Positions 1 through 64,000 of a DNA stretch of 64,000 nt are shown here, one piece after another. Both the position numbers and the translations under genes were made by a program. Location of the stretch: assembly GCA_963748615.1 (NCBI GenBank), contig CAVVJQ010000002.1:323240-387239 (forward strand), in the 5' to 3' direction. Within the stretch, counting starts at the first letter, position 1; every line of letters begins with the position of its first letter. Under the pieces are notes generated by a model. It was not told where the DNA came from, made no database searches, and worked only from the letters and a program-made list of their open reading frames with translations. This DNA comes from an uncultured Thermoplasmata archaeon. Its GTDB lineage: Archaea > Thermoplasmatota > Thermoplasmata > UBA10834.

Positions 1-6
1 TCGGTC

Positions 7-444
7 GTGAAGGACAAACACCCCCCGCAGAACCTGATGGACGGCGAGATTCTGTCGCTGATCACAGAAGAAGGGAAAACACTTCGGGATCTCATGGCCC
101 TGACTGGCTACCCTGAGGATAGTATCACACTCTCCCTCGGCAGGTTGATCTCCGCCGGAAGCACGATCCTGGATAGTGCTGGCAAAGCGGAGGTCTACAG
201 GCTCGTGCCGCCTCCCGCCCCTCCCATGCGCAAAGCGCTGAAAGTATTGGATGCGGCGGGCGAGGAGGATGCGGAGGAGCGCATAATGAATGCGTTGAGG
301 CCAAATGGCTCCACAAAGGGGCAGTTGGTCCGGATTAGCCGGTTGCCTCCAGAGCAGGCCACAAAGGCGTTGGCATCACTATCTAAAAAGGGAAGGCTCC
401 GCGTGGTGCGCAAAGGCAACAGGGCACTATTCTATCCTGCCTGA
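7..444 (+). CDS. Tandem winged-helix-like protein of unknown function; may start upstream of the window
   Basis: 145-aa ORF with GTG at 7; the frame stays open back to nt 1. It has two similar helix-rich halves. Each ends in a basic wing-like segment (SAGKAEVYRLV and KKGRLRVVRKGNRALFY). No enzyme motifs seen. Confidence 0.45.
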   Translation: MKDKHPPQNLMDGEILSLITEEGKTLRDLMALTGYPEDSITLSLGRLISAGSTILDSAGKAEVYRLVPPPAPPMRKALKVLDAAGEEDAEERIMNALRPNGSTKGQLVRISRLPPEQATKALASLSKKGRLRVVRKGNRALFYPA

Positions 445-523
445 AGCACATCCCCTGCCTTCTGGCTCCTTCGAATCGACAAAGGTTTAATACAGAACCC
501 CTCCGATTGGACGAACGGGACCA

Positions 524-1405
524 GTGCATAGAATGCATGCGTTGAAGATGAGCGGAGTGAGTTTTATCTACGAGGGCGCCGAAAGGCATGCGCTCGACAA
601 TATCTCCGTTTCGATCGAAGAGGGCGAGTTCGTGACGGTCCTTGGCGCCAACCGCGCCGGTAAGACAACGCTCGCCATGTTGTCGAATGGTTTAATCCCA
701 CATGCAATCAAAGGGTCCCTCGAAGGCTTAGTCGAGGTCTTCGGATACGACATAACCAAGCACAGCGTCGCTCAGCTCTCGACCCTGGTCGGAATGGTGT
801 TCCAGGAGCCAGAGAGCCAATTATTCTGCATGAGCGTGGAAGAAGAGGTGGCTTTCGGTCCAGAGAACTTGGCAATCCCTCCCGACGAGATCTTCAAGCG
901 CGTGGAGTGGGCACTCGACCTCGTCGGTCTCAAAGGATTGAACGATCGCTCTCCCTCGACCCTATCCGGCGGCCAGAAGCAGCGTCTCGCGATAGCCGCT
1001 GCACTCGCAATGCGTCCCAAAATGCTGGTTCTAGACGAACCGGCCTATGCGCTCGATCCTGTCGGCAGGATAGAGCTGTACGCACTTCTTCGTTCGTTGA
1101 CCGAGAAGCACGGAATGGCGGTTCTGCTGATGGATCGTGATTCGGAAAACATCCTCGAGTTCTCGGACAAGGTCGTGCTTATGAGTTCTGGTCGTATACT
1201 CACGGTGGCTCCTCCATCTGAAATCCTCCGTGACATCAATAATTTCCGAACGATTCGTGTTCCACCTCCCCAGATTTTCGAAATCGCATCTTTGTTGAAT
1301 TCCAGATTGACGGGTGCAGATTTTTCCTTCACAACTCTCGACGAGGCCGAGGCCGAGCTGCTGTCGAGGGCCCCGTCATTTCCGAGGATCGGTGATATGA
1401 GATGA
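524..1405 (+). CDS. ecfA1: ECF transporter ATPase subunit (EcfA1/CbiO-like ABC ATPase)
   Basis: Walker A GANRAGKTT, ABC signature LSGGQKQR, Walker B MLVLDEP. ATGA stop/start overlap with the next gene. Confidence 0.9.
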   Translation: MHRMHALKMSGVSFIYEGAERHALDNISVSIEEGEFVTVLGANRAGKTTLAMLSNGLIPHAIKGSLEGLVEVFGYDITKHSVAQLSTLVGMVFQEPESQLFCMSVEEEVAFGPENLAIPPDEIFKRVEWALDLVGLKGLNDRSPSTLSGGQKQRLAIAAALAMRPKMLVLDEPAYALDPVGRIELYALLRSLTEKHGMAVLLMDRDSENILEFSDKVVLMSSGRILTVAPPSEILRDINNFRTIRVPPPQIFEIASLLNSRLTGADFSFTTLDEAEAELLSRAPSFPRIGDMR

Positions 1406-2256
1406 TACCCAAGCCGAGCGCCGACCGATCCAAAAGGATGATCGAGATGGACAATGTGGGGTTCACATACGACGCCGGCGTGGAGGCCCTCAGAGGCGTC
1501 TCACTCACGGTATCGAGCGGCGAATTCCTTGCAATAGTGGGCGGGAACGGTTCAGGGAAGACTACTCTGGCCAAACTCATGAATGGTTTGCTCCGACCAT
1601 CGGGCGGTTCGATCAAGATATCTGGCGCTCCCGCCGAGAGTCAATCGATCGCCGAATTGTCGAAAACGGTCGGCTACTGCTTCCAGAATCCAGATCATCA
1701 ACTATTCTGTACGAGCGTCGAGGACGAGGTCATGTTTGGCCCCAAGAATCTCGGGATCGGGGTAGAGGTGTCACGGGAACGCATGGAGCACGCACTCTCC
1801 CTGATGGGCATTTCCTCTCTCAAGACAATGTCACCGTTCTCTCTTAGTCTCAGTGAAAGGCGCAGAGTCACTATCGCGTCCATCCTGGCGATGACGCCTC
1901 CGGTCATGATACTCGACGAACCCACGACAGGTTTGGACGCGGACGAATCATCGGAACTAATGGCACTGATTCGAAAGTTGAACGCGGATGGGAGAACGAT
2001 AATTCTCATCACTCATGAGATGAAGCTCGTGGCCGAGCACGCGGATCGCGTGATCATCCTTTCGGACGGTCACATCCTACTCGATTCTGATGTTCGTGGA
2101 GCGTTCTCTGATCCGGAGATTCTGAAGGCGGGCAGGCTCCTCCCCCCGCCAGTTACTTTATTGGCAAGCAGGATCCCCTCGATAGGCATTTCACGCGACC
2201 TCCTCACGTCAGAGGAGTTCGTGTTCGAATTATCTCGGAGGTATGGGCCCAGATGA
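1402..2256 (+). CDS. ecfA2: ECF transporter ATPase subunit (EcfA2-like) with a degenerate signature motif
   Basis: Walker A GGNGSGKTT, Walker B VMILDEPTTGLD. The position of the LSGGQ signature reads LSLSERRR. ATGA overlaps on both sides. Confidence 0.88.
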   Translation: MIPKPSADRSKRMIEMDNVGFTYDAGVEALRGVSLTVSSGEFLAIVGGNGSGKTTLAKLMNGLLRPSGGSIKISGAPAESQSIAELSKTVGYCFQNPDHQLFCTSVEDEVMFGPKNLGIGVEVSRERMEHALSLMGISSLKTMSPFSLSLSERRRVTIASILAMTPPVMILDEPTTGLDADESSELMALIRKLNADGRTIILITHEMKLVAEHADRVIILSDGHILLDSDVRGAFSDPEILKAGRLLPPPVTLLASRIPSIGISRDLLTSEEFVFELSRRYGPR

Positions 2257-3041
2257 AAGGGGTGTTCGATCTCTACACGGCCCGAGACACATTCCTCCAC
2301 AGGCTCGACCCTCGAGTGAAGATACTCGCGGTCCTATTCCTCAGCCTGCTGGGCTTGATCATGACTGAACTGATCCCCCTGCTCACTCTGCTCTGCTTCA
2401 TCATCCTGTTGCTGTACTTGACCCGATCGACCTTCAGCAAGGCGTACTTCGCGTTGAAGTTCGTGCTGCGGCTGATGGTCCTTATCACCGTCCTTTGGCC
2501 GTTCTTTGACCAATCCGGGCTCCCAGTATTGGCTACGCTCGGCCCGATCAAGATAACCGAGCCAGCAATCTGGAGGGGATTGACATCTGCGATCAGGATC
2601 GGATGTCTCGCGACCGTCTGGTACATACTCATGTTCACCACCACTCAACGCGACCTTGTCAGGGCCCTGGTCAAGATGGGTCTGAGATACGACTATGGAC
2701 TTGCGCTCGCGATATCTCTTAGATTCATCCCGACCTTCGGATTCACAATCGAGTCCGTCAAAGACGCCCAGCGCGCACGCGGGCTCGAGTTCGACAAGGG
2801 CTCCGTCATCCGTAGGTCCAAGAACTACATCGCAGTCCTTGTTCCCGCGATAATCTACGCGTTGAAGACTGCCGAGACACTCTCGCTGTCTCTCCAGTCA
2901 AGAGCCTATGGTGCACGAAAGGACCGGACATACATGCGGGAGATACGCATGGACCGTTCGGACATAGCTGTGCTCGTCGTGGTGATACTTATTTTTGCCG
3001 TCCCTGCAGTTGCGAAGCTCGTCTATGGGGTCGCCATCTGA
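2253..3041 (+). CDS. ecfT: ECF transporter transmembrane (T) component
   Basis: Multi-pass hydrophobic 262-aa protein with an EcfT-type Ala-Arg-Gly coupling motif (VKDAQRARGLEF). Translationally coupled to ecfA2. Confidence 0.85.
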   Translation: MKGVFDLYTARDTFLHRLDPRVKILAVLFLSLLGLIMTELIPLLTLLCFIILLLYLTRSTFSKAYFALKFVLRLMVLITVLWPFFDQSGLPVLATLGPIKITEPAIWRGLTSAIRIGCLATVWYILMFTTTQRDLVRALVKMGLRYDYGLALAISLRFIPTFGFTIESVKDAQRARGLEFDKGSVIRRSKNYIAVLVPAIIYALKTAETLSLSLQSRAYGARKDRTYMREIRMDRSDIAVLVVVILIFAVPAVAKLVYGVAI

Positions 3042-3095
3042 TTTCGTAAATCCGATGCGCAAATCGCCCTCTCGGCCTGTCAGACTTTATGTAGT

Positions 3096-3692
3096 TTGCC
3101 GCATCTTGCGGTCTTCGACATGACAGAAGACGCTCCTCAAGGTCCACTGGACAACCAGCCACCACTAGAGGAGATGCCAAAGGCCAATTTCGTTTCTCCG
3201 AAGACAGTCGCAGTCTACGGTGTCCTCACGGCACTGACAGCTGCAGTGACCATCCTCACAGTCATACCGTTTCCTCCGACGAAGGGCTACTTCAACCTCG
3301 GAGAAGCGATGGTGTTCTTCTCCGCTCTCGTATTCGGTTGGAGGGCCGGTGCGATATGCGGTGGCGTCGGCTCGGCAATCGCAGACGTGATAATCGGATA
3401 CGGCGCCTTCGCCCCGGTAACACTCACCGCGAAAGGCGTCGAGGGATGCGTGACGGGCTTGATATCCAAGCTCAATGGTGGCAAGAAGTGGTCATCCGTG
3501 CTGGGCATCTTCTGTGGAGGTGCCTGCATGGTATCGATATACTATCTGGCCGAAGTATACCTGCTCGACATGGGTCAGGGTGCTGCCCTCACAGAACTGT
3601 TCACCATCAACATCCCACAGGTCGCAATCGGTGGGACACTCGGGTTCGTACTGGCGCACTATGTTCGGAAATCCATCCGACTGCCCAAGTAA
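3096..3692 (+). CDS. ECF-type substrate-capture (S) component-like membrane protein; substrate unknown
   Basis: About 190-aa protein that looks like six TM helices, directly after ecfAAT. Gly-rich helices (AICGGVGSAIADVIIGYGAF). TTG at 3096; an in-frame ATG at 3120 is an alternative start. Confidence 0.6.
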   Translation: MPHLAVFDMTEDAPQGPLDNQPPLEEMPKANFVSPKTVAVYGVLTALTAAVTILTVIPFPPTKGYFNLGEAMVFFSALVFGWRAGAICGGVGSAIADVIIGYGAFAPVTLTAKGVEGCVTGLISKLNGGKKWSSVLGIFCGGACMVSIYYLAEVYLLDMGQGAALTELFTINIPQVAIGGTLGFVLAHYVRKSIRLPK

Positions 3693-3721
3693 GATCATCT
3701 GAGGGAACGCAATGGGCGCAA

Positions 3722-5185
3722 TCACTTCTTCAGCTTCGCGATCTCTCTCTCGCCTACCTTGTCCCTCGGCATGAGCCGTTTCATGCCTGCCATCATGTTC
3801 ATCCCAAAGTTCATCATGAACGCAGGGAGTGAGATGCCATATCTGGTCCCCGTCTCGACAAGTTTTCCAGGGTTCATTATGTCGTTCGGGTCCATCATGG
3901 CCTTGATCGACCTTATCAACTCCGCGCCCTCCTTGCCACGATACTTGGCAAGGTTGCCCGCGAAGAAGATGCCTAGCCCGACCGGTCTACCGCCGTTCTC
4001 GAAGGCGATGTCTCCAAGCTTCTTGCCGAAGCCCATCGCTGCCGTCGATCGCAGGAAGTTATGCTCGTCCGTAAGGTAGTAGGGCATCAACATGACGGTG
4101 TTGTTGTCCGCGATGGTGCCTATGGTAGGTGCCTTGAGCTTCATTTCTTTCACGAGTTTCTGCATCTCCGACAGGACCTTCTCGAAGTTCTCGATGGGGA
4201 TCAGTATCTCTCCGGGTATTGCGCCGACACCCATCTCCCTGACCCTGAACTCGTAGCTCCTCTCGGACCATTCGTGCTCGGCCACATCCTTCGGCATCTT
4301 GGTACCTTCTGACGAGGCCATGATGTCATCAAGGGTCTTCTCCTCAACATCGACCGATTCCTTCGACCCTGTCAGGGCCATCGTGATCATGCAACCGACG
4401 TCCGGGGCGTGCTTCCCGACCGCTCTCAAATACTCGAAATGCTCACGGTCGCCGAACATGATGTGCATGGGGGCGACATGTGTTCTCGTGACCCTCCTCA
4501 TCGCAGGTGCGAACTTGGACAGGTTCTCGAAAGAATATGCGACGACTCTGAACTCCGACGGCTTGGGGACTATGGATAGAGTCACTTCAGTGACAACGCC
4601 GAGGATTCCCTCGGATCCCACGAATAGCCAGTTGAGATTCGGGCCACCGCCGTTGGATGGCACGAGTTTGTCTCCGGTGTGAACGACCGCACCTGTCGGA
4701 AGGACCACTTCGAGGTCTCTGATGAGATCTCCAGCGCTCCCGTACTTGTACGCGCCTATGCCAGTCCCACCGGTCCCGATCCATCCGCCTATGGTCGCAG
4801 ATGGCGCGCTGCTCGGATAGCATGGCAGGAATAGACCTTTCTCATCCAATGCGTCGGAAAGAGCTTTCCATGTGATGCCTGGTTGAACGGTGACGACGAG
4901 ATTCTTTTCGTCGATTGAGATGATCTTGTTCATGGCGGTCATGTCCAGGACTATGCCACCCTTGACCGGTACGGATCCACCAAGCCCCCAGGTGCCAGCT
5001 CCCCTTGGCACAATCGGTTTCCTCGTTGCGATGGCTTTCTTGACCATCTGGACGACCTCTTCCGTATAGCCTGGTCTTACTACCTGATCCGGCATGGTCT
5101 TGAATATCACATCCATCTCCTTCGGGAGTGGAGCGAGGTCATGGCTGTACATTCTCCTTTCGAGTTTATCGTTCGAAGTATCCAT
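3722..5185 (-). CDS. FAD-linked oxidase (GlcD / D-lactate dehydrogenase family)
   Basis: 487 aa. PCMH-type FAD-binding region (KPIVPRGAGTWGLGGSVPVKGGIVLDM). A C-terminal FAD-oxidase domain pattern runs the full length. Confidence 0.85.
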   Translation of the reverse strand: MDTSNDKLERRMYSHDLAPLPKEMDVIFKTMPDQVVRPGYTEEVVQMVKKAIATRKPIVPRGAGTWGLGGSVPVKGGIVLDMTAMNKIISIDEKNLVVTVQPGITWKALSDALDEKGLFLPCYPSSAPSATIGGWIGTGGTGIGAYKYGSAGDLIRDLEVVLPTGAVVHTGDKLVPSNGGGPNLNWLFVGSEGILGVVTEVTLSIVPKPSEFRVVAYSFENLSKFAPAMRRVTRTHVAPMHIMFGDREHFEYLRAVGKHAPDVGCMITMALTGSKESVDVEEKTLDDIMASSEGTKMPKDVAEHEWSERSYEFRVREMGVGAIPGEILIPIENFEKVLSEMQKLVKEMKLKAPTIGTIADNNTVMLMPYYLTDEHNFLRSTAAMGFGKKLGDIAFENGGRPVGLGIFFAGNLAKYRGKEGAELIRSIKAMMDPNDIMNPGKLVETGTRYGISLPAFMMNFGMNMMAGMKRLMPRDKVGEREIAKLKK

Positions 5186-5216
5186 TATAACACCCTTCAG
5201 GTGATGATCGGTTACT

Positions 5217-5234
5217 AGGTGGCCTTGGCCACCT
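5217..5234. promoter_or_regulatory. Inverted repeat AGGTGGCC-TT-GGCCACCT in the divergent intergenic region (candidate operator)
   Basis: Perfect 8-bp arms with a 2-bp spacer. It lies between the FAD-oxidase start (5185, minus) and an AT-rich box AATAAATATATA (~5258-5269) upstream of htpX. Confidence 0.3.
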
Positions 5235-5414
5235 TTGGTGGAAAGCTGTCATTCCCAATAAATATATACGTATCAACAACCCAAAAGGGGTCAAGTCAGA
5301 GTATCACTTTCGTCGAAATCGGGTGGCTTCACGTCGAAACATTCTTATCTGCCCCTTGTGTGATTGTCCTTGAAGCAAGGACCTGCTATTATCTATACTG
5401 GGGTGAGGTAGAGA

Positions 5415-6290
5415 ATGAACGCCACTTTGCGGACTATGGGACTCTTCATGGTACTGATGCTGCTCTTCACGGGCATCGGATTCGTGCTGGGCGGCCCCTT
5501 AATGGGCGGTAATTGGATTCTAGGCGCAGTGCTGTTTCTCGGACTCGCCGCCGTTATGAATATCATATCCTATTTCATGAGCGCCAAGATAGTACTATGG
5601 TCATACCGTGCGAAGATCGTCTCCGAGGCGGAGGCACCTAGGCTCCACAAACTGGTCAGGGGCATCTGTCTCAAGGCCGACCTTCCGATGCCTAGGATCG
5701 CCATAGTCCCGACGCAGAACCCGAACGCATTCGCGACCGGTCGCAACAAGAATAACGCCGTGGTCGCTGCCACGGAGGGGATAATGGTGCTCCTGAGCGA
5801 CGATGAGCTCGAGGGGGTGCTCGCGCATGAGATGGCCCATGTCAAGCACAGGGACATCCTGGTCATGTCCGTAGCTGCCACGATCGCGGGCGCCATATCG
5901 TTCGCAGGTCGGATGGTCTTGTGGAACTCATTGCTCGGCAGGAGAGGTAACGGGAACGGGATCCTACTGCTGGTGGTCGCCATAACGGCCCCGATCGCAG
6001 CGATGTTGATCCAATTGGCCATATCCCGTAACAGAGAGTACAAAGCCGACCGCGAAGGAGCGTTGATGATCCAGCGCCCGCTGGCCCTCGCACGCGCCCT
6101 CGACAAGCTCGAAAAGGGCAACATGCGCAAGCCGATGCAGCGTGGAAACCCCGCGACATCCTCGCTGTTCATCGTGAACCCGTTCAGAGGTGGCGGAATG
6201 ATGATATCGTTATTCATGACACATCCGCCGATGAGTGTGAGGATAAAACGTCTCCGCGAACTCGCAGATGAGACGGGTTTCATAGGCTGA
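5415..6290 (+). CDS. htpX: Zinc metalloprotease HtpX (M48 family)
   Basis: N-terminal TM helices, HEMAHVKHRD zinc motif, conserved C-terminal region REYKADREGA. Confidence 0.92.
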   Translation: MNATLRTMGLFMVLMLLFTGIGFVLGGPLMGGNWILGAVLFLGLAAVMNIISYFMSAKIVLWSYRAKIVSEAEAPRLHKLVRGICLKADLPMPRIAIVPTQNPNAFATGRNKNNAVVAATEGIMVLLSDDELEGVLAHEMAHVKHRDILVMSVAATIAGAISFAGRMVLWNSLLGRRGNGNGILLLVVAITAPIAAMLIQLAISRNREYKADREGALMIQRPLALARALDKLEKGNMRKPMQRGNPATSSLFIVNPFRGGGMMISLFMTHPPMSVRIKRLRELADETGFIG

Positions 6291-6302
6291 TCAGAAACAC
6301 CT

Positions 6303-7640
6303 TCAACCAACCTTTTCCCATTTCTCCAGCTTAAGAACGCTTGAGAGGGTTCCGCCTCGCTTTATCTCTTCTCGAACACGGTTCTCCCTCTCCATGACAT
6401 CCAGTGCCCGGTTCGCCACCTCGACGGCGTTCTCCTGCGGCACTACAACAACGCCGCTCTCGTCACCGATCACCCAATCGCCCGTGCGGACGGTGACCCC
6501 GCCGCACACGATCTCCTGGCCTATGCCGCCATATCCCTTCGGTTCCCCTGCGTTGGACGAGATATGCCTCGAGAAGCAGGGGAATCCCATTTCGATTATT
6601 GCATCGACATCCCTCGTGGCACCGTCGATGACCACTCCTGCGAGTCCTTTCGTCTTGCAGCTCCACGATGCCAGCTCTCCCCAGACCGCGATGTCTCCGC
6701 CACAGGCATCGACAACTATCACGTCGCCTTCGGACGCGCGGTCGATGGCTTCTACGGATTTCGCCCAGTCCCCATTGAATGTCTGGACTGTAACGGCGCG
6801 CCCGACCATCTTCGCGTTATGGGCTATCCGAGGGAGTATACCCTTCATGGCGCCTCTCTTGTGCTGGGCATCGGTCACGTTCGGGGACGATACCTTCGAG
6901 AAAGCTTCGAAAAGCTCATCCGCGGAGTATTTCCTGAACAGCTCGGACATCTTCTTCTCGCCGGATACCATCGCATCCTTGACCGTCTTCGCGGCGGACG
7001 ACACATCCATCGCCTTGATTATGGCCCCGCCGACGATGACGATCATCGCACCAGCGTTCACCACATCAGGTGCGGTCTCGCTGTTAATGCCACCTGCGGC
7101 AGCAACTTGGATCCTGACAGCTTCAACGACGCTCTTGAGCTCTCCAAGGGGAGAACCTCCGACCATCTGCTCGTCCACCCCGACATGGACGCAGACATAA
7201 TCGGCACCCATCTCCTCGACCCTCTTCGCCCTCGCAGCCTTGTCCTTGACGTTGAACAGGTCGACCATTATCTTCGCGCCATACTGCCTGGCGCTGAGAA
7301 CCGCCTCGGTTATCGTGGGATCTGAAGACAGCCCTAGTATGACCACCACGTCGGCCCCTGACTTCGCAGCTATCTCGACCTCGGCTCCACCGACATCGAT
7401 GGTCTTCATGTCCGCGACTATCGTATTTGCAGGAAAGCTCTTCTTGAGCTTTCTGATGATCTCCACCCCTTCGCTCTTTATCAACGGAGTGCCCGCCTCT
7501 ATCCAATCGACTCCCCCACTGACTGCCTCCTTCGCAATCTCGAGGGCCCTCTCGCCTTGCACCAAGTCGAGTGCGACCTGAAGTACGGGTCTCATCGAGA
7601 TGAATGACTCACCTGCCCTGATAAAAAAGTGTCGCATCAC
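6303..7640 (-). CDS. Bifunctional 3-hexulose-6-phosphate synthase (HPS, OMP-decarboxylase fold) / RraA-like domain protein
   Basis: The N-terminal half (PVLQVALDL...GVDWIEAGTPLIK...DMKTIDVGG) is HPS-like. The C-terminal half (GDVIVVDACGG...GVVIDGATRD...GDWVIGDESGVVVVP) is RraA/aldolase-like. The true start may be the internal Met at about 7595. Confidence 0.8.
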   Translation of the reverse strand: MMRHFFIRAGESFISMRPVLQVALDLVQGERALEIAKEAVSGGVDWIEAGTPLIKSEGVEIIRKLKKSFPANTIVADMKTIDVGGAEVEIAAKSGADVVVILGLSSDPTITEAVLSARQYGAKIMVDLFNVKDKAARAKRVEEMGADYVCVHVGVDEQMVGGSPLGELKSVVEAVRIQVAAAGGINSETAPDVVNAGAMIVIVGGAIIKAMDVSSAAKTVKDAMVSGEKKMSELFRKYSADELFEAFSKVSSPNVTDAQHKRGAMKGILPRIAHNAKMVGRAVTVQTFNGDWAKSVEAIDRASEGDVIVVDACGGDIAVWGELASWSCKTKGLAGVVIDGATRDVDAIIEMGFPCFSRHISSNAGEPKGYGGIGQEIVCGGVTVRTGDWVIGDESGVVVVPQENAVEVANRALDVMERENRVREEIKRGGTLSSVLKLEKWEKVG

Positions 7641-7704
7641 CCAATAACGTGCACGTGCCTGCGGTTAAGAAACAATAATATGCGAACCACGGTATTCATA
7701 AGGA

Positions 7705-8460
7705 ATGATGGAGCCGAGAACAGGTGATCGTGTACGATGCGCGACAGGTATCGACGGTCTTGACACCATATTGTATGGTGGTATACCCACAGACAACACA
7801 GTCATCCTCACTGGTAGCTGTGGCACTGGGAAGACATCTCTAGCACTCGAGTTTCTCATCCACGGCGCCTTGAACAACGAGAACTCGTTGTTCATATCTG
7901 TCACTGAGAACTCTGAGAAACTTCTGGCGAACATCATACCCTACAGATTCTTCGATAAGGATCTATTGAAATCCGGCAGACTGGTCTTCGTCGACCTACC
8001 CGCCATGTACGACCGGTTGGGCATGACCAAGGCGGAGCTGTCGATGGAGGAGATCGACCTCCTCGTCGCGTCGATAAGCAGCCTCGTCAGGGAACTGAAA
8101 ACCAAGCGTTTGGTCATAGATTCCATAACTTCCGTGTGCTACAAGCTCAAAACACCTGAGAAGATTCGCGACTTCGTCCTCAAATTGAGCAAAGCGCTCT
8201 CGGACCTCAAGTGCACATCCATACTGGTGAGCGAGATAGCCGCTCATTCCAATGCGTACTCATTGTTCGGCGTAGAGGAAGCCATCGCCGATGGTATCAT
8301 GCTCATGTCGAACATGGAACGAAGGGGGGATCTCCTGCGCACCCTGCAGGTGATCAAGATGCGCGGAACCATGCATAGCCGAGCGAAGTACGTGCTTGAC
8401 CTGACCCCGGTAGGCGTGCTCCTCGTGCCACTTCTGAAAGGAGGGAGCGCTGGAACATGA
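7705..8460 (+). CDS. KaiC-like RecA-superfamily ATPase (intact Walker A)
   Basis: GIDGLD..L.GGIP lead-in, Walker A GSCGTGKTSLALEF, Walker B-like LVIDSITS, C-terminal LQVIKMRGTMH motif typical of KaiC/RadA-like proteins. Confidence 0.8.
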   Translation: MMEPRTGDRVRCATGIDGLDTILYGGIPTDNTVILTGSCGTGKTSLALEFLIHGALNNENSLFISVTENSEKLLANIIPYRFFDKDLLKSGRLVFVDLPAMYDRLGMTKAELSMEEIDLLVASISSLVRELKTKRLVIDSITSVCYKLKTPEKIRDFVLKLSKALSDLKCTSILVSEIAAHSNAYSLFGVEEAIADGIMLMSNMERRGDLLRTLQVIKMRGTMHSRAKYVLDLTPVGVLLVPLLKGGSAGT

Positions 8461-9047
8461 GCGACGCCAACTCCCCACAGGGGATAGCCGCACAGCTGTC
8501 AGAACTCTCACCAGGATCCGCGGTCTCGTTGCAGATGAGCGTCGATAGCTACCTCGAAGTGATGCGAGGGGTGCTGGATATCTTCGCTAGCAAGAAGGAC
8601 ATGGACACGATATACGTCACGGCGACGATCTCGTTCGAGGCTATAAAACGAGTATTGGACGCCCTCGATATTGACACATCTCGCATGTACTTCGTCGATT
8701 GCATCTCACACATAATGATGGGCACCACAGCCGCGCAGAAGGACGAGCACGCATCCTTGGTCGAGAGCCCTACGATGCTCGAGAACATCATGCTGAAGGT
8801 CGAATACCTCATAAGGATGTCTCCGTCCAAGAACAAACTGGTCGTGCTCGATTCGATCAACTCCCTCTCGATACACAACAATAACTGGATCCTCTCCGAG
8901 TTTCTTCACATATTGGTGTCAGGGCTCAGGGCGAAGGATGCATACACGATCATTCTATCCGTCGAGGAGCACTCCACACCGGAGATCGTGAACCTGGTGA
9001 ACCTCGTCTGCGACCAAGTCATACGAATCGGCAAGCCGGGGGACTGA
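8457..9047 (+). CDS. RecA/KaiC-fold-like protein with no recognisable Walker A (probably an inactive paralogue)
   Basis: 196 aa with an ATGA overlap with the upstream gene. It keeps the strand-helix pattern after the P-loop position (TIYVTATISFE..., LVVLDSINSL as a Walker-B-like strand). No GxxxxGK[ST] is present. Confidence 0.5.
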   Translation: MSDANSPQGIAAQLSELSPGSAVSLQMSVDSYLEVMRGVLDIFASKKDMDTIYVTATISFEAIKRVLDALDIDTSRMYFVDCISHIMMGTTAAQKDEHASLVESPTMLENIMLKVEYLIRMSPSKNKLVVLDSINSLSIHNNNWILSEFLHILVSGLRAKDAYTIILSVEEHSTPEIVNLVNLVCDQVIRIGKPGD

Positions 9048-9048
9048 G

Positions 9049-9774
9049 ATGGATCTGACGAGCATGGGAATCCCCGCCCTCAACGATCATCTGGGCGGAG
9101 GCGTCCAGAAGGGATCGACCGTCCTCGTCGTAGGTGGTCCTGGATCCGGAGCCGAATTCTTCGCGAAGCAGTTCGCCTCCACGGGACAGGAGCCAGTAAC
9201 CTACTTCACGTCAACGGAGAGGGACGAGGACGTCATGAACATAATGCATGAGCACGGGTGGAGGACGGATATCAACATAGTCAATATCGGCACGAAGTAC
9301 TATGAAAACGTGCTCGCAAAGAAACTCGAGATCAGCAAGTTCAGGCAGGAAGGTATAACGCTCGAGGATATCCGACAGATCAGGGACAAGGACGCGGGCA
9401 AGGAAGAGAATTTCCTGACCTTCCTCGCATATGAGATATCGAAGATCACGCCTCCTTTCAGGGTGGTCATCAACTCGCTCGATTTCTTCCTCGAGAACTA
9501 TGACAGCTCGGAGGTGCTCATGGCCATGCGCACGATAAAGGCGCATACGCAGCACTCGGAGAGCGTCACCTTGATGACGATGCTCAAGGGCGTCCATGAT
9601 TCTCGCATACAGAGCAGCATTGAGGACCTCGCGGACGTGATATTCGAGCTCGACAGGGAAAAGATCGGACAGGAGTTCAAGAAGTACATCGTCGTGCAGA
9701 AGGTCCGAAACAGGCCAGGCTTGGTCGGGATCCTGCCGTGCGCATTCGATCAGACAGGCATACGGACCTGCTGA
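9049..9774 (+). CDS. KaiC-like protein with the Walker A lysine lost (GGPGSGAEFF)
   Basis: GIPALNDHLGGGVQKGSTVLVVGGPGSGAEFFAKQFA replaces the GKT/S; VVINSLDFF is the Walker-B-like strand. Starts 1 nt after the upstream stop. Confidence 0.65.
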   Translation: MDLTSMGIPALNDHLGGGVQKGSTVLVVGGPGSGAEFFAKQFASTGQEPVTYFTSTERDEDVMNIMHEHGWRTDINIVNIGTKYYENVLAKKLEISKFRQEGITLEDIRQIRDKDAGKEENFLTFLAYEISKITPPFRVVINSLDFFLENYDSSEVLMAMRTIKAHTQHSESVTLMTMLKGVHDSRIQSSIEDLADVIFELDREKIGQEFKKYIVVQKVRNRPGLVGILPCAFDQTGIRTC

Positions 9775-9862
9775 AAATCGTCTTCCTGGGACCGGTAACG
9801 GCGTTATCGTAATGTCGACGTTTCGACAAAAAGCGACGTTATTTAAGCGATAATACTCTAAT

Positions 9863-9881
9863 AAGAAGACTAAGTCTTCTT
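9863..9881 (+). terminator. Hairpin AAGAAGAC-taa-GTCTTCTT downstream of the KaiC-like operon
   Basis: Perfect 8-bp stem with a 3-nt loop, about 90 nt after the stop at 9774, followed by TT. Archaeal termination is usually oligo-T driven, so the function is uncertain. Confidence 0.3.
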
Positions 9882-9971
9882 TAGCGTCATGATTTTGCGA
9901 CATAGCCAGATGTCACACTTCGGCATTGAGCGAAGCCGTGAACGCTCGAAGATGATAACCAGCCGGAAAGC

Positions 9972-9979
9972 TATATAAA
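9972..9979 (+). promoter_or_regulatory. TATA box (TATATAAA) for the pilin gene
   Basis: AT-rich box about 60 nt upstream of ATG 10038. An SD-like AAGGAGG lies 8 nt before the ATG. Confidence 0.45.
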
Positions 9980-10037
9980 CCCTACTCAGCGGTTAATACT
10001 CTCAAGCGGGCCGAAAGGTTCGCAAGGAGGACATAAC

Positions 10038-10553
10038 ATGAAGCGAATTTGGGCAATCCGCAAGGATGCTGAAGCGGTGTCTCCGGTTATTGCTACCATC
10101 TTGATGGTCGCGATTACCGTCGTCCTAGCAGCCGTCTTATATGTGATGGTTCTGGGATTCGGTGGCACGAGCCAGCAGACACCAACGACTCAGCTGACAA
10201 AGGGTACGATCTCCAATGGTGTGAGGTTGACTCTGGCAGCTGTGAGCATAGAGACTCTATGGAGTGATGTGACAGTTCTGATAACCGATGGATCGAACAA
10301 CGCGAACTGGATCAATATCACTACTGAAGATCTCGATGGCGGAGAGGTTATCATGCACAACTACGCGTCCAAGACTCTTGGGAGCCTTGCCGTGTTCTTG
10401 AACATAACCGATCTGGCAGGTAACGGATACGCGAATCAGGGTGATTCACTTGCTCTGACCGCAGGTTCGTTCGCGAGCACAACCACCTACACGGTGACAT
10501 TGATGTACTCGCCAACATCGAGCGAAATGACCCACATAACATTCAACGGTTAG
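10038..10553 (+). CDS. Archaeal type IV pilin-like protein (class III signal peptide, DUF1628-type N-terminus)
   Basis: The N-terminus is MKRIWAIRKDAEA|VSPVIATILMVAITVVLAAVLYVMV, the canonical archaeal prepilin motif. The remainder is beta-rich and Thr/Asn-rich. Confidence 0.85.
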   Translation: MKRIWAIRKDAEAVSPVIATILMVAITVVLAAVLYVMVLGFGGTSQQTPTTQLTKGTISNGVRLTLAAVSIETLWSDVTVLITDGSNNANWINITTEDLDGGEVIMHNYASKTLGSLAVFLNITDLAGNGYANQGDSLALTAGSFASTTTYTVTLMYSPTSSEMTHITFNG

Positions 10554-10691
10554 ACAAGATCGTTTCGAGTGGGTCGACCATAGAAACCCCTTCCTTTTCT
10601 AATATTTCCCCTTCTTCATCATCCTGCACGTCGATCAGTTAGGGTCTTGCTCCATGGTCCACCATGACAATAGGGATTAACCGTCCCACGC

Positions 10692-10943
10692 ATGAGGGGT
10701 CCGATGAGGCCTAGGGACCCGACCGCTGTGATGACATCCCTCGATGCGGAATCCTTCATAACCGCCCTGTTGCGGAAGAGAGGGCCACTGACAACCATGG
10801 AGATCGAGAAGCTCGCAGCTGCTGAGGATAAGAAGTGCCCTGATCATACAGTGATGTTCCTGACGAAGATGCGTAAGAAAGGGTTGATACGCGGGGATGT
10901 GTCACAGGAGAAGCGGGGCTGGTTATGGAGTCTCCCAGAATAA
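10692..10943 (+). CDS. Small winged-helix-like protein (hypothetical)
   Basis: 83-aa ORF with an HTH-like core (GPLTTMEIEKLAA...VMFLTKMRKKGLIRGDV). No other motifs. Confidence 0.4.
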   Translation: MRGPMRPRDPTAVMTSLDAESFITALLRKRGPLTTMEIEKLAAAEDKKCPDHTVMFLTKMRKKGLIRGDVSQEKRGWLWSLPE

Positions 10944-10947
10944 TCGG

Positions 10948-11394
10948 TCAGGGTGCTCTCGGATGATCGTAGACGATGACGGCCGTATGCGCAACTTGAT
11001 CGGTCCATTTCTGCCTGGGATCCTTCGTGTCGACCGCCATCCCGATTACCCAGTCGAGGATGAGGAAGACGGGGAACACCTTTGTGAAGTTCCTTATGAG
11101 CGCTTGCGAAGGAGACATGGTGCCATGGATCGGCACCGCCTTCATGTGGACAATCATCTTCCCCACGGTCCCTCCTATTGTGGATTCGAAGAGGAACGAA
11201 TACGCGAGCAGCGCGACGCCGGCGAAGTAGCCTGGAAATATCAGCGGAAGGCCGAGTGCGATCCAGATGAGCCATATCGGAGTATAGACTATGGCGAAAT
11301 CTATCACAAGGGCCACGAGACGTTTCAGCCAATGCTCCCGTAAAGCCGTGTCGTGACTCAGGTAATCGAATCCTGTGACCATGCAACCTTCCAT
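10948..11394 (-). CDS. RDD-family membrane protein
   Basis: 148 aa with an RDD-type N-terminus (REHWLKRLVALVIDFAIVY), three hydrophobic helices and conserved Asp positions. Confidence 0.6.
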   Translation of the reverse strand: MEGCMVTGFDYLSHDTALREHWLKRLVALVIDFAIVYTPIWLIWIALGLPLIFPGYFAGVALLAYSFLFESTIGGTVGKMIVHMKAVPIHGTMSPSQALIRNFTKVFPVFLILDWVIGMAVDTKDPRQKWTDQVAHTAVIVYDHPRAP

Positions 11395-11589
11395 CCCTTA
11401 TTCCGATATCCGAACACGGGCATCTCGCGATGCCCGGCTCTGCCACTCCGATCGCCCGTCTTTCATCACTACATCAGCAGGAATTCTTTCGTCATCGTGG
11501 CGTCTGCATATATCCATCGCACCTTTATGAACCCTTGTCCAGCTCGCTCAACGTATCCTAAATACTATGGTAGCCACTCACTCAACAAG

Positions 11590-12111
11590 ATGCAGCAGAT
11601 ACGTCTCTACATACTGATGGAACACGAGGACGACCCACGCAAATGCACTGCAGCGAGGCTCGCGAAGTTCGAGGAAGCCAGGCCCGTCAAGGACAGGTCA
11701 CGCATACCAGGCGGCTCGATAGTCCTGGACCCAGAAGCAGAGAAGTCCATCTCGAGGGAGGACCGAGACGTTGTGATGAAGATGGGTCTTCTTGCAGTGG
11801 ACTGCTCCTGGAACCAGCTCACGAAGTTCCCGTTCGTTCGCACAGGGCTCAGGCACCGTGCGCTCCCATTCGTCCTAGCCGCGAACCCAACCAACTTCGG
11901 CAAAGCACAGAAGTTGACGACCGCAGAGGCGCTCGCCGCGGCACTTTATATACTCGGCTTCCCGGAACAGGCTGAGAGGGTGATGTCCAGGTTCAAATGG
12001 GGACCAGTGTTCATCACGGTGAACAGGGAGATACTCGATGCGTACGCATCCGTGGAGACCAGCGCCGAGGTCTGCGCGATCCAGAACGAAATCGTGGGAC
12101 GTGCGCCCTGA
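11590..12111 (+). CDS. tsr3: 16S rRNA aminocarboxypropyltransferase Tsr3 (DUF367)
   Basis: HEDDPRKCTAARL, LLAVDCSWNQ and LPFVLAANPTNFGKAQKLTTAEALAAALYILG are characteristic Tsr3 blocks. The start is placed at ATG 11590; the upstream part of the six-frame ORF shows no similarity. Confidence 0.8.
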   Translation: MQQIRLYILMEHEDDPRKCTAARLAKFEEARPVKDRSRIPGGSIVLDPEAEKSISREDRDVVMKMGLLAVDCSWNQLTKFPFVRTGLRHRALPFVLAANPTNFGKAQKLTTAEALAAALYILGFPEQAERVMSRFKWGPVFITVNREILDAYASVETSAEVCAIQNEIVGRAP

Positions 12112-12149
12112 GACTACTTGTAAAGGCGGATATAGAGTAGGAAAACCAT

Positions 12150-14354
12150 TTGTATCAAACTGCCATTCCATACCCCTTCTTAAGGGTCTATCGGAATCAT
12201 GCTTCATCGACTGAAACGGGGGGAGAACCGACGCCCAAGGATTACACACCTGAAGATCTTGTAGCAATATGGGAAGAGTTCCTAGGGGATCAGGAGCGAA
12301 GGCACCAGGTCTCCACCATCGCCGATCTATATCCAGACGTGCGAAGCATATACGTGGAGTTCTCGTCCATAGAGAAGTTCGATCCAGACCTTGCCAATTA
12401 CACGCTGATAAATCCTGCACGGTCCCTTGGCGCGGCCGAGGACGCGATAGAGAGGATGGTCTCGCACGCTCTGACGAACCCGTTCCTGCACTTCCGGATC
12501 AAGGGCCTTCCTCGCGATTCCAGGGTGGAGGTCAGGAAACTGCGGGCGAAGCATCTCGGCACGTTCGTCTCTGTCGAAGGGTTGGTGAGAAAGGCCACTG
12601 AGGTCCGACCGCGCGTGACGATCGCCGAGTTCGAGTGCGCTCGCTGTGGTTTCCAGATATCCGTCGACCAGGATGGCATGCAGTTCCAGGAACCGCTCGA
12701 ATGTCCCAAGGATGATGGCGGTTGCGGAAGGGGATCAGGGTCCACGAAGTTCCGATTGGTCACCGACCCGTCCACCTTCGTTGATACTCAGAAGATCGAG
12801 ATACAGGAACCTCCCGAGGGCCTGAGAGGAGGCGCTCAGCCCGAACGTCTTGTAGGCTACATCGAAGACGACATCGCGGGTAAATTATCACCTGGTGACA
12901 GGATCATAATCAACGGTATCCTCAAGAGTCAGCAGAAGGGCGCTCAGATCAAGTCCACGCTCTTCGACATCAGCATCGATGTCAATTCGGTGGAATACGA
13001 GGAGCACGAGTACGAGGAGATCGTGATAACTCCAGAGGACGAGGAGATGATACGGGAGTTCGCGGCATCCCCGGATGTGCTGGGCAAGGTGGTATCCTCG
13101 ATCTCACCCACGATATACGGATACACGCAGGAGAAAGAGGCACTCGCGCTGCAGCTTTTCGGCGGCGTCTCCAAGACGCTCGACGACGGGACCCGCATCA
13201 GAGGTGACATACACATCGTCATGATCGGCGACCCAGGCACTGCGAAATCCCAGATCCTGCGATACATGGCGATGCTCGCTCCAAGGGGCATATACACATC
13301 TGGCAAGGCATCATCTGCGGCAGGACTTACTGCAGCAGCGGTCAAGGACGAGTTCGGAGAGGGCAGATGGACTCTTGAAGCAGGCGCCCTGGTGATCGCA
13401 GACAAAGGTCTCGCCTGCATTGATGAGCTGGACAAGATGAGCGATCAGGACCGTTCGAGCATCCACGAGAGTCTTGAGCAGGGCACGATATCCGTCGCCA
13501 AGGCCGGGATAACGGCAACCCTTCAGTCGCGATGCGCGGTCCTGGGAGCTGCTAACCCGAAGTACGGCAGGTTCGACGAGAACAGGAGCATTGCGGAACA
13601 GATCGATCTACCTCCAGCATTGCTGTCCAGGTTCGATGCGATATTCACAATGACAGACCGTCCGAATTCGGATATGGACATGAGGATCGCGAAACACATA
13701 CTCACCGTTCACAGGCGAGGTGAGGTCATGCTCCACGAGTCTTCCGAGGTTATACCAGGGATCGACAGGGCCCAGATAATCAGCGATAGCGATGTGCTGG
13801 TGCCCACGATGGAGCGAGACTTCCTCCGGAAATACGTGGCATTCAGCAAACGCATCACGCCTATCATGAGTGACGAGGCGATGCGGACGATAGAGAACTA
13901 TTATGTGTCGATAAGGAAACTAGGAGAGGGCGAGGGGGCGTCCGTCCCCATCACTGCCAGACAGCTCGAGGCCCTCATCCGTATGTCTGAGGCGAGCGCG
14001 AGGGCTAGCCTGATGCCTGTGGTCAGCGCGGAAGACGCGAGCAGAGCCATCGGCATAGTACAGTATTATCTGAACAAGGTCGCCAGCGAGGGTGGGCGGA
14101 TGGACATAGACATCCTCGCGACAGGGACCAGCAGGAGCCAGAGAGAGAAGATATATGTCCTGAAGAACCTCGTGCAGCAGCTATCCGATGAGCGGAGAGG
14201 CGTCAGCATGGATGAGCTCATCCAGAAGGCGAGTTCCGATAATATAAGCGAGGAGCAGGTCCGCGCACTCCTCAAACGCTTGAGCGATGCCGGGGAGGTA
14301 TATTCCCCACAGCCAGGATACTTCAAGCTTGCGACCGAGGAGCGGATCGGATGA
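12150..14354 (+). CDS. mcm: Replicative helicase MCM
   Basis: Zn finger CARCGF...CPKDDGGCG, Walker A MIGDPGTAKSQ, Walker B ACIDELDKM, arginine finger SRFD, C-terminal winged helix. No in-frame ATG near the N-terminus; TTG at 12150. Confidence 0.95.
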   Translation: MYQTAIPYPFLRVYRNHASSTETGGEPTPKDYTPEDLVAIWEEFLGDQERRHQVSTIADLYPDVRSIYVEFSSIEKFDPDLANYTLINPARSLGAAEDAIERMVSHALTNPFLHFRIKGLPRDSRVEVRKLRAKHLGTFVSVEGLVRKATEVRPRVTIAEFECARCGFQISVDQDGMQFQEPLECPKDDGGCGRGSGSTKFRLVTDPSTFVDTQKIEIQEPPEGLRGGAQPERLVGYIEDDIAGKLSPGDRIIINGILKSQQKGAQIKSTLFDISIDVNSVEYEEHEYEEIVITPEDEEMIREFAASPDVLGKVVSSISPTIYGYTQEKEALALQLFGGVSKTLDDGTRIRGDIHIVMIGDPGTAKSQILRYMAMLAPRGIYTSGKASSAAGLTAAAVKDEFGEGRWTLEAGALVIADKGLACIDELDKMSDQDRSSIHESLEQGTISVAKAGITATLQSRCAVLGAANPKYGRFDENRSIAEQIDLPPALLSRFDAIFTMTDRPNSDMDMRIAKHILTVHRRGEVMLHESSEVIPGIDRAQIISDSDVLVPTMERDFLRKYVAFSKRITPIMSDEAMRTIENYYVSIRKLGEGEGASVPITARQLEALIRMSEASARASLMPVVSAEDASRAIGIVQYYLNKVASEGGRMDIDILATGTSRSQREKIYVLKNLVQQLSDERRGVSMDELIQKASSDNISEEQVRALLKRLSDAGEVYSPQPGYFKLATEERIG

Positions 14355-14647
14355 TATGTATCAGGATACACACGAAGGGCACCGAGCGTCTGTTGGCCGC
14401 ATGCGACGCCGATATCGTGGGTAAGAAATTTAGTTCCGGCAAGCTCAGGATAGAAGTCACGGAATCGTTCTACAAGGAGGACGTGGTGGAGGACGAAGTC
14501 CTGCTGAACTGGCTCCGCCTGGCTACCATAGCGAACCTCGTAGGTGAGCGGACTGTTGGCATAGCGGTGGACAATGGTTTCGTCGACCCGGACGGTGTGA
14601 TCCTGATCGGTGGCGTCCCGCATGCTCAGATGGCGAGGATGATCTGA
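14351..14647 (+). CDS. DUF424 family protein
   Basis: 98 aa. The pattern ERLLAACDADIVGKKF...IEVTESFY...IANLVGERTV...GGVPHAQM matches conserved archaeal DUF424. Overlaps the mcm stop. Confidence 0.7.
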   Translation: MICIRIHTKGTERLLAACDADIVGKKFSSGKLRIEVTESFYKEDVVEDEVLLNWLRLATIANLVGERTVGIAVDNGFVDPDGVILIGGVPHAQMARMI

Positions 14648-15685
14648 TTGTTCTGTGTCGAATGCGGTGCAGAGAATTGCGAGATCGTCGACTCTCTCTG
14701 CAGGGAGTGCTATGCCAAGAAGCATGTGTGGGCGACGATACCTGATCATGTAGATCTGGTCATCTGCGCCCACTGCTCACACGTCGAGATCGAAGGTCGC
14801 TGGAGAGCTGTCGATTCCATGAAGGATGCGATGGAATCCGCGACGGTCGGCTCGATTTCCATACCTCCGGATGCGAAGATCGTCGACACGAAGGTCACGC
14901 TGAGTGAGAATGACCCGAGGAATTTCCTGGCGCAGGTGAACATCACGCTCGCATCGCGCGGCGCCAACTTCGAGAGATCCATATCCACCATCGTGAGGTT
15001 CAAGCGCGGTTCATGCAACGAATGCTCGAAGAAGATGGGCAACTATTTCGAGGCCATTCTCCAGGTGAGGGGCACCGGCAGGACCATGGACGATGAGATG
15101 GAGCAGGAACTCAATACGTTCGTCACGGAGAGGATGAACTCGATGAAGGGCGATAGCCGAGACCTCTTCATAAGCAAGATCGAGCGGGTGAAGGGCGGCC
15201 TGGACTTCTACTTCAGCAAGGCGCAGCCTGCCAGGAACGTGGCAAGAGAGCTACAGGACACCCGATGCGCCGAGTACAAGGAATCCTCCAGCATGTGGGG
15301 GATGCGCGAAGGAGAGGAGGTCTCCAGGATGACCTATCTCGTGAGGATGCCTGGATTCGGCAAAGGGGACATCATCGAGTACGACTCACGAGACTACTTC
15401 GTCCGCAGCATGTCCAAGGGGTCGGTTCATGGCATCGACCTTGAGCGCGGTGACTCCAGACCTCTGAAGATGAAAGAAGCATCAGACTTCCGGCTCTCCG
15501 TCCGTGCCTCCCAAATTCGGAGCGTGGTCGTGCTAATGGAGACCGATAAGGAGGTCCAGGTGCTCGATCCAGAGACCATGGTTCCTTTGGACCTGAGGAA
15601 ACCTGTAGGATTTGTCCGCAAAGGTGAACTGGTGCGCCTGGCAAAGACGAGGCTCGGCGCCTACGTGCTCAGCGACAGCTGGTAG
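14648..15685 (+). CDS. NMD3-family protein (archaeal homologue of the 60S export adaptor)
   Basis: N-terminal paired Cys clusters (CVECG...CRECY, CAHCS) and full-length NMD3-like organisation. The TTG start directly follows the upstream stop. Confidence 0.75.
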   Translation: MFCVECGAENCEIVDSLCRECYAKKHVWATIPDHVDLVICAHCSHVEIEGRWRAVDSMKDAMESATVGSISIPPDAKIVDTKVTLSENDPRNFLAQVNITLASRGANFERSISTIVRFKRGSCNECSKKMGNYFEAILQVRGTGRTMDDEMEQELNTFVTERMNSMKGDSRDLFISKIERVKGGLDFYFSKAQPARNVARELQDTRCAEYKESSSMWGMREGEEVSRMTYLVRMPGFGKGDIIEYDSRDYFVRSMSKGSVHGIDLERGDSRPLKMKEASDFRLSVRASQIRSVVVLMETDKEVQVLDPETMVPLDLRKPVGFVRKGELVRLAKTRLGAYVLSDSW

Positions 15686-15760
15686 TCGTCTCGTTCGCGC
15701 TGAGTTCCATGAAAAGGCATTAATTCTATCGTTGCCTACCCGTGAACGGAGGCAGTCATC

Positions 15761-16645
15761 ATGGTCACTGAAGCCGATATCCAGAATGCGGTTGTCGAGC
15801 TGCTTAGGAAGACCGTCGTCAGACTTCCGTCCGATGTCGAACAGGCCTTGAATAAGGCTTATGAGACAGAGACCGACGAGGTCCCCCGGATGCAGCTGAA
15901 GGCGATCCTGGACAACATAGAACTTGCGAAGAAGGGGAACACACCGATGTGCCAGGATACTGGCGTAACGATATTCTATGTGACCCTTCCAAAGGAGTGT
16001 AGAGTAGACGTCGAGAAAGGCATCATCGAAGGCGTGAGGAGGGCTACGAAAGAGGTCCCTCTGAGGCCGAACGCAGTCCATCCGATAACGAGGAAGAACC
16101 CCGGAGACAACGTCGGAAACAGAATGCCTTACATCAACTGGAAGGTCGGGGACAAGGACTACATCGAGATCATGGTGATGACCAAGGGCGCAGGGTCGGA
16201 GAACATGAGTGCCTTGGCGATGCTCACCCCAAGCGCGGGATTGAAGGGGATCAAGGAGTTCGCGCTCAGCACTCTCCTGAGGGCTGGTAGCAACCCGTGC
16301 CCGCCGACCATCATCGGGATGGGTATCGGGGGTTCATCGGACATCTGCATGAAGCTGGCCAAAGAGGCCCTGCTGCGGCCGTTGGACAAGAGGCACGCGG
16401 ATCCGGAGATCGCAAAACTCGAGACGGAGCTATTCGAGGCGATCAACATGCTGGGTATAGGTCCAATGGGCCTGGGTGGCAAGACCACTATGCTCGGACT
16501 GAACATCGAGTATGCATACTGTCACACCGCCAGTTTGCCGGTCGCGATCAATGTGCAATGTTGGGCCGGAAGAAGGGGCAACGTCAGGATATATCCGGAC
16601 GGGAAGACCACCTTCCCAATCCATGAGGGTGAGAAAGATGCCTAA
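15761..16645 (+). CDS. Class I (Fe-S) fumarate hydratase / tartrate dehydratase, alpha subunit
   Basis: PMCQDTG cluster-ligand block and GAGSEN block; 294 aa as expected for the split archaeal enzyme. Confidence 0.85.
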   Translation: MVTEADIQNAVVELLRKTVVRLPSDVEQALNKAYETETDEVPRMQLKAILDNIELAKKGNTPMCQDTGVTIFYVTLPKECRVDVEKGIIEGVRRATKEVPLRPNAVHPITRKNPGDNVGNRMPYINWKVGDKDYIEIMVMTKGAGSENMSALAMLTPSAGLKGIKEFALSTLLRAGSNPCPPTIIGMGIGGSSDICMKLAKEALLRPLDKRHADPEIAKLETELFEAINMLGIGPMGLGGKTTMLGLNIEYAYCHTASLPVAINVQCWAGRRGNVRIYPDGKTTFPIHEGEKDA

Positions 16646-17237
16646 GAGATTGAAGACACCACTGTCGGAAGAAGACGCTCGCGGACTCAGGGCAGGAGAG
16701 ACGATCTACCTGGACGGAGTCATCTATACTGGCAGGGACGAAGTCCATATACACGCCTTGGAGCACCTCGAGCATGGGAAGAAGATCCCCGTCGATTTCA
16801 AGAGGGCTGTGCTGTTCCACTGCGGCCCGATCATGAAGAAGGTCGATGACAAGTGGCATGTGGTCGCTGCAGGTCCCACGACATCGTCGAGGATGAACTC
16901 TCTCGAACCACAGTTCATCGAGAAGTTCGGACCAGGCGCCATAATCGGAAAAGGTGGGATGTCTCAGCCGACTGTTGATGCCATGAAGAAGTACGGATGT
17001 GTCTACCTAGCCATCACCGGTGGCGCGGCCGTGCTCGCAGCAAAAGGCATCAAGAACGTCCAAGGAGTCGAGTGGTATGAGCTCGGGATGCCCGAGGCCA
17101 TATGGATTATGGATGCCGACAACTTCGGACCTCTGACCGTCGCGATCGATGCTCATGGCAACAGTCTCTATACCGATGTGGGCGTCAAGATCAAGGAGAA
17201 CGAAAAGAAGGCCCGAGAGAAACTAGGTCTCAAGTAA
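16638..17237 (+). CDS. Class I fumarate hydratase / tartrate dehydratase, beta subunit
   Basis: Starts at ATG 16638, overlapping the alpha stop. Blocks GETIYLDGVIYTGRDEVH, GPTTSSRM and IGKGGM are typical of the beta subunit. Confidence 0.85.
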   Translation: MPKRLKTPLSEEDARGLRAGETIYLDGVIYTGRDEVHIHALEHLEHGKKIPVDFKRAVLFHCGPIMKKVDDKWHVVAAGPTTSSRMNSLEPQFIEKFGPGAIIGKGGMSQPTVDAMKKYGCVYLAITGGAAVLAAKGIKNVQGVEWYELGMPEAIWIMDADNFGPLTVAIDAHGNSLYTDVGVKIKENEKKAREKLGLK

Positions 17238-17273
17238 ACGATTTCAATCGACTGACCGGACTATCAGCGCCGG

Positions 17274-18905
17274 TCAGCCTTCTATCTCTGTTTTATCGAT
17301 CTCGCTGTCGACCGTCTCGTCCAGTTTCTCTTTCTCGGACTCAGGTTCCTCATCCTGCTCGTCATATACTGCAGGGGCATTGTCAGGCGTTTCGAACGCC
17401 CGTATCCTTAGAATGACGGCGAGAGCGAGTATTATTATCGTCAGGAATAGCGCGAGTATCATCATCGAATGTGCGAGATCGAAACCGAATATGAACCCAC
17501 CGAAGCTCTCACTCGCTGGTTCCATAAGGACCTGGTCGAGTTTTGTAGTCTCATTCTGAGTTAGTTTAATCGGTCCAAGTTCCTTCGACTTGTACCCTTC
17601 AAGAACGAATGTTATCGTGTAATTACCAGCATTCATTCCTGTGAATTCGAACTCTCCATAGATGTTAGTCACGGTCTCACGCTGCACTATAAGACTGGTG
17701 ATCGTGATCTTGATGCCAGATATCGGCTGGCTGGTCTCACTGGAAATCACCTTCCCGGACAACGATCCTGGCAATCCTTGGAGGGCGATATTGAGCAGTT
17801 TCTCTCCTCCTCTCGCTATTGTCACGGACGTCGTGTTCGTGTTATATCCTTCCCGTGATGCGACAACGGTGTATGTGCCCGCGGTCAAGTTCAATATCTC
17901 GTACTCACCATCGATCGACGAGTTCGTCATGAACGAGGTGCCCACAATCGTAATCAGTACTCCTGGAATTAGAAAAGTGCCGGCTTTCACGACTCCATAA
18001 AGCCGTGTCGGCTTCTCCGTCAGCTGAAAGTCGATACCGGTCGTGTGTACACCGCTCTCAACCACTATATCTGAAGTCGTGACCGAAGCGAACCCCTCCA
18101 ACGAGGCGTTCAGCGAGTACGACCCCGCATCGAGGTTCGGTATCATGTAGGTCCCATCTGCATTTGTCGTCGCCGTGACAGTCACCGTTCCAACAATCAC
18201 CGAGACGGTCGCGCCAGCGAGAGGTTCAGAGTTCTCCGAATCACGGACAGTCCCGGATATCGAACCGGTCAGCGAAGTCAAAACGAAATCTGATTGCGTC
18301 ACACCCCCAGTGCTGAGGGATACGTCGTTCGTCTTGTTCACATATCCATGGGCGCTTGCAGTCAATGCGTAAGGAAACGTATTGCCGGGCACGCCATCCA
18401 GTCTATAGTGGCCAAGACTGTCAGTTACGTTCGAATATCCCAGGGAAGAGATCGAGACCATCGCGCCAGCAATCGGTCCCATGGAATAGCTGACCATGCC
18501 AAGTATGCTTCCGCCGTATATCGTCAGTGTTATCGAAGACGCGTTCCCAGGTGTGGCGACGATCTCCGAGACCCCCGATGGGGTGTATCCGATCTTCTGG
18601 GCGGAAACGTTGTAGAGCGTGCCAATCGTATCTGCCATCAATCCCGTGAACGCCGTCATGCCGCTGATATTCGTCTGGTTGCTGAGGGTTGTGCCAACCA
18701 GCTGCACGAGCACTCCTTCAATTGTTCTTCCCACGTCGTCAGTGACGGTTACGATGATTGTGGCGTTGTATTCAATCGCCTGAATAGTGGCACGATCGGA
18801 ATCTGCTGTCTGAAATTGGAGCATGCTCCCGGCTGGAAGCATCGAGAGTACGAGGACCGCAACGAGCAGGACCCTGGCAGACGGAGACAATGATTGAGGC
18901 GTCAT
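17274..18905 (-). CDS. Secreted, C-terminally anchored surface protein with repeated CarboxypepD_reg-like Ig domains and an acidic tail
   Basis: The signal peptide starts at the ATG at 18905 (MTPQSLSPSARVLLVAVLVLSML). There are at least 5 repeats of the pattern G.V.D..G.P..GA.V...GT...T..DG.Y.I..L..G.Y. A C-terminal TM (MMILALFLTIIILALAVIL) is followed by a Glu/Asp-rich tail. Confidence 0.75.
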   Translation of the reverse strand: MTPQSLSPSARVLLVAVLVLSMLPAGSMLQFQTADSDRATIQAIEYNATIIVTVTDDVGRTIEGVLVQLVGTTLSNQTNISGMTAFTGLMADTIGTLYNVSAQKIGYTPSGVSEIVATPGNASSITLTIYGGSILGMVSYSMGPIAGAMVSISSLGYSNVTDSLGHYRLDGVPGNTFPYALTASAHGYVNKTNDVSLSTGGVTQSDFVLTSLTGSISGTVRDSENSEPLAGATVSVIVGTVTVTATTNADGTYMIPNLDAGSYSLNASLEGFASVTTSDIVVESGVHTTGIDFQLTEKPTRLYGVVKAGTFLIPGVLITIVGTSFMTNSSIDGEYEILNLTAGTYTVVASREGYNTNTTSVTIARGGEKLLNIALQGLPGSLSGKVISSETSQPISGIKITITSLIVQRETVTNIYGEFEFTGMNAGNYTITFVLEGYKSKELGPIKLTQNETTKLDQVLMEPASESFGGFIFGFDLAHSMMILALFLTIIILALAVILRIRAFETPDNAPAVYDEQDEEPESEKEKLDETVDSEIDKTEIEG

Positions 18906-18996
18906 GAAGGTGTTCCAGTGGTCATCAATCACGTAGTTGCGATAAATACGTTTGCCGAATCGGCTCATACATGATTCGTACACCCCTCTGAAAACG

Positions 18997-19004
18997 TATT
19001 AATA
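18997..19004. promoter_or_regulatory. Palindromic TATA-like box TATTAATA shared by divergent genes
   Basis: The only AT-rich box in the 143-nt divergent spacer. It lies 45 nt from the Lhr ATG (19049) and 92 nt from the surface-protein ATG (18905). Confidence 0.35.
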
Positions 19005-19048
19005 TGGACACCTGATAACGAAGTAGAATCGACGGTCAGGATGACATC

Positions 19049-20047
19049 ATGAGAACAGGAACGAGTAGTGCGAGCACAACTAGGGTCCTCTCTCTCATGC
19101 ACCCGGTCATCGCGGAATGGTTCAAGTCCAGATTCACGGAAGTGACCGAAGCTCAGGCCATGGCGGTTCCGCTCATCCATTCAATGGAAGGCGTCCTGGT
19201 TTCCTCCCCCACAGGCTCGGGGAAGACCCTGACCGCCTTCATGGCGATCCTGAACGAACTGACCCTGATGGCTGAGAAGGAGGAACTGGAGGACCGGGTC
19301 TACGCCGTCTATGTCTCACCATTGAAAGCCCTCGCCAACGATATTAACGCAAATCTGATCCGCCCGCTGGATGAGATATCCGAGCTGTTCCGGAGCAAGG
19401 GTCGTCCGGTCCCACGGATCAGGGTGGGCGTGAGGACAGGAGACACTCTTCCCAACGAGAGGCAGAAACAGCTCCGATTGCCTCCGCATATATTCATCAC
19501 GACTCCCGAATCGTTGTCCTTGGTGCTGTCCACACCAGTGTTTCGCAAGAAGTTCGAGCAAGTGAGCTATGTGATCGTGGACGAAGTCCATGAGATATGT
19601 GATTCAAAGCGTGGCGTCGCCCTCTCGCTGGCCTTGGAGCGACTCAGAAGCATCTGCCCCAAAGATTTCGTGAGGATCGGGCTATCCGCGACGGTGGCAC
19701 CCATTCAGGAGGTCGCGGATTTCCTGGCAGGTGTCGAAGGCGGGAAACCTCGAGCGATCAAGATCATCGAGGTGTACCGTCAACGGTCCTTGGACCTGCA
19801 GGTCCTGTGTCCTGCCAGTGATATGACTGCCCTTTCATTCGAGGTGGTCAACTCCAAGATGTACGACGTCCTCAAGGATATGATCGACTCTCACAGGACC
19901 ACTCTGGTCTTCACCAACACTCGCAGTGGCACGGAGAGTGTGGTATACAAGTTGAAGGAACGAGGCCTCGAGAACTGTCGGTGCACACCATGGAAGCCTG
20001 AGCAGGGAGACCAGGCTCGAGGTCGAGGAGCGTCTGAGGAAGGGTGA
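19049..20047 (+). CDS. lhr: Lhr-type DEAD/DEAH helicase, fragment 1 of 3 (frameshifted at about 19976)
   Basis: Motif I SSPTGSGKT, motif II VDEVHE, motif III GLSATV. After ...KERGLEN the ORF leaves the conserved frame. The expected VGAHHGSLSRETRLEVEERLRKGELKAVVSS is encoded in the +1 frame from 19977. Confidence 0.85.
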   Translation: MRTGTSSASTTRVLSLMHPVIAEWFKSRFTEVTEAQAMAVPLIHSMEGVLVSSPTGSGKTLTAFMAILNELTLMAEKEELEDRVYAVYVSPLKALANDINANLIRPLDEISELFRSKGRPVPRIRVGVRTGDTLPNERQKQLRLPPHIFITTPESLSLVLSTPVFRKKFEQVSYVIVDEVHEICDSKRGVALSLALERLRSICPKDFVRIGLSATVAPIQEVADFLAGVEGGKPRAIKIIEVYRQRSLDLQVLCPASDMTALSFEVVNSKMYDVLKDMIDSHRTTLVFTNTRSGTESVVYKLKERGLENCRCTPWKPEQGDQARGRGASEEG

Positions 20048-20057
20048 ACTCAAGGCG

Positions 20058-22577
20058 GTGGTTTCCTCTACATCACTCGAGCTCGGAATCGATATCGGAT
20101 CCGTCGATCTGGTTGTCCAGATAGGTTCTCCGAAATCCGTGGCGAAGGGCCTACAGAGGGTCGGCAGGGCCGGGCATCAGTATGGTGGCACTTCCAAAGG
20201 GCGTATGCTCGTCTTCGACAACGACGATCTGGTGGAATGTGCGGTCCTCTCGAGAGCGGCTCATAAGAAGATGATCGACAGGGTCTCGATACCAGTGAAC
20301 TCCCTCGACGTCCTCGCGCAAATGATAGTCGGGCTGTCGCTTGATAGACCGTGGACCGTTGACGAGGCATTCTCACTGGTCACGGGATCCTACTGCTACA
20401 GGACCCTCTCGATCGACCAGATGCGCAGCGTGATCAATTATCTCGCCGGCAAGGACGATTTCGAAGGAGTCTATTCCAAGATATGGTATGATGTCAGTAC
20501 CGACACGTTCGGCAAGAAGCGCGGTTCCAGGATGATTTTCTACCTGAACCAGGGCACCATACCCGAGGAAGCGGATTACAAGATATATTCTGAGCGCGGC
20601 GCCCCGATAGGTTCTCTGTCCGAGAAGTTCGTCGAACGCCTCTCGGTTGGGGACATATTCGTCCTCGGAGGGCGGAGTTACGAGTTCGTTCGGGCGAAAG
20701 GCACGAAAGCATTCGTCAAGAGCGCGAGCGGCAGGAAGCCCACGGTCCCATCATGGACTGGAGAGACGCTACCGAGAAGCTTCGACCTGTCCGTTCTCAT
20801 CGGCAAGTTCCGCGGCGAATTCGAGGAGAGGCTCGGCAGAGACTCGGACGATATGACATCTAAGTGGATCATGGACGAATTCATGGTGGATGAGGGCTCC
20901 GCCACTACGATCATCAGCTATTTCCGAGAGCAGAAGATGGTCGCGAAGCTTCCGACCGATGAACGCCTCGTCATTGAAGGGTACATTGATCCCTCCGGGA
21001 ACAGGAATGCTATATTCCATTTCCCCTTCGGCCGCCGTGTGAACGACGCGCTCAGCCGGTCATACGCATGGGTGCTTTCCAAGAAGCTCGGGTGCAACGT
21101 GACCGTATCTGTGACCGATGATTGTTTCATGCTCACAGCGCCCAGGGATTTCAAGTTGGATGGCATAGAACGGCTGCTGAGTTCGCGTGACATAGAGAGC
21201 ATCCTGAGAGAGGCGGTCAAGGACTCCGAGCTGTTCCATCACAGGTTCAGGCATACGGCGACCAGGAGCTTCATGGTTCTGCGCAATTACAAGGGCCGGC
21301 AAATGCCTGTGGCGAGGCAACAGCTGCGCTCTCAGCGATTGTTGGACGCATTGCACGAGCTATCAGACTTCCCCGTCATGTCCGAGACATATTCTGAGAT
21401 TCTCACCGAGGTGATGGACCTCGAGCACGCACGAGAAGTACTGTCGACGATCGAGGGCGGTACTCGTTCGGTCGAGTACATCCAATTCTCTGGGGTACCG
21501 TCCCCCTTGGCGCACAACGTGATACTGATCGGTGTGTCCGATATTGTCCTGATGGAGGATCGGAGCATGCTCCTGAGAGACCTTCACAGGAAGGTCCTGG
21601 CCAGGGTGCTTGGCGACGACGCCCTATCCGAATACACCTTCGACGCGGAGACCGTGGCGGAATACTTCGACGCCAAGTCCCCCTGTATCCGGACCAAGCG
21701 CGATATCCTGGATGCGTTGCGACTCGTAGGCCCCATGAATCTCTTCAAGGAGAAGGGCGAGAACATATACACACGCTCAACAGGGAACTACGACGACCTC
21801 CACACATGGGCTACAGAACTTCTACGAGAAGGAAAGGTCCGTTCCGTATGGATCGGAGAGGATGTCTATGTCCATTCGGATGATTGGTCACTCTATTCGA
21901 GCCTACATCATCGTCCACACAAACCTTCTGCTGTCGAGGAAGCGTTGATGGATGAGATGTTGGGTGAACCTCTCGATATCTCGATACTCTGTGAGCGTCT
22001 CGATCTTGACAAGGATGAAGCCAAGGATATCGTCAAGCGGCTGGAGATCGCCAACATGGTGCACAGGAGCGGCATCCGTGGGGGGCGTTTCCAATACTCG
22101 TCGTCCACCAGCGCTCCGGTCGAAATCGATGATTGCGCCCGAGAGGCGGTGATGAGGCACCTCGCATACCATGCCCCTCTGTCCATCGAGGATATAGCTT
22201 ATGAGGTCGGCACGAGCGAGGAGGCGACCGACAAAGCCCTGAGGTCGCTCCTTGCGAAGGAGCTGGTTGTGTCCGGCAGGTTCGTCATAGGCGAGCAACA
22301 GCAGTTCATGCTCGCCAGGGATTATCTCGCGTTGCTCTCCAAGGAACTGTCCGGTGTTCGACCGGGAGACAGTCCGCTCCTACGTCGAATCCAAGCTACT
22401 CGGCGACGTCCACTCCGCACGCGAATTCTTCGAGCGGTTCGGCGACGTCGGCATGCCATACGACATTGCCGTGAGGGTCCGAGGATTCTCCATAGAGGAA
22501 TTCGGAGGAATGAGGGACCGCGGGGAAGTGGTGCTCGGCAGGTTTGTCCGGGGGAGATTGAGGTATGTCCTGGCTGA
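20058..22577 (+). CDS. lhr: Lhr-type helicase, fragment 2 of 3 (RecA2 end, winged helix and DEAD_assoc-like domains)
   Basis: It begins mid-domain (SSTSLELGIDIGSVDLV; motif VI QRVGRAGH), and its frame is open from 19956. The last ~75 codons (after about 22354) are Arg-rich, non-protein-like read-through that overlaps fragment 3. Confidence 0.85.
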   Translation: MVSSTSLELGIDIGSVDLVVQIGSPKSVAKGLQRVGRAGHQYGGTSKGRMLVFDNDDLVECAVLSRAAHKKMIDRVSIPVNSLDVLAQMIVGLSLDRPWTVDEAFSLVTGSYCYRTLSIDQMRSVINYLAGKDDFEGVYSKIWYDVSTDTFGKKRGSRMIFYLNQGTIPEEADYKIYSERGAPIGSLSEKFVERLSVGDIFVLGGRSYEFVRAKGTKAFVKSASGRKPTVPSWTGETLPRSFDLSVLIGKFRGEFEERLGRDSDDMTSKWIMDEFMVDEGSATTIISYFREQKMVAKLPTDERLVIEGYIDPSGNRNAIFHFPFGRRVNDALSRSYAWVLSKKLGCNVTVSVTDDCFMLTAPRDFKLDGIERLLSSRDIESILREAVKDSELFHHRFRHTATRSFMVLRNYKGRQMPVARQQLRSQRLLDALHELSDFPVMSETYSEILTEVMDLEHAREVLSTIEGGTRSVEYIQFSGVPSPLAHNVILIGVSDIVLMEDRSMLLRDLHRKVLARVLGDDALSEYTFDAETVAEYFDAKSPCIRTKRDILDALRLVGPMNLFKEKGENIYTRSTGNYDDLHTWATELLREGKVRSVWIGEDVYVHSDDWSLYSSLHHRPHKPSAVEEALMDEMLGEPLDISILCERLDLDKDEAKDIVKRLEIANMVHRSGIRGGRFQYSSSTSAPVEIDDCAREAVMRHLAYHAPLSIEDIAYEVGTSEEATDKALRSLLAKELVVSGRFVIGEQQQFMLARDYLALLSKELSGVRPGDSPLLRRIQATRRRPLRTRILRAVRRRRHAIRHCREGPRILHRGIRRNEGPRGSGARQVCPGEIEVCPG

Positions 22578-24432
22578 GGAGGCACAGTACTATCTCGGGG
22601 TTTTTAGAAGGGGTCGTCTATCGAAGTATGAGAGCGCCATCCTGAAGGCAGCTGAACGGTTGGGACCCGGCACCTATCAGGAGATCGCCGAGGCGGCCAA
22701 CATACCTGGGGAGGTGATGCGGGAACACTTCGAATCCCTCGACCGAAAAGGGTACTTCTTCAGGGTGTTCGACGGATCGGATGTATGGACTTCGAGGAAT
22801 GTGTATGCCGTCTGCACGGTCGAGCCCGAGATCGAAGGCGCATTCGAACTCGTGCTTTCGAAGTACGTCCGTGGATATGGTCCCGTGACAGCTTTTCAGG
22901 CAGCGTCCCATCTCGACATCGAAGTCGATGCGGCCCGAGCCCTCCTGAGGAAGATCGGAGCGGAACCGATAACCGTCGGTCTAGAACAGACCGAGATGTT
23001 CGTGATGAAGGATGAGTTGTCGAACATCGGAAAGAGGAGAGGGGCCGACACACGGGTCCGCGTGCTATCACTATATGATCCATTTCTTGGAGACCGATGG
23101 GTCGAGGTCACATCGAAGTACGGTGAAGGTTGGATATTCCCCGTCATTCACAACGGCCAGATTGCAGGAATGATCGAGGAATGGTTGATGGCTGGGGCGA
23201 TCGACATACGTGAGATCCGCCTGGACGACCCGAGTCTGCTCGGACCTTTGCTGGACGAGCTGGACGGCGTGATGGAATTCTACAGATCGATCAACGTGGA
23301 CATCATCCGAGTAAAACGGGCCTTCGGATTGGATGTCGTGGAATTGGATCCTGAAGTGCTGAAGGAATTTCACGGTCATGGCTATAGGGCGTCGAACGGG
23401 ATGTTGGTCAAAGGCTCTCTTGTGACGGATTGTCACGAGAAGTCGGAGTTGTTGGACGTGGTATTCTCGTTGCAGCATTGGAGTGACCTGGATAGATTGG
23501 ACGACATGTCAGTCGCGCTAGCGAAGTACGGCGGTCTCAGAAGCAACTCAGAAGCGCTCACGCGCGTCGATAGGTTCGCACCCCTCGAGATACTTCTGAA
23601 AAATGGGCTGGTTGTCCGCGGTCACCTCGTTCCTGACAGAGTCGGATATTGTACCAAGGACGACGCATCGATCTATCGCGCGGCCAGGTCCCGCGAGCTG
23701 ACCCCTGAGGAGAAGCTGATCCTCAGGATCGTGAAGGACCAGCAGCCGATCCGTCGGGACAGGGCGCTCACAATATCGCCATTGGGTATTGAGGACACGA
23801 CAGAGGCACTCAAATCATTGTATTCCTCATCCATGCTTTACCTCGATACCACCCGAGGATACGTCGCGGCTCCAAAGACGCGACTCTCCCGAAGGTCTGC
23901 TTGGATAAGGATAATCCGGCGCATGTTCCTCAGCTATGGCATATGCTCGGCCGAGGCGCTCTCCATGATGATCGGCTCGGAGATCCCCATGCGAGAACTG
24001 AGGAGTATCCTGAGATTCCTCGAAGGGGAAGGCACTCTGGTGAAGGGCCATCTGGTCCGAGGCTCGACGACCATCTACTGGGCCACTGCGGGTGCACATG
24101 CTCTCCTGGGCGAGGCGGCCCCGAGTGTATCGGTCGTGGTAGCTCCAGAAGACAACATCGTCGGATATCTTCGCGCTGGCTTCAGAGACTCCCTGCCGGA
24201 GACCGGAAGACACGCAGTCTATTCGGGGTCCAAACTGATCGGCTCATTCATCGGGCGTATAGTACAGAACAAGCTCGTGGTGGAAGATCTCCAGAGCGAG
24301 GATGACTGCTCAGAGATCATGGCGTCTTTCGCGAAGAGGCTGGGTGTTGCCCTTTCAGATAGGGAGGAGAGCAGCTTGTCTGAATGGGAGATCATGGAAT
24401 TCTATAGGAAGAGCCACCCTGGGATGGGTTGA
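22354..24432 (+). CDS. lhr: Lhr C-terminal extension, fragment 3 of 3: duplicated winged-helix / AlkZ(YcaQ)-like modules
   Basis: The frame is open from 22291. Two similar halves are present; the first contains VRVLSLYDPFLGDRW...WIFPVIHNGQIAGMIEEW, resembling the YcaQ/AlkZ-type core found in long bacterial Lhr C-terminal domains. Confidence 0.65.
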   Translation: MFDRETVRSYVESKLLGDVHSAREFFERFGDVGMPYDIAVRVRGFSIEEFGGMRDRGEVVLGRFVRGRLRYVLAEEAQYYLGVFRRGRLSKYESAILKAAERLGPGTYQEIAEAANIPGEVMREHFESLDRKGYFFRVFDGSDVWTSRNVYAVCTVEPEIEGAFELVLSKYVRGYGPVTAFQAASHLDIEVDAARALLRKIGAEPITVGLEQTEMFVMKDELSNIGKRRGADTRVRVLSLYDPFLGDRWVEVTSKYGEGWIFPVIHNGQIAGMIEEWLMAGAIDIREIRLDDPSLLGPLLDELDGVMEFYRSINVDIIRVKRAFGLDVVELDPEVLKEFHGHGYRASNGMLVKGSLVTDCHEKSELLDVVFSLQHWSDLDRLDDMSVALAKYGGLRSNSEALTRVDRFAPLEILLKNGLVVRGHLVPDRVGYCTKDDASIYRAARSRELTPEEKLILRIVKDQQPIRRDRALTISPLGIEDTTEALKSLYSSSMLYLDTTRGYVAAPKTRLSRRSAWIRIIRRMFLSYGICSAEALSMMIGSEIPMRELRSILRFLEGEGTLVKGHLVRGSTTIYWATAGAHALLGEAAPSVSVVVAPEDNIVGYLRAGFRDSLPETGRHAVYSGSKLIGSFIGRIVQNKLVVEDLQSEDDCSEIMASFAKRLGVALSDREESSLSEWEIMEFYRKSHPGMG

Positions 24433-24445
24433 TTCCATCCCGCCA

Positions 24446-25327
24446 TCATCCCTGATCTTGTGCGCATCTTGAGAATTCGCAACCGCTGCTCTTCGCCAAG
24501 GTCCTCTCATTGAAGTAGAGGTACTCCTGCGCATAACCAGCGAATCCTCCCCATCTCTGGGTCGCGAACCCTCTGATCGCCTTGTACGATCCTTCGAGAT
24601 TGAACAATCGTGAGATTGCACGTTCTATCCAGATGTCGATTGGAAACGCATCCAGTCTTCCGAAACCGAACAGAGAAACGCAATCAGCGACCTTCTCCCC
24701 GACCCCTGGCAGGGCCATCAGCTCTCTCCGCAGGTCTTGGTACTCGAGCAGCTTCAAACGCCTGATCTCCGCTCGGTCGATACATCTGGAGATGGAGTGG
24801 AGATATTTCGCTCTGTATCCAAGCCCGCACTTCTGTAGTTCTCCCACACTGGCTTCTCTTAGATCGGAAGGTGATGGGAATGAGCGCACCCCATCCACGA
24901 TTTCGTGGCCGAACCGCATGGAGACCTCGTCAATCATCTTCGCGATCCTGGGGATGTTCGCATAGGTTGCCAACACATAGCTCGCCAGGCATTCCCATTC
25001 ATCCATTTTGACGATTCTTAGCCCCCTGAACCGTTCGAGTCCAGAGGATAATACTGGATCGTCGGAGAGCGTCGATTGGATCTCCGAGATGTCATCCGAC
25101 GCCCTCAGAAACTCGGAGATTCGGGCAGGCATCCTGGGTTCTCCAGGATGGGCACCGACGGACAATCGGCCGTTCTCCCACCCTAGAGTGACCAGATGTC
25201 TCCCGAGAGGGCCGATCCAATCGCCCCTGCCCGTTCTGGACCATCTGAACACCTGTCCACATCCAAGGGTCTGGTCCAGATCCAGAGGCTCGATTTCTAG
25301 CGAGAATTTCATGATCGTATCTTCCAA
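24446..25327 (-). CDS. ogg: 8-oxoguanine DNA glycosylase/AP lyase (Ogg1-type, HhH-GPD)
   Basis: OGG_N block LDLDQTLGCGQVFRW. HhH-GPD region LMALPGVGEKVADCVSLFGFGRLDAFPIDIW carries the catalytic Lys and Asp positions. Confidence 0.85.
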   Translation of the reverse strand: MEDTIMKFSLEIEPLDLDQTLGCGQVFRWSRTGRGDWIGPLGRHLVTLGWENGRLSVGAHPGEPRMPARISEFLRASDDISEIQSTLSDDPVLSSGLERFRGLRIVKMDEWECLASYVLATYANIPRIAKMIDEVSMRFGHEIVDGVRSFPSPSDLREASVGELQKCGLGYRAKYLHSISRCIDRAEIRRLKLLEYQDLRRELMALPGVGEKVADCVSLFGFGRLDAFPIDIWIERAISRLFNLEGSYKAIRGFATQRWGGFAGYAQEYLYFNERTLAKSSGCEFSRCAQDQG

Positions 25328-25334
25328 TCACCAA

Positions 25335-25838
25335 TCATCTCTTGTATCCGAACTTGCGGAGGAGCGTCTTCCTATCGTCCGCATCTTTCTCGGTCTCCAC
25401 ACCCTTTGGTCTTTCGCCGTCGATCACTCCGATGACCCCTCTTCCTCTCTCGTTCTCGACCACGACCACGTCCAAAGGGTTCGCGGTAGCGCAAAATATG
25501 GTGCATATCTCCTGCACATCACGAAGCCTGTTCATGATGTTGATCGGATACGAATCCCTCAATATGATGACGAAAGTGTGCCCCGCACCGATGCTCATCG
25601 CATTCTCGGATGCTGATTTCATCAGGTCTTCATCATTTCCGTCCACTCTCACCAGGCACGGACCCGAAGCCTCGCAGAACGCGACCCCGAACTTGGCCTG
25701 TGGGACCGTACTGACTATTGCCTCATAGATGTCCTCTACCGTCTTGATGAAATGACTCTGCCCTATCACGACGTTCGCATTGTCCGGGAGCACGACCTCG
25801 ATTGATTGCATCTTCATGACAGCAAACCCCTTTGGCAA
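25335..25838 (-). CDS. Adenosine-specific kinase-like protein (PAE2307/PF04008-type)
   Basis: Blocks IGQSHFIKTVEDIYEA, KFGVAFCEASGPCLVR, GAGHTFVI, ATANPLDVVV and GRGVIGVIDG match this small conserved archaeal family. Confidence 0.7.
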   Translation of the reverse strand: MPKGFAVMKMQSIEVVLPDNANVVIGQSHFIKTVEDIYEAIVSTVPQAKFGVAFCEASGPCLVRVDGNDEDLMKSASENAMSIGAGHTFVIILRDSYPINIMNRLRDVQEICTIFCATANPLDVVVVENERGRGVIGVIDGERPKGVETEKDADDRKTLLRKFGYKR

Positions 25839-25999
25839 GAAGGTCGATCGTCGGGAAAAATCTTTCTCCGCATGGCTGGCGCACGCACTGGGGTTCCGCA
25901 GCCCTCCTCACCAGTTATCATCAATCGGAATCAAAATGGTTAACTATTTATCCAGGCATACCGTAGACTTGTAAACCATGTCTAAGGAGGCACTGCGAG

Positions 26000-27715
26000 T
26001 TGCCAAGTTCTAGCGGGGACAAACTCTGCCCCATCTGCGATTCTCCACTCCAGCCCGGATCGAAGAAGTGTGGGTTCTGTGGGACCGATTTGTCCATATT
26101 CGATATGGACGTCGAAGAGCCCGTTCAGCCTGCGCCTAGCGCACCGGCTCCAAAGAAATCGATCGATACGATGGTTCGCGAGGTCTTATCGGTTCCTCGC
26201 AATGAACCAGAGGTCCCTGAGACCCCCAAGACTGAGGCCTCAGAGGAATCTGCTGCGACTGCCGCTTCACTGTTCTCGCAATCCATATCCGATACCGGTC
26301 CTGAAACGGAGGAACCGGCAGTTGTCGAGGAAGAGGCCATTCCCGAGACACAAGTGACCGAGCCCGCCCAAGAGGACCAATTCGCATGTCCCGAGTGCGG
26401 CGCAAAAGTGAGCATCACCGCATCCTCATGTTCGAGTTGCGGTGTTATTTTCTCGGATGAAGGCACAGAAGTATTCCAATGTCCTGCATGTAACACGCTC
26501 GTCAATATCGACGCCAAGACATGCCCTGGTTGTGGTGCCATGTTCGTCGAATCCGAGGAGGAAGCGGCTGCGTCAGTGGAACCTCAGCAAGAGCTCGAGC
26601 CGCCGATCGCTGAAGTCCCGGTCATGAGCGAGACCCCAATCGTCGATGATGAGGTCGAGACCGAGGAGGCCGAGGAGGCCGAGGAGTCACCTTCCGATGA
26701 GGTGGAAGCGTCTGAGAAGGCTGCCCCAAAGGAGAAGAAGTCCCGCTCACCGTTCGGCTGGCTGAAGAAGCGCAAGAAGGACGATGTCCCAGACGAGGTG
26801 GAGCCTGAACCCGAACCTCTGGTCGAGTCTGAACCTATCGAGGTCGAGCCAGTGCGACATCTGAAGGAAGAACCGAAGGCAAGAATACCTGAACCGGAGT
26901 TCACCACCAAACCTGCTCCAGCCCCGAAAGTCTCCTCTACGAGTGCTGATCTGAGGGACAAGGGAAAAGAGCTTGCGAGGATGGTGGCGGAAATGAAGCC
27001 GCTCCTATCCCTGGCCATGCAGAATGAGATCGAGATATCTGAGAGTAAGCAGCTCATCGATGATGCAGCCATAGCAGGACGGGAGAGGCAGCTCGAAAAA
27101 GCCCTTGAGCTTGTCAACACTGCACGCGCGATCCTGATGGATGCAATAGATGCGAGGCTGACCGAGACCCTTGACCAGCTGAGGGAAGAAGTCCAAGTGG
27201 CCGATGAGCTCGGCGGTGAAGTCTCTCGACCGAAGACATACATAAGCGAGATGGAGAAGGCCAAATCTCGCGGTGATTTGGAGGCCGCATTCATCTACTC
27301 TGATAAGGTCTCGAACGAGCTCCTTCCGATCACGGGCAGATACAACGAAACGAAGAAGAAGCTCAAATCATTGAAATCCTTGCTTTCGGATTGCGAGATG
27401 CTCATACTTGATACAAGAGAGGCGCGTGCATCTTTTGTCGAAGCCAACAAGGCCTTCGATTCCAGGGCCTTCGATAAGGCCGAGATGCTCATCACGCAGA
27501 CGAACGAGCGTCTCAACGCAGCCATCCCTGAGCGGCTCACTGAGGAGATAAAAGCCGCTCGTCACCTGCTCGTCGATGCGAAGATCCGAAATGTGAACAT
27601 AACCCCCATGCTTACGCTATTGAAGTCGGTGACGAACCTGACGAAATCGAAGGACTATCCGCAGGCGCTCAGAGAGTTGAGGGAATTCAAGGAGATGTCG
27701 AAGAAGACCATGTGA
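26000..27715 (+). CDS. Triple zinc-ribbon protein with an acidic linker and a C-terminal all-helical repeat domain (function unknown)
   Basis: TTG start preceded by AAGGAGG. Ribbons are CPICDSPLQPGSKKCGFCG, CPECGAKVSITASSCSSCG and CPACNTLVNIDAKTCPGCG. A long Glu/Pro/Val-rich linker is followed by about 270 aa of heptad-like helices. Confidence 0.7.
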   Translation: MPSSSGDKLCPICDSPLQPGSKKCGFCGTDLSIFDMDVEEPVQPAPSAPAPKKSIDTMVREVLSVPRNEPEVPETPKTEASEESAATAASLFSQSISDTGPETEEPAVVEEEAIPETQVTEPAQEDQFACPECGAKVSITASSCSSCGVIFSDEGTEVFQCPACNTLVNIDAKTCPGCGAMFVESEEEAAASVEPQQELEPPIAEVPVMSETPIVDDEVETEEAEEAEESPSDEVEASEKAAPKEKKSRSPFGWLKKRKKDDVPDEVEPEPEPLVESEPIEVEPVRHLKEEPKARIPEPEFTTKPAPAPKVSSTSADLRDKGKELARMVAEMKPLLSLAMQNEIEISESKQLIDDAAIAGRERQLEKALELVNTARAILMDAIDARLTETLDQLREEVQVADELGGEVSRPKTYISEMEKAKSRGDLEAAFIYSDKVSNELLPITGRYNETKKKLKSLKSLLSDCEMLILDTREARASFVEANKAFDSRAFDKAEMLITQTNERLNAAIPERLTEEIKAARHLLVDAKIRNVNITPMLTLLKSVTNLTKSKDYPQALRELREFKEMSKKTM

Positions 27716-27730
27716 ACTTGACCGACGATT

Positions 27731-29956
27731 TCAGGTCAGGTTCAGAACCTCCATCTCCCTCTCCATTATCGATATCTCCTGCTCCTTCATGGTCTCAGGG
27801 CTTATTGAGACTGCGAATATGCATTTCGATTCGGACACTTCATCGATTATGCTCCTCAGGAATCTGAGCACCGAATCGAAGTTGGTGTTGCTGATGAGAT
27901 ATTGTATACCATCGAGGACGACCATTCCGTTCCCCTCCTCCAGCATGAATTCCTGAATCTTGTGAATGATCATCTCCAGTGATGGCGGGACCGTATTCTC
28001 CATAGAACTGTCTTTATCCGTAAGCCAAAGTATCTGAGGGTCCTTCACGAAAGCATCTCTGATCCTCTTGGGGTTCATCCTCGTTATTATGAGCCCTCTG
28101 TATTTCTCGGTCATCATTCGTTCCATCAGGACATTGCTGTAGGTCGGTTTCTCCTCCTCTATCAGGTAACAATGGCCAGGCTGGATATTGACCTCCTTCA
28201 TGATCTCCTTTCTAGTCTCTTGCACTGGGGCGAGTGGCTTGAGTATGTCTGAGACGAGGGTCATGTCGATTTCCATCTTCATTATGGTGGAGAACGCGAC
28301 TATCTTGTTCAGCGTGCTCTCTATTTCCCGGACACTCTGAGTGACCTTCTCAGCGATGTACTTCACTACCTCATCGCTGAGTTTCAACTTCTTCTCGTGT
28401 GCCTTCACCCTGACGAGCTTGATCCTGGTGCTCTCATCTGGAGGGAGCAGGTCGACGGTCAATCCCTTCTGGATCCTGGCGTTCAACCTGTCGCTGAAGC
28501 CCGGGATCTCCGCGGGTAGTCTGTCGCTGGCAAGCACGACCTGCTTTCCAGAGTCGATGAGCGAATCGATGATATGTACCATCTCACCCTGAGCCTGTTC
28601 GCTGGCACCAAGGAACTGCATGTCGTCGACAAGCAGGAGTTCGGCATGGTTCAACTCATCCCTCAGATTCTTGATTGCATCTGAGCTCGTACTGTGCTCG
28701 ACCGCGTCGACCAGCTTGTCGGCCGGGGCATACAGGACGGCATATTCGCGGTTCTTGTTCAGTATGTGGTTTCCGATGGCCGCCAGGAGATGCGTCTTTC
28801 CCAGGCCAGTCGCACCGAATATCAGGAGTGGGTTGTATGCCTTGCCCGGATTCTCAGCTACGGCGACAGCGGTCGCTGCCGAGAACTTCGAACCAGGTCC
28901 TATCACGAAGTTGTCGAACCTCATTTCTGGCGGGAATGACTTGGTGAATCGCTGCTCCTTCTCACACTTGCTGCATTGTCCATCTTCCAATCCTCCACCA
29001 CAGATGGGGCACTTCTCGGTTTTCACAGCCTCTTCATCATCGGGCGTTGTCTGGTACTTGAGGATCAAATCGTAGACGTCCGACGCCTTCTCATCCTTCT
29101 TCTTCCGTTCCATCTCCTGCTTTATTGAATCCTCTTCCGCTTTCCTCTTCTGTATCTTGCGGCGGATCTTCTCTTGCAGGAACTCGATGTCAGATTCTAT
29201 CTCCGCAATCCGAGTGCGATCGTTCAGCTTCGTCCTTATCTCTGCAATCTCCGGTTCGAGTCCGAGTATCGGGAAATTGTTCAGGATAGTCTCGAACTGC
29301 CTGAGCTTGTTCGTGTCGCGCTCGAAGCCAGTCAGCTCCTTGGAGATTTCCTGGACACCTTGCTCCCTCGCGGTCTCAAGAGTCTCCACCTTGTACCCCT
29401 TTCTGCGCCACTGCTCTATCTTCTCGGCATACGGATCGATCTCCGCCTCTTCCTTGACCTTCGATTCGTCCCGCGCTTTAGGCGCTGGTTTGGGGGCGAC
29501 TCTTCCTGCGATGTATGCATCGGGGAAACGGCGCTCGAACTCCTCCTTCGGGACACGACTGTGTAGCTCGATGTTGGACCCCTTGTCCTGCGAGTCCTCT
29601 AGTATGAATCTAAGCGACTTCTCTCCGGTGTATATCCTCCGAAGCTCTCTGGGTTTCGATTTCTCGAACTCGTAGATCGCCATGACTGGTGTCCCGAGTT
29701 CAACGACGATGTAACCCGTGGAGTTCATGACGGGCTTCTCGAGCGTGACCTTCAGGTACCCGGTGAAACTGTACTGTTTCAGGTCCGACAGTATGCCCTT
29801 TAACGAATCGGGTCCTCCTTTGGCGGTCCTTACGATTATACCCTCAGGGATTCGGAGATCACTAACCATATCTGGGTCCACTCCGTGAATACTGTCGAAA
29901 CCTATTAACCCTTGTTGCCTGTGATAACCGCTGGTGTGGACCGATGCCACCATCAT
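27731..29956 (-). CDS. Chimeric protein: N-terminal DUF4388-like domain, coiled coil, zinc ribbon, DnaA-type AAA+ module, DUF835-like C-terminal domain
   Basis: Walker A YNPLLIFGATGLGKTHLLAAIGN, Walker B LLLVDDMQFL, then VVLASDRLPAEIPGFSDRLNARIQKGLTVDLLPPDESTRIKL, colinear with bacterial DnaA domain III. The ribbon is KCPICGGGLEDGQCSKCE. The C-terminus shows the DUF835 pattern (GLIITRMNP, ILWLTD, VVLDGIQYL, FLRSIID). The start is set at ATG 29956 because the upstream 56 codons of the six-frame ORF overlap tRNA-Thr. Confidence 0.8.
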   Translation of the reverse strand: MMVASVHTSGYHRQQGLIGFDSIHGVDPDMVSDLRIPEGIIVRTAKGGPDSLKGILSDLKQYSFTGYLKVTLEKPVMNSTGYIVVELGTPVMAIYEFEKSKPRELRRIYTGEKSLRFILEDSQDKGSNIELHSRVPKEEFERRFPDAYIAGRVAPKPAPKARDESKVKEEAEIDPYAEKIEQWRRKGYKVETLETAREQGVQEISKELTGFERDTNKLRQFETILNNFPILGLEPEIAEIRTKLNDRTRIAEIESDIEFLQEKIRRKIQKRKAEEDSIKQEMERKKKDEKASDVYDLILKYQTTPDDEEAVKTEKCPICGGGLEDGQCSKCEKEQRFTKSFPPEMRFDNFVIGPGSKFSAATAVAVAENPGKAYNPLLIFGATGLGKTHLLAAIGNHILNKNREYAVLYAPADKLVDAVEHSTSSDAIKNLRDELNHAELLLVDDMQFLGASEQAQGEMVHIIDSLIDSGKQVVLASDRLPAEIPGFSDRLNARIQKGLTVDLLPPDESTRIKLVRVKAHEKKLKLSDEVVKYIAEKVTQSVREIESTLNKIVAFSTIMKMEIDMTLVSDILKPLAPVQETRKEIMKEVNIQPGHCYLIEEEKPTYSNVLMERMMTEKYRGLIITRMNPKRIRDAFVKDPQILWLTDKDSSMENTVPPSLEMIIHKIQEFMLEEGNGMVVLDGIQYLISNTNFDSVLRFLRSIIDEVSESKCIFAVSISPETMKEQEISIMEREMEVLNLT

Positions 29957-30004
29957 CTTGTCAAAAGGCTTAACTACAGAGACAATCTTCCCAACATTCC
30001 GTCT

Positions 30005-30108
30005 GCCACTGTAGCTCAGCGGTTGCGTCTGCGACCATGCAGGTGCCGCTAGAGAGCGGCAGTTTCGTAAACTGCAGGCCGGGGGTTCGAAACCCTCCAG
30101 TGGCTCCA
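30005..30108 (+). tRNA. tRNA-Thr(CGU) with a 26-29-nt intron in the D-loop; CCA encoded
   Basis: Acceptor GCCACTG/CAGTGGC. D stem GCTC (30014-17) pairs with GAGC (30054-57) only after removing about 30024-30049/52. Anticodon stem GCAGT/ACTGC, loop TTCGTAA. T arm GGGGG-TTCGAAA-CCCTC. Discriminator T, then CCA. Confidence 0.8.
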
Positions 30109-30165
30109 TATCCACCCTCGTCATCCAAGTGACAACTCTAATATGTCAACGAGTCAATCGGCCTT

Positions 30166-31077
30166 TTGATGTCGGGCAAATCCGTTGTGTTCATCCCAGA
30201 TTCCAAATGTTCGACCTGCGGCACATCCATCTCGGACTACCTGCAGGTCCAGGGTGATGGGAAAGCCACATTCGTCTGCCCGAACTGCGGCAGCCCTGTT
30301 ATTCGCGAAATCGCAGCCGGGGTTGCGCCACCGACCCATCCTGACGAGGTCATCGAACTCGGGGGTGGTCAGACGACCAAGAGCCACTACCCTTGTCTCT
30401 ACATCCAACCCAGGCACGCTCCAAGATTCGACCTTCGGAGCATGGTCATGACATCGATCCGCCCGACCAAGTCCCTGACTAATCTGTATCTGTCCACAGA
30501 TATGAGGCACGCGATCGCGCTGGTCCTGGTGTTCAGCGTGATCTCCACGATATTCAGCGTGTTCATCACCCATGATATGGCGGAAGTGGTCGGATACACT
30601 TCAAGGGATGCGATCGGCATCATTCTTCAGGGGGTCGTAGGGTGGATCGTCACTCTTTTATCGTTCCTGATATTCGGGGCAGTGGCTGCGCTTCTATCCC
30701 GCGAGATCTTCGGGGGGAGGGGAGATAAAGGACCGACCATCACTCTGGTCGCATACTGTTATCCCTGGTTCGTAGTCCTTTCGATAATCCTTCTGTCCGT
30801 GTTCGACCTCGGATTTGTAGGCCTCGACCTCGCGGGCGTCGAGGGTTGGGCAGATGATGAGGTCCAGCAAGCCATGATGTTCGGCGCGATACTCATTATC
30901 CTGGTCCTAGCGGGTCTGGTGTGGATCCTGAGTATCGTGAGCAAGGCGATCGGAATAGCAAATGACATATCGACTGGTTCCGCAGCCATGTGCGCCATCC
31001 TCGCGGGCGTCGCCGCAGGAATAATCGCGCTCATCGTCGGCTCATTCATGCGATTGCCGATAGGGATTAATTTCTGA
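30166..31077 (+). CDS. Zinc-ribbon / Yip1-like multi-pass membrane protein
   Basis: N-terminal CSTCG...(22 aa)...CPNCG ribbon, then five or six TM helices with a Yip1-like layout. TTG at 30166, ATG at 30169. Confidence 0.5.
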   Translation: MMSGKSVVFIPDSKCSTCGTSISDYLQVQGDGKATFVCPNCGSPVIREIAAGVAPPTHPDEVIELGGGQTTKSHYPCLYIQPRHAPRFDLRSMVMTSIRPTKSLTNLYLSTDMRHAIALVLVFSVISTIFSVFITHDMAEVVGYTSRDAIGIILQGVVGWIVTLLSFLIFGAVAALLSREIFGGRGDKGPTITLVAYCYPWFVVLSIILLSVFDLGFVGLDLAGVEGWADDEVQQAMMFGAILIILVLAGLVWILSIVSKAIGIANDISTGSAAMCAILAGVAAGIIALIVGSFMRLPIGINF

Positions 31078-31083
31078 CGACCA

Positions 31084-32349
31084 TCATTCGTCGAGGAGCC
31101 TGTCCACCATCCTCATTGCGCAGAGGTCTCCACACATGGAACAGACATCGGGGCTCTTTGACTTGCGCCGGTCTCTATAGGCCCTTGCCTTCTCTGGGTT
31201 GAAAGAGAGTTCGAACATGGTGTCCCAATCGAAAGCCTTCCTGGCACACGACATCTTCCGGTCTCTATCGCCACCCCTACCTCTTGCGAGATCAGCTGAA
31301 TGAGCGGCTATCTTGCTCGCGATGACGCCTTCTCTCACATCGTCGACGGTCGGCAGCGAAAGATGTTCCGATGGGGTGACATAGCAGAGGAAGTCCGCAC
31401 CGTGATATGCGGCCAACGCTCCACCGATTGCACCAGCGATGTGGTCATAGCCTGCCGCCACATCGCAAACGATCGGCCCAAGGACATAGAACGGCGCTCC
31501 CTTGCAGATGGTTTTCTCCGCCATAACATTCGCCTCTATCTGGTTCAGAGGCACATGTCCAGGCCCTTCGACCATGGCCTGAACGCCGGCTGCACGAGCT
31601 CTCTGGACGAGTTTCCCTAGGACGATCAACTCATGGAGTTGCGGCCCATCAGTGGCATCCGCGGTCGAGCCAGGCCTCAGCCCATCTCCCAGGCTCAGTG
31701 CGAAGCCATGCTCCCTGGCCATCTCCAGGAGGTAGTCGTATTCCTCGTAGAGGGGATTCTCCCGGCTATTCTCGTGCATCCATGCGACCAGGATCGCTCC
31801 TCCTCTGGATACGACGCCGGTGAGCCTCTTGTGGCTTCTCAACGTGGACGCCGTCTCTCTGGTTATGCCGCAATGCACGGTCATGAAATCCACACCATCT
31901 TTCGCATGCTTCTCGATGGTTTTGAAAAGGTCGTCGCTTGTCATCGACATCGGTCCGCCAGATTTCGATGTCCTACAAACTGCTTCGTAGATCGGGACGG
32001 TCCCCACGGGAGCGTCGCACTCGCCGATGACCTTCTTCCTTATCTCGTGCAGGTCTCCTCCCGTGCTGAGATCCATCACCGCGTCAGCACCATATCGCAG
32101 AGCGGTCCTGACCTTCTCCAGCTCCTCGGACAGATCGATCATGTCTTTGGAGGTGCCTATGTTCGCATTCACCTTGACCGTCAACCCTTCACCGATAGCC
32201 CTCGGCCGGAGGTTCTTGTGTCTTGGATTGGATGGGATCACCACTCTCCCACTTTCGAACAATCTGATCAACTTGTCTGGCTCGATTCCTTCCGCCCTGC
32301 AGACCCCCTTCATTTCCGGTGGAGAATCGTTTTTCTTTCTAGTCGCCAT
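31084..32349 (-). CDS. thiC: Phosphomethylpyrimidine synthase ThiC
   Basis: Full-length ThiC-like protein (421 aa) with the C-terminal Fe-S motif CSMCGDLCAMR and conserved MVEGPGHVPL and TIGTS-like blocks. Confidence 0.92.
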   Translation of the reverse strand: MATRKKNDSPPEMKGVCRAEGIEPDKLIRLFESGRVVIPSNPRHKNLRPRAIGEGLTVKVNANIGTSKDMIDLSEELEKVRTALRYGADAVMDLSTGGDLHEIRKKVIGECDAPVGTVPIYEAVCRTSKSGGPMSMTSDDLFKTIEKHAKDGVDFMTVHCGITRETASTLRSHKRLTGVVSRGGAILVAWMHENSRENPLYEEYDYLLEMAREHGFALSLGDGLRPGSTADATDGPQLHELIVLGKLVQRARAAGVQAMVEGPGHVPLNQIEANVMAEKTICKGAPFYVLGPIVCDVAAGYDHIAGAIGGALAAYHGADFLCYVTPSEHLSLPTVDDVREGVIASKIAAHSADLARGRGGDRDRKMSCARKAFDWDTMFELSFNPEKARAYRDRRKSKSPDVCSMCGDLCAMRMVDRLLDE

Positions 32350-32654
32350 CTGATACCGTTGCTACAAAACGACCAATCGGTATAAAGCCTTTGATTGACA
32401 AGGCAATTCTTGGTATCTGAAAAGGGCCTCTGGCCACAGTCGATCGGTGGTTCTGTTCATGGATCAGTGGCTTCTGGTCCTCCTTGGGCCATTCACTCCA
32501 TCATCGGCCATCTTACGCTCTATCGGCGTCTGCCGAATTTTCGAGTGGAAACCGACCGGACGAATCGACGATACGCCGCAATCGAAACGGAGGGAGGTTT
32601 TTGCGGTAGCCAGATAGTATTCTCAAAGATTTTATATACGCAGGCTCCATTTAA

Positions 32655-34655
<2,001 letters not shown>

Positions 34656-34665
34656 GTGATCACTC

Positions 34666-37248
34666 ATGACTGAAGAACCTCAGGAATCCACCAAGTTCGC
34701 CGGCAAGCTGATCATGCGTCCGATAGAAGTCGAGATGAAGAAATCCTACATCGATTACGCCATGAGCGTGATCGTCGGCCGTGCGCTGCCCGACGTCAGC
34801 GATGGTCTGAAGCCCGTTCACAGAAGGATCCTCTATGCCATGAACGAGATGGGGCTTGCCCATAACAAAGCCCAGAAGAAATCCGCCAGAGTGGTCGGAG
34901 AGGTCCTTGGTAAATTCCATCCCCATGGCGATTCTGCGATATACGACACGATCGTACGCATGGCCCAGGACTTCTCGATGAGGTATCCTCTGGTCGACGG
35001 CCAGGGCAACTTCGGCAGCGTCGACGGCGACTCCGCTGCAGCGATGAGATACACCGAGTGCAGACTCTCAGCGATTGCATCCGAGATGCTTCTGGACGTG
35101 GACGAGGACACGGTCGATTTCATCGACAACTTCGACGGTTCCCTCAAAGAGCCCATAGTCCTTCCGGCCAAGCTGCCGAACCTCTTAGTCAACGGCTCAT
35201 CCGGAATCGCCGTGGGCATGGCGACAAACATCCCGCCGCACAACCTGGGCGAAATCGTGGACGCCATCACACTGATGATCGACAGGCAGATCGAGGGGTC
35301 CGATGTCGAGCTCAAGGACCTGATGGATGTCGTCAAAGGTCCGGACTTCCCGACCGGAGGCATAATCTACGGTGCCCAAGGCATCGTGGAGGCATATGCC
35401 CAGGGTAAGGGCAGGATACGGGTCAGGGCACTGAGCACGATCGAGCACGACGAGGATACTGGCCGCGGGCAGATCATAGTCACCGAAATCCCATATATGG
35501 TCAACAAGAGCACCCTGATGGAGGAGATCGCGGAGCTCGTGAAGGACAAGCGCATCGAAGGTATCAGCGACCTCAGAGACGAGTCCGACAAGGAGGGTAT
35601 GCGCATAGTCATCGAGCTCAAACGCGACGCCATCGAGGACGTCGTCATGAATCAGCTGTATGCCCACACACAGCTTCAGACGACCTTCGGAATAAACAAC
35701 CTGGCGCTCGTCAACAACCAGCCTCGTATACTCTCCCTCAAGGAGATGCTGGAGTATCACATAGAACACAGGTTCGATGTGGTCAAGAGGCGCACGGAAT
35801 ACCGCCTGAGACAGGCCGAGAAGCGTGCGCACATACTGGAGGGGCTGTTGATCGCCCTCGACCATCTGGACGAGGTCATCAAGCTCATCAGGAAGGCGAA
35901 GACGAGGGAAGAGGCGAGAACCGGCCTGATGGCCAAGTTCAAGTTGTCAGAGGAACAGACCAAGGCAATACTGGAGATGCAGCTACAACGCCTCACCGGC
36001 ATAGAGATGCAAGCGGTCCGCGAAGAATACGACGCGGTCTCGAAGCAGATCGCGGAGTACCACAGCATTCTCAAGGACGAGAAGAGGATCCTGGGCATGA
36101 TCAAGGACGAGGCGCAGGTCGTCAAGGACAAATACGGCAACGCGCGGCGGACCAGGATCGAATCAAACGCGATCGACATGGATATCGAAGACCTGATCCC
36201 GATGGAGAACGTCCTCGTGATGATCAGCCAGACCGGCTACATCAAGCGCGTCTCGCTCGACACTTATGCCGCGCAGCACAGGGGAGGCGTCGGCCTTCTT
36301 GGCATGGAGACCAAGGAGGAGGATTACATCGTCGACATGTTCGTCACATCCACTCACGATTATGTGATGTACTTCACGAACAAGGGCCGTGTGTACTGGC
36401 TCAAGGCCTACAAGATACCAGTGGGCGGAAGACACGCGAAAGGCAAGCCAGTTGTGAACCTGCTCGAGCACCTCGAAGAGGGCGAGAAGGTCATGAGCAT
36501 GATCCCCGTCAAGCATTTCGACGAGGAACGGAACCTGGTGTTCTCAACCAGGGGTGGCCTGATCAAGAAGACGAGACTCATCGCATATTCCCATGTCCGC
36601 CAGAACGGCATAATCGCAATAAGGTTGGAGGACGGGGACGAGGTCGTCGACACCGCCCTCACAGACGGATCGAAGGAGATAGTACTGGCGACCAGGAAGG
36701 GCTCTGCCGCCAGGTTCAACGAGTCCGATGTCAGGTCGACCGGTCGGGCGACATATGGCGTGCGTGGCATCCGTTTGAGGAAAGGAGACGAAGTCGTCAG
36801 CATGGCGGTCGTGGTGCCGAAGGACCAGTTGTTGACAGTGACGGAGAACGGTTACGGGAAACGCTCCTTGGTCGAGGACTACAGGAAGATCAGACGTGGC
36901 GGCAAAGGCGTCATCACGATCAAGAGCGGCGGCAGGAACGGCGATGTCGTATCGGTCCAACCGGTCAGTGACGAGCATGAGATAATGGTGACGAGCGTGC
37001 GCGGCATGGTCATAAGGATGCCTGTGAGCGGCATAAGCCTGCTAGGCAGGGCGACCATGGGCGTCAGGCTCATGCGCCTCAAGGATCGCGACAAGGTCGT
37101 GGCGGTCGCGCAGATGGTCGGACTCGCGGAGGAGGAACGGATGATAGAGTCGGGACTGACCATCACCCATTGCGCAGAGGAGAACGGTGACCTGGTCGAT
37201 GACGAGGAGAAGGACGATGCGGAAAACGATGATGAGAACGACGAGTAG
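34666..37248 (+). CDS. gyrA: DNA gyrase subunit A
   Basis: [21 protein letters not shown] and the active-site AAMRYTE block. C-terminal beta-pinwheel repeats and an acidic tail. Confidence 0.95.
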
Positions 37249-37374
37249 CCAGGTGGGTTTTTGACCATCTGGCCAGCGTCTCACTACTGATAACGACCCG
37301 CAAACCTTTATTAGTAGACAATCTATTGAAATCCGCAGAGGAGTCCGACTCACCCGAACAAGGAGGGCTGCACT

Positions 37375-38088
37375 TTGTTTAGAGACTCGATACAAGGTCT
37401 GGAAAAGGTTTTCAAGAATGACATCGAGAGGCCCAAGGTCATACTCGTCACCGGTCCCCCGGGATCGATGAAGACGAGCTTCTGCTATTCTCTGATGTCG
37501 CACTACCTGAGGGATAAGAACGAGTTCGGCCTCTATGCCACTCTCGAAGAGACGGTTGACAGCCACCTGAAGAACATGGAGAGCATGGGCGTGAAACTCT
37601 CCGCGAAGATGCAGATATCAGACATGACCGATCTCAGGGAGATCGACCAGATCGATGAGGTCATCGGCGATTCTGCGCAGACAGATTACGTACTGTTTAT
37701 AGAGAAGATGATACAGCGTTTCAGGAGGACTCACGGAGATAAGTTCTCGATATTCGTTCTCGACTCGCTCGGCGCGCTCTACTCCCTGATGGAGAACGCG
37801 GAGGACATGAGGAAGAAGATGTTCTATTTCTTCAAGATGCTCAGGGACAACAACCTCACATCATTCATAATCATGGAACGATCGTTGACAGGCGAGTCGC
37901 AGCTTCTCGGAAACGAAGGCTTTCTCGCAGACGGCATCGTGATGCTGGGTCTTGACCGTCAGAGGGGCAAGCTGGTGAGATACCTCCAGGTCGAGAAGAT
38001 GAGGGCCGCGGAGCACAGTATGGAGAAGCACGCCATAGAAGTCAACAAATCCGGAATGCAGGTGCTGGGCCCGTTGCTGAGCACTTGA
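37375..38088 (+). CDS. KaiC-like single-domain ATPase (ArlH/FlaH-sized)
   Basis: 237 aa. Walker A VTGPPGSMKTSF, Walker B IFVLDSLGAL, C-terminal LQVEKMRAAEH block. TTG start 7 nt after AAGGAGGG. Confidence 0.75.
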   Translation: MFRDSIQGLEKVFKNDIERPKVILVTGPPGSMKTSFCYSLMSHYLRDKNEFGLYATLEETVDSHLKNMESMGVKLSAKMQISDMTDLREIDQIDEVIGDSAQTDYVLFIEKMIQRFRRTHGDKFSIFVLDSLGALYSLMENAEDMRKKMFYFFKMLRDNNLTSFIIMERSLTGESQLLGNEGFLADGIVMLGLDRQRGKLVRYLQVEKMRAAEHSMEKHAIEVNKSGMQVLGPLLST

Positions 38089-38203
38089 CACCTCGACATG
38101 GCCGATGCTGCCCGTGTCGCGCAAACCCCATGAGTGTGCGCCGTCCATCCCCCTGGGATCAGGCGCTGATCACGAATGACCTTGTCAACAGGGAAAGGGA
38201 TCG

Positions 38204-39214
38204 ATGATGACAGAAGACCAGAGCATTTCGCAGATAATCGAGGACGCAGTCAAGAGCCTGAGGACCCAGGAGGCCGAGGTCCGCAAGAAGGATCAGGACG
38301 TTCAGGGCCAGAGGTCCGAGCTTCAGAAGATGAAGGCGGAGCTGGAGTCACGTGAACAGATGCTCCGCGAGAAGGAGGACTCACTGAGGGAAACGGAATC
38401 GTCCCTTGAGAGAAAGGACGAGGAGGTCACGGCTCGCGAGGCATCCGTCCAGACCAAGGCGGCCCAGGTGGATGCGAAGAATGCCGAGGCTCTGAAGCTC
38501 GAGGAACGGTCAAAGGCGGCCCTGGCGAATGCGGAGGCGAGGGAGCGGGAAGCCGAGACCTCGTTATCGGAATCATCTCGCGCCCAGGCCGAGACGACCC
38601 AAAAACGCAAAGTGCTCCTCGACCGGGAAGATCAGATGAAGAAGTCCGAGGAGGAACTCCAGAGGCTTATGGAACAGGTGGCATCGAGGCGTGATGCGCT
38701 CATATCTCGTGAGCGTTCCCTGGCAGCTGAAGAGGAATCCATCCGGAATGATCGCGAAAGACTCTCAGAAGACGCTCAGAGGCTCCTCAACAGACAGACC
38801 GAAGTGATCGAGGGCGTCACCGTGGAGCAGGCCGAAGGCATTGAGACAAGCAAGTCCGATCTGGGCGACGACGAGATAGAATGCCCCCGGTGCAAGACGG
38901 TCATAAGCAAGGACGCGATAATGTGCTATTCCTGTGGTCATCAACTGAGGGTGGTCGAACCCGAAGAGATCTCAGAGGATGCATCTGGCCAAGAGGACGA
39001 TGTCGAACCATCCGAGGAAGATGAGGTGTCCTGTCCGAAGTGCAGGACGATGGTCAGCAAGGGTGCGATAATGTGCTACGCCTGCGGTTCCGACCTGAGA
39101 GGTTCGCAGCAGGAAGCGGATGAGTCAGGAAGTCGCGAAGAGGAGAAAGTCGCAGAGGAACCCAAGAAGCCACAGGTCTTTGTCAAGAAGATCGTCAAGA
39201 AAAAGGTCGCTTAG
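38204..39214 (+). CDS. Coiled-coil protein with two C-terminal zinc ribbons (function unknown)
   Basis: About 220 aa of Glu/Lys/Arg-rich heptads, then CPRCKTVISKDAIMCYSCG and CPKCRTMVSKGAIMCYACG, and a basic tail. Confidence 0.7.
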   Translation: MMTEDQSISQIIEDAVKSLRTQEAEVRKKDQDVQGQRSELQKMKAELESREQMLREKEDSLRETESSLERKDEEVTAREASVQTKAAQVDAKNAEALKLEERSKAALANAEAREREAETSLSESSRAQAETTQKRKVLLDREDQMKKSEEELQRLMEQVASRRDALISRERSLAAEEESIRNDRERLSEDAQRLLNRQTEVIEGVTVEQAEGIETSKSDLGDDEIECPRCKTVISKDAIMCYSCGHQLRVVEPEEISEDASGQEDDVEPSEEDEVSCPKCRTMVSKGAIMCYACGSDLRGSQQEADESGSREEEKVAEEPKKPQVFVKKIVKKKVA

Positions 39215-39324
39215 CCAGCATCTGTTCGAACCCTTCGTCGCCATGAAAATATGGCAAATAGCTTTTTATATAGCCGAACTGCTTACTTTGATTCGCAATA
39301 CCCAGCATCTGGGTGGGTGAACTT

Positions 39325-40725
39325 ATGGAACACAGAGCTGGCCCTCTTCTGGCCAACAGATCTCTGAGCGCATTGATTGTAGCCACATTCGTGCTGTCGG
39401 CGTTCGCCGGGTTATTCGTAATGTCGAATCCTGCGCCTACCGCTGCACAGACACCGATCGGTGACCTGAATGTAACTGCCGGCACATACACAATCGAGAA
39501 TGTGAACCAACCTGTAGATGGTGATGTTCTCGTCAGTGGTGGGGAGCTGATAATACGGAACGCTGCTTTGCTGGTGATCAGCAACGAAGGTGTTCAGCGG
39601 ACGGTGACGGTCGAGACCGATGGAACCATGATTCTTGAACATGGCACTCTCACCACCTATCTGGATCAGATCGATCCATGGCCGTTCCTGGTTGTGGATA
39701 TCGATGGAGGGACTCTCATAGCCTCGGAGCGGTCGCTATTGAGTTTCCCAGGCTCGATCACCGTACAGAACGGTGGCGAGCTCATACTGTATGACAGTAC
39801 TATCGAGCCGCTACCTGCAGGGGATATATCCTTGTACCTCTCAGGATCCCCCACGGTAGCCATTGACGCCGCGGATGATGGACCTGAGATCTCAGTCATT
39901 GACGGCTCAATAATGATGTTCGATTCCGAGATAACGAGCCTTCCGGAATATCCTTCCCTGGGTCTCGTCGCAAGCAACCTCACTCTGAGTGGAGAATCTA
40001 CTCTGCTGGCGGTCAACAGCTACATCAGTGTTGACTTCGGACCTGACGTTAGTGCATCTGATTGGTACACTCATAATATGCTGGTCTTGTCGAATTCTTC
40101 AAAAGCCCATCTTTACGGAACATATTTCGATGAGTATTCTGGTAGCTACTCGGCGAGGTCATCTGCCGTCCTTGCTGATGGCGAAAGCTACATTGCATTG
40201 CCTACTTCCTCTGGATCAGAAGATACTACGGGACAACCTTACACTGATCTCCTGGCCAGCAATGAAGGTTCAACATACCACGTCGCTCCAGGGGATGTAA
40301 TGGCCATTGATACTTTCAGTGCAGGTCCTCCAGCGACAGTTGATGAAGCAACGCTGTATGTGAGATATCTCGTGGATGCCGGATATAACGGCGCGAGATC
40401 ATTTACATGGTGCCTTGAAGGAGGAACTGCTGCATCAACTGGAATCACTCCATTGCCGTCTGAGACTTCCTTCGTAGAGAAGAGCTTCGATTTGCGTGAT
40501 GCGGGAGTAACCACCACTAGCGATCTTGCTGATTTGGATATCAACTTCATACACGATGGATCAACAGGCGATGTTCAAGTGGACAGCATGTCCATTGTAA
40601 TCTCTCTGGGGCCAGAAGCCTACATATATAGATGGATCAACCTGACAGTCGGCGATGAATACGGCGTGCCGATTCCCGACTGTGACATTTCATCGACATT
40701 TACGGGGTCTTTGACAGTTCTCTGA
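39325..40725 (+). CDS. Giant surface adhesin, N-terminal part (signal peptide and beta-helix-like module); probably the 5' portion of one gene continuing at 40718
   Basis: ATG 39325 is preceded by GGTGGGTGA. Signal/TM LSALIVATFVLSAFAGLFVM. The ORF ends inside an Ig-like domain that starts YIYRWINLTVGDEYGVPIPD. Confidence 0.75.
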   Translation: MEHRAGPLLANRSLSALIVATFVLSAFAGLFVMSNPAPTAAQTPIGDLNVTAGTYTIENVNQPVDGDVLVSGGELIIRNAALLVISNEGVQRTVTVETDGTMILEHGTLTTYLDQIDPWPFLVVDIDGGTLIASERSLLSFPGSITVQNGGELILYDSTIEPLPAGDISLYLSGSPTVAIDAADDGPEISVIDGSIMMFDSEITSLPEYPSLGLVASNLTLSGESTLLAVNSYISVDFGPDVSASDWYTHNMLVLSNSSKAHLYGTYFDEYSGSYSARSSAVLADGESYIALPTSSGSEDTTGQPYTDLLASNEGSTYHVAPGDVMAIDTFSAGPPATVDEATLYVRYLVDAGYNGARSFTWCLEGGTAASTGITPLPSETSFVEKSFDLRDAGVTTTSDLADLDINFIHDGSTGDVQVDSMSIVISLGPEAYIYRWINLTVGDEYGVPIPDCDISSTFTGSLTVL

Positions 40726-40795
40726 TCAGCCATCTTTCTACTTCGGACTGGGTGAGGGAAGTTCATCTGTTCCACCACAAGTTGTACTTGATTAC

Positions 40796-43700
40796 ATGGA
40801 CGAGACCGCTGAATCATTTGGTGTCACAGGCCCACTCGGTGCCGCGACCATACCCCTAATGACTGATTTGGTGTCTGGTGGCCAATCTCCCAACTCTCTG
40901 TTTGTCGGAAGTTATAGTATTACTGGAACCGTCATACAGGGCGCAGTGGAGCATGCATCAAACGAAACCTTCTCATTCCCTGCATACCCTGCGATGTCGA
41001 TTACAGATCAGCAATTCGACATGACGGTCGATGTTCAAGGCATATCTGCCGAGAGCCCTGACCCATCCAAGTGGTTAGTTGTTCCGCCAAACCTAACGAT
41101 CGAGAACATGAGCTACTATCACGCGGGCGATGTCATAGTGGCGTCTGATGGTAATCTCACGCTGAGGAACGCAGTCTTTGAGCTAGTCCAGTCAGTTGCG
41201 AATGAGAGAACCGTCTATGTCGATGGAACTGCCAACTTCGTGATCGAGGACTCTCAGGTGAACAGTGCATTCGCGATCGATATCATAGTCAAGGGCAATG
41301 GGACGCTCGAAGTCAACAGGTCAGTTCTGAACGGCGTGAACATAGTCGCTATGGACGACGCGCTCGTGATTCTCAGAGATACTGACTTTGATGGTACGTT
41401 GAGCACTTCATGGGACTCATCGGCTAGAATCGTGGTCGTCGACTCCGTACTTGCTATGGCGCCGGTACTGTCTGGCAATGCGTTGGGAGAGTTTACGAAC
41501 TCGAGTGTTCCATCGATCGTGATAACGGAAGACGCAAGAGCATTGATCTACAGATGGATCCACGTGACCGTTCTAGATGGTGGAGACAACCCCCTGCCAG
41601 GAGCGACTGTGTCGACATGGTTCTTTGTGAACGGTACATACTGGTCGAGTGCGCTCAGCGACGAATCGGGGATAGCAGAGATTAGATCCCTGGGAACAAT
41701 ACTGACATCCGAAGGCTCGACGTTTGTCGGCAACTACAAGATCAACTCGACATACATGAGCGACGGAGAAATGCATTTCTCGGATCTGACGATATCCATA
41801 GGCGTCATGCCGTATACTCAGCCCCTGACTGAAAACGCAACATACGCCGTGCTGAGAATGTCCACAGTCGTACTTCCCGATCTTAGCGTGAGGCCGGGTT
41901 ATATTTGGACCGAGCCAGTGGATGTCGTGTACGACTCTGAATGTACGATCTTCGCCTTCATAGAAAACACCGGAGATAAGGTCGCTGAAGATGTTATGGT
42001 TGAGTTCTTGATAGGAGCAGATATCGAGACGGCAACCCTTCTGAATTCGACCGTGATTTCAACGATAAACTCGGACAGTCAGGTGACTGTTCATGTAGGT
42101 TGGATTCCTGACAGTATTGGGACATTCACAGTATGGGTCCGGGTCAACGGTGGGCTCGACGGAACCCCGGATTTCAATGAGCTTTCATTCATTGACAACC
42201 AGGAATGGGTCTACATCCGAGTGTTGGACTACGCTGACCTCTCGCTGAATGCGATCGAATTCTTGGCCGGCGACCCGTTGTTTGCAGTGTCGACCATGCC
42301 TGGCGGACAGACCGTATATGTCCGTTCAGTGTTGTTCAACAACGGTGAGGCTCCAGTCTTGAACCCTGAAGTATCATTGACTGTGAACTATAGCGACTCT
42401 GAGAGCGAGGTCTTCAATCAGACACTGTACGGTGTTCTCTATGGGGGCGCTCAATTCGCGGTTGAGTTCGAGTATTCCGCACCATTTGTGGTGAACAACA
42501 CTGTTTTCACTTTCACAATGGAAGCGAACCCCTATGGTGCAGTGATGGAGACTGACCTGACAGACAACGTGGTGACGGATACGCTCACCATCCTTGATAT
42601 CCGTGAAGATTTCAAAGTCGCCGCGGATGACATCTCGGTGGAAGACGATTCTTATGCCCACGAGTTCGGAACCCGGGTCAATATTACGGCCAATGTCTAC
42701 AACCTAGGTGGAACCGACCCAGGCTATGTGAGCATCGAATTCTCCATTAGGTTGGGCGACTCTCTGAACTACTTGATTGGCATCAAGGAAACGAACATAC
42801 CTGCAGGTATGTGGACGCCAGTCAGAATGCCGTATATGATAAACCTGACGGTTGGAGCAACATATTCCATATTCGTGTCCGTAGACTATGACAACAACCG
42901 GTCGAATGAGAAGAGCGAGACGAACAACAATGCATCGATAGATTTCGAAATCATCGATCTCGTTTATCATATCGAAATTACATCCGACGCGAGCGAGTAC
43001 AAAGCGGGCACCAATGCAGAGGTGACCCTGTACATCTTCTATGGCGCAGAGGCGCCGGCGTCAGGTGCGGAGAAAGCCGTATCTGGGTTGCCAGGTATTT
43101 CCGTTAACCTCGTGAGCCCCGGCGGAGATATTCTCAAGCACGCGGATGCCATTTCGACATCCACGGGCGGTCAGGCAGTATTTACTGTGGTGCTCGATGG
43201 TGAACTTGAGACTGGTCAGTACACGCTAGTCCCAGTCGTTCTCGGAGACGAGCAGCCCAGCTCCTCGATTACGATAAGTGTAGACGGCGCGGTTTCTGGT
43301 CGTGGCATTGCATTGTGGGTATGGCTCGCAATAATCGGGGTGATCGTTGGTTCCGTTCTCGGAGTTACTGCTTATATCTATTTCCGAGGCCTCGGCAAAC
43401 TGGTCGAGTGTGGAGAATGCGGCGCATTCATCCCTGCTGGGAACAAGAGATGCCCGAAGTGTGGAGTCGAGTTCGAAGTCGGCACGATGAAATGCTCTGA
43501 GTGCGGAGCATGGGTGCCTGCAGAATCGACCGAGTGCCCCAACTGCGGTGTGAAGTTCGTTGGCGAGGAGATCGGTGAAGAGGATTACCTCGAGAAGATG
43601 AGAGGCGAGTACGACGAGATGGTCTCTAAATACCGCGAACTGGCAAAGCCCGAGCTCGGAAAGAAGTTCAGCGACAAGAAGTTCGAAGAGTGGTGGGCGA

Positions 43701-44110
43701 CCCAGCCGACATACATCTCTTTCGAGGATTGGCTCGCAAAGGAAGAGGAGAAGCATAAGGAGGGCCCGGTACCATGCCCTGTCTGTGGCACTATGAACCC
43801 GAAGGAATCGAGCGTATGCCACAAGTGCGGCACGGTCTTCGGAGTCGAAAAGGACGTGCCTCCAGGAGAGCAGCCGCCGACCCCACCATCCTCAGGCGAA
43901 CAGGTGCCAGAACCATCCAGAGTCGAACCTGCTCCGCCAGGTGAGAAGGCTCCAGAACAACCGAGCCCACCTCAAGCTGCGGCGCCCAAGATGGTCATCC
44001 GAAGACCCATCGATAGAAAGGTGGTCCCGAAGAAGATCATTAAGACTCCGATAGCGAGGACTTCGGATAAGAACGGCAACGAGTCCGACAACAGCGATGA
44101 TCAACAGTAG
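40796..44110 (+). CDS. Giant surface adhesin, C-terminal part: beta-helix-like, CarboxypepD_reg-like and CARDB repeats, TM anchor, cytoplasmic triple zinc-ribbon and Pro-rich tail
   Basis: No signal peptide. At least three CARDB-like units (e.g. PDLSVRPGYIWTEP...IENTGDKVAEDVMVEF). TM IALWVWLAIIGVIVGSVLGVTAYIYF at about 43303-43385. Ribbons are CGECGAFIPAGNKRCPKCG, CSECGAWVPAESTECPNCG and CPVCGTMNPKESSVCHKCG. The frame is open back to 40715. Confidence 0.8.
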   Translation: MDETAESFGVTGPLGAATIPLMTDLVSGGQSPNSLFVGSYSITGTVIQGAVEHASNETFSFPAYPAMSITDQQFDMTVDVQGISAESPDPSKWLVVPPNLTIENMSYYHAGDVIVASDGNLTLRNAVFELVQSVANERTVYVDGTANFVIEDSQVNSAFAIDIIVKGNGTLEVNRSVLNGVNIVAMDDALVILRDTDFDGTLSTSWDSSARIVVVDSVLAMAPVLSGNALGEFTNSSVPSIVITEDARALIYRWIHVTVLDGGDNPLPGATVSTWFFVNGTYWSSALSDESGIAEIRSLGTILTSEGSTFVGNYKINSTYMSDGEMHFSDLTISIGVMPYTQPLTENATYAVLRMSTVVLPDLSVRPGYIWTEPVDVVYDSECTIFAFIENTGDKVAEDVMVEFLIGADIETATLLNSTVISTINSDSQVTVHVGWIPDSIGTFTVWVRVNGGLDGTPDFNELSFIDNQEWVYIRVLDYADLSLNAIEFLAGDPLFAVSTMPGGQTVYVRSVLFNNGEAPVLNPEVSLTVNYSDSESEVFNQTLYGVLYGGAQFAVEFEYSAPFVVNNTVFTFTMEANPYGAVMETDLTDNVVTDTLTILDIREDFKVAADDISVEDDSYAHEFGTRVNITANVYNLGGTDPGYVSIEFSIRLGDSLNYLIGIKETNIPAGMWTPVRMPYMINLTVGATYSIFVSVDYDNNRSNEKSETNNNASIDFEIIDLVYHIEITSDASEYKAGTNAEVTLYIFYGAEAPASGAEKAVSGLPGISVNLVSPGGDILKHADAISTSTGGQAVFTVVLDGELETGQYTLVPVVLGDEQPSSSITISVDGAVSGRGIALWVWLAIIGVIVGSVLGVTAYIYFRGLGKLVECGECGAFIPAGNKRCPKCGVEFEVGTMKCSECGAWVPAESTECPNCGVKFVGEEIGEEDYLEKMRGEYDEMVSKYRELAKPELGKKFSDKKFEEWWATQPTYISFEDWLAKEEEKHKEGPVPCPVCGTMNPKESSVCHKCGTVFGVEKDVPPGEQPPTPPSSGEQVPEPSRVEPAPPGEKAPEQPSPPQAAAPKMVIRRPIDRKVVPKKIIKTPIARTSDKNGNESDNSDDQQ

Positions 44111-44248
44111 GTTGCCGTCATCCTCAAACCCATAAAACCCTTTGACAGTTTTTCATTTCTCATGTTACAATGCCCTGTCAGTGGATGCCGTATCGCGCCG
44201 CAGCTGATGCATGTAAATGAAGACCTATCTAGGGCAGGATCATCGAGA

Positions 44249-46006
44249 TCAGGTCCGCTGAGGAGGGCCGGTCTCTGCCAGTTTCGCTCGGACCTCTTTC
44301 ATGACCTTGTCTGGATCCTTGTAATATGCAGATATGATGGTGGCGACCTTCTTGTGATTGTCGATACTCATCTTCTTCATGTACTCGAGAATGTCGACAC
44401 GCCTCTTGATCTCCCTTTCCATCTCACGCGGGGCCCAGTTCCTGGCCATCCTGACCTTCTCGTAAACGTAGCTGTGGCCGCTGTAGTTGAAGGTATCATC
44501 TGCCGGGTTCCATGTGTAGACGGAGTTCGTGATCAGCTCATCTGTCTCAGGGTCTATTCCGACGATCTCCGTCAGTGACTTGACCCTTCTGGTCATTTTG
44601 GTCCCGACCTTGACCTGCGCCTGCAATAGCACGATGTTGAGGGCGGTTATCAATGCCCTGGGCAGGTTGATGGGGTCGTTCTCCATCCTATGGACCATCG
44701 CCTGGACATCCTCTGCGTGGAAAGTGGAGTAACAGGTCTTGCCAGTCGCCATGGCTTGGAATACGACATACGCTTCCTTGCCTCTGACCTCACCGACCAT
44801 CAGATACTGGGGCCTCTGCCTCATGGCAGCAGTGAGCAAGTCGAACATATCTATCTCGCCGGAAGACCTTCCCGTGATCATACTCTTCCCACCGAAGCCC
44901 TCTCGAGTCAGACCAGGGACCCAGTTCTCATGGGGTAGGTTGAGTTCTCTAGTATCCTCGATGGAGACGATCTTCATCTGTGGCGGGATGAAAAGCAGGA
45001 CCGCGTTCAGCGTCGTGGTCTTTCCGCTCGCGGTACCTCCGCACACGAGCATCGATTGTCCATGCTCGATGCCTATCCAGAGGTATGCCATCATTTCGGT
45101 ACTCATCGTCTTGAATTTGAGTAGGTCGAGCGGCGTGAACGGATTCTCCTTGAACCGTCTGATTGTGAACGACGAACCTCTCTTCGTGACATGCTTTCCG
45201 AGGGTCGCCTGCAATCTCGAACCGTCCGGGATCGTTGCGTCCAGAAGCGGGCTTGCAACCGAGATGTGCTTACCGCACTTCTGAGCAAGCCATACCACGA
45301 AACCGTCGAGTTCCACCTCCTTCTCGAATCTGAGGTTGGACCTTATTGAACCGTATTTCCTGTGGTAGATGTACAGCGGGACGTCGACCCCATCGCAGGA
45401 GCAGTCCTCCACATTCGGTTCGGTCATCATCACGTCGATGACGCCATACCCAAGGAAATCCCTCAGGAGATAGTACATGACCCTCTCCTTGGATACTGGA
45501 TGCAGCGATATGCCCAGCTGATCCATGAGCTCTTCGATGATCCGCCTGAGGTATTTCTCCTTCTCGGAAGGTTCCTCCTCGGTCATCTTCTCGACAGATG
45601 CGATCAGAGTCTCCTTCAGCAAGGCGAGCACGGCTGCCTCGTCTCCCAGCAGCTTCGGCTCGATCACCTCATATGTGTACTCGTTGGCTTTGTTATCGTA
45701 CCTTATCCTGACATACGAGTAATTCTGCTTGACTGGTACCATCTCGACCTCGTCGATATTCGACTCGGTCAGTTTTGGTATCTCGGTGATCTGGCTGATA
45801 TCGACCTTCACTTCGTTCTTTGTGATTGCGATCATCGCAGGTCTGGGCTTAATCTTCATGAGGAAACCATAGTACGCCGCGAAAAAGCCTCCGCTCTTCG
45901 CCTTCTCCTCCGCTGGAGGGGGAGTCTTCTCGTCCGTTTCAGGCGCGTTTGGCTGCGGTTCCTCCGTCTCTATCTTGACCTGCTCGGTTTCAGACATCTC
46001 AATCAC
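44249..46006 (-). CDS. Type II/IV secretion-family ATPase (ArlI/EpdL/CpaF-like), copy 2
   Basis: Walker A CGGTASGKTTTLNA, EDTRELNLPHENW, Walker B/His box MVGEVRGKEAYVVFQAMATGKTCYSTFHA. GTG 46006 overlaps the upstream stop; ATG 45997 is an alternative start. Confidence 0.9.
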   Translation of the reverse strand: MIEMSETEQVKIETEEPQPNAPETDEKTPPPAEEKAKSGGFFAAYYGFLMKIKPRPAMIAITKNEVKVDISQITEIPKLTESNIDEVEMVPVKQNYSYVRIRYDNKANEYTYEVIEPKLLGDEAAVLALLKETLIASVEKMTEEEPSEKEKYLRRIIEELMDQLGISLHPVSKERVMYYLLRDFLGYGVIDVMMTEPNVEDCSCDGVDVPLYIYHRKYGSIRSNLRFEKEVELDGFVVWLAQKCGKHISVASPLLDATIPDGSRLQATLGKHVTKRGSSFTIRRFKENPFTPLDLLKFKTMSTEMMAYLWIGIEHGQSMLVCGGTASGKTTTLNAVLLFIPPQMKIVSIEDTRELNLPHENWVPGLTREGFGGKSMITGRSSGEIDMFDLLTAAMRQRPQYLMVGEVRGKEAYVVFQAMATGKTCYSTFHAEDVQAMVHRMENDPINLPRALITALNIVLLQAQVKVGTKMTRRVKSLTEIVGIDPETDELITNSVYTWNPADDTFNYSGHSYVYEKVRMARNWAPREMEREIKRRVDILEYMKKMSIDNHKKVATIISAYYKDPDKVMKEVRAKLAETGPPQRT

Positions 46007-46935
46007 GCAAACAGTATTCTGAGGGAAACGAACCCTGCGACCAACATGATGAAGCTGTGCCTCATTCCTATGGGGATGCTGCCCTTTTGAATCACACCAG
46101 CGAGTATTCCATCTCCGACCGCATGTACTACTATCGCAAGCAGGAACACGAACCCGACCTCGTCAATGACCGCGACCTTGATGTTGACCCCTGGAATCTC
46201 CTGCAACCCCATCTCCTGGGCGGATTCGTTCACAGTCGTCCCTGCCTCTTCCATCTTGGGCAGGAACTGCAGGTTGAGGATCAATATTGTCGCAATGAAC
46301 ACGAAGAATGAAATGTAGACGACCATCACATATGTCGACATGGTCACGTTCCTCTCTTCCTGTGTGAGGATGGTCTCCTTGGCATCATGGGAAACCATCG
46401 TGAGGACATCGGCAACGTTGCCGCCAGCATCGTTAGCTTTCCGTATTATCGATGTCATTCTTATGACCAGTGGCGTCTTGACCCTCTCCGAGAACAATCT
46501 GATGGCCTCAGATGCTGGCACACCCCATTCTATCTGCGCAGACATCTTCTTTATCTCTGGGGTCAACCGACCGTATCTGCCGGATGATGCGATGACGATT
46601 GAATCCGCCAAAGTCATGCCGAACCTTCCCGCCTCCGCCACATCCCTGAGGAAATCGGGCAGTCTGGTCTCGATCTCCCTGATGTGCTTCTCCTTTGCCG
46701 AAGTGTAAAATCCGTAGGGGGCAAGGAATGCCAATATTCCAAAGATGACGTAATCAATCGGTTCGAACGGGAGTGAAAGGCTACCTATCCCATCTATGAT
46801 CGCCAAGAAGATGCATATGCCCACAGCGGCGAACGAACCTGCCAGGATGGTCTTGGTTTTATCAGACTTCTCAGTGGAGAGGATCTTCTTGATCGCCCTC
46901 TCCTGCTCTGCCTGGCTGAGTTTCTTCGTTGTCAT
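46003..46935 (-). CDS. T2SSF-domain platform protein (TadC/EpdK-like half-platform)
   Basis: Start set at ATG 46935, 1 nt after the upstream TAG. Two N-terminal TM helices, a cytoplasmic helical T2SSF-like domain (LPDFLRDVAEAGRFGMTL...) and C-terminal TM helices. Confidence 0.75.
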   Translation of the reverse strand: MTTKKLSQAEQERAIKKILSTEKSDKTKTILAGSFAAVGICIFLAIIDGIGSLSLPFEPIDYVIFGILAFLAPYGFYTSAKEKHIREIETRLPDFLRDVAEAGRFGMTLADSIVIASSGRYGRLTPEIKKMSAQIEWGVPASEAIRLFSERVKTPLVIRMTSIIRKANDAGGNVADVLTMVSHDAKETILTQEERNVTMSTYVMVVYISFFVFIATILILNLQFLPKMEEAGTTVNESAQEMGLQEIPGVNIKVAVIDEVGFVFLLAIVVHAVGDGILAGVIQKGSIPIGMRHSFIMLVAGFVSLRILFA

Positions 46936-46936
46936 T

Positions 46937-47980
46937 CTACATCGCCCCTTCCTGTGACATGTTCCAAATGACAAATATGAATCCAAACTGTGAGATCGGG
47001 ATCATCCCTAGGACGATCAGATAGAGGAGCGTGACCATCATGTTGGAGTCGCCTCCACCCACGATTGCCATGATCGCCATGATGAGGACAAGGAAGAGGG
47101 GGAAAGCAACGACGACGGTGACGAAGGATTCAGCGAGCATGCCGAGCGTCTCCATCTGGGACTTCATGGCAAGCTTGTTCTCTTTCTGGTATTCATCCGC
47201 CTTGAGCAGGAAGTACGGCTTGAGTTGCCCGCCAGATGTAGAGGTAGTGACGACACCCTGCAAGAACTCCTGGAACTTGGCCGAGGGTGATCTCTTCGAA
47301 GCCTTCTTGATAGCGGTCAGGATATCCGACCCCAGAAGTTCCGTATCTCGCGTGATCCACGAGGACTCCTCTGAGATCTCCCCGTAGACCTTCTGTCTCG
47401 AGAGTTCCTTGAATATGACATCTATATTGACATCCGCGGACGCCATGGCCGAGATGAAGCTCATCGCAGCTGCGATCCTCTTGTCGATATCCCTGCCTCT
47501 GGACTTGGCCTTCGAGGCTGGTGATCCCATGAGCATCATGAACGCCATCATGGGTAACAGACCGATTGCAAGGCCCGATATCAAGATCCTTATGACTAAC
47601 GATACGCCCAGCACCCCGAAGAGGATGACGCCGACGACCACTGCTATGACTACTCCTATGATGAGTGCGACGATAGTGCTCATGAGCACGAAGGCATAGT
47701 ATTCTTCCGCCCGTATCTTGATGTGGGCCTTGGTGAGTGATTCCTCAAGGCTTTGGTTGTTGGCGCTGGTCATCCGCTCACTCGCATACTTGCCCATTAT
47801 GCGCCAGGACATGTCCTGAAACTTGGTCAGACTGATATAGTCGGGGACAGCGCCCTTGGTCAACCGGATCCCATGAGGTCCGATATCCTCCCCTCTCTGG
47901 GTCAGTTTGGTCTTGAGGTACTCTCCCTTCTTGGTCTCGACTCTCTCGAAGACATCGGAGACTTCAGGCAGAGTCGGCAC
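46937..47980 (-). CDS. T2SSF-domain platform protein (TadB/EpdJ-like half-platform)
   Basis: 347 aa with central TM pairs and a T2SSF-like helical domain (DIDKRIAAAMSFISAMASADVNIDVIFKEL). The GTG start overlaps the end of ATPase copy 1 by 17 nt. Confidence 0.75.
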   Translation of the reverse strand: MPTLPEVSDVFERVETKKGEYLKTKLTQRGEDIGPHGIRLTKGAVPDYISLTKFQDMSWRIMGKYASERMTSANNQSLEESLTKAHIKIRAEEYYAFVLMSTIVALIIGVVIAVVVGVILFGVLGVSLVIRILISGLAIGLLPMMAFMMLMGSPASKAKSRGRDIDKRIAAAMSFISAMASADVNIDVIFKELSRQKVYGEISEESSWITRDTELLGSDILTAIKKASKRSPSAKFQEFLQGVVTTSTSGGQLKPYFLLKADEYQKENKLAMKSQMETLGMLAESFVTVVVAFPLFLVLIMAIMAIVGGGDSNMMVTLLYLIVLGMIPISQFGFIFVIWNMSQEGAM

Positions 47981-49733
47981 CTCCCGTCGGCATCTTCAGA
48001 CCGCTCTGGGAGGCTGCGGGATACATGTCCTTTCGAACCTTCTCCGCTTGTCCCTTGGGGTCCTTGTAGTATGATTTGATGATGTTCCAGATGTCCACAT
48101 GGTCTGACATGTCCTTGGACACCATGTATTTCACGATATCCACACGGCGCTCGAATTCCTCCAGGAGTTCTTCGTGTGTGAGATTCTTCATCTCCATGAT
48201 CTTGTCAAACAGGAAGCTGTGGCCCTTGAAGATGAACTTATCCGTGGCCTGATCCCATTCGTAGACCGTGTTGCTGATGAGTTCGTTCGTTTCGGGTTCG
48301 AAACCAACGATCTCGATGAGCTGCTTGACCCTCCTGACCATGTCCATTCCTACTCTCGCATGAGTCTGGATTATGACATTCCTCAGGGCAGTTAGCAGAA
48401 TTCTGGGACAGTTGATGGGCGGGTTCTCAAGTCTGTTGACCATGCCCTTGACAGAATCCGCGTGCATGGTCGAGAAGGTAGTGTGACCTGTCGCCATCGC
48501 CTGGAACATGGTGTAGGTCTCCTTTCCTCTAACCTCTCCGACGATGATGTAGTTAGGCCTCTGTCTCAACGCGGCCCTGACGAGGTCGTACATGTCTATC
48601 TCCCCTGCGGCCTTTCCATCCGGCCCCCGTTCGCCTGAGCCAGTTCTTGTCGTGCCAGGGATCCAGTTCTCATGGGGTAGGTTGATCTCTCTAGTATCCT
48701 CCATGGTGACGACTTTGGCACCAGGGGGTATGAACAGCGACATTGCGTTGAGCGTCGCCGTCTTTCCACTCGCCGTGCCTCCGGCTATGATGGCCGACTC
48801 TCCATGCTCGACGCTGAGCCACAGGTACGCGACTATCTCCGGTGACGCCGTGCCATACTTGATCAGCTCGACAGGCGTGAACGGTTTCTCCTTGAATCGT
48901 CTGATCGTGAACGATGCACCCCTCGTAGTCACTTCCCTCGCGTAGGTCGCCTGGACTCTGTGCCCTTCAGGTGTAGTACCATCGAGTATGGGGTTCGAGA
49001 CGGAGAGCTGCTTCCCACATCTCTGACCAAGTGATATGACGAACGAGTTGAGTTCGTCCTCATCCTCGAACACGACATTGGTCTTGATGGATTCGAATTT
49101 GTTGTGGAAAAGGAACAGCGGGATGCCCACGCCATCGCAAGACACGTCTTCGACATGAGTGTCACTCATCATTGCATCGATCGGACCATATCCGACGAAA
49201 TCCCTCGTGATGAAGTATTTCACCTTGTCTTCCGAGATCGGTTCAAGCCGGATTCCTCTCGACCTGATATAGCTGTCCACGCTCCTCTCAAGGTAAGTCT
49301 TCTTGTTCATGTGGTCGAGCTTCGCCCATTCATAATCGAGGGTCATCTCGAAGGTGCTCTTGATCTTCTTCATCAGCGCGTCTTCATCTTCGGTAAGCAC
49401 TGGCTCGATCACGTTCATTATGTAATCGCTGGTGGCCGCGTTGTATGTTATTCTCACGTAGCTGAACGGGTCAACCACTGGATAGAACGCCATCTCCTGG
49501 ATATCCGGGTCCGTGATGGGTGGGATTTCGGTGTACGGTGAACCCTTCCCATCCTTCCACTGCTTCCTTCTGGCAGCTGCGCCCTTCGCGGATTTGACCT
49601 TGATGGGTTCGGACTTGAGCCTGCTCACAGCGTTTATGTATCCATGCCAGATGCGAGCACCCATTGGCCGTCTAGGGGCTTTCACGGGTATGTCATATTC
49701 AATTTTCGCCTCTGCCTCAGCCAAAACGCTCAC
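47964..49733 (-). CDS. Type II/IV secretion-family ATPase (ArlI/EpdL/CpaF-like), copy 1
   Basis: Walker A AGGTASGKTATLNA, EDTREINLPHENW, IVGEVRGKETYTMFQAMATGHTTFSTMHA. GTG start 2 nt after the upstream TAG. Confidence 0.9.
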   Translation of the reverse strand: MSVLAEAEAKIEYDIPVKAPRRPMGARIWHGYINAVSRLKSEPIKVKSAKGAAARRKQWKDGKGSPYTEIPPITDPDIQEMAFYPVVDPFSYVRITYNAATSDYIMNVIEPVLTEDEDALMKKIKSTFEMTLDYEWAKLDHMNKKTYLERSVDSYIRSRGIRLEPISEDKVKYFITRDFVGYGPIDAMMSDTHVEDVSCDGVGIPLFLFHNKFESIKTNVVFEDEDELNSFVISLGQRCGKQLSVSNPILDGTTPEGHRVQATYAREVTTRGASFTIRRFKEKPFTPVELIKYGTASPEIVAYLWLSVEHGESAIIAGGTASGKTATLNAMSLFIPPGAKVVTMEDTREINLPHENWIPGTTRTGSGERGPDGKAAGEIDMYDLVRAALRQRPNYIIVGEVRGKETYTMFQAMATGHTTFSTMHADSVKGMVNRLENPPINCPRILLTALRNVIIQTHARVGMDMVRRVKQLIEIVGFEPETNELISNTVYEWDQATDKFIFKGHSFLFDKIMEMKNLTHEELLEEFERRVDIVKYMVSKDMSDHVDIWNIIKSYYKDPKGQAEKVRKDMYPAASQSGLKMPTGGADSA

Positions 49734-49735
49734 CT

Positions 49736-50779
49736 CTAGGGGGCCACCTCGCCCACTGTAACCTGTACCGTCGCGTGCGTGTGGTCCAGGACGTTCACAT
49801 CCTTGATCGTGACTGTCAATGTGTAGTAATCGTTCTGAGTGCCTTCCAAATCATGTAACGTCAGAGGTCCTATCGAGAAGTCAGTATCGTATGTCAAACC
49901 GGCCAACGAGTTGTTGAGTGCCTTGTTGAAGTAAGTATGCCAAGCGTGTCCGTGCTTGCTCACTATCGTGAATGTAAGATCCGCTCCCGCGCTGCTTTCG
50001 TATACATTGGTGTTCGCATAGAGGAGGTCCGCGTATATCCCCTTCGTGCCAGTCCCACCCACGGTCTTATCAAGGCCAAGCATCGAGATCTGCGTCAGTT
50101 TGACGACTCTGCTGGAATCAGTTCCAGCAACGATATCCGTGACCGAGAACTGAAGCCCCGCGATGATGTACTCTCCATCCGATTGGTTGAGTATCAGGGC
50201 GCCACAATCATAGGTCAGATGCTGTTCGACATAGTACCTGTTAGGTGCATAGAAGTCGATGTATCCGCCAGAGTGTCCGTCATCGGTTGTGCTCAACGTC
50301 TGATCGTCGCCAACAAATGTCGAGTTGAACGATGGATACCCCGCGGTGGTTTGAGAACCGAATTGTAATATCCCTGCAGTGGGTGCAGCGAATATAGGTA
50401 TGCCCTGGGCATGTAAAGTTATCGGGACGAAAACGGGAGTGGGGGCCAGAAGGCTGTTCGAATAGTCCGCGACCAACCCGTCGATCTGGGACTTGAGGTA
50501 GATCATCTGCTGAACGACCGTCGCCATGTGCGCGCTCTCGTTATCGCTCATCCAGACAGGGACGAATTGGTTGGTGAACATGCCCATGAACGTAAGGAAT
50601 ACAAGGAGCGACATGATAGTGCCGATTGTCGAAGCAACCCCCTCATCATCGTTCCATCTCGGTGATCGCTTAATACGGCCAATTACGGAGTTTCCAGAAT
50701 AGCTATTTCGAATTTCTGACAAGTCCATCCTACCACCGAAGGGGGGTTTCTGAAGCAACCTAATCAGCGTCTGAAACAT
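49736..50779 (-). CDS. Pilin/FlaF-like membrane-anchored beta-rich protein (first gene of the filament operon)
   Basis: Charged N-terminus, then EG|VASTIGTIMSLLVFLTFMGMF (class-III-signal-like). The rest is Thr/Gly/Tyr-rich beta. An in-frame ATG at 50728 (preceded by GGTGGTAGG) is a likelier start, because the TTTAAATA box abuts 50779. Confidence 0.6.
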   Translation of the reverse strand: MFQTLIRLLQKPPFGGRMDLSEIRNSYSGNSVIGRIKRSPRWNDDEGVASTIGTIMSLLVFLTFMGMFTNQFVPVWMSDNESAHMATVVQQMIYLKSQIDGLVADYSNSLLAPTPVFVPITLHAQGIPIFAAPTAGILQFGSQTTAGYPSFNSTFVGDDQTLSTTDDGHSGGYIDFYAPNRYYVEQHLTYDCGALILNQSDGEYIIAGLQFSVTDIVAGTDSSRVVKLTQISMLGLDKTVGGTGTKGIYADLLYANTNVYESSAGADLTFTIVSKHGHAWHTYFNKALNNSLAGLTYDTDFSIGPLTLHDLEGTQNDYYTLTVTIKDVNVLDHTHATVQVTVGEVAP

Positions 50780-50990
50780 ATTTAAAGCCTTCGTTTCTGG
50801 TATCGTCTGGAATACACCTCATTTTGCCATCCCAGACTGGGCGAATTAGCCCGGTCACGGGGGCCATCGACGTTGATTGATTTCGCTCGAACACCTAATC
50901 CCCCGTCAATTTCCTTTCTTGCGTTTCGCATGATGCGAATCACCGAAGATTTAATACCGAGTTCCGCCTAACTGCCATTCCCAGCAGCGC

Positions 50991-51066
50991 GCCGTGGTAA
51001 CTCAGTTGGGAGAGTGCAAGACTGAAGATCTTGAAGTCGCTGGTTCGAGTCCGGCCCACGGCACCA
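50991..51066 (+). tRNA. tRNA-Phe(GAA), CCA encoded, no intron
   Basis: Acceptor GCCGTGG/CCACGGC, D arm ACTC-AGTTGGGA-GAGT, anticodon arm CAAGA-CTGAAGA-TCTTG, T arm GCTGG-TTCGAGT-CCGGC, discriminator A, then CCA. A TTTAATAC box lies about 35 nt upstream. Confidence 0.95.
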
Positions 51067-51176
51067 TCTCCATGTCAATGACGGTCGGGGGCGTTGCCCC
51101 TCGATATGCAACCATTTGTTGGAATAGATTCATGTCCTGATATGTTCTATATGCGACGGAACGGAGGAGAGCAAGA

Positions 51177-51614
51177 ATGCCAATCAAATCATTCGAACTA
51201 GTGTCGCTCGATGCGAAGAGATTCACAAAATTTGGGGAACGGGTCCCTCAGCTCAGGGTCGACCACAATACTTCAGTGACGAGCATATCTGCGATATCCG
51301 AGAAGGACGCCATGGTGGAATTCACATTCACAGTCAGCTATGTAGGCGTCGGGATAATCAAGATCGAAGGCAAGGTTGTATGGGACGGGGAAGCCCAGAC
51401 CATCGCATCCCAATGGGCCAACAAGAAGGAGCTCCCTCAGACTGTATTCAACCCTATCCTGAACGCGATCTTCGCGAACTGTATGCCCGCATCCGTCACA
51501 GTGGCGCGGGACATAGGCCTGCCACCGCCGTTGCCACCGCCACAGGTCGCGATGAAGCGGAACGCCAAGATGCCGGGCGCGAAGGACCATAAATCGTCCA
51601 TGGAAGTGGCCTGA
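51177..51614 (+). CDS. Hypothetical 145-aa protein (beta-rich core, Pro-rich basic tail)
   Basis: ATG preceded by GGAGGAG. Codon usage matches its neighbours. I recognise no family motif. Confidence 0.45.
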   Translation: MPIKSFELVSLDAKRFTKFGERVPQLRVDHNTSVTSISAISEKDAMVEFTFTVSYVGVGIIKIEGKVVWDGEAQTIASQWANKKELPQTVFNPILNAIFANCMPASVTVARDIGLPPPLPPPQVAMKRNAKMPGAKDHKSSMEVA

Positions 51615-51629
51615 CAAGCCACCGTTCTC

Positions 51630-54011
51630 TTATCTTATGTGGTCCAGTGAGAACGATCCGATGTTCAGTCCGGATTTGGTGAAAGAGTATCTAATGAACG
51701 CTCTTGACTGGACCTCGCAGATACCCTTCACCGATAGGAACATGTTCAGGTTCTCGAGTTTGAACTCGATCATGCCGTCCATGAGCGACCCGAGCATCTG
51801 AATCTCCTGATCCCCATGTACGCCCTTCTCAATCGTGTACATGGAGACTGCTTTGTCTCTCTTTCTTCTGCCAGCGACTGGGCTGAGGAATCGGAATGCC
51901 GTGTTCGGATCCAGATACGCTATGAGTGTGGAGATCGATCTGAACGCCATTCTATAGTATTCGTGGTCTTTCTTGAATCCCTTGGCCGCCTTCTCCAACG
52001 CCTTCTGAATCGATTCATAATCTGTTGGGGCCTCGACGTAATCCGTGTATGGGTCCTCGGTCTCGTCACCCATGCTCCGGGAATACATGTCCACGTATCT
52101 CACGAGTCCCCTGCTCTCATACTCCTCGTATCCTGAGAGCACGAACATCATCTCGTTCCTGATCTCCTTCGGTGATTTCTCGGTGATGACCCATATCGCG
52201 GGGATTCCTTTCTTCAACCCCTCTGCGATGAATGAATTCATGAGCACTTCCTTCCCAGTGAAGGGCGGGCCATAAATGAGCATGTTCGATCCGAAGGGCG
52301 CGCCGCCCAGAAGCAGATCATCGAGTCTGGTGGTCCCGGTCTTGACCTTCTCCTGTTTGAGTTCGATGAGTCTGTCCTGCTCCCTCTTCTCGATCTCATC
52401 TGTTATGAGCCCTTGCTCCCTCGCCCGGAGTTCTTCCTCCTTCATCGAGAAGTACTTCTCCTTGTTCCTTATCTCCTCTTCCTTCTGGGTGATCTGCCCC
52501 TGCAGCTCTTCGAGGCGTTGTTTCATGGTTAATTCGTCAGTGTTCATGAGGTCGCTCTTCTGTTGGGAGACCCTCTTCAGTTCCTCCTCTAGGAGCCTCT
52601 CCCTGAACATCAGGTCCTCCTCTCGGCGGATCATCTCCCGCTCCTTGTAGGCCAGCGGTTCTTTGAGCTTCTTCATCTCATCGTCTCGTATCCTCAACTC
52701 TTCCTTGAGCCTCTCCAATTCTTGCTCCCTCAGAGCGAACGATCGCTCGAGGTTCTGGGCCTCTTCCAACCTCTTCATTAGCGCTGGGTCCAATGCGGAG
52801 CCCTTAGCCGCGGATACCTTCGCTTTCTCTTCCAGATGTTTCATGTCGAATTCTGTCCGGGAGAGTTTCGCCTCCAATTCGTGTATCTGTTCGTTGAGCT
52901 CGCGTTCCTTGGCGGAGAACTCCTCCAGCTCCCTGATGCGCTCTTCGCTGTCCGAAGGTCCTCTTCCATAGGACATTATGCCTTCCTGGAGTGTGTTCTC
53001 CTTTGCCTTGAGCTGCAACTCATAAGCATCGATCTGGGCCATCCTCTGCGATAGCTCGATCTCCTGGCGCTTGAGGACCTGTGCATCCACGGGCATCTCG
53101 TTGATGCCCTTCTCCGTCTTTTCCCTGAGGTCCGTCAGTTGGTTCTCGAGCTCCATGACTTTCAGCCCGAGATCCTCCTTCTGGGCCATCTCGGACGCGA
53201 GCTTGTCCGTGAGGTTCTCCGCATCAGCCGGTGCCCCCTGTTGATTCTTGATGAATTTGATGACTGCGATGCTTCCGCGTTTGACATTCTCCAATTCCTC
53301 TTCCAGCTGCTTCCTGTGAACGCGCTCGGCCTCGACTTCGCTCCTTGTATGGGCTAGTTGTTCCAGGACAGCCTGAGGGTCGAACCCCTCCGTCTCGAAC
53401 TGCTTCAGCGTCTGTTTCAGTGTTTCGCGGAGTTGTGTGATTTCCTCACCGTGCTCGAGCATCTCCTCGGGCACGGTCTTCTCAGATTTGGGGATGCTCT
53501 TGATCTTGGGTTCATCGAGCCATGACTCAAGCCCCTCCTCGGTGCCAGCGAGCCACTTGGCTAGAGAATCGTCACGGATGAGCTCAGGTTCGGTCGCGGC
53601 CACCACATTCTTCTCCTCATGGTCCTCTCCCGAGATCCATGCGGACAGGCCTTCGTCCTCACCAGCCAACCAATGGGCGAGCTCCTTGTTCTCAGGACTC
53701 GCCAGCGATTGGGCGCCCTTGATTATCTTCGCGGCCAATTTGTCTCCGATGCCTCTGACTCCGGCCAATTCATCATGGTCTGCATTCTGCAGGTCATTGA
53801 CATTCCTGTAGCCGGCTCTGAGCAATAAATGAGCTTTTGCCTCGCCAACTCCAGGCACCGACCTAAGCTCCTCGATGTCCCCATCGCTTGAATGAGAATC
53901 CTCTACTAAGGGGGCAGCACAGTGCTCACAGCTGCCCTCGGAGACGGAAGACATCTGCCCGCAATTCGGGCATGAGACGTGACTCTTTTCCGCGTCATCT
54001 TTTTTCGGCAT
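51630..54011 (-). CDS. Zinc ribbon, tandem HhH, long coiled coil and a C-terminal KaiC-like domain (function unknown)
   Basis: CPNCGQMSSVSEGSCEHC; HhH pair LRSVPGVGEAKAHLLLRAG...ELAGVRGIGDKLAAKI. A duplicated motif is present (LAHWLAGEDEGLSAWI and LAKWLAGTEEGLESWL). About 400 aa of heptads follow. The C-terminal RecA-fold domain has LLLGGAPFGSNMLIYGPPFTGKEVL, i.e. P-loop GK followed by E rather than T/S. Confidence 0.75.
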   Translation of the reverse strand: MPKKDDAEKSHVSCPNCGQMSSVSEGSCEHCAAPLVEDSHSSDGDIEELRSVPGVGEAKAHLLLRAGYRNVNDLQNADHDELAGVRGIGDKLAAKIIKGAQSLASPENKELAHWLAGEDEGLSAWISGEDHEEKNVVAATEPELIRDDSLAKWLAGTEEGLESWLDEPKIKSIPKSEKTVPEEMLEHGEEITQLRETLKQTLKQFETEGFDPQAVLEQLAHTRSEVEAERVHRKQLEEELENVKRGSIAVIKFIKNQQGAPADAENLTDKLASEMAQKEDLGLKVMELENQLTDLREKTEKGINEMPVDAQVLKRQEIELSQRMAQIDAYELQLKAKENTLQEGIMSYGRGPSDSEERIRELEEFSAKERELNEQIHELEAKLSRTEFDMKHLEEKAKVSAAKGSALDPALMKRLEEAQNLERSFALREQELERLKEELRIRDDEMKKLKEPLAYKEREMIRREEDLMFRERLLEEELKRVSQQKSDLMNTDELTMKQRLEELQGQITQKEEEIRNKEKYFSMKEEELRAREQGLITDEIEKREQDRLIELKQEKVKTGTTRLDDLLLGGAPFGSNMLIYGPPFTGKEVLMNSFIAEGLKKGIPAIWVITEKSPKEIRNEMMFVLSGYEEYESRGLVRYVDMYSRSMGDETEDPYTDYVEAPTDYESIQKALEKAAKGFKKDHEYYRMAFRSISTLIAYLDPNTAFRFLSPVAGRRKRDKAVSMYTIEKGVHGDQEIQMLGSLMDGMIEFKLENLNMFLSVKGICEVQSRAFIRYSFTKSGLNIGSFSLDHIR

Positions 54012-54062
54012 TCTCGTTCTCCTCTGAGCTTCGAGTGGGTCGGATCAGTGAAATCAATTCTA

Positions 54063-54190
54063 GGGGGTATCATTACCCCCATTATAGCACGTTTTCCCAT
54101 AATATGCATCATGGGGTGCATTCGAGACTACGAACGTGCTAAATAACCTGGTCTCCATATATATACTTACTCGGCCCATGTTTTTGGGCC
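54063..54190. other. Cluster of perfect inverted repeats in the divergent spacer (candidate operators or structured leader)
   Basis: The cluster holds GGGGGTA-tcat-TACCCCC (54063-54080) and TAGCACGTT (54085-93) pairing with AACGTGCTA (54133-41). The second pair encloses CCCAT...ATGGG and an ATGCAT core. An alternating TA tract follows at 54157-54165, then GGCCCA-tgtttt-TGGGCC (54173-54190). Confidence 0.4.
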
Positions 54191-54328
54191 AGTTATTGTG
54201 AATTCATTCATCGGTCACCTATGAGGTTGACCACATCGCATCGTGTGGTTAGGGCGATCCGCAACGAGCACTCTTCTATAGAATCGACCAAAAGGCCAAT
54301 AACCCGTGCATTGATTCTAAGATGCAAA

Positions 54329-56740
54329 ATGACTGGAGACAAGGGTAAGAAAGAGAAGAGGGAACGGATCGGAGTCTATGTGTGTCACTGTGGCACGAAT
54401 ATCGGTGGCACGGTGGACTGCAAGGTCGTGACCGACTATGCTGGCACTCTGGACGATGTTGTGGTCAGCAGGGATAGCATCTACACCTGCTCCGAGCCTG
54501 GCCAGAACCAGATAGCCGAAGACATCAAGAAACATGACCTCACGAAGGTCGTCGTCGCATCATGCTCGCCTAAGATGCACGAGAAGACCTTCAGGAAAAC
54601 CCTCCAGGATGCAGGTCTGAACCCGTACGTCCTCGAGGTGATCAACTTGAGGGAACAATGCTCTTGGGTGCACAAGGATAAGGCAGAGGCTACCAAGAAG
54701 GCCAAGGATCTTGTGCGTGGTGGTGTGTATCGCGCGGCACACCTGGAAGTCCTCAACCCTAGGGAGATAGAGCTCTCCAAGGATGTGCTTGTCATCGGCG
54801 GCGGGATTGCGGGGATATCATCCGCCCTCCAGCTGGCGAATTCAGGATATCAGGTCCACCTGATCGAAAGGAACCCGAGCATTGGTGGGAGGATGGCCCA
54901 ACTAAGCAAGACCTTCCCCACTCTCGACTGTGCCCCATGCATCCTCAGTCCGAGGATGGTTGACATCGCATCGAACCCGAGGATCGCGCTGTATACCAGA
55001 TCTGAAGTCGTATCCGTATCCGGTTCTCCAGGCAACTACTCCGTACGCGTGAAGGTGTCGCCGAGGGGAGTAGATCTGAAGAAATGCATAGGGTGCGCCA
55101 AATGCGAGAAGGTGTGCCCGGTGAGGGTGCCCAACGAATTCGAGGAGGGATTGTACGAGCGCAAAGCGATCTACAAACCGTTCCCGCAGGCAGTCCCAGC
55201 GGCTTACGTGGTCGATTTCGACAACTGTAAGGAGTGCGGAGCATGCGAGAAGGTCTGCTCCGCCCATGCGATAGACATGGGTGCGGAGGAGCGGTTCGAG
55301 GTCCTCCAGATCGGCGCGATCGTGATTGCGACTGGCTTCGACCTCTTCGATGTCAGAAAGCTAGGAGAATACGACACATCGATCCCCGATGTCATCACAG
55401 CGACTCAGATGGAGCGGCTGATGATCAACGAGTGCGGGGCGGGAATGGTCCTCAAACGCAAGACTGATGGCAACAGGGTGAAGAAGGTCGCCCTAGTGCT
55501 GTGCGCGGGCTCGCGGACGCGGAAGGTGGGCATGCCATATTGCAGCAAGATATGCTGCAACTATGCGATCAAGCAGGCCGTGATCCTCAGGAAGACCTTC
55601 CCTTACATGCAGGTCTACATCTACTATATTGACATCAGATCGGCTGGTCGTGGGTTCGAGGAGTTCTATGTCCGTTCACAGGAGGAATTCAATGTCAAAT
55701 ACGTGCACGGTCGTGTTTCAGACATCCAGAAGGGCAAGAACGGCATCATGGTAAGAGCGGAGGATGTCACTCTCGGAGAGGTCATAGAGAATGAATTCGA
55801 TATGGTCGTCCTATGCACCTCGATGATGCCTTCGGAAGGGACCGACACACTGGCGCGGACGCTCAAAGTACCTCTCGGGGAAGACGGGTTTATATCCGAG
55901 AAGCATCCAAAGCTCGACCCTGTATCCTCACATCGGTCAGGCATTTTCGCTGCTGGCGCAATTCTGGGACCAAAAGATGTTCGAGATAGCGTCGTGGATG
56001 GAAGGAGCACCGCTGCTCATGTGATCGAGTTCCTCGGAACAGGGAAGATGCTACTCGACCCGGCCAAAGCCCAGATAGTGGATGCCAGCAAATGCATCCA
56101 GTGCGGAGCATGCGAGCTCATCTGTCCTGTCCACGCGATAATAGTGGGAGAGATGCCCCAGATAGATCAGATCGCATGCATCGGTTGTGGCGCTTGCGTA
56201 TCCGAGTGCCCTACGCATGTGTTCGATCTCGCTCACTACACGGACACGCAGGTCGACGCCGAAATCCGTGGGGTTCTGGCAGAGCCATCAGAAGATGTGA
56301 GAATAGTCGGCTTCTTCGGCGACATCCTGGCATATGTTGCCGCTGACTCAGCCGGCACTGCGCGCATGGAGTATCCAACCACCCTGAGGATCCTGAGAAT
56401 GCCTTCCGCGGCCAGAGTTGCGCGGAGGGAGATATTGTTGACATTCGCAAACGGTGCAGATGGTGTGATGCTGTCCGATGAGGAAGGGGGCGAGGTTGCG
56501 GAGATCATCGAGCGTCGCATGAAGGCGCTCGTCCCCGAATTGGATCGGCTCGGGATCGGCAAGGAACGCCTCACTTTCGTCCCGATGCTCCTTCCGATCT
56601 ACAAGGTCCTGCCTAAGTTCGTGGACAATTTCGACAAGAAGATCAGGCAATTGGGCCGGCTTCCGGAAGAGGCGAGGAAGAATGCATCGAAAGCCGCTAA
56701 AGAGCAATATGATCCCGTGTTCAAGCAGGGCTCTGAATAA
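54329..56740 (+). CDS. hdrA: HdrA-like FAD / iron-sulfur flavoprotein fused to an MvhD (FlpD)-like domain
   Basis: N-terminal GVYVCHCGTNIGG; FAD fold VLVIGGGIAGISSALQLANSG. Four 4Fe-4S motifs are present (CIGCAKCEKVCP, CKECGACEKVCS, CIQCGACELICP, CIGCGACVSECP). The C-terminal VRIVGFFGDILAYVAADSAG...ILRMPSAARV is MvhD-like. Start set at ATG 54329. Confidence 0.85.
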   Translation: MTGDKGKKEKRERIGVYVCHCGTNIGGTVDCKVVTDYAGTLDDVVVSRDSIYTCSEPGQNQIAEDIKKHDLTKVVVASCSPKMHEKTFRKTLQDAGLNPYVLEVINLREQCSWVHKDKAEATKKAKDLVRGGVYRAAHLEVLNPREIELSKDVLVIGGGIAGISSALQLANSGYQVHLIERNPSIGGRMAQLSKTFPTLDCAPCILSPRMVDIASNPRIALYTRSEVVSVSGSPGNYSVRVKVSPRGVDLKKCIGCAKCEKVCPVRVPNEFEEGLYERKAIYKPFPQAVPAAYVVDFDNCKECGACEKVCSAHAIDMGAEERFEVLQIGAIVIATGFDLFDVRKLGEYDTSIPDVITATQMERLMINECGAGMVLKRKTDGNRVKKVALVLCAGSRTRKVGMPYCSKICCNYAIKQAVILRKTFPYMQVYIYYIDIRSAGRGFEEFYVRSQEEFNVKYVHGRVSDIQKGKNGIMVRAEDVTLGEVIENEFDMVVLCTSMMPSEGTDTLARTLKVPLGEDGFISEKHPKLDPVSSHRSGIFAAGAILGPKDVRDSVVDGRSTAAHVIEFLGTGKMLLDPAKAQIVDASKCIQCGACELICPVHAIIVGEMPQIDQIACIGCGACVSECPTHVFDLAHYTDTQVDAEIRGVLAEPSEDVRIVGFFGDILAYVAADSAGTARMEYPTTLRILRMPSAARVARREILLTFANGADGVMLSDEEGGEVAEIIERRMKALVPELDRLGIGKERLTFVPMLLPIYKVLPKFVDNFDKKIRQLGRLPEEARKNASKAAKEQYDPVFKQGSE

Positions 56741-56744
56741 CCCT

Positions 56745-56810
56745 CATGCGTACGTATGCGCATGTGCCCGGCAATGACAAGTGCGCGTGGGCTTGAGCCT
56801 GCGCATGCGT
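56745..56810 (+). terminator. GC-rich palindrome cluster just after the hdrA stop (possible terminator or structured 3' end)
   Basis: Hairpin CATGCG-tacgtatg-CGCATG (56745-56764). Self-complementary ATGCGCAT (56756-63) and CGCATGCG (56802-09). An imperfect hairpin lies around GGCTtgAGCC. Confidence 0.3.
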
Positions 56811-56894
56811 GACACCAGCCTGAGTAAACCTATTTATATCCAGATTTCCCATAGGAATCTATGCTCCTCGCCTGGCTGAGTGCAGAGGTGTACT

Positions 56895-57062
56895 ATGCAG
56901 AAAAGGGTTCTGATTAAGATAAAGAAAGACGGCACAGAGCTCAGCCTGCGCGAGGTGCTCGAGAAGATCAAGGAGCTGCAGGACCAGAACCCTGATCTGG
57001 ATGTTTTCTTCGACGGGGACGAATATGCGATTTGCAGCAGACCAAGGGACGCTTCTCCATAA
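56895..57062 (+). CDS. Small conserved-looking hypothetical protein (55 aa)
   Basis: ATG 56895 lies 4 nt after GAGGTG. A TTTATAT box is at 56833-39. The sequence MQKRVLIKIKKDGTELSLREVLEKIKELQDQNPDLDVFFDGDEYAI has a compact alpha/beta look. Confidence 0.5.
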   Translation: MQKRVLIKIKKDGTELSLREVLEKIKELQDQNPDLDVFFDGDEYAICSRPRDASP

Positions 57063-57120
57063 CCGCAGATCGGATGGTCATCTATATCTCCCACGGCCTC
57101 TGCAAGAGGGTGTGTGACAA

Positions 57121-57651
57121 ATGCCTGGACGAGTCACGATCGGCCTATTCAATTCCTACGATCCAGTGAAGTTCCACGAGGCGCACAGACGCGTCTTGGC
57201 AAGGGCAGGCCCGCTCGCCCTTGCGTTCGATTGTAACCTCGCCACTTTCGGTTTCCCTTACGACAAGGAGTTGTCAACCCCGGTCGAAATAGCAAAATGG
57301 GTCTCGACAACGACCACGATCGGGGAGGGTGGAGGATATCTCATGGAACTCTCGGAGAAGGGAAGATTCTCGTGTTTCGATTTCCCGAAGAAGGGGTTCC
57401 CTCCTCAGATGGGTGAAGTGATCGTAACCACAAGGAAACCGAAGCCCGCGAACGCGGTGTCGACTGCTCAGGTGCGGTCGATGGTCGCATCTGGGAAATC
57501 GGCGTTGCTTGTATTCGGCCTGGGTCCTCACGGACTGCCAAAGGACGTGTTCAGCATGGCTCGCATGCACTTAGACATCACTGGCCGCGGACTTTCTTTG
57601 GAGACATGCACCGCGCTTGGAGTTGTCATCGGTTCGCTTTTAGGCAGATGA
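57121..57651 (+). CDS. DUF531/SPOUT-like putative RNA methyltransferase
   Basis: 176 aa. The C-terminal block SALLVFGLGPHGLPKDVF...LDITGRGLSLETCTALGVVIG resembles the trefoil-knot SAM site of SPOUT enzymes. The family call is tentative. Confidence 0.45.
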   Translation: MPGRVTIGLFNSYDPVKFHEAHRRVLARAGPLALAFDCNLATFGFPYDKELSTPVEIAKWVSTTTTIGEGGGYLMELSEKGRFSCFDFPKKGFPPQMGEVIVTTRKPKPANAVSTAQVRSMVASGKSALLVFGLGPHGLPKDVFSMARMHLDITGRGLSLETCTALGVVIGSLLGR

Positions 57652-57667
57652 TGATCGGAGCGATGAA

Positions 57668-58678
57668 TCAATATACGGTATATTCGAGCCCAAATTCTGG
57701 GACCGTCACGCCCCCGTCCTTGGTCACACGACCTATGATCCTGGCGCCTCTGCCTGCAGTCCTCAGAACATCGTCGACTTCCTTTCCTCTGACCACAATG
57801 CAGAATCCCATGCCCATGTTAAATGTCTGATACATCTCCTCGTCGGTGACCTTACCTAGGTCCTGGAGCACTCCGAACACGGGATTCGGGGTGATCGGAT
57901 CCGTTATCTGGAACCCAACCCCGCTCTTCAGTCTCAGAAGATTCCTCAATCCGCCACCTGTAATGTTTGCCATTCCTTTGACCTGGTGTTTCCCGATGAT
58001 CTTCAGGACCTGTTTGACATAGATCGTGGTCGGTTCCAGGAGCTCAATGCCGATCGGCCTGGAGAGTCCATTGACCCTCTTCCGATATCCGATCCCGTTT
58101 CTTTTGAGTATCTTCCTGGCAAGTGACAATCCATTCGAATGTACTCCTGAGCTCGGCAGTCCGATGAGCGCGTCACCAGGCCTTATCCCCGCACCTGTTA
58201 TGATGCGTTTCTTGTCAACGATCCCGAGACATGTCCCCGCAAGATCGAACCCATTCACGAGTTCCGGGAGGACAGCGATCTCTCCGCCCACGATGGTCAT
58301 GTTGGACATGCGCGCGCCTTCCTCCAACCCCTTACCGACCTCGGATGTGACCCTGGAGTCAGGGCGGTCGATCGCTATGTAGTCTACGAATGCGATCGGC
58401 TCAGCACCGACGCAGATGGTATCGTTCACGTTCATCGCTATGCAATCGATTCCGATAGTGTCCCATTTCTTCAGAGAGTCTGCGATCAGCAGCTTGGTGC
58501 CTACCCCATCTGTGCACAGCGTGAGCGCTCGGTCCCCTAAATCGATCAATCCTGCAAAATGACCTGGAATGTCCAGAGGCTTCCCTACGCCTTTTCTCTT
58601 GTACTTCAGATGCTCTACAAGGGCGGCTATGCTGCTTGATTTCTTGTCTATATCGACTCCCGCCTGCGCATAGGTCAT
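57668..58678 (-). CDS. purM: Phosphoribosylformylglycinamidine cyclo-ligase (AIR synthetase, PurM)
   Basis: YAQAGVDIDKK, CTDGVGTKLL and ANITGGGLRNL blocks. The start is set at ATG 58678 (MTYAQAGVD); the longer six-frame ORF would overlap the rlmE promoter region. Confidence 0.9.
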   Translation of the reverse strand: MTYAQAGVDIDKKSSSIAALVEHLKYKRKGVGKPLDIPGHFAGLIDLGDRALTLCTDGVGTKLLIADSLKKWDTIGIDCIAMNVNDTICVGAEPIAFVDYIAIDRPDSRVTSEVGKGLEEGARMSNMTIVGGEIAVLPELVNGFDLAGTCLGIVDKKRIITGAGIRPGDALIGLPSSGVHSNGLSLARKILKRNGIGYRKRVNGLSRPIGIELLEPTTIYVKQVLKIIGKHQVKGMANITGGGLRNLLRLKSGVGFQITDPITPNPVFGVLQDLGKVTDEEMYQTFNMGMGFCIVVRGKEVDDVLRTAGRGARIIGRVTKDGGVTVPEFGLEYTVY

Positions 58679-58773
58679 ACCTTTTGGCACTGGGTTCGCC
58701 TCTAATCGGCGATTGCATACCACGGCTATACTTTTTGCCTTCGCGGTGGGAATCAATAAATCCAATCGAGAGA

Positions 58774-59412
58774 ATGGGGAGAGCCGTGACGAAGCAGTGG
58801 CGGGCCCAGCGGAAGAGGGATTATTACTACCGCAAAGCCAAAGAGGAGCATTATCGGAGCAGGGCGTCTTACAAGCTCAAACAGCTGAACGACCGCTTCG
58901 GGATGATCCAACCTGGCGACACGGTGGTCGACCTCGGGGCTTCTCCAGGAGGCTGGTCCCAGGTGGCGGTCGAGCTCGCAGGTGAGGGGTCGAGTGTGTT
59001 CGCTCTGGATCTTGACCGCTTCGTTCCGATCGATGGAGTCACATTCATCCGAGGGGACATCCGCGATGTCAATGTCGTCGCTGGCCTTCTCGAACTCATA
59101 CCCGAAGGTGCAGATGTCGTGATATCTGATATGGCACCGAACATAAGTGGCAACTACTCCTATGACCACGCACTGTCGATCGAACTATGCGAGCACGCTC
59201 TGAAGTTCGCTTCCACAGTGCTGAAACCGAACGGCAATTTCGTTGCGAAGATGTTCTTCGGCGACATGAGCAAGGATTATGTCGCGTCCGTGAGACGCTC
59301 GTTCTATAATGTGAGTGTCCATCATCCACGCGCTTCTAGAAAGTCTAGCTCGGAGGTCTATGTCATCGGTCTGGGATTGAGGAAACCTCGGTCTAATCCC
59401 AGAACCTCTTAG
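58774..59412 (+). CDS. rlmE: 23S rRNA 2'-O-ribose methyltransferase RlmE/FtsJ
   Basis: YRSRASYKL, SAM motif VVDLGASPGGWSQV, DMAPNISG and the K-D-K-E context. Start set at ATG 58774. Confidence 0.9.
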   Translation: MGRAVTKQWRAQRKRDYYYRKAKEEHYRSRASYKLKQLNDRFGMIQPGDTVVDLGASPGGWSQVAVELAGEGSSVFALDLDRFVPIDGVTFIRGDIRDVNVVAGLLELIPEGADVVISDMAPNISGNYSYDHALSIELCEHALKFASTVLKPNGNFVAKMFFGDMSKDYVASVRRSFYNVSVHHPRASRKSSSEVYVIGLGLRKPRSNPRTS

Positions 59413-62137
59413 TCCTGGCATAGGTTATCTCCGCGGCCAGGAGGTCTCTCAGGAATTCGTACTCCTCCATGTGGCATCGAGCGAGTATCCTCGCTGCCGT
59501 GTCCGCACCAACCCCCCTTCCTACGAGGGCTATCACGGCCTTCTTCCCATGGGCCGTGACCAAGTTGGCGTTCTTGTATATCCTCTTCAGGGTCTTGCCG
59601 TCCTCTTCGTTCGTCGCCCCTTTCCTGAGTATTTTCAATTCCTTCCTCGCATATGGCTGTATCGCAGCGATGACAACCCCACCGCATCTGCTGCACGAGA
59701 TCTTTTCTGGAAGGTTCGCGACCTTTGCCTTTCGCTGACTCCTGCAATTCATGCAGACCATCACGACATCCTCGGCCTGCAATCTGTCCTTAAGTGCCAT
59801 CAGCACGGTCTTGTCCGCCCTCTGCGGCTGGACGATATGCCTTCTTTCGCCTATTGCCTCGAGCCCCATCGGCGACAGTTTGCCTGTGACTAACTCTATC
59901 GCTCCCTCTTGGATGCGTTTGAGAACGGTCACAGTCCCTTCGACATCCATGTTCTCCCACAGGGTCTTGGCGACCGCCTCCTCGAACATCGGCGAGTATT
60001 CGAACACGTCGACCATCTTCGAAACGTTGAGCATCTTATAGTCCGCATCCTTCCGAACCGCGCCGAACTTCTTTGCCACATGTACGAACTGCCAGCGCAG
60101 GTCGGACGAGTTCCTGACGATCAGCCTCATCAGTTGGTGCAGGGTCGAGGCATCAGTCTCCTTTATCACTCGGACCACATCGCTCACCCCTACTCCCCTC
60201 GGTGTCTCAAGCACGATGGAATATGGTTCCGTGTTCACACCGATGCTCTCACCGAACCGCGCCGCGAGCAATGTGGTGATCAGCTTGGCGATGGTCTCAT
60301 TGATTCTGGTGCCGAAACAGCAGTTGATGACGATCACACCGTCTCCCTGTTCGATCGTTATCAGCTTGTCGTTCGGGACGGCATACCCCTTCTGGCCAGA
60401 TATCCATTCGGTAATTTCCTTCTTGGTCGTTTCGTCAGTTGGATATATGTCCAGCGGGAGGAGCCGCCGCATGGCACCAACCTCTTGCGCGATTTCATAC
60501 GGGACCGGTATCTCTTCGCCTATCCAGGACGGAGTCGCTCCAATCTCGTTGATCTGTTCCACGATGACCTCATCCTCACCGACCTCCACTACTCTCCAAG
60601 TTCTCCCTCTCGCGACGAATGTTGCATAAGGTTCGGCATAGCTGGCCACGAAACTCTCATCGAGGGTTCCGATGATGCTCCTCGAGGAAACGTCTCTGAT
60701 CTTGTATGTGCGTTCGTCCGGTATCATGGAGATGTTGTCGAAGAAATGTCTCATCCCTGTGGTCTTGCGGCGGAATTGACCTTCATCGTTCCAGACGATG
60801 TGCAGCTCTCCCAATAGATGCAACACCTCGTCAAAATCCTTTCTTATGAGGTTCCTGAATGGGTACGCTTTACGAACGGTCGCGTAGGCCCATTCCTTGT
60901 CCACCTTCGGCTCGGTCATGGTCATGGCGACGATCTGGTTGGCCAGGACGCTGAACGGATTCTGCCTGATTCGGTAGCTCTCGAGCTCCTCAACCATCGC
61001 CTTCCTCGCTATCACCATGCTCTCAGCGGTTTCCGAAGGTGTGGTCGTTATGATCTTGCCAAAGGAGACAGCATCGTGCCGATGTCCCGACCGACCGACT
61101 CTCTGAATCAGCCTCGTGACCTGTCTCGGAGAGTTGAACTGCAGTGTGAAATCGGCGGAGCCGACGTCGATCCCGAGTTCGAGTGACGAGGTGCATATCA
61201 ATGCCTGGAGCTTCTGCGATTTGAAATCATCTTCCATCTGCACTCGAATGTCTTTCGACAGAGAACCGTGATGCACGCCGACACGGAACGACTCGTCCCA
61301 AAGATGGTATCTGACCCCCAAAGCCTCTGCATAGTCTCTCGTGTTGACGAAGAATAGTGTGGAAGTGTTCTCCTCGACCAGTTGTCTGCTCCTCTTCATG
61401 CAGGCCACATGTTTCTGATCTGTCTGAAGTCGGCCAGCCAAAGTCTTGTCGGCCTCCTCCGTTGCCGGACTCTCCACGGATATCCTCATATCCTTCATGG
61501 CCGAGATTCTGACCGAAGTGATCGTCCTCCCCTCACCCGCGAGGTACGCCGATATCTCCTCAACGGAGCCTACAGTTGCCGAGAGTCCGATCCTCTGGAA
61601 CTCCCCTGCCAGATGCGCGAGCCTCTCAAGAGCGACAGACAGTTGAGCGCCCCTCTCGTCCTCCGCGAGTTCGTGTATCTCATCTATTATGACATGTCTC
61701 ACGCCGCTGAGATGCTTCCTGAGGTTGCGGCCAGTAAACATTATCTGTAGTGTCTCGGGCGTGGTTATGAGGACATCCGGAGGATTCTTCGATTGTGCTG
61801 TGCGTTCTGATTGTGAAGTGTCGCCGTGCCTTACAGCGACCTTGAGTCCGACAGCGTCGCCCATCTCATCAAGGCGCTTGAGAAGATCTCGATTGAGAGC
61901 CCTGAGGGGTGTCACGTATACGCACCTGATGCCCTCCCTTTTCCCCATACTGAGCATGTGCAGTATAGGAAGCATAGCAGCCTCAGTCTTGCCAATGCCT
62001 GTGGGGGCAACGAGCAACACGTGCTCTCCTGCAAGGATAGGAGGTATCGCCTTAGCCTGCGGTTCAGTAGGCGCGAGGAACCCCCGATTCGCGAGAAGAT
62101 CCTGGATCCTCCTATCCAGCCTCTGGAAGACGTTCAT
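59393..62137 (-). CDS. Lhr-like DEAD/DEAH helicase (intact core-length paralogue, 914 aa) with a C-terminal Cys4 ribbon
   Basis: Motif I VAPTGIGKT, motif II IDEIHE, GLSATV, HHGSLSKDIRVQMEDDFKSQKLQALICTSSLELGIDVG, QRVGRSGH. C-terminal CMNCRS...CSRCGG. A TTTTATA box lies about 30 nt upstream, suggesting a leaderless mRNA. Confidence 0.88.
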   Translation of the reverse strand: MNVFQRLDRRIQDLLANRGFLAPTEPQAKAIPPILAGEHVLLVAPTGIGKTEAAMLPILHMLSMGKREGIRCVYVTPLRALNRDLLKRLDEMGDAVGLKVAVRHGDTSQSERTAQSKNPPDVLITTPETLQIMFTGRNLRKHLSGVRHVIIDEIHELAEDERGAQLSVALERLAHLAGEFQRIGLSATVGSVEEISAYLAGEGRTITSVRISAMKDMRISVESPATEEADKTLAGRLQTDQKHVACMKRSRQLVEENTSTLFFVNTRDYAEALGVRYHLWDESFRVGVHHGSLSKDIRVQMEDDFKSQKLQALICTSSLELGIDVGSADFTLQFNSPRQVTRLIQRVGRSGHRHDAVSFGKIITTTPSETAESMVIARKAMVEELESYRIRQNPFSVLANQIVAMTMTEPKVDKEWAYATVRKAYPFRNLIRKDFDEVLHLLGELHIVWNDEGQFRRKTTGMRHFFDNISMIPDERTYKIRDVSSRSIIGTLDESFVASYAEPYATFVARGRTWRVVEVGEDEVIVEQINEIGATPSWIGEEIPVPYEIAQEVGAMRRLLPLDIYPTDETTKKEITEWISGQKGYAVPNDKLITIEQGDGVIVINCCFGTRINETIAKLITTLLAARFGESIGVNTEPYSIVLETPRGVGVSDVVRVIKETDASTLHQLMRLIVRNSSDLRWQFVHVAKKFGAVRKDADYKMLNVSKMVDVFEYSPMFEEAVAKTLWENMDVEGTVTVLKRIQEGAIELVTGKLSPMGLEAIGERRHIVQPQRADKTVLMALKDRLQAEDVVMVCMNCRSQRKAKVANLPEKISCSRCGGVVIAAIQPYARKELKILRKGATNEEDGKTLKRIYKNANLVTAHGKKAVIALVGRGVGADTAARILARCHMEEYEFLRDLLAAEITYARTKRFWD

Positions 62138-62384
62138 CTACTCTGACTCAGTCCACATTTGGGTATAAAACCTTCCGCCTTAGGTGAACGAATATCCCTG
62201 TCCTGCATCGATGATTATTGCTCCGACAATGCTCCAACGGCATGGAATCCACTGCCTCGAACCCATCCACATTTTCGAACGGAACCCCGATGTATATTTG
62301 TCTGCTCGTCAGTATAGTTCTAATCTTGTACCAAAACGACTATCTATCCGTACTTTTGATTTGCGGCCAACGAGGGGGAAAACC

Positions 62385-63680
62385 TTGAGAAGGAGAATAT
62401 CTGGAATAGCTGTGTCTATGCTCATGCTGATTGCTGCCATATCCATGGCGAGCATTGCTGGAATTGCGAAACCCGACTTCACGAACAAAATGATGGCTGG
62501 CCCATCCACCGATACAGCCGAGTGGACTATAATGGTCTACTTGGACGGTGACAACAATCTTCAGGCAGATGCATTGAACGATCTCGCAGAGATGGAAGTT
62601 GTCGGTTCAGTCGGCGGTGTCAACGTGATTGTCATGATGGATACATATGACGCTTTCGAGGGCACGCACTGGTACTTCATCGAGGCTGGCAGTGATCATG
62701 TCAATGTCGAAGAGGGGATAAACGCCTGCGAATGCGAGGCGATAGCTGGCGAATGCCCGGGCGAGCTCAACATGGGTGATCCCGCGACGCTCACTTACTT
62801 CCTCAAGACTGCCGTCGCATATGCACCTGCCGATCATTACATGCTCGATCTATGGGACCACGGCGGTGGCTGGTGGGGCGTCTGTTATGATGACTCCTCG
62901 ATATCTGAGACCGGCTACAAAGACCGGTTGATCATGGATGAAGTTGCGAACGCGGTCGAAGCTTCGGGCGTGCATCTCGATATCATCGGATATGACGCAT
63001 GCTTCATGGGAATGCTCGAGGTGGCATATGAGAACAGGAACGTCGCGGATTACATGGTCGCATCGATCACCACCGTACCTGGTTTCGGTTGGGATTACAC
63101 TGGATTGCTGAACTCGATTCAGGCGCTGGATGAGAAGACCCCTGAGGCAGTCTCAATAGCGACCGTCGACGCGTACATAGCATCGTACAAGATCTGCGCC
63201 GGCAGCGGAATCGCGGGTTATCCGTATGTCAGCGCGTCGGTGTTCGACTTGTCGAAGGTCAGTGACCTCGCAACCTATGGTATCGATCCATTGGCCGAGG
63301 CGCTTCTGGACCTCGCGGACGACTACTACCTGAGAGGAGCTATTGAATCTTCCGAATCACAGACGCCTCAGCTGCAGTTCATGGGCGAACAATTCCCGTT
63401 CGTGGACATCGGTTGGTTTGTTACGCTCATGGCTGACAAGATACCGGACCTGGAGGCACTCTGTGACAATACCTTCACGCTGCTCGACGAAGCGGTCGTC
63501 CATGTGAGTTCGGTCACATCCGATTCCGGTGGAGTCCTAGACACATATGGCATGTCGATCTACTTCACATGCTCGTGGGACAAACTGTACGAGAACTACC
63601 TGACCAGCAACCTCGACCTTGTTGACGACACGCTCTGGGACGAGTTCCTGTTTGCGTTCTCGATGGTATACGTCGAGTGA
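62385..63680 (+). CDS. Clostripain-like cysteine peptidase (family C11) with an N-terminal signal/anchor
   Basis: TTG 62385 is preceded by GAGGGGG. Anchor ISGIAVSMLMLIAAISMASIAG. TIMVYLDGDNNL; catalytic His in LWDHGGGWWG; catalytic Cys in IGYDACFMG. Confidence 0.8.
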   Translation: MRRRISGIAVSMLMLIAAISMASIAGIAKPDFTNKMMAGPSTDTAEWTIMVYLDGDNNLQADALNDLAEMEVVGSVGGVNVIVMMDTYDAFEGTHWYFIEAGSDHVNVEEGINACECEAIAGECPGELNMGDPATLTYFLKTAVAYAPADHYMLDLWDHGGGWWGVCYDDSSISETGYKDRLIMDEVANAVEASGVHLDIIGYDACFMGMLEVAYENRNVADYMVASITTVPGFGWDYTGLLNSIQALDEKTPEAVSIATVDAYIASYKICAGSGIAGYPYVSASVFDLSKVSDLATYGIDPLAEALLDLADDYYLRGAIESSESQTPQLQFMGEQFPFVDIGWFVTLMADKIPDLEALCDNTFTLLDEAVVHVSSVTSDSGGVLDTYGMSIYFTCSWDKLYENYLTSNLDLVDDTLWDEFLFAFSMVYVE

Positions 63681-63709
63681 TTCGGTCTAGAATCGACGAA
63701 ACCTCTTAA

Positions 63710-64000
<291 letters not shown>

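Follow-up and report, generated by a model that had tools for sequence, protein, structure and literature searches.

Modification-induced errors in nanopore sequencing are lineage-specific, motif-centered, and strand-specific, and they take the form of C/T and G/A ambiguity (PMC11610603; PMC10687267). Such errors outlast Medaka, only some of the motif sites flip in the consensus, and the published cases are overwhelmingly substitutions (C to T and G to A) and not insertions (PMC11610603; PMC10687267). Nanopore-only MAG sets produced with Flye and Medaka have been deposited in ENA (PMC12313526). In the window analyzed here (a 64-kb stretch of one contig of an uncultured Thermoplasmata archaeon), two genes are broken by three one-base insertions that share a short motif, and we suggest that these insertions probably arose in the reading of the DNA. 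The two genes and their junctions are as follows.

19049..24432, plus strand: Lhr-type large helicase gene, broken into three ORFs (frames 2, 0, and 1)
19049-20047 (frame 2), 20058-22577 (frame 0), and 22354-24432 (frame 1), plus strand: the Lhr ORFs
19972..19979, plus strand: octamer GAACTGTC at Lhr junction 1 (J1), extra base T19976
22344..22351, plus strand: octamer GAACTGTC at Lhr junction 2 (J2), extra base T22348
39313..44110, plus strand: gene for a large surface protein ("adhesin") with CARDB and double zinc-ribbon domains, in two ORFs (frame 1 to frame 2)
39313-40725 (frame 1) and 40796-44110 (frame 2), plus strand: the surface-protein ORFs
40713..40720, minus strand: octamer GAACTGTC (plus-strand reading GACAGTTC) at the break in the surface-protein gene (J3), extra base A40716

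Pfam matches to DEAD, Helicase_C, WH_Lhr, DEAD_assoc, and an AlkZ-like C-terminal extension are spread over the three ORFs of the first gene, and on these matches we identify the split gene as an Lhr large helicase. An intact Lhr-core paralogue is located at 59396-62137. When the DNA is aligned with that of five related Thermoplasmata lineages (87-93% identity), each of the three breaks turns out to be one extra base. Relatives carry GAAC-GTC or GAAC-GTG at J1 (encoding ...ERGLENVGAHHGSLS) and GAAC-GCC at J2 (encoding ...LLSKERPVFDRETV), while at J3 the relative L009 has GAC-GTTC with identical 12-nt flanks on either side. The same insertions are absent from the five relative lineages and from 23 metagenome loci, all of which are T-less, and exact-protein look-ups, a scan of GTDB representatives for the junction pattern, and a JGI metagenome scan returned only T-less relatives.

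Removal of the extra bases restores both genes. Without T19976 and T22348, Lhr becomes a 5382-nt ORF that has only its terminal stop and equals the relatives in length; its product is 92-95% identical to the intact, single-gene orthologues of 1793 aa, with zero gaps. In the surface-protein gene, frames 1 and 2 are jointly open only over 40715-40722, within the octamer. The restored product has 1,598 aa and aligns gap-free to intact orthologues, which have 1598 aa (P0132 and P0134) or 1600 aa (P0133), and the 70 aa spanning the repaired junction are identical to P0131.

The preliminary description of this DNA had reported frame breaks at these three places, two in Lhr and one in the surface-protein gene, and had seen no others. 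Both observations hold. Between 9 and 54 kb, nucleotide alignments to relatives revealed no uncompensated coding indels besides T19976, T22348, and A40716, and in Pfam scans of the ORFs at 1-9 kb and 54-64 kb the domains were complete and split genes were absent. Apart from these three, the lineage has one coding indel of its own, at 16630, where a G4 homopolymer is shortened to G3. Homopolymer deletions are an error type typical of long reads.

On the motif strand, all three breaks have a T added between the C and the G of GAACG(T/C)C; the octamer therefore results from the event and is not its target. This refines one part of the preliminary description, in which the octamer sat at the breaks: the coincidence stands, since the 64 kb has only three frame breaks and each of them carries one of the five copies of GAACTGTC, but it is the insertion that creates the octamer from GAACGTC. 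An exact scan of the window recovered the same five copies as had been counted by eye, at 10271(-), 19972(+), 22344(+), 28005(+), and 40713(-). The shuffle expectation is 2.55, and 13 of 100 shuffles reach at least five copies, so the copy number by itself is unremarkable and indicates no enrichment. The two copies previously noted in ORFs that read through are both native.

10271..10278, minus strand: native GAACTGTC in the pilin gene, over a variable codon, with no insertion event
28005..28012, plus strand: native GAACTGTC inside a DnaA-ATPase/DUF835 gene, itself on the minus strand

At 28005, relatives carry GAACTATC in a gap-free alignment. The copy at 10271 looked at first like a fourth insertion with a suppressor, since the alignments to L001 and L012 contain a +1/-1 gap pair that compensates itself. 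We rejected this candidate: the alignment to L013 is free of gaps, the codon merely varies between T (aca, window), D (gac, L001 and L012), and S (agc, L013), and the gap pair against L001 is a BLAST artifact.

The edit at the three breaks tracks the orientation of the motif, and neither the orientation of the gene nor the codon phase. The motif lies twice on the plus strand and once on the minus strand (A40716 on the plus strand being a T on the motif strand), all three copies are inside plus-strand genes, and they occupy three different codon phases, for example gag-aac-Tgt at J1 versus gaa-cTg-tcc at J2. The inserted T has a C before it and a G after it, and no break is in a homopolymer or tandem repeat. 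Under a model of random insertion, the chance that a second and a third event share the heptamer, the position, and the base of the first is (12/256000)^2, or ~2e-9, a figure that is arithmetic on the heptamer site counts in the 64 kb. The claim that the breaks and the octamer do not coincide at random is thus upheld in the form of an identical +T edit made three times. The window contains 12 GAACGTC-type sites, of which three are hit and nine are unaltered. The heptamer scan placed the unaltered sites as follows.

12843..12849, 17054, 36207, and 63038, plus strand: unaltered GAACGTC
25770, 34286, 38297, 49790, and 62129, minus strand: unaltered GAACGTC

These nine sites indicate that insertion at the heptamer is not obligatory. 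A search for an extended or bipartite motif within ±15 nt of the three hit and nine unhit sites yielded nothing that discriminates between them, so the extended motif that had been proposed to separate broken from intact sites did not materialize; GAGAACGTC at 36207, for example, is intact. With regard to the breadth of the motif, the hits are compatible with the 6-mers AACGTC (P = 0.07) or GAACGT (P = 0.11), and are incompatible with AACGT (P = 0.006) and ACGTC (P = 0.002). The density of GAACGTC in relatives is 4-5 per 25 kb, which, together with the 12 sites in 64 kb, argues against long-term avoidance of the motif. A literature search for GAACGTC returned primer sequences only.

We propose that the three insertions are probably a systematic read or consensus artifact of a long-read-only assembly, with modification of a cytosine in (G)AACGT(C) as the probable trigger. 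The three frameshifts would then most likely be absent from the DNA of the organism, in whose true genome both the Lhr and the surface-protein genes would be intact. We favor this reading because the three breaks are the same +T edit, because removing the bases restores ORFs of exactly orthologous length, and because selection on Lhr is not relaxed. Over the whole of Lhr, dN/dS is 0.10, with values of 0.05-0.15 in the individual segments, compared with 0.14 for a pair of intact relatives, which indicates a gene without decay; the number of lineage-unique amino acid changes in Lhr is 27, versus 19 and 66 in relatives, and we saw no sign of pseudogene decay in the form of raised dN/dS or extra stops or indels. 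A very recent lesion in Lhr may be compatible with this absence of a decay signal.

The database record and the homopolymer-type indel at 16630 are indirect clues to a long-read origin. The proteins of the window are recorded only from NCBI and ENA, on a single contig of 455,485 bp; the Logan short-read assemblies lack them and contain the Illumina-based relatives. A sibling contig of 399,374 bp, "contig_59604" (a Flye-style name), has the same database profile. On this reading, the assembly would be a long-read-only metagenome, probably of native DNA sequenced by nanopore and assembled with a Flye-type program. The CpG cytosine at some copies of (G)AACGT(C) would be read ambiguously as C or T and emitted as "CT," giving rise to GAACTGTC. 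The probable cause of this ambiguity would be a lineage-specific methyltransferase that modifies that cytosine or a neighboring base. If the consensus threshold were crossed at only a fraction of the sites, this would explain why 3 of 12 are hit. In the Flye-named sibling lineage, five GAACGTC sites are intact and the copies of GAACTGTC are native, suggesting that the trigger is specific to the organism and not a k-mer bias of a generic kind.

Several observations count against this proposal. No methyltransferase gene was seen in the 64-kb window, which weighs against a modification. The three events are insertions, whereas the errors published for modified bases are overwhelmingly substitutions; there is no excess in the window of GAATGTC where relatives have GAACGTC, as C-to-T substitution would produce, and 3 of 12 sites are hit without an extended motif. 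Moreover, both heptamer sites in Lhr are hit (P ~ 0.045 given three hits among 12 sites), the pattern expected when a real first frameshift has freed the second site from selection. Among the causes listed in the preliminary description, we nevertheless favor base-calling error, on indirect evidence. Its broader argument for a DNA-level or read-level cause is borne out by the same motif-oriented edit in genes whose orthologues read straight through.

Alternatively, the insertions could be real and recent, with a lineage-specific mutational hotspot that adds a T at GAAC^GTC and has pseudogenized Lhr (twice) and the surface protein. The route may be, for instance, faulty repair at a methyl-cytosine nicked, cleaved, or deaminated by a motif-specific enzyme. 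Such a hotspot would equally produce an identical motif-oriented edit at three sites. The hits are confined to plausibly dispensable genes and spare the sites in MCM, gyrA, and gyrB; the loss of Lhr could be buffered by the paralogue at 59396-62137, and the double hit in Lhr is what an already dead gene would be expected to show. We consider real insertions unlikely on account of the undecayed state of Lhr and the absence of the insertions from all five relative lineages and the 23 metagenome loci. Furthermore, GAACGTC is not depleted, which argues against a long-standing hotspot, and no mutational process is known by which a non-templated T is added inside a heptamer that lacks repeats. Three fixed events of a single exotic type versus zero of the usual homopolymer events within gene bodies is also improbable. 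The boldest version of this idea, in which a genuine motif-targeted +1 insertion at GAAC^GTC very recently hit about one-quarter of the copies and inactivated Lhr and the surface protein, seems to us quite improbable.

We are similarly doubtful of a consensus or polishing artifact that involves no base modification, in which either a generic k-mer bias of the basecaller or the merging of C and T strain alleles yields "CT." C/T (G/A) differences at the CpG of GAACGTC are indeed common between lineages (at 17054, 25770, and 34286), and at J1 and J3 the C (or G) occupies a wobble position where changes are synonymous. Strain merging would therefore fit these two junctions, but it fails at J2, where an Arg codon begins with the C and a C/T polymorphism is thus unlikely. 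It also leaves the shared heptamer unexplained, since merged SNPs would be expected in any context and not in the same heptamer three times. Generic k-mer bias, in turn, should also have affected the nine intact sites and the five intact GAACGTC sites of the Flye-named sibling.

Programmed recoding at the octamer (+1 ribosomal frameshifting, transcriptional slippage, or RNA editing) would restore full proteins and accords with three shifts that are all +1 and with fully conserved downstream frames, but it is effectively refuted by orientation and phase: the codon phase differs between J1 and J2, as had already been held against ribosomal slippage, the motif is antisense to the gene at J3 (where the mRNA would carry GACAGUUC), there is no homopolymer or slippery site, and all examined orthologues, down to ~47% identity, have uninterrupted ORFs (single ORFs of 1777-1846 aa for Lhr and ~1600 aa for the surface protein among those listed), so that no frameshift is conserved.

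We also rejected three further candidates. At J2, the inserted T improves the pairing of ACTGT with a downstream ACAGT, and we treat this quasi-palindrome as a coincidence because it has no counterpart at J1 or J3. CTGTC is how the Nextera read-through sequence begins; an adapter origin was rejected, as the flanks remain collinear with relatives. Phase variation by simple-sequence repeats was set aside, the inserted T being in neither a homopolymer nor a short tandem repeat.

If the insertions are an artifact, a public MAG lists as fragments or pseudogenes two genes that are actually intact, and long-read-only MAGs may contain motif-specific insertion errors beyond substitution or homopolymer errors, which homology-aware polishing would mend. 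The recurrent error would also flag (G)AACGT(C) as a probable DNA modification motif in an uncultured, UBA10834-like Thermoplasmata lineage. If the insertions are real, they would represent a previously unrecognized kind of motif-targeted indel mutagenesis in archaea.

Compared with known systems, the two genes resemble frameshifted pseudogenes and contingency loci in that adjacent fragments derive from one ancestral gene and the surface protein is a typical phase-variable target; unlike those, they have no simple-sequence repeat and no decay, and the same non-repeat context recurs in unrelated genes. As in programmed +1 frameshifting of the prfB/RF2 type, a +1 shift is needed for read-through and the downstream frame is conserved, yet there is no fixed codon phase, one motif is antisense, and the orthologues are plain ORFs. 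The splitting of conserved genes into adjacent ORFs by single-base indels is shared with long-read homopolymer indels in MAGs, for which the change from G4 to G3 at 16630 is a candidate, whereas the three main events here lie outside homopolymers. Unlike the substitutions that make up almost all published modification-mediated nanopore errors (for example PMC11610603, "Hammerhead," and PMC10687267, "Modpolish"), the edit adds 1 nt (CT in place of C) and breaks the frame, in an assembly whose platform and modification are inferred. Like those errors, it is recurrent at one short, lineage-specific motif, oriented by the motif strand and centered on a cytosine with C/T ambiguity, and it affects a fraction of the sites, would outlast polishing of the Medaka type, and creates spurious differences from close relatives.

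The frame breaks in the Lhr helicase gene (19049..24432, + strand) and the CARDB/zinc-ribbon surface-protein gene (39313..44110, + strand) are real as features of the window sequence. The two genes are read in five pieces.

19049-20047, +, Lhr-type gene, first of three ORFs, frame 2
20058-22577, +, Lhr-type gene, second ORF, frame 0
22354-24432, +, Lhr-type gene, third ORF, frame 1
39313-40725, +, CARDB/double-zinc-ribbon surface-protein gene, first of two ORFs, frame 1
40796-44110, +, surface-protein gene, second ORF, frame 2

The DEAD, Helicase_C, WH_Lhr, DEAD_assoc, and AlkZ-like domains are distributed across the three Lhr ORFs, and in the surface-protein gene both frames are open simultaneously only at 40715-40722, within the octamer. 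Pfam scans of the ORFs of 1-9 kb and 54-64 kb found complete domains and no split genes.

In a homology search, the stitched Lhr matched dozens of unbroken Thermoplasmatota orthologues of ~1,793 aa (best 93-95% identical); members of the 90% cluster of the best one have ...ERGLENVGAHHGSLS... across junction 1 and ...LLSKERPVFDRETV... across junction 2. We also compared the DNA of relatives (GCA_018818785.1 with its twins in ENA, JGI, and Logan; a SPAdes contig from ENA that bears the label Thermoplasmata_UBA10834; contig_59604 from ENA and NCBI; JACZKW01; and GCA_004525325.1), which are 87-93% identical to the window in nucleotides over 9-54 kb.

J1, Lhr, extra T19976: window gagaac[T]gtcggt; relatives gagaac-gtcggc or gagaac-gtgggc
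J2, Lhr, extra T22348: window aaggaac[T]gtccgg; relatives aaggaac-gcccgg
J3, surface protein, extra A40716: window tttgac[A]gttctc; relatives tttgac-gttctc; 12 bases identical on either side

These alignments bear out the claim of the preliminary description that three octamers sit on the window's frame breaks. On the motif strand, all three junctions carry one edit, a T added between the C and G of GAACG(T/C)C. The event thus created the octamer out of what had been GAACGTC. The chance that two more random insertions would match the first in heptamer, position, and base is ~2e−9. Removal of T19976 and T22348 yields a 5,382-nt Lhr ORF with a terminal stop only and exactly the relatives' length, while removal of A40716 yields a surface protein of 1,598 aa, equal in length to the orthologue P0132 and identical to P0131 over 70 residues around the junction. 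At 22346-22380, the extra T improves an inverted repeat of ACTGTCCGG (22346-22354) with CCGGGAGACAGT (22365-22376), probably a coincidence because J1 and J3 have no equivalent.

An exact scan found GAACTGTC five times, at 10271(−), 19972(+), 22344(+), 28005(+), and 40713(−). Dinucleotide shuffles give an expectation of 2.55 copies, close to the two or so previously estimated for 64 kb, and at least five copies occur in 13 of 100 shuffles, so the count by itself is unremarkable. The copy at 28005, which aligns without gaps to GAACTATC in relatives, is on that alignment native and free of insertion. At 10271, an insertion with a compensating deletion (relative to lineages L001 and L012) was considered and rejected; L013 is gap-free there and the codon merely varies (aca, gac, or agc), which makes this octamer native as well. 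The five copies are thus two native ones, in agreement with chance and in ORFs already described as reading through, and three made by insertion. Several neighboring genes may be recorded here.

7702-9770 (+) and 37375-38088 (+), several KaiC/RecA-like ATPase genes in tandem (PF06745, DUF7090, DUF7125), beside a pilin gene
27731-30124 (−), 797-aa protein with a bacterial-type DnaA ATPase (PF00308) and C-terminal DUF835, an unusual architecture for an archaeon, kept in all relatives (742-795 aa)
~44-50 kb, large type IV pilus/T2SS-like cluster with two T2SSE ATPases and two T2SSF
59396-62137 (−), intact shorter Lhr-core paralogue of 914 aa (DEAD, Helicase_C, WH_Lhr, DEAD_assoc) with an unaltered GAACGTC at 62129

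GAACGTC is left unaltered at nine sites in the window, and GAGAACGTC at 36207 is intact. An extended motif separating broken from intact sites, which the preliminary description had proposed to look for, did not emerge from the ±15-nt contexts of the nine unaltered and three altered sites. We estimated target breadth from site counts, as the probability that all three hits land in the GAACGTC subset.

AACGTC: P = 0.07, compatible
GAACGT: P = 0.11, compatible
AACGT: P = 0.006, not compatible
ACGTC: P = 0.002, not compatible

Most likely, the three-break pattern is not a real biological feature. We favor, with reasonable though not full confidence, an artefact in which assembly from long reads alone introduced insertions tied to one motif; the probable trigger is a modified base in (G)AACGT(C). 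NCBI and ENA are the only sources that list the window's proteins, on a single contig of 455,485 bp, and Logan short-read assemblies lack them; a sibling lineage on the 399,374-bp contig_59604 (a Flye-style name) has the same database profile, and Illumina-based relatives are present in Logan. From these records we infer a long-read platform. ENA holds nanopore-only Flye+Medaka MAG collections (PMC12313526).

That the insertions are genuine, made very recently by a hotspot that adds a T at this specific sequence, is unlikely but has points in its favor. Both heptamer sites within Lhr are altered (P ~0.045, given 3 of 12 sites hit), as expected if selection had relaxed after a first, real lesion, and MCM, gyrA, and gyrB are among the genes with untouched sites. 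Against it, the repaired Lhr shows no decay: its dN/dS is 0.10 versus the closest relative (0.05-0.15 across its three segments), compared with 0.14 between two intact relatives, and it has 27 lineage-unique amino acid changes versus 19 and 66 in relatives. The lesions, if real, would therefore be extremely recent. GAACGTC is not depleted (12 sites in the window; 4-5 per 25 kb in relatives), which leaves no room for a long-standing hotspot, and no comparable insertion occurs in five relative lineages and 23 metagenome loci.

A consensus artefact independent of modification is less likely still. In the contig_59604 sibling, GAACGTC is intact at five sites and every GAACTGTC copy is native, which, if the platform is the same, points to an organism-specific trigger (e.g., modification) and not to generic k-mer bias. 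That record (L013) has a lineage-specific 1-nt insertion of its own at 3142, gtcta[A]tcgg, near the MCM N terminus and not at GAACGTC; its MCM is called at 707 aa versus 729-734 aa in relatives, and the insertion may be an assembly error.

Recoding that restores full proteins is scarcely credible: programmed ribosomal frameshifting, transcriptional slippage, and RNA editing are excluded by unequal codon phase (gag-aac-Tgt at J1, gaa-cTg-tcc at J2), by the antisense orientation of the J3 motif, with which the surface-protein mRNA would carry GACAGUUC and not GAACUGUC, and by the absence of the shifted frame from all Lhr and surface-protein orthologues examined. The earlier preference for a DNA- or read-level cause over a ribosomal one thus holds. 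Classical phase variation is excluded because the three sites have no homopolymer or tandem repeat.

Other indels in the aligned 9-54 kb are intergenic, multiples of three, or +1/−1 pairs separated by a few bases where the sequences diverge, with one exception at 16630. There (window 16627-16645), the window has GGG versus GGGG in all three aligned relatives, and the fumarase-alpha stop codon is lost, adding 4 residues (294 versus 290 aa) that overlap the beta-subunit gene start. This homopolymer-type indel may be another assembly error and fits the long-read error framework.

Read as a motif-linked artefact, the pattern is useful as a quality flag on the record and as a hint of a methylation motif. 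Base modifications cause strand-specific, motif-centered C/T and G/A mis-calls in R10.4.1-only assemblies, and read accuracy of 54-65% at modified sites means that only some flip in the consensus (PMC11610603); such nanopore errors are lineage specific and persist after Medaka (PMC10687267). A cytosine emitted as "CT" at the motif would be in line with this framework. Two points weigh against this reading: no excess of C-to-T change at the motif was seen in the window, and published modification-linked nanopore errors are overwhelmingly substitutions, whereas the window's events are insertions (PMC11610603, PMC10687267).

Follow-up and report, generated by a model that had tools for sequence, protein, structure and literature searches.

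A clade 2 type IV pilus operon and its conserved neighbour genes in an uncultured Thermoplasmata archaeon

The block at 37375-54011 of the window (the whole 64,000-nucleotide stretch of DNA that was analysed) carries a euryarchaeal "clade 2" type IV pilus machine of the Archaeoglobus GspE / Haloferax PilB3 type, in a two-ATPase, split-platform form, and the conservation of the gene order around it is more than chance. We favour, with moderate confidence, the view that this part of the chromosome houses a PilA-type adhesion pilus of Thermoplasmatota along with partner proteins that are inherited with it, and we infer that the partner genes are functionally coupled to the pilus machine. The core is an already known machine, and the partner set is partly new. 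A sequence-only reading of this DNA had proposed a surface-filament/adhesion locus, which is supported: all of the genes it listed were found by ORF calling at or near the positions it gave, and its domain calls hold in Pfam and NCBIfam searches. The features are as follows.

7705-8460, 8457-9047 and 9049-9774 (+): three tandem KaiC-like genes (PF06745, E 3.5e-53, 2.8e-7 and 1.2e-19)
10038-10553 (+): candidate major pilin of PilA type, 171 aa, lying outside the block (PF07790 Pilin_N, E 3e-12)
37375-38088 (+): KaiC1, single-domain KaiC-like RecA-fold ATPase, 237 aa (PF06745, E 1.1e-33)
38204-39214 (+): ZnCC, soluble zinc-ribbon coiled-coil protein, 336 aa (Zn_ribbon_3, E 2.2e-14; DZR, E 1.4e-10)
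39325-40725 (+; GTG start at 39313): AdhN, N-terminal part of the giant surface protein, an ORF in frame 1 that ends at TGA
40714-40717 (+): site of the frameshift, with one base more than the frame kept in relatives (three-frame translation against orthologues)
40715-44110 (+; ORF 40796-44110): AdhC, the remaining C-terminal part of the giant protein, read in frame 2 (open from 40715)
44249-46006 (-): ATPase1, type IV pilus assembly ATPase of the PilB/GspE type, 585 aa, closing the operon (T2SSE, E 7.8e-32)
46003-46986 (-): PlatB, C-terminal half of the platform, a single T2SSF domain (E 2.9e-16)
46937-47980 (-): PlatA, N-terminal half of the platform, a single T2SSF domain (E 2e-12)
47964-49733 (-): ATPase2, second PilB/GspE-type ATPase, 589 aa (T2SSE, E 2.9e-33)
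49736-50779 (-): large minor-pilin-like protein, 347 aa as an ORF (motif scan, position and AF2 model)
50991-51066 (+): tRNA-Phe (GAA) (ARAGORN; Rfam, 67.4 bits)
51177-51614 (+): conserved ORF of 145 aa, convergent with KaiC793 (tblastn matches in 47 related loci)
51630-54011 (-): KaiC793, neighbour gene, 793 aa (Pfam and NCBIfam)

The core operon and its pilins

The minus-strand operon runs in the order large minor pilin, ATPase2, PlatA, PlatB, ATPase1, with only 2 nt between the pilin gene and ATPase2 and the other genes close or overlapping as ORFs. The five-gene arrangement had been read correctly from the sequence, and its T2SSE/FlaI-like and single T2SSF domains were confirmed. The best solved relative of ATPase1 is the Archaeoglobus GspE 2oap (1.8e-129), followed by FlaI (5.7e-92) and only in third place by CpaF (2.5e-40), and the protein carries a PilB3_C domain (31.2 bits versus a cut-off of 27), so that the earlier label of a "Tad/Epd-like" motor was imprecise. 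A PilB3_N domain is present on an orthologue, and ATPase1 identity across 80 loci is 68-99%. ATPase2 is 50% identical to its paralogue, and comparison of the two finds its nucleotide-binding motifs intact. PlatA and PlatB are half-size and jointly equal one PilC/TadC, aligning to the N-terminal and C-terminal halves, respectively, of the ArlJ and UpsF models. The true start of PlatB is probably near 46935, giving 310 aa, the length called for the orthologue in a relative.

The same two-ATPase, split-platform form was described in 2025 for the CdiP machinery of Cuniculiplasma divulgatum, the filaments of which gave adhesion and neither swimming nor twitching (PMC12448462). PlatA and PlatB are colinear with CdiPFa (34.6% identical, E 2.1e-39) and CdiPFb (28.3%, E 2.5e-34). 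In two Aciduliprofundum genomes the order pilin, ATPase, TadC, TadC, ATPase has been tabulated, and the next gene, in convergent orientation, encodes a giant "Zn-ribbon domain containing protein" (arCOG01917; Makarova 2016, Table S4, PMC4858521). The Aciduliprofundum locus has the five-gene order and the convergent zinc-ribbon giant of the window within entirely different flanks, although no KaiC or coiled-coil gene is listed beside its giant gene, unlike in the window. By position, size, topology and annotation, arCOG01917 is the putative counterpart of the giant protein described below.

A divergent rotary, archaellum-like motility machine, in which KaiC1 would be ArlH, ZnCC an ArlX-like ring and the giant protein a stator, is highly improbable. 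It would account for the scores of ATPase1 and ATPase2 on the FlaI/ArlI model (431.6 and 412.9 bits), the ArlJ matches of the platform halves and the ArlH-like size of KaiC1. However, the ArlH, ArlI and ArlJ models all fall far below their curated cut-offs on the block genes (550 bits for FlaI; 25.9 bits against 215 for KaiC1 on ArlH), and Pfam/NCBIfam searches of the block returned no archaellins and no ArlCDE, ArlF or ArlG matches. The closest solved ATPase is a non-archaellar GspE, and the homologous CdiP filaments are adhesive. An archaellum was accordingly rejected as the identity of the core, in agreement with the sequence-only reading.

The major pilin is likely PilA, encoded about 27 kb upstream of the block. 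A motif scan finds a class III signal (RKDAEA/VSPVIATILMVAITVVL), the PDB pilin matches are 8fj5, 9myg, 8gi2 and 8rey (CdiPB), and over its N-terminal 41 aa the protein shares 56% identity with CdiPB. The three tandem KaiC-like genes lie directly upstream, and this KaiCa-b-c-PilA order is kept in all of the approximately 45 inspected metagenome loci of at least 7 kb. This second KaiC group, beside PilA, serves as a precedent for the partnership proposed below.

The large pilin of the operon most likely starts at M18 (position 50728, 330 aa), the start that gene callers use, with a TATA-like box at 50780-50786. In the motif scan the N-terminus DDEG/VASTIGTIMSLLVFLTF looks similar to a class III signal, and the AF2 model (pLDDT 78, pTM 0.74) has an N-terminal helix and β-sandwiches in an all-β body. 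The protein holds the position of arCOG02911 in Aciduliprofundum, and the large pilins of some relatives match DUF7289 near the cut-off. Sequence and fold searches gave no PDB match, and the profile comparison with PilA was not significant (E 0.11); the pilin-like call for this 330-aa protein is without statistical backing from either approach.

The giant surface protein, ZnCC and the KaiC-like proteins

An adhesin of about 1,570 aa had been read at 39325-44110. Its three tail zinc ribbons are present and the gene is a single ORF in relatives, but here it is broken by a frameshift near 40717. The stretch FTGSTTFGGQPSFYFG of relatives corresponds in the window to FTGSLTVL* and QFSDQPSFYFG in two different frames, the extra base lying in 'ttg aca g ttc' at about 40717; deletion of one base restores an uninterrupted giant ORF of 1,598 aa. 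AdhN and AdhC form one ORF of 1,575-2,040 aa in 22 of the 23 testable relatives. The frameshift may mean that the gene is dispensable in this genome, or it may be an assembly error.

Counted from the GTG at 39313, AdhN has a signal/anchor helix at residues 18-36, followed by a right-handed β-helix and a jelly-roll domain (AF2 pLDDT >85 for residues 45-200); its top Foldseek matches are phage tailspike β-helices (5w6h, 2e-4) and then CBM-like domains. AdhC contains a second β-helix-like module, CARDB/Ig-like domains, a membrane anchor and the cytoplasmic tail with its zinc ribbons (CARDB, E 7.3e-13; DZR, E 3.3e-9; Zn_Ribbon_1, E 8.9e-9), and it ends in the basic motif PKMVIRRPIDRKVVPKKIIKTP. 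An internal duplication relates the two parts (E 4e-5). In the rebuilt protein the membrane anchor is at residues 1331-1349, with 22 N-x-S/T sequons in the ectodomain and six CxxC in the tail. The ectodomain is diverging faster than the backbone (nucleotide identity 74-86% versus 91-94%). Since the giant gene is convergent with the operon, co-transcription is excluded, and a TATA-like box upstream suggests a promoter of its own.

ZnCC, previously described as a coiled-coil double zinc-ribbon protein, proves to have both elements: a coiled coil of about 200 aa, two C(P)xCG zinc ribbons, an acidic linker and a C-terminal basic motif, KKPQVFVKKIVKKKVA, with no hydrophobic segment found. The motif, [KR][KR][IV][IV][KR][KR], is common to ZnCC and the giant protein tail, being kept in 26/28 and 63/67 orthologues, respectively, and its strict form occurs in only 2 of the 169 window ORFs. 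Such a conserved motif in both proteins suggests docking on one common cytoplasmic partner.

KaiC1 has the ArlH size that had been noted for it. Its best solved relatives are KaiC, PH0186, PH0284 and SSO2452, its identity among related loci is 62-99%, and its deviant P-loop, GPPGSMKT, is kept in 37 of 39 orthologues. The deviant P-loop and the failed ArlH model were counted against the regulatory assembly proposed below.

For KaiC793 the predicted zinc ribbon, HhH, coiled coil and KaiC domain were all found, but the gene required correction to the minus strand. Its layout is a zinc ribbon, two HhH motifs, WLxGE repeats, a coiled coil of about 370 aa and a KaiC/DUF7504 domain with a GPPFxGKE P-loop, of which GKE is conserved. 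The 204 matches to the family are all named hypothetical or 'KaiC/GvpD/RAD55'. The gene diverges from an hdrA-like gene and is present in 42/49 loci. The 145-aa ORF, missing from the earlier gene list, is called as a gene in one relative and has no Pfam or PDB match.

Conservation of gene order

The block is bounded by gyrB/gyrA on one side and the hdrA-like gene on the other, with the tRNA-Phe between them as a neighbour outside the system; gyrA, hdrA and the tRNA had already been noted. The synteny that the sequence-only reading proposed to test is strong: of 244 relatives found, 80 loci were fetched in which this gene order is seen again. Counting only related loci whose flanks are long enough, the giant gene converges on ATPase1 in 69/71, and ATPase2 is present in 69/69, the pilin gene in 56/58 and KaiC1 in 36/37. 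A ZnCC-type protein is usually encoded between the giant gene and KaiC1; in one locus (L063) the equivalent is found by Pfam where tblastn misses it.

A serious though rather unlikely alternative is synteny without shared function. The pilus operon would be real, with the giant protein, ZnCC, KaiC1 and KaiC793 merely inherited neighbours like gyrBA and hdrA; the giant would then act on its own as a surface glycoprotein, and the KaiC-like proteins would be signalling hubs of a general kind. Vertical inertia within one class could explain much of the synteny: gyrA is nearly as faithful a neighbour (30/37 loci), and the 80 loci all belong to one class-level group. The convergent giant gene with its TATA-like box and the KaiC-free Aciduliprofundum listing point the same way, as does the abundance of KaiC-like genes in the window. 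However, one clade (L055-L067) keeps the whole series of genes from the pilin to KaiC1 although the KaiC793/hdrA and gyrA neighbours are replaced by NUDIX/PCNA on one side and another zinc-ribbon protein with DUF835 on the other. A giant zinc-ribbon protein also adjoins ATPase1 in the distant Aciduliprofundum, and the shared terminal motif links at least ZnCC and the giant tail. With five KaiC-like genes in 64 kb, on the other hand, one of them could more readily come to lie beside the operon by chance.

The proximity of gyrBA also bears on a quite improbable reading as a DNA-handling system, in which a pilus machine with RecA-fold, HhH, zinc-ribbon and SMC-like coiled-coil proteins by gyrase would serve DNA uptake/exchange or chromosome-membrane tethering. 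KaiC793 combines RadA-like HhH motifs at its N-terminus with a RecA-superfamily C-terminal domain, ZnCC matches SMC models weakly, and the basic tails could bind nucleic acid. However, the SMC matches arise from coiled-coil composition alone and lie far below cut-offs, Methanomassiliicoccales orthologues of KaiC793 are without zinc ribbon and HhH, clade L055-L067 has neither KaiC793 nor gyrA next to the operon, and Pfam/NCBIfam searches found no nuclease, helicase or membrane DNA channel in the block.

The probable adhesion pilus and its proposed partners

KaiC-like proteins beside a type IV filament motor, as the sequence-only reading had stressed, are a real and recurring theme. Clade 2 pilus loci have associated KaiC families, and other pilus loci of archaea include zinc-ribbon proteins (PMC4858521); ArlH and CirA are further precedents (PMC10983859). 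The claim that the gene set is not a described system does not hold for the five-gene core, which alone is placed in a known variant by the Aciduliprofundum table and CdiP. It stands for the giant protein, ZnCC and the KaiC-like ATPases, for which no covering description was found in the literature. The partly new element is the constant neighbourhood of a known pilus machine with the genes for the giant protein, ZnCC and KaiC1.

For the adhesion pilus we propose, judging from sequence, that two paralogous, apparently active hexameric ATPases would dock on the PlatA/PlatB platform and push PilA subunits, supplied in trans from 10038-10553, from the membrane into a filament primed or tipped by the 330-aa pilin and mediating adhesion rather than swimming. 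The giant gene product would have an ectodomain of about 1,290 aa, heavily N-glycosylated and anchored in the membrane, with two β-helix modules, a jelly-roll modelled after the first, and then CARDB/Ig-like domains. Its most likely role is that of a glycan-binding adhesin or of a building block in the disordered exterior protein layer that covers these S-layer-less archaea. KaiC1, ZnCC and the giant tail may come together at the foot of the pilus motor as an assembly with a regulatory or scaffolding role, coupling surface contact or coat anchoring to pilus assembly. This assembly, with its ArlH-sized KaiC1, would be analogous, not homologous, to ArlH and ArlX/ArlCDE of the archaellum. KaiC793 and the 145-aa ORF would be later, lineage-limited additions.

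A conserved eight-gene module from the pilin gene to KaiC1

The gene list of the sequence-only reading for positions 37375-54011 was borne out by an ORF map and by profile searches. The features of this block and its flanks are as follows.

Genes of the block and its flanks
32718-34655: gyrB, upstream flank
34666-37248: gyrA, upstream flank
37375-38088, plus strand: KaiC1, a 237-aa KaiC-like ATPase (PF06745, E 1e-33)
38204-39214, plus strand: ZnCC, a 336-aa protein with a coiled coil and two zinc ribbons
after ZnCC, plus strand: giant surface protein gene, interrupted in the window
44249-46006, minus strand: ATPase1, type IV pilus ATPase
46003-46986, minus strand: PlatB, C-terminal-half platform protein
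46937-47980, minus strand: PlatA, N-terminal-half platform protein
47964-49733, minus strand: ATPase2, paralogue of ATPase1
49736-50779, minus strand: pilin-like gene
50991-51066: tRNA-Phe
51177-51614, plus strand: 145-aa ORF, convergent with the KaiC793 gene
51630-54011, minus strand: KaiC793, a 793-aa protein with a zinc ribbon, HhH motifs, a coiled coil and a KaiC/DUF7504 domain
54221-56740: hdrA-like gene, downstream flank

In the minus-strand operon, 2 nt separate the pilin gene from ATPase2, and the other ORFs are closely packed or overlapping. An Rfam search of the block returned nothing besides tRNA-Phe.

A scan with ATPase1 over one genome per species found 244 relatives, and the best 80 of these 244 loci were analysed. 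They are labelled Thermoplasmata, Thermoplasmatota or Methanomassiliicoccales, with ATPase1 identities of 68-99%. Conserved gene order in relatives had been set as a test by the sequence-only reading; tblastn with all block proteins found one order throughout the related loci, namely KaiC793, pilin, ATPase2, PlatA, PlatB, ATPase1, the convergent giant gene, ZnCC, KaiC1 and gyrA.

Presence of block genes (denominators are the loci with enough flank, drawn from the best 80 of 244)
giant protein: 69/71
ATPase2: 69/69
pilin: 56/58
KaiC1: 36/37
ZnCC: 25/37 by tblastn, too low a count because of its low-complexity sequence
KaiC793: 42/49
gyrA: 30/37

The low-complexity effect can be seen in locus L063, where ZnCC was found by Pfam and missed by tblastn. 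It should be mentioned that gyrA is likewise a faithful neighbour, so conservation by itself is no proof of function. That the proteins encoded beside the pilus genes reflect merely inherited synteny is a minority reading to be taken seriously. In one clade (L055-L067), gyrA and KaiC793 are no longer adjacent, yet the run from the pilin gene to KaiC1 is intact; it is flanked by NUDIX, PCNA and ABC ATPase genes on one side and by genes for a different multi-zinc-ribbon protein and a DUF835 protein on the other. We therefore place the module boundary at the pilin gene and KaiC1, and these two genes delimit a conserved eight-gene module.

A role of the locus in DNA handling is suggested by the HhH motifs, the RecA fold, the zinc ribbons and the neighbouring gyrase genes. 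However, HhH motifs and gyrA adjacency are lost in other clades, and the KaiC793 orthologues of Methanomassiliicoccales have neither zinc ribbon nor HhH, which leaves this role improbable. KaiC793 and the 145-aa ORF are treated here as lineage-limited neighbours outside the module. The ORF, which is missing from the sequence-only reading, is kept in 47 related loci, with a gene called in one relative; it is without a match in Pfam or PDB sequence searches and might be a partner of KaiC793. In a homologue search with KaiC793, the 120 matches listed were all close relatives without informative names, and none of the sources gives the family one.

Environmental Methanomassiliicoccales MAGs, including Methanomassiliicoccus sp., carry the full module (within L036-L079). 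Secretion ATPases were reported absent from Methanomassiliicoccus genomes in a 2016 census (PMC4858521), and the comparison suggests loss in some lineages.

A pilus assembly operon of known type with a candidate major pilin in trans

The best solved relative of ATPase1 is Archaeoglobus fulgidus GspE (2oap, E 1.8e-129), followed by FlaI (5.7e-92) and CpaF (2.5e-40). A PilB3_C domain was matched on ATPase1 (31.2 bits; cut-off 27), and PilB3_N weakly on one of its orthologues. At 50% identity to each other, ATPase1 and ATPase2 retain GGTASGKT and the Walker B region, and both occur in 69 of 69 loci. PlatA and PlatB contain one T2SSF domain each (E 2e-12 and 2.9e-16) and match the ArlJ and UpsF models over their N- and C-terminal halves, respectively. 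When compared to the concatenated platform CdiPFa,b from CdiP, the pilus machinery of Cuniculiplasma divulgatum, PlatA matches residues 37-304 (34.6% identity, E 2e-39) and PlatB residues 337-604 (28.3% identity, E 2e-34); the reference sequence was machine-read from the supplement of PMC12448462.

The same operon order has been tabulated for Aciduliprofundum sp. MAR08-339 and A. boonei T469 in Table S4 of Makarova, Koonin and Albers (2016), which lists an arCOG02911 pilin, an ATPase, a TadC with 4 TM, a TadC with 5 TM and an ATPase, then a convergent 1,503-1,720-aa, 2-TM 'Zn-ribbon domain containing protein', arCOG01917 (PMC4858521). The Aciduliprofundum ATPases were assigned to clade 2, and the main text remarks just on two ATPases per locus (PMC4858521). 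Considering the ATPase affinities, the order in Table S4 and the colinearity of PlatA/PlatB with CdiPFa,b, the core is very probably a clade 2, CdiP-type adhesion-pilus machine. The earlier statement that the gene set was not recognised as a described system does not hold for the five-gene core; for the partner set, we found no description.

The C. divulgatum machinery has been called 'unique' and 'enigmatic', with its two ATPases and split platform, and supports adhesion without twitching (PMC12448462). CdiP and the locus of the window both have two PilB-type ATPases in one operon (the ATPases are likened by description, the platform by sequence), a platform divided over two genes, PilA-type pilins encoded apart from the machinery, and an S-layer-less Thermoplasmatota host. 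In contrast to CdiP, a large putative minor pilin stands first in the operon here, and a giant zinc-ribbon protein, a coiled-coil zinc-ribbon protein and KaiC-like genes are unmentioned in PMC12448462. The PilA/PilB3-PilC3 system of Haloferax volcanii and GspE of A. fulgidus share with the present locus the ATPase family, Pilin_N PilA pilins and the putative adhesion function; however, a single ATPase and an undivided, full-length PilC are found there, and no giant zinc-ribbon partner has been described for them.

The archaellum reading was rejected on models that stay below cut-off and on the absence of archaellins. The FlaI model gave 431.6 (ATPase1) and 412.9 bits (ATPase2) against a cut-off of 550, the ArlJ models 39-79 bits against 400-570 and the ArlH model 25.9 bits against 215. 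As the sequence-only reading had stated, no Pfam or NCBIfam match to archaellins (ArlA/B), ArlCDE/X or ArlG, nor to ArlF, was found among the block products. A filament ATPase and platform do adjoin a single-domain KaiC-like ATPase, as in ArlH-ArlI-ArlJ, and the coiled-coil cytoplasmic and envelope-anchoring proteins are plausible functional analogues of ArlX/ArlCDE and ArlF/G. However, the block has two ATPases, a split platform and no archaellins, and ZnCC has zinc ribbons and lacks a membrane anchor. A divergent archaellum is very improbable. The motor had also been called Tad/Epd-like, a reading rejected on ATPase affinities: the ATPases are far closer to GspE/FlaI than to CpaF/TadA, and the TadA model TIGR03819, whose cut-off is 373 bits, gave 138.7 and 145.7. 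Pilins of the Flp or Epd type were not found either. The platform in two genes resembles TadB/TadC and EpdJ/EpdK, a feature that does not discriminate, being common to CdiP and Aciduliprofundum.

The start of the pilin-like gene is probably at position 50728, giving 330 aa. A motif scan places the N-terminus as DDEG/VASTIGTIMSLLVFLTF (VASTIGTIM after the cleavage mark). In the predicted structure (pLDDT 78, pTM 0.74), a hydrophobic helix at the N-terminus is accompanied by another long helix and by β-sandwiches. The signature minor pilin of clade 2, arCOG02911, is described as a 250-550-aa, all-β protein with a class III signal (PMC4858521), and the protein agrees with this description in size, operon position, N-terminal motif and predicted β-sandwich body. 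It has no PDB match by sequence or fold; a fold search with the model gave weak Ig-like (T-cell receptor) matches alone and nothing usable. DUF7289 was matched by its relatives just near the cut-off.

The candidate major pilin is encoded in trans.

Candidate major pilin
10038-10553: PilA, PilA-type pilin (PF07790 Pilin_N, E 3e-12), about 27 kb away

PilA matches the solved pilins 8fj5, 9myg, 8gi2 and 8rey (CdiPB; E 3.7e-4). The alignment with CdiPB is confined to the N-terminal 41 aa, at 56% identity, and the globular domains differ. A look-up of the PilA of the window itself found no record. An hhalign comparison of the 330-aa pilin family with PilA aligned 13 columns, at the cleavage motif, and was not significant (E 0.11). 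Directly upstream of PilA lie three KaiC-like genes in tandem (7705-9774), one with a canonical P-loop and two with degenerate ones; this order is kept in all of about 45 inspected metagenome loci of at least 7 kb (within L082-L161), where PilA varies more than any other gene (41-74% identity) and at times occurs as a tandem duplicate. An ORF with 5 TM and GxGD (30166-31077) was considered as a prepilin peptidase and rejected as a Yip1-domain protein.

The giant surface protein and its cytoplasmic neighbours

The adhesin gene of the sequence-only reading is present, though not as a single ORF. Its N-terminal 466-470 codons stop at a TGA (40723-40725), and the other 1,104 codons lie in the next frame. 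At about 40717 the window contains an additional base, where relatives read FTGSTTFGGQPSFYFG across the site; deleting it gives an uninterrupted protein of 1,598 aa. Of 23 testable relatives, 22 have the gene as one unbroken ORF, inspection of the site found no repeat, homopolymer or slippery run, and the C-terminal part (AdhC) has no signal peptide of its own. On these observations a programmed frameshift and two separate genes were rejected, and the simplest reading of the break is a mutation or an assembly error. It is noted that several related long-contig MAGs (L007, L010, L059 and others) show split matches inside single genes, among them the pilin, the giant protein and ATPase2, which look like assembly indel errors, so the frameshift of the window itself is to be read cautiously.

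The rebuilt protein has a hydrophobic segment at 18-36, a single membrane anchor at 1331-1349 and three zinc ribbons in its tail. There are 22 N-glycosylation sequons in its ectodomain, compared to 1-2 in each of three cytoplasmic proteins of about 590-790 aa. A right-handed β-helix is confidently predicted for the first 200 residues, and phage tailspikes rank highest among its fold matches (5w6h, E 2e-4); it is followed by a jelly-roll domain with weak likeness to carbohydrate-binding modules (E about 0.02-0.08). The model of this N-terminal part, AdhN, was built from a shallow alignment of 11 mostly partial homologues (pLDDT 66.7). A second β-helix-like module, arising from internal duplication, is followed by CARDB domains. 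Compared to the closest relative, L001, nucleotide identity is 91-94% over the backbone and 74-86% over ZnCC and the giant ectodomain, and about 1 kb (40000-41000) of 38000-44500 is barely alignable. By these comparisons, 38000-44500 is a hypervariable surface-protein island in a conserved backbone, with divergence typical of exposed surface proteins.

ZnCC ends in KKPQ[IV]FVKKIVKKK and the giant tail in PKMVIRRPIDRKVVPKKIIKTP. The corresponding pair reads SIRKIIKRK and LRRIVKRP in Methanomassiliicoccales, and RKILKRK and PKKVIKKP in other clades. In 26 of 28 ZnCC and 63 of 67 giant orthologues, the final 60 residues contain a relaxed form of the motif, with no conservation of the surrounding linkers; the strict form occurs in just 2 of 169 window ORFs. 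This shared motif is the strongest internal evidence that ZnCC and the giant protein work together.

KaiC1 is 62-99% identical across orthologues. Its P-loop (37435-37458) reads GPPGSMKT instead of GxxxxGK[ST], with M for the invariant G, in 37 of 39 orthologues. The P-loop of KaiC793 (about 51860-51885) is GPPFxGKE throughout its orthologues, with E for S/T. These non-canonical P-loops suggest altered nucleotide handling. Whereas the KaiC of the circadian oscillator, with its KaiB (and KaiA) partners, is a double-domain protein, KaiC1 and KaiC793 contain one KaiC-like domain apiece; KaiC equivalog models gave 45-90 bits against cut-offs of 408-546, and a Pfam search found no KaiB-like product in the block. 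KaiC families and zinc-ribbon proteins have been reported at archaeal pilus loci (PMC4858521), and the KaiC-like proteins ArlH and CirA act on type IV filament systems (PMC10983859).

Possible coupling of the partners to the pilus core

The two ATPases and the split platform would assemble PilA into adhesive filaments, which the large pilin may prime or tip. Thermoplasmatales have a roughly 20-nm disordered exterior protein layer (PMC12448462), and the giant glycoprotein is probably either a component of such a layer or a glycan-binding adhesin. Together with ZnCC and KaiC1, its zinc-ribbon tail may build a regulatory or scaffolding complex on the cytoplasmic side of the motor, by analogy to ArlH with ArlX/ArlCDE. 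The whole case is one of comparative genomics, and on that footing we give functional coupling of the partner proteins to the pilus core roughly even chances. A stronger proposal, that in S-layer-less Thermoplasmatota the two-ATPase motor is physically wired to the giant β-helix/CARDB glycoprotein, as part of the exterior protein layer, through the zinc-ribbon tail, ZnCC with its matching terminal motif, and the ArlH-like KaiC ATPase with its deviant P-loop, is speculative and rather doubtful; such a device would be an independently evolved counterpart of the archaellum stator and regulator (ArlF/G, ArlX/CDE, ArlH), and, if real, could account for the retention of two ATPases.

The Aciduliprofundum loci have an operon order identical to that of the window, and in both the giant zinc-ribbon neighbour is convergent. 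The equation of arCOG01917 with the giant protein is by annotation, position, size and topology only. In contrast to the window, no KaiC-like or coiled-coil gene is listed beside the Aciduliprofundum giant gene, and arCOG01917 was neither marked nor discussed as a pilus component (PMC4858521). The core was already known, and the giant zinc-ribbon adjacency was already in Table S4, absent from the main text and with no interpretation that we could find. We found no description of ZnCC and KaiC1 as constant neighbours, of the terminal motif common to ZnCC and the giant tail, or of how broad and conserved the two-ATPase arrangement is.

With at least 244 relatives found, and the Aciduliprofundum loci also tabulated, the two-ATPase, split-platform arrangement is not peculiar to one acidophile. 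The machine travels with a defined partner set, of which no study was found, and whose members are concrete candidates for pilus anchoring and regulation in S-layer-less archaea. The short putative docking motif common to a membrane-protein tail and a soluble coiled-coil protein is testable. The findings as a whole turn the acknowledged puzzle of two ATPases and of pilus anchoring without an S-layer into protein-protein hypotheses that can be tested; C. divulgatum and A. boonei are cultured relatives. Should the partners be unrelated to the pilus, a widespread locus usually labelled 'hypothetical' or 'FlaI/FlaJ' is still correctly annotated.

Two further genes lie upstream of the block.

Upstream genes with zinc-ribbon or DUF835 domains
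26000-27715, plus strand: 571-aa protein encoded about 9.6 kb upstream of KaiC1, with multiple zinc ribbons and helices in the C-terminal half
27731-30124, minus strand: 797-aa protein pairing PF00308 (AAA+ ATPase domain of bacterial-type DnaA; E 8e-50) with a C-terminal DUF835

The 571-aa protein is homologous (E 1e-26) to a divergently encoded neighbour of KaiC1 in L060 and L063 and, from this likeness, may belong to the zinc-ribbon set as well. A stand-alone DUF835 protein is encoded two genes past KaiC1 in the same two loci.

Follow-up and report, generated by a model that had tools for sequence, protein, structure and literature searches.

A giant surface protein family of Thermoplasmata with a conserved zinc-ribbon tail, encoded beside a pilus gene cluster

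Introduction

Archaeal S-layer and surface proteins that are anchored by a transmembrane (TM) helix, such as PySLP of Pyrobaculum (bioRxiv 10.64898/2026.08.21.746120) and SlaB of Sulfolobus (PDB 8qox), have a secreted, glycosylated ectodomain with a tandem Ig-like stalk and a single C-terminal TM helix, directly followed by a short tail. Basic cytoplasmic tails are normal for such proteins (bioRxiv 10.64898/2026.08.21.746120). Cultured Thermoplasmatales have no S-layer and are instead covered by an exterior protein layer of about 20 nm and unknown composition; members of the order also carry a pilus with two ATPases and a split platform, in which the second ATPase is unexplained (PMC12448462).

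Here we describe a giant gene in a stretch of 64,000 nucleotides (the window) from an uncultured, presumably wall-less Thermoplasmata archaeon. Its product resembles PySLP and SlaB in the secreted, glycosylated ectodomain, the Ig-like stalk, the single C-terminal TM helix and the basic end, but in place of their short tail it has a predicted cytoplasmic part of 241 residues, 143 of which form a domain that is predicted to fold and to bind zinc and is better conserved than the ectodomain.

Results

The giant gene is split by a single extra nucleotide

The gene region comprises the following features:

39265..39274, + strand: TATA-like element TTTTTATATA, about 50 nt 5' of the start codon, read from the sequence
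39325..40725, + strand: ORF1, frame 1, the N-terminal 466 codons of the giant gene, with a premature TGA (stop at 40723)
40715..44110, + strand: ORF2, frame 2, the rest of the giant gene, 1131 open codons, first ATG at 40796
40716, + strand: extra A, a +1 shift of the reading frame, found by blastn against locus L085

The sequence-only reading of the window had treated 39325–44110 as one protein, silently joining two frames, the first of which stops at 40723 while the second opens at 40715. The peptides that it had quoted are all present, NVTAG...RNAAL at 39469–39570, YIYRWINLTV at 40621–40650, LTIENM...RNAVF at 41093–41179 and LIYRWIHVTV at 41543–41572. At the site of the shift, blastn aligned TTTGAC-GTTCTC of L085 with TTTGACAGTTCTC of the window, and the protein encoded on that contig (P0001) reads GSLTFSDQPSFYF without interruption. 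L085, with its frame intact at the site, is 88.5% identical to the window; L086 (88.8%) ends about 380 nt before it. All 66 full-length homologues that we found (E = 0, same architecture) are encoded by continuous genes, and these matches indicate a real gene family rather than chance. The ATG at 39325 is the start used in the homologues (MEHRAG...), the repaired protein is about 1594 aa long, and the TATA-like element suggests that the gene has its own archaeal promoter.

Other accounts of the break were rejected: a programmed frameshift, because it is seen in no homologue, and two genuine genes, because a CnaB-like domain spans the break and ORF2 lacks a signal peptide. P0227, considered as a stand-alone small tail protein, turned out to come from the final piece of a disrupted giant gene in L087. 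Should the additional A at 40716 be genuine, the cell could make no more than a secreted N-terminal fragment of 466 aa, and the ORF2 product, which has no signal peptide, would not be exported. The gene would then be a pseudogene in this organism, whatever the family does elsewhere, which we regard as somewhat unlikely. The frameshift is unambiguous in the sequence and lies outside any homopolymer, and homologous genes are also broken in the assemblies L006, L027 and L087, where the neighbouring genes are intact. Those copies, however, are on metagenome-assembly contigs, where indel errors may occur, and in the window the 1131 codons 3' of the shift are still open and the tail is about 90% identical to its closest relatives, so that any inactivation would be extremely recent.

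The ectodomain combines solenoid-like modules with an Ig-like stalk

Up to the membrane, the repaired protein is composed of the following parts:

39325..39450, + strand: signal peptide MEHRAGPLLANRS, with a hydrophobic core and PAPTAAQ (hydropathy peak, conserved N-terminus)
39466..40180, + strand: beta-solenoid-like module 1 (limits approximate; aligns with module 2 in profile-profile comparison)
40609..40978, + strand: CnaB/transthyretin-like Ig domain 1, broken by the frameshift; its motif YIYRWINLTVGDEYGVPIP aligns to domain 2
41075..41527, + strand: beta-solenoid-like module 2 (AlphaFold2 model m58ff3f581859, pLDDT 92, short regular strands)
41537..41803, + strand: CnaB/transthyretin-like Ig domain 2 (Foldseek)
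41876..42145, + strand: CARDB domain 1 (Pfam PF07705, 31 bits for the fragment alone)
42191..42565, + strand: putative Ig-like unit, matched by NPCBM_assoc (NEW3) only (Pfam E 0.19, sub-threshold)
42659..42937, + strand: CARDB domain 2 (Pfam PF07705, 23.1 bits, just above the 22.7 cut-off)
42941..43303, + strand: membrane-proximal Ig-like domain, faint MG2 match (Pfam E 0.043)

In the homologues, the hydrophobic core of the signal peptide is followed by an A-x-A-like site (judged by eye), directly before a conserved IGDL. The two beta-helix-like modules, each followed by an Ig-like domain, that had been read from the sequence were borne out. Module 1 has no Pfam match and self-BLAST of the repaired protein revealed no internal repeats, the duplication being visible only by profile-profile comparison, in which the two modules are homologous (hhalign probability 99%, E 2.7e-18). 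The model of module 2 with its Ig domain (pLDDT 92) is an all-beta, solenoid-like stack followed by a beta-sandwich; in Foldseek the module has weak similarity to phage tailspikes, and Ig domain 2 matches CnaB2 (8bdw) and a SlaB domain (8qox_B) with probability 1.0. Through Ig domain 1, the homologues read uninterrupted.

The proposal of at least three CARDB-like units held in part. Two units pass the Pfam threshold, and the two stretches together give a whole-protein PF07705 score of 49 bits, above the gathering cut-off of 22.7; the third has the sub-threshold NPCBM_assoc match alone, and the last is faintly MG2-like. MG2 is also among the Pfam families listed for the homologues P0044 and P0050 (coordinates not listed), and it matches the membrane-proximal part of the L056 protein (aa 1506–1579). 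The giant protein shares its signal peptide, tandem Ig-like domains and C-terminal TM helix with the archaeal TM-anchored S-layer proteins. Its ectodomain diverges faster than anything else in the neighbourhood, with 68% identity to L005 versus 86–100% for the neighbouring genes and 82% for the coiled-coil protein encoded upstream, which is typical of exposed proteins under diversifying pressure, such as virus receptors.

A single helix is predicted to place the ribbons in the cytoplasm

43304..43384, + strand: single TM helix GIALWVWLAIIGVIVGSVLGVTAYIYF (hydropathy)

Hydropathy places the helix within a nucleotide of the 43303–43385 read earlier. Only this helix and the N-terminal signal-like helix form sustained peaks; two single 19-aa windows in the predicted all-beta ectodomain barely exceed the threshold. 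All 189 family members examined have the helix (mean best 19-residue hydropathy, 2.85), and Lys and Arg are more numerous on the ribbon side in 139 of the 189 and fewer in 12. The ectodomain contains 22 N-glycosylation sequons and 3 Cys, versus 12 Cys in the tail, which is 10% Lys. Taken together, these features strongly indicate a type I membrane protein with the ectodomain outside and the ribbon tail in the cytoplasm. The opposite arrangement, with the ribbons outside the cell, was rejected since the signal peptide, the distribution of sequons and Cys, and the positive-inside bias speak against it.

The tail is a conserved domain followed by a flexible linker and a polybasic peptide

43409..43549, + strand: double zinc ribbon with eight invariant Cys (Pfam DZR, 37–43 bits; pLDDT 81–87)
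43577..43759, + strand: three-helix segment with invariant Y, M, Y, F, WW, F, W (pLDDT about 95, alignment columns)
43766..43834, + strand: third zinc ribbon CPVCGTMNPKESSVCHKCG, four invariant Cys (Pfam Zn_Ribbon_1, above cut-off)
43859..43984, + strand: Pro-rich variable linker, predicted disordered (pLDDT about 50, unconserved)
43985..44050, + strand: polybasic peptide PKMVIRRPIDRKVVPKKIIKTP, near-invariant among orthologues

A tail of about 240 residues with three ribbons, a Pro-rich segment and a basic end had been described before, in agreement with the 241 residues, the ribbons at 43409–43465, 43493–43549 and 43775–43831, and the two C-terminal segments listed above. Pfam DZR (PF12773) scored 37.2 bits on ORF2 and 42.7 on the tail alone, above its cut-off of 27.3. 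The three-helix segment has only marginal, sub-threshold matches (DUF7479, TerY_C, HypA) that overlap only its first few residues. The core of 143 residues consists of two ribbons, then a three-helix bundle, then a third ribbon. Across a diverse set, neither the 12 Cys (alignments A1 and A2) nor 10 aromatic positions vary; the window carries all 12 Cys (VECGxCG...CPxCG...KCSxCG...CPxCG...CPxCG...CxKCG) directly after the TM helix, and has the helical pattern Y..M..Y, F..WW..QP..F..WL between ribbons 2 and 3. The tail most likely binds three zinc ions through these Cys.

Far from being poorly conserved and disordered, the core is the best-conserved part of the protein (65–75% identity among homologues for the tail vs 35–45% in the ectodomain) and is predicted to be folded, with AlphaFold2 pLDDT of 81–96 for residues 11–150. 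Beyond residue 155 the pLDDT falls to about 50 and the last 85 or so residues are predicted to be disordered, so the structured tail proposed earlier applies to the core and not throughout. In distant family members, the Pro-rich linker is replaced by acidic or Gln-rich linkers, and the polybasic end consists of repeated KKVVKKP units.

Single ribbons superpose on known ribbons at about 1 Å rmsd, but a Foldseek search of the PDB with the tail model yielded no match below E = 0.1, a PDB profile search returned generic zinc fingers only, and no Pfam model, PDB sequence or PDB fold matches the combination of DZR, three-helix bundle and third ribbon as a whole. With respect to the signalling-output or partner-binding domain expected of an RsgI/ZAS-like transmembrane anti-sigma factor or one-component receptor, generic ribbons were again all that Pfam, NCBIfam, PDB sequence and fold searches detected. 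A literature search found no description of the tail or of the family, and this zinc-binding domain of about 143 residues is previously undescribed, without structural or functional precedent.

Because single ribbons resemble ribosomal eL40 and RanBP2-type fingers, and the polybasic repeats recall nucleic-acid-binding tails, the tail could be imagined to tether the nucleoid, RNA or ribosomes through L40e-like ribbons and histone-H1-like KKVVKKP repeats. We find this very improbable: the matches reach only the generic ribbon fold, with E above 0.05, the core domain has an overall acidic composition, and outside the window's clade the giant gene has no conserved neighbour related to nucleic acids.

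The tail module is widespread in Thermoplasmata

The same tail recurs on other surface proteins of relatives. It ends at least 164 cluster representatives (exhaustive search, E below 1e-30), proteins of 1000–4500 aa (the longest, 4499 aa), and is always in the C-terminal region. The credible genome matches are all from Thermoplasmata, in which 134 stretches encode a relative. In a word-indexed search with the tail profile, matches were mostly contig-edge fragments, and none was from a cultured organism. The ectodomains that bear the module are very different, and tandem paralogues of the giant gene occur in L031 and L032. A Thermoplasmata-specific family of glycosylated type I surface proteins best explains these observations.

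A pilus cluster is the most widely conserved neighbour

37375..38088, + strand: KaiC/ArlH-like single-domain ATPase, upstream neighbour (Pfam KaiC 1.1e-33, synteny)
38204..39214, + strand: coiled-coil protein with two zinc ribbons, ending ...PQVFVKKIVKKKVA, directly upstream neighbour (Pfam)
44249..50779, − strand: convergent CdiP-type pilus cluster (Pfam, NCBIfam)

The KaiC-like and zinc-ribbon coiled-coil neighbours named in the sequence-only reading are a recurrent feature. At a tail identity of at least 46%, the KaiC-like gene is upstream in 8 of 8 close and 14 of 23 intermediate loci (22 of the 31 testable); its product scores 25.9 bits against an ArlH cut-off of 215. In 22 loci the gene immediately before the giant gene encodes the coiled-coil protein, with a polybasic C-terminus in all of them; this motif is common to the tail and the neighbour, and shifts in parallel between clades. 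The product of 26000–27715, also put forward as a partner, was rejected as a specific one, since its likeness to the tail is limited to generic ribbons.

The most widely conserved neighbour, however, is one that the earlier reading had not named, the CdiP-type cluster, which encodes a FlaI-like ATPase, two half-platform genes, a second FlaI-like ATPase and a DUF7289-like, pilin-like protein; the product of 49736–50779 has a class-III-like leader, DDEG|VASTIG (by eye). Of the 44 loci whose tails are at least 46% identical, 33 show linkage of the cluster to the giant gene; a FlaI-like ATPase gene in convergent orientation is no more than 5 kb away in all 11 close loci and in 22 of the 33 intermediate ones. 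In L056 the other flanking genes all differ, and the giant gene and the pilus cluster are still together; loci of the saline clade keep both, with KaiC absent within 5 kb. The convergent orientation and the TATA-like element of the giant gene indicate that the two are not one operon. In the window's clade synteny partly reaches gyrB/gyrA, and part of it may be merely conserved gene order. Type IV pilins and tip adhesins are likewise encoded beside pilus ATPase and platform genes, but the giant protein lacks their class III leader (judged by eye), a short, charged stretch whose cleavage site precedes the hydrophobic helix, and was rejected as a pilin.

The cluster is not nearby in 11 of 33 intermediate loci, nor in any of the 12 distant-subfamily loci with enough downstream sequence, and the module therefore also exists without pilus neighbours. 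These loci favour a tail acting in cis, in which the zinc-ribbon/helical domain oligomerises or clusters the surface proteins from within the cell, the polybasic peptide binds anionic lipids and a disordered exterior layer is thereby organised, the pilus and KaiC genes being co-located without any physical link. The variety of ectodomains, the tandem paralogues and the basic tails of TM-anchored S-layer proteins point the same way. We nevertheless consider a purely cis-acting tail unlikely. A soluble neighbour bears the same polybasic motif, co-varying with that of the tail, which a shared partner fits better than lipid binding alone, and the giant gene and pilus cluster stay together even where all else around them differs.

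The KaiC-like gene bears on another alternative, the transmembrane signalling receptor of the sequence-only reading, which had proposed inside-out or outside-in coupling. When the ectodomain makes contact or binds a ligand, the state of the tail would change, and with it the phosphorylation or oligomeric state of the KaiC-like ATPase and, through that protein, pilus activity or gene expression. KaiC-family ATPases have been proposed as regulators of archaeal type IV pili (PMC4858521), and autophosphorylation of ArlH controls its binding to ArlI, according to refs 22 and 23 as cited in PMC12448462. It is hard to see, however, how a conformational signal would pass through the single TM helix and rigid Ig-like stalk. 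Nor could a kinase, phosphatase, receiver or DNA-binding output domain be recognised in the tail, and the saline-clade loci do without a nearby KaiC; we consider a receptor improbable.

Discussion

The best-supported explanation, which we hold tentatively and short of calling it probable, is that this family member docks in the cytoplasm to the machinery encoded alongside it. Docking, the identity of the partners and the purpose are matters that we only infer, from synteny and conservation. Once the protein has been exported by Sec and its signal peptide cleaved, some 1290 residues would project from the membrane of a cell probably lacking an S-layer, as two beta-solenoid and CnaB-like modules on a CARDB/Ig-like stalk. 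One TM helix would lead to the folded 143-residue domain, which is predicted to pack a three-helix bundle rich in invariant aromatics, and the flexible linker would present the conserved polybasic peptide. This cytoplasmic module may serve as a protein-docking platform tying the surface protein to its partners. The first candidate is the CdiP-type pilus motor, with its two FlaI-like ATPases and split platform; in the window's clade, further candidates are the KaiC/ArlH-like ATPase and the coiled-coil zinc-ribbon protein with the same polybasic C-terminus. Most likely the purpose would be structural, the pilus machine and the surface layer being anchored or positioned relative to each other where no S-layer could act as a stator. 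Against docking stand the TATA-like element and convergent orientation of the giant gene, the gene order that reaches gyrB/gyrA in the window's clade, the loci where the module occurs without pilus or KaiC neighbours, the broken gene in the window, the published account of CdiP, which describes no such partner (PMC12448462), and the lack of a functional analogue in the Foldseek and PDB profile searches.

A bolder version, which we regard as improbable, casts the giant protein as a hitherto missing component that spans the envelope and partners the two-ATPase CdiP-type pilus of Thermoplasmata without an S-layer. A cytoplasmic collar would surround the motor, built from the zinc-ribbon tail, the polybasic peptide, the coiled-coil zinc-ribbon protein and the KaiC-like ATPase, and the surface protein would act as stator or anchor of the pilus, or even as a force-transmitting surface 'leg'. 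Were this true, archaea would have their own equivalent of the integrin-like or Mycoplasma-gliding-type coupling between surface and interior.

Whichever reading holds, a widespread, conserved cytoplasmic domain is present on giant surface proteins and genetically tied to a pilus cluster. Its encoding next to the motor, together with the tail itself, suggests a physical link between the cell surface and internal machinery, and makes the domain a concrete candidate for how S-layer-less cells anchor surface machines and link their exterior layer to the cytoplasm. Being compact, at about 143 residues, it could be expressed, solved and used as bait.

Among known systems, the individual ribbons resemble generic DZR and zinc ribbons (Pfam PF12773, PF13240 and PF13248; the ArnA ribbon, PDB 8s05; RanBP2-type fingers) in their Cys4 pattern, CxxC-x(n)-CPxCG; unlike these, the tail has a fixed order of DZR, three-helix bundle and third ribbon, invariant aromatics and a position directly after a TM helix. 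The neighbouring cluster shares with CdiP of Cuniculiplasma divulgatum, an archaeon of the same class, the unusual layout of two AapE/FlaI-like ATPases and a platform split over two genes (PMC12448462), a likeness of layout and family matches rather than of a tree; a search with the FlaI-like ATPase returned only relatives of 81–99% identity, Cuniculiplasma not among them. The parts of that system, as published, do not include a giant membrane protein, a KaiC-like ATPase or a coiled-coil zinc-ribbon protein (PMC12448462), and the giant protein lacks the class III signal peptide of a pilin. In the way that it might work only, the locus is also like the cytoplasmic scaffold of the archaellum (ArlH with ArlX or ArlC/D/E), a KaiC-like ATPase and a coiled-coil protein being encoded beside FlaI-type ATPases, although we found no sequence homology to ArlX or ArlC/D/E, and archaellin genes are absent. 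In the archaellum, membrane-anchored ArlX forms a ring around the motor. Finally, by analogy and without homology, the giant protein can be compared as a very large TM-anchored adhesin with the leg proteins Gli349 and Gli521 of Mycoplasma mobile and with eukaryotic integrins. These are TM-anchored adhesins of cells without a wall, and their cytoplasmic ends are joined to internal machinery.

One giant gene, interrupted by an extra base

The region 39325-44110, taken as a single gene in the sequence-only reading, is occupied by two open reading frames in different frames:

39325-40725 (+), ORF1, with a TGA stop at 40723-40725
40715-44110 (+), ORF2, open from 40715, first ATG at 40796, stop at 44108-44110

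From the positions of the ORF1 stop and the ORF2 opening, the frame shifts within 40715-40722. P0001, which at 89% protein identity is the closest relative, has ...FTGSLTFSDQPSFYF... unbroken, and DNA alignment with its contig, L085, revealed a single extra A at 40716 (TTTGAC-GTTCTC in L085 versus TTTGACAGTTCTC in the window). All 66 full-length homologues (66/66) are continuous, at about 1560-1750 aa, and one of them (P0002, 79% identity) has exactly the length of the repaired window protein. Because the break lies inside an Ig-like domain and ORF2 lacks a signal peptide, two separate genes were ruled out, and the region is regarded as one gene with a one-base insertion. The peptides quoted in the sequence-only reading were all found at the expected coordinates; the frameshift had been overlooked.

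The extra A may be an artifact of assembly or a genuine mutation of very recent date; no second, independent assembly of this strain spans 40716. Whatever the function of the family, the copy in the window may be inactive. The giant gene is likewise broken, into several frames, in the assemblies L006, L027, and L087 (3806-9642 in the last), although gyrA and the KaiC and pilus genes beside it are intact. Either the gene has decayed repeatedly, or errors of assembly have accumulated in a gene that varies among strains.

Exterior architecture and topology

The start codon, ATG 39325, is the one used by the homologues and is preceded, at a distance of about 50 nt, by a TATA-like TTTTTATATA. The signal peptide consists of a charged stretch, a hydrophobic core, and an A-x-A-like site preceding a conserved IGDL. 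Comparison with hhalign showed the two N-terminal modules to be homologous (probability 99%, E 2.7e-18). Module 2 was modeled by AlphaFold2 (mean pLDDT 92.2) as a regular all-beta solenoid-like stack followed by a beta-sandwich; for the sandwich, Foldseek returned CnaB2, transthyretin-like, and SlaB domains at a probability of about 1.0, and the solenoid shows only weak similarity to tailspikes. The count of at least three CARDB-like units proved slightly high, as two pass the Pfam threshold, but the third, a putative Ig-like unit, has only a sub-threshold match to NPCBM_assoc (NEW3). The membrane-proximal unit is faintly MG2-like in Pfam. Apart from this count and the frameshift, the earlier observation was essentially right.

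The exterior part (39313-43300) is about 68% identical to that of the related locus L005, compared with 94% for the tail, 82% for the neighboring coiled-coil zinc-ribbon protein (ccZnR), and 86-100% for the genes flanking the giant gene. Judged by these identities, the exposed part is evolving much faster than anything around it.

Hydropathy analysis gave sustained peaks only for the signal-like N-terminal helix and for a single transmembrane helix (43304-43384); two lone 19-aa windows in the predicted all-beta ectodomain barely exceed the threshold. N-x-S/T sequons number 22 in the ectodomain and 1 in the 241-aa tail, Cys residues 3 and 12, and the Lys content is 0.9% and 10.4%, respectively. 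Within 15 residues of the helix, Lys plus Arg averaged 0.55 on the ectodomain side versus 1.41 on the ribbon side among 189 family members, being richer on the ribbon side in 139 and poorer in 12. On the basis of the signal peptide, the distribution of sequons, Cys, and Lys, and this charge bias, we strongly infer N-out/C-in as the only reasonable topology, which places the ribbon tail inside the cell, as the sequence-only reading had proposed.

The cytoplasmic tail

Alignment of 66 tails showed near-invariance in the double ribbon, the helical segment, the third ribbon, and the C-terminal peptide P(K/R)MVIRRP(I/V)DRKVVPKKIIKTP; the Pro-rich stretch separating the third ribbon from this peptide is variable. 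Where homologue ectodomains are 35-45% identical to that of the window, the tails reach 65-75%, and among 15 deliberately diverse tails none of the 12 Cys and none of ten aromatic positions varies. The tail very probably binds zinc. An AlphaFold2 model, built with 22 aligned tails, gave the following segments (tail residues):

6-58, ribbons, pLDDT 81-87
65-94, 97-106, and 113-125, three helices, pLDDT about 95
128-150, third ribbon, pLDDT about 89
156 onward, disordered, pLDDT about 50

The core is conserved and predicted to be folded; the remainder is predicted to be disordered. Against the PDB, the whole domain had no match by fold (best E 0.11) or profile, and single ribbons alone resemble RanBP2-type fingers, eL40, and the ArnA ribbon. 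In Pfam and NCBIfam the helical part is uncovered, except for marginal sub-threshold matches reaching a few residues into its start.

When 1.84 billion representatives were searched exhaustively with phmmer, the tail was matched in 861 proteins at E below 1e-3, 288 at E below 1e-10, and 164 at E below 1e-30. The position of the module is always within the C-terminal region, in proteins of about 1000-4500 aa (shorter matches are fragments), and the ectodomains carrying it differ widely. In databases these proteins are named 'hypothetical protein' or 'CARDB domain-containing protein', and some bear the erroneous name 'ribosomal protein L40E'. A relative is encoded in 134 stretches of species-representative genomes. 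The named carriers, including Methanomassiliicoccales, Saliniplasma, Natronoplasma, and Lutacidiplasmatales, all belong to Thermoplasmata/Thermoplasmatota, with the exception of one 2-kb contig (L013, 2154 nt, binned as Candidatus Paceibacterota), whose tail is 79% identical to that of the window and which is probably archaeal DNA wrongly assigned to a bacterial MAG. In the loci L031 (7862-18402) and L032, tail-bearing giant genes stand in tandem pairs, so paralogous expansion occurs.

A distant subfamily of 850-1130 aa proteins (L067-L084, e.g., L074 7664-10660), with tails less than 46% identical to that of the window, has retained the double ribbon and helical domain, carries the third ribbon at the extreme C-terminus behind a long Ala/Pro-rich linker, and lacks the polybasic peptide; its neighbors are housekeeping genes.

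Gene neighborhood

In the window, gyrB and gyrA are followed by a KaiC-like ATPase gene, ccZnR, the giant gene, and an opposite-strand pilus cluster:

37375-38088, KaiC-like ATPase
38204-39214, ccZnR, coiled-coil protein with two zinc ribbons
44249-50779 (-), pilus cluster of the Cuniculiplasma divulgatum (CdiP) type, complete machinery: FlaI/AapE-like ATPase, two half-platform genes, second FlaI/AapE-like ATPase, and a DUF7289-like protein with a class-III-like leader, DDEG|VASTIGTIMSLLVF
51630-54011 (-), HHH-KaiC protein, 793 aa: N-terminal zinc ribbon, helix-hairpin-helix motifs, KaiC/DUF7504 ATPase domain

Among the loci examined, conservation of the pilus cluster extends far outside Thermoplasmatales, and in many the HHH-KaiC protein is kept just past it.

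Neighbors of the giant gene by tail identity to the window, counted over 84 related loci (first figure, convergent FlaI-like ATPase at most 5 kb downstream; second figure, upstream KaiC-like gene)
At least 70%: 11/11; 8/8
46-70%: 22/33; 14/23
Below 46%: 0/12; 0/15

The main rival explanation, a purely cis-acting tail that clusters giant proteins and attaches to the membrane, accounts for the loci without pilus or KaiC neighbors. In L056, a locus from a saline-lake clade, the outer flanks are wholly different (PolD small subunit and S3Ae at one end, PhoU and MgtE at the other), yet the giant gene still adjoins the pilus cluster, which argues that this adjacency reflects more than inherited gene order.

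The link to KaiC and the coiled-coil protein is narrower than that to the pilus. ccZnR lies directly upstream of the giant gene in 22 loci, and its C-terminus is always polybasic-hydrophobic, resembling the peptide of the giant tail and changing in parallel with it (ccZnR ends paired with the giant tail of their own clade: FVKKIVKKK with VVPKKIIKTP, SIRKIIKRK with FRRIVRKS, and KKILKRK with LRKIVKKPF).

Zinc ribbons are unusually frequent in the window, being carried by at least nine proteins. The 571-aa product of 26000-27715 (+) has a double ribbon at aa 130-180 and shares the ribbons alone with the tail (BLAST E 2e-8, 57 residues). The 797-aa product of 27731-30124 (-), in which a CxxC...CxxC ribbon is fused with a DnaA-type AAA+ domain and DUF835, is syntenic in L001, L002, and L004. 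At 54221-56740 (+), the fusion of an HdrA-like flavoprotein with an MvhD/FlpD domain is consistent with Methanomassiliicoccales-related energy metabolism.

Interpretation and comparison with known systems

The best-supported reading of the observed architecture, conservation, distribution, and synteny is a giant type I surface protein that would serve as an adhesin or as a component of the exterior protein layer. We infer that its zinc-ribbon/helical domain and polybasic peptide may dock cytoplasmic partners, whether for anchoring or for signaling; the first candidate would be the pilus motor encoded next door, and some members of the family have two more possible partners, the KaiC-like ATPase and ccZnR. 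The coupling suggested by the sequence-only reading is plausible, and none of the outcomes which that reading had named as refuting it was observed.

Our literature search found no paper on the tail or on the giant-protein family. KaiC-family ATPases and zinc-ribbon proteins were described by Makarova and colleagues as recurrent and unexplained at archaeal type IV pilus loci (PMC4858521). The window's pilus cluster has the two-ATPase, split-platform layout of the CdiP pilus described in 2025, whose second ATPase was termed enigmatic; according to the same work, Thermoplasmatales have no S-layer and carry a disordered exterior protein layer of about 20 nm, of unidentified composition, proposed to anchor surface machines (PMC12448462). 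The giant family is linked, in a way that can be tested, to a pilus system that was described only lately and is still poorly understood. As a transmembrane-anchored archaeal surface protein it is of a known kind, but in transmembrane-anchored S-layer proteins of archaea the cytoplasmic tail is only short and basic (bioRxiv 10.64898/2026.08.21.746120); what is new here is a conserved, previously undescribed cytoplasmic module.
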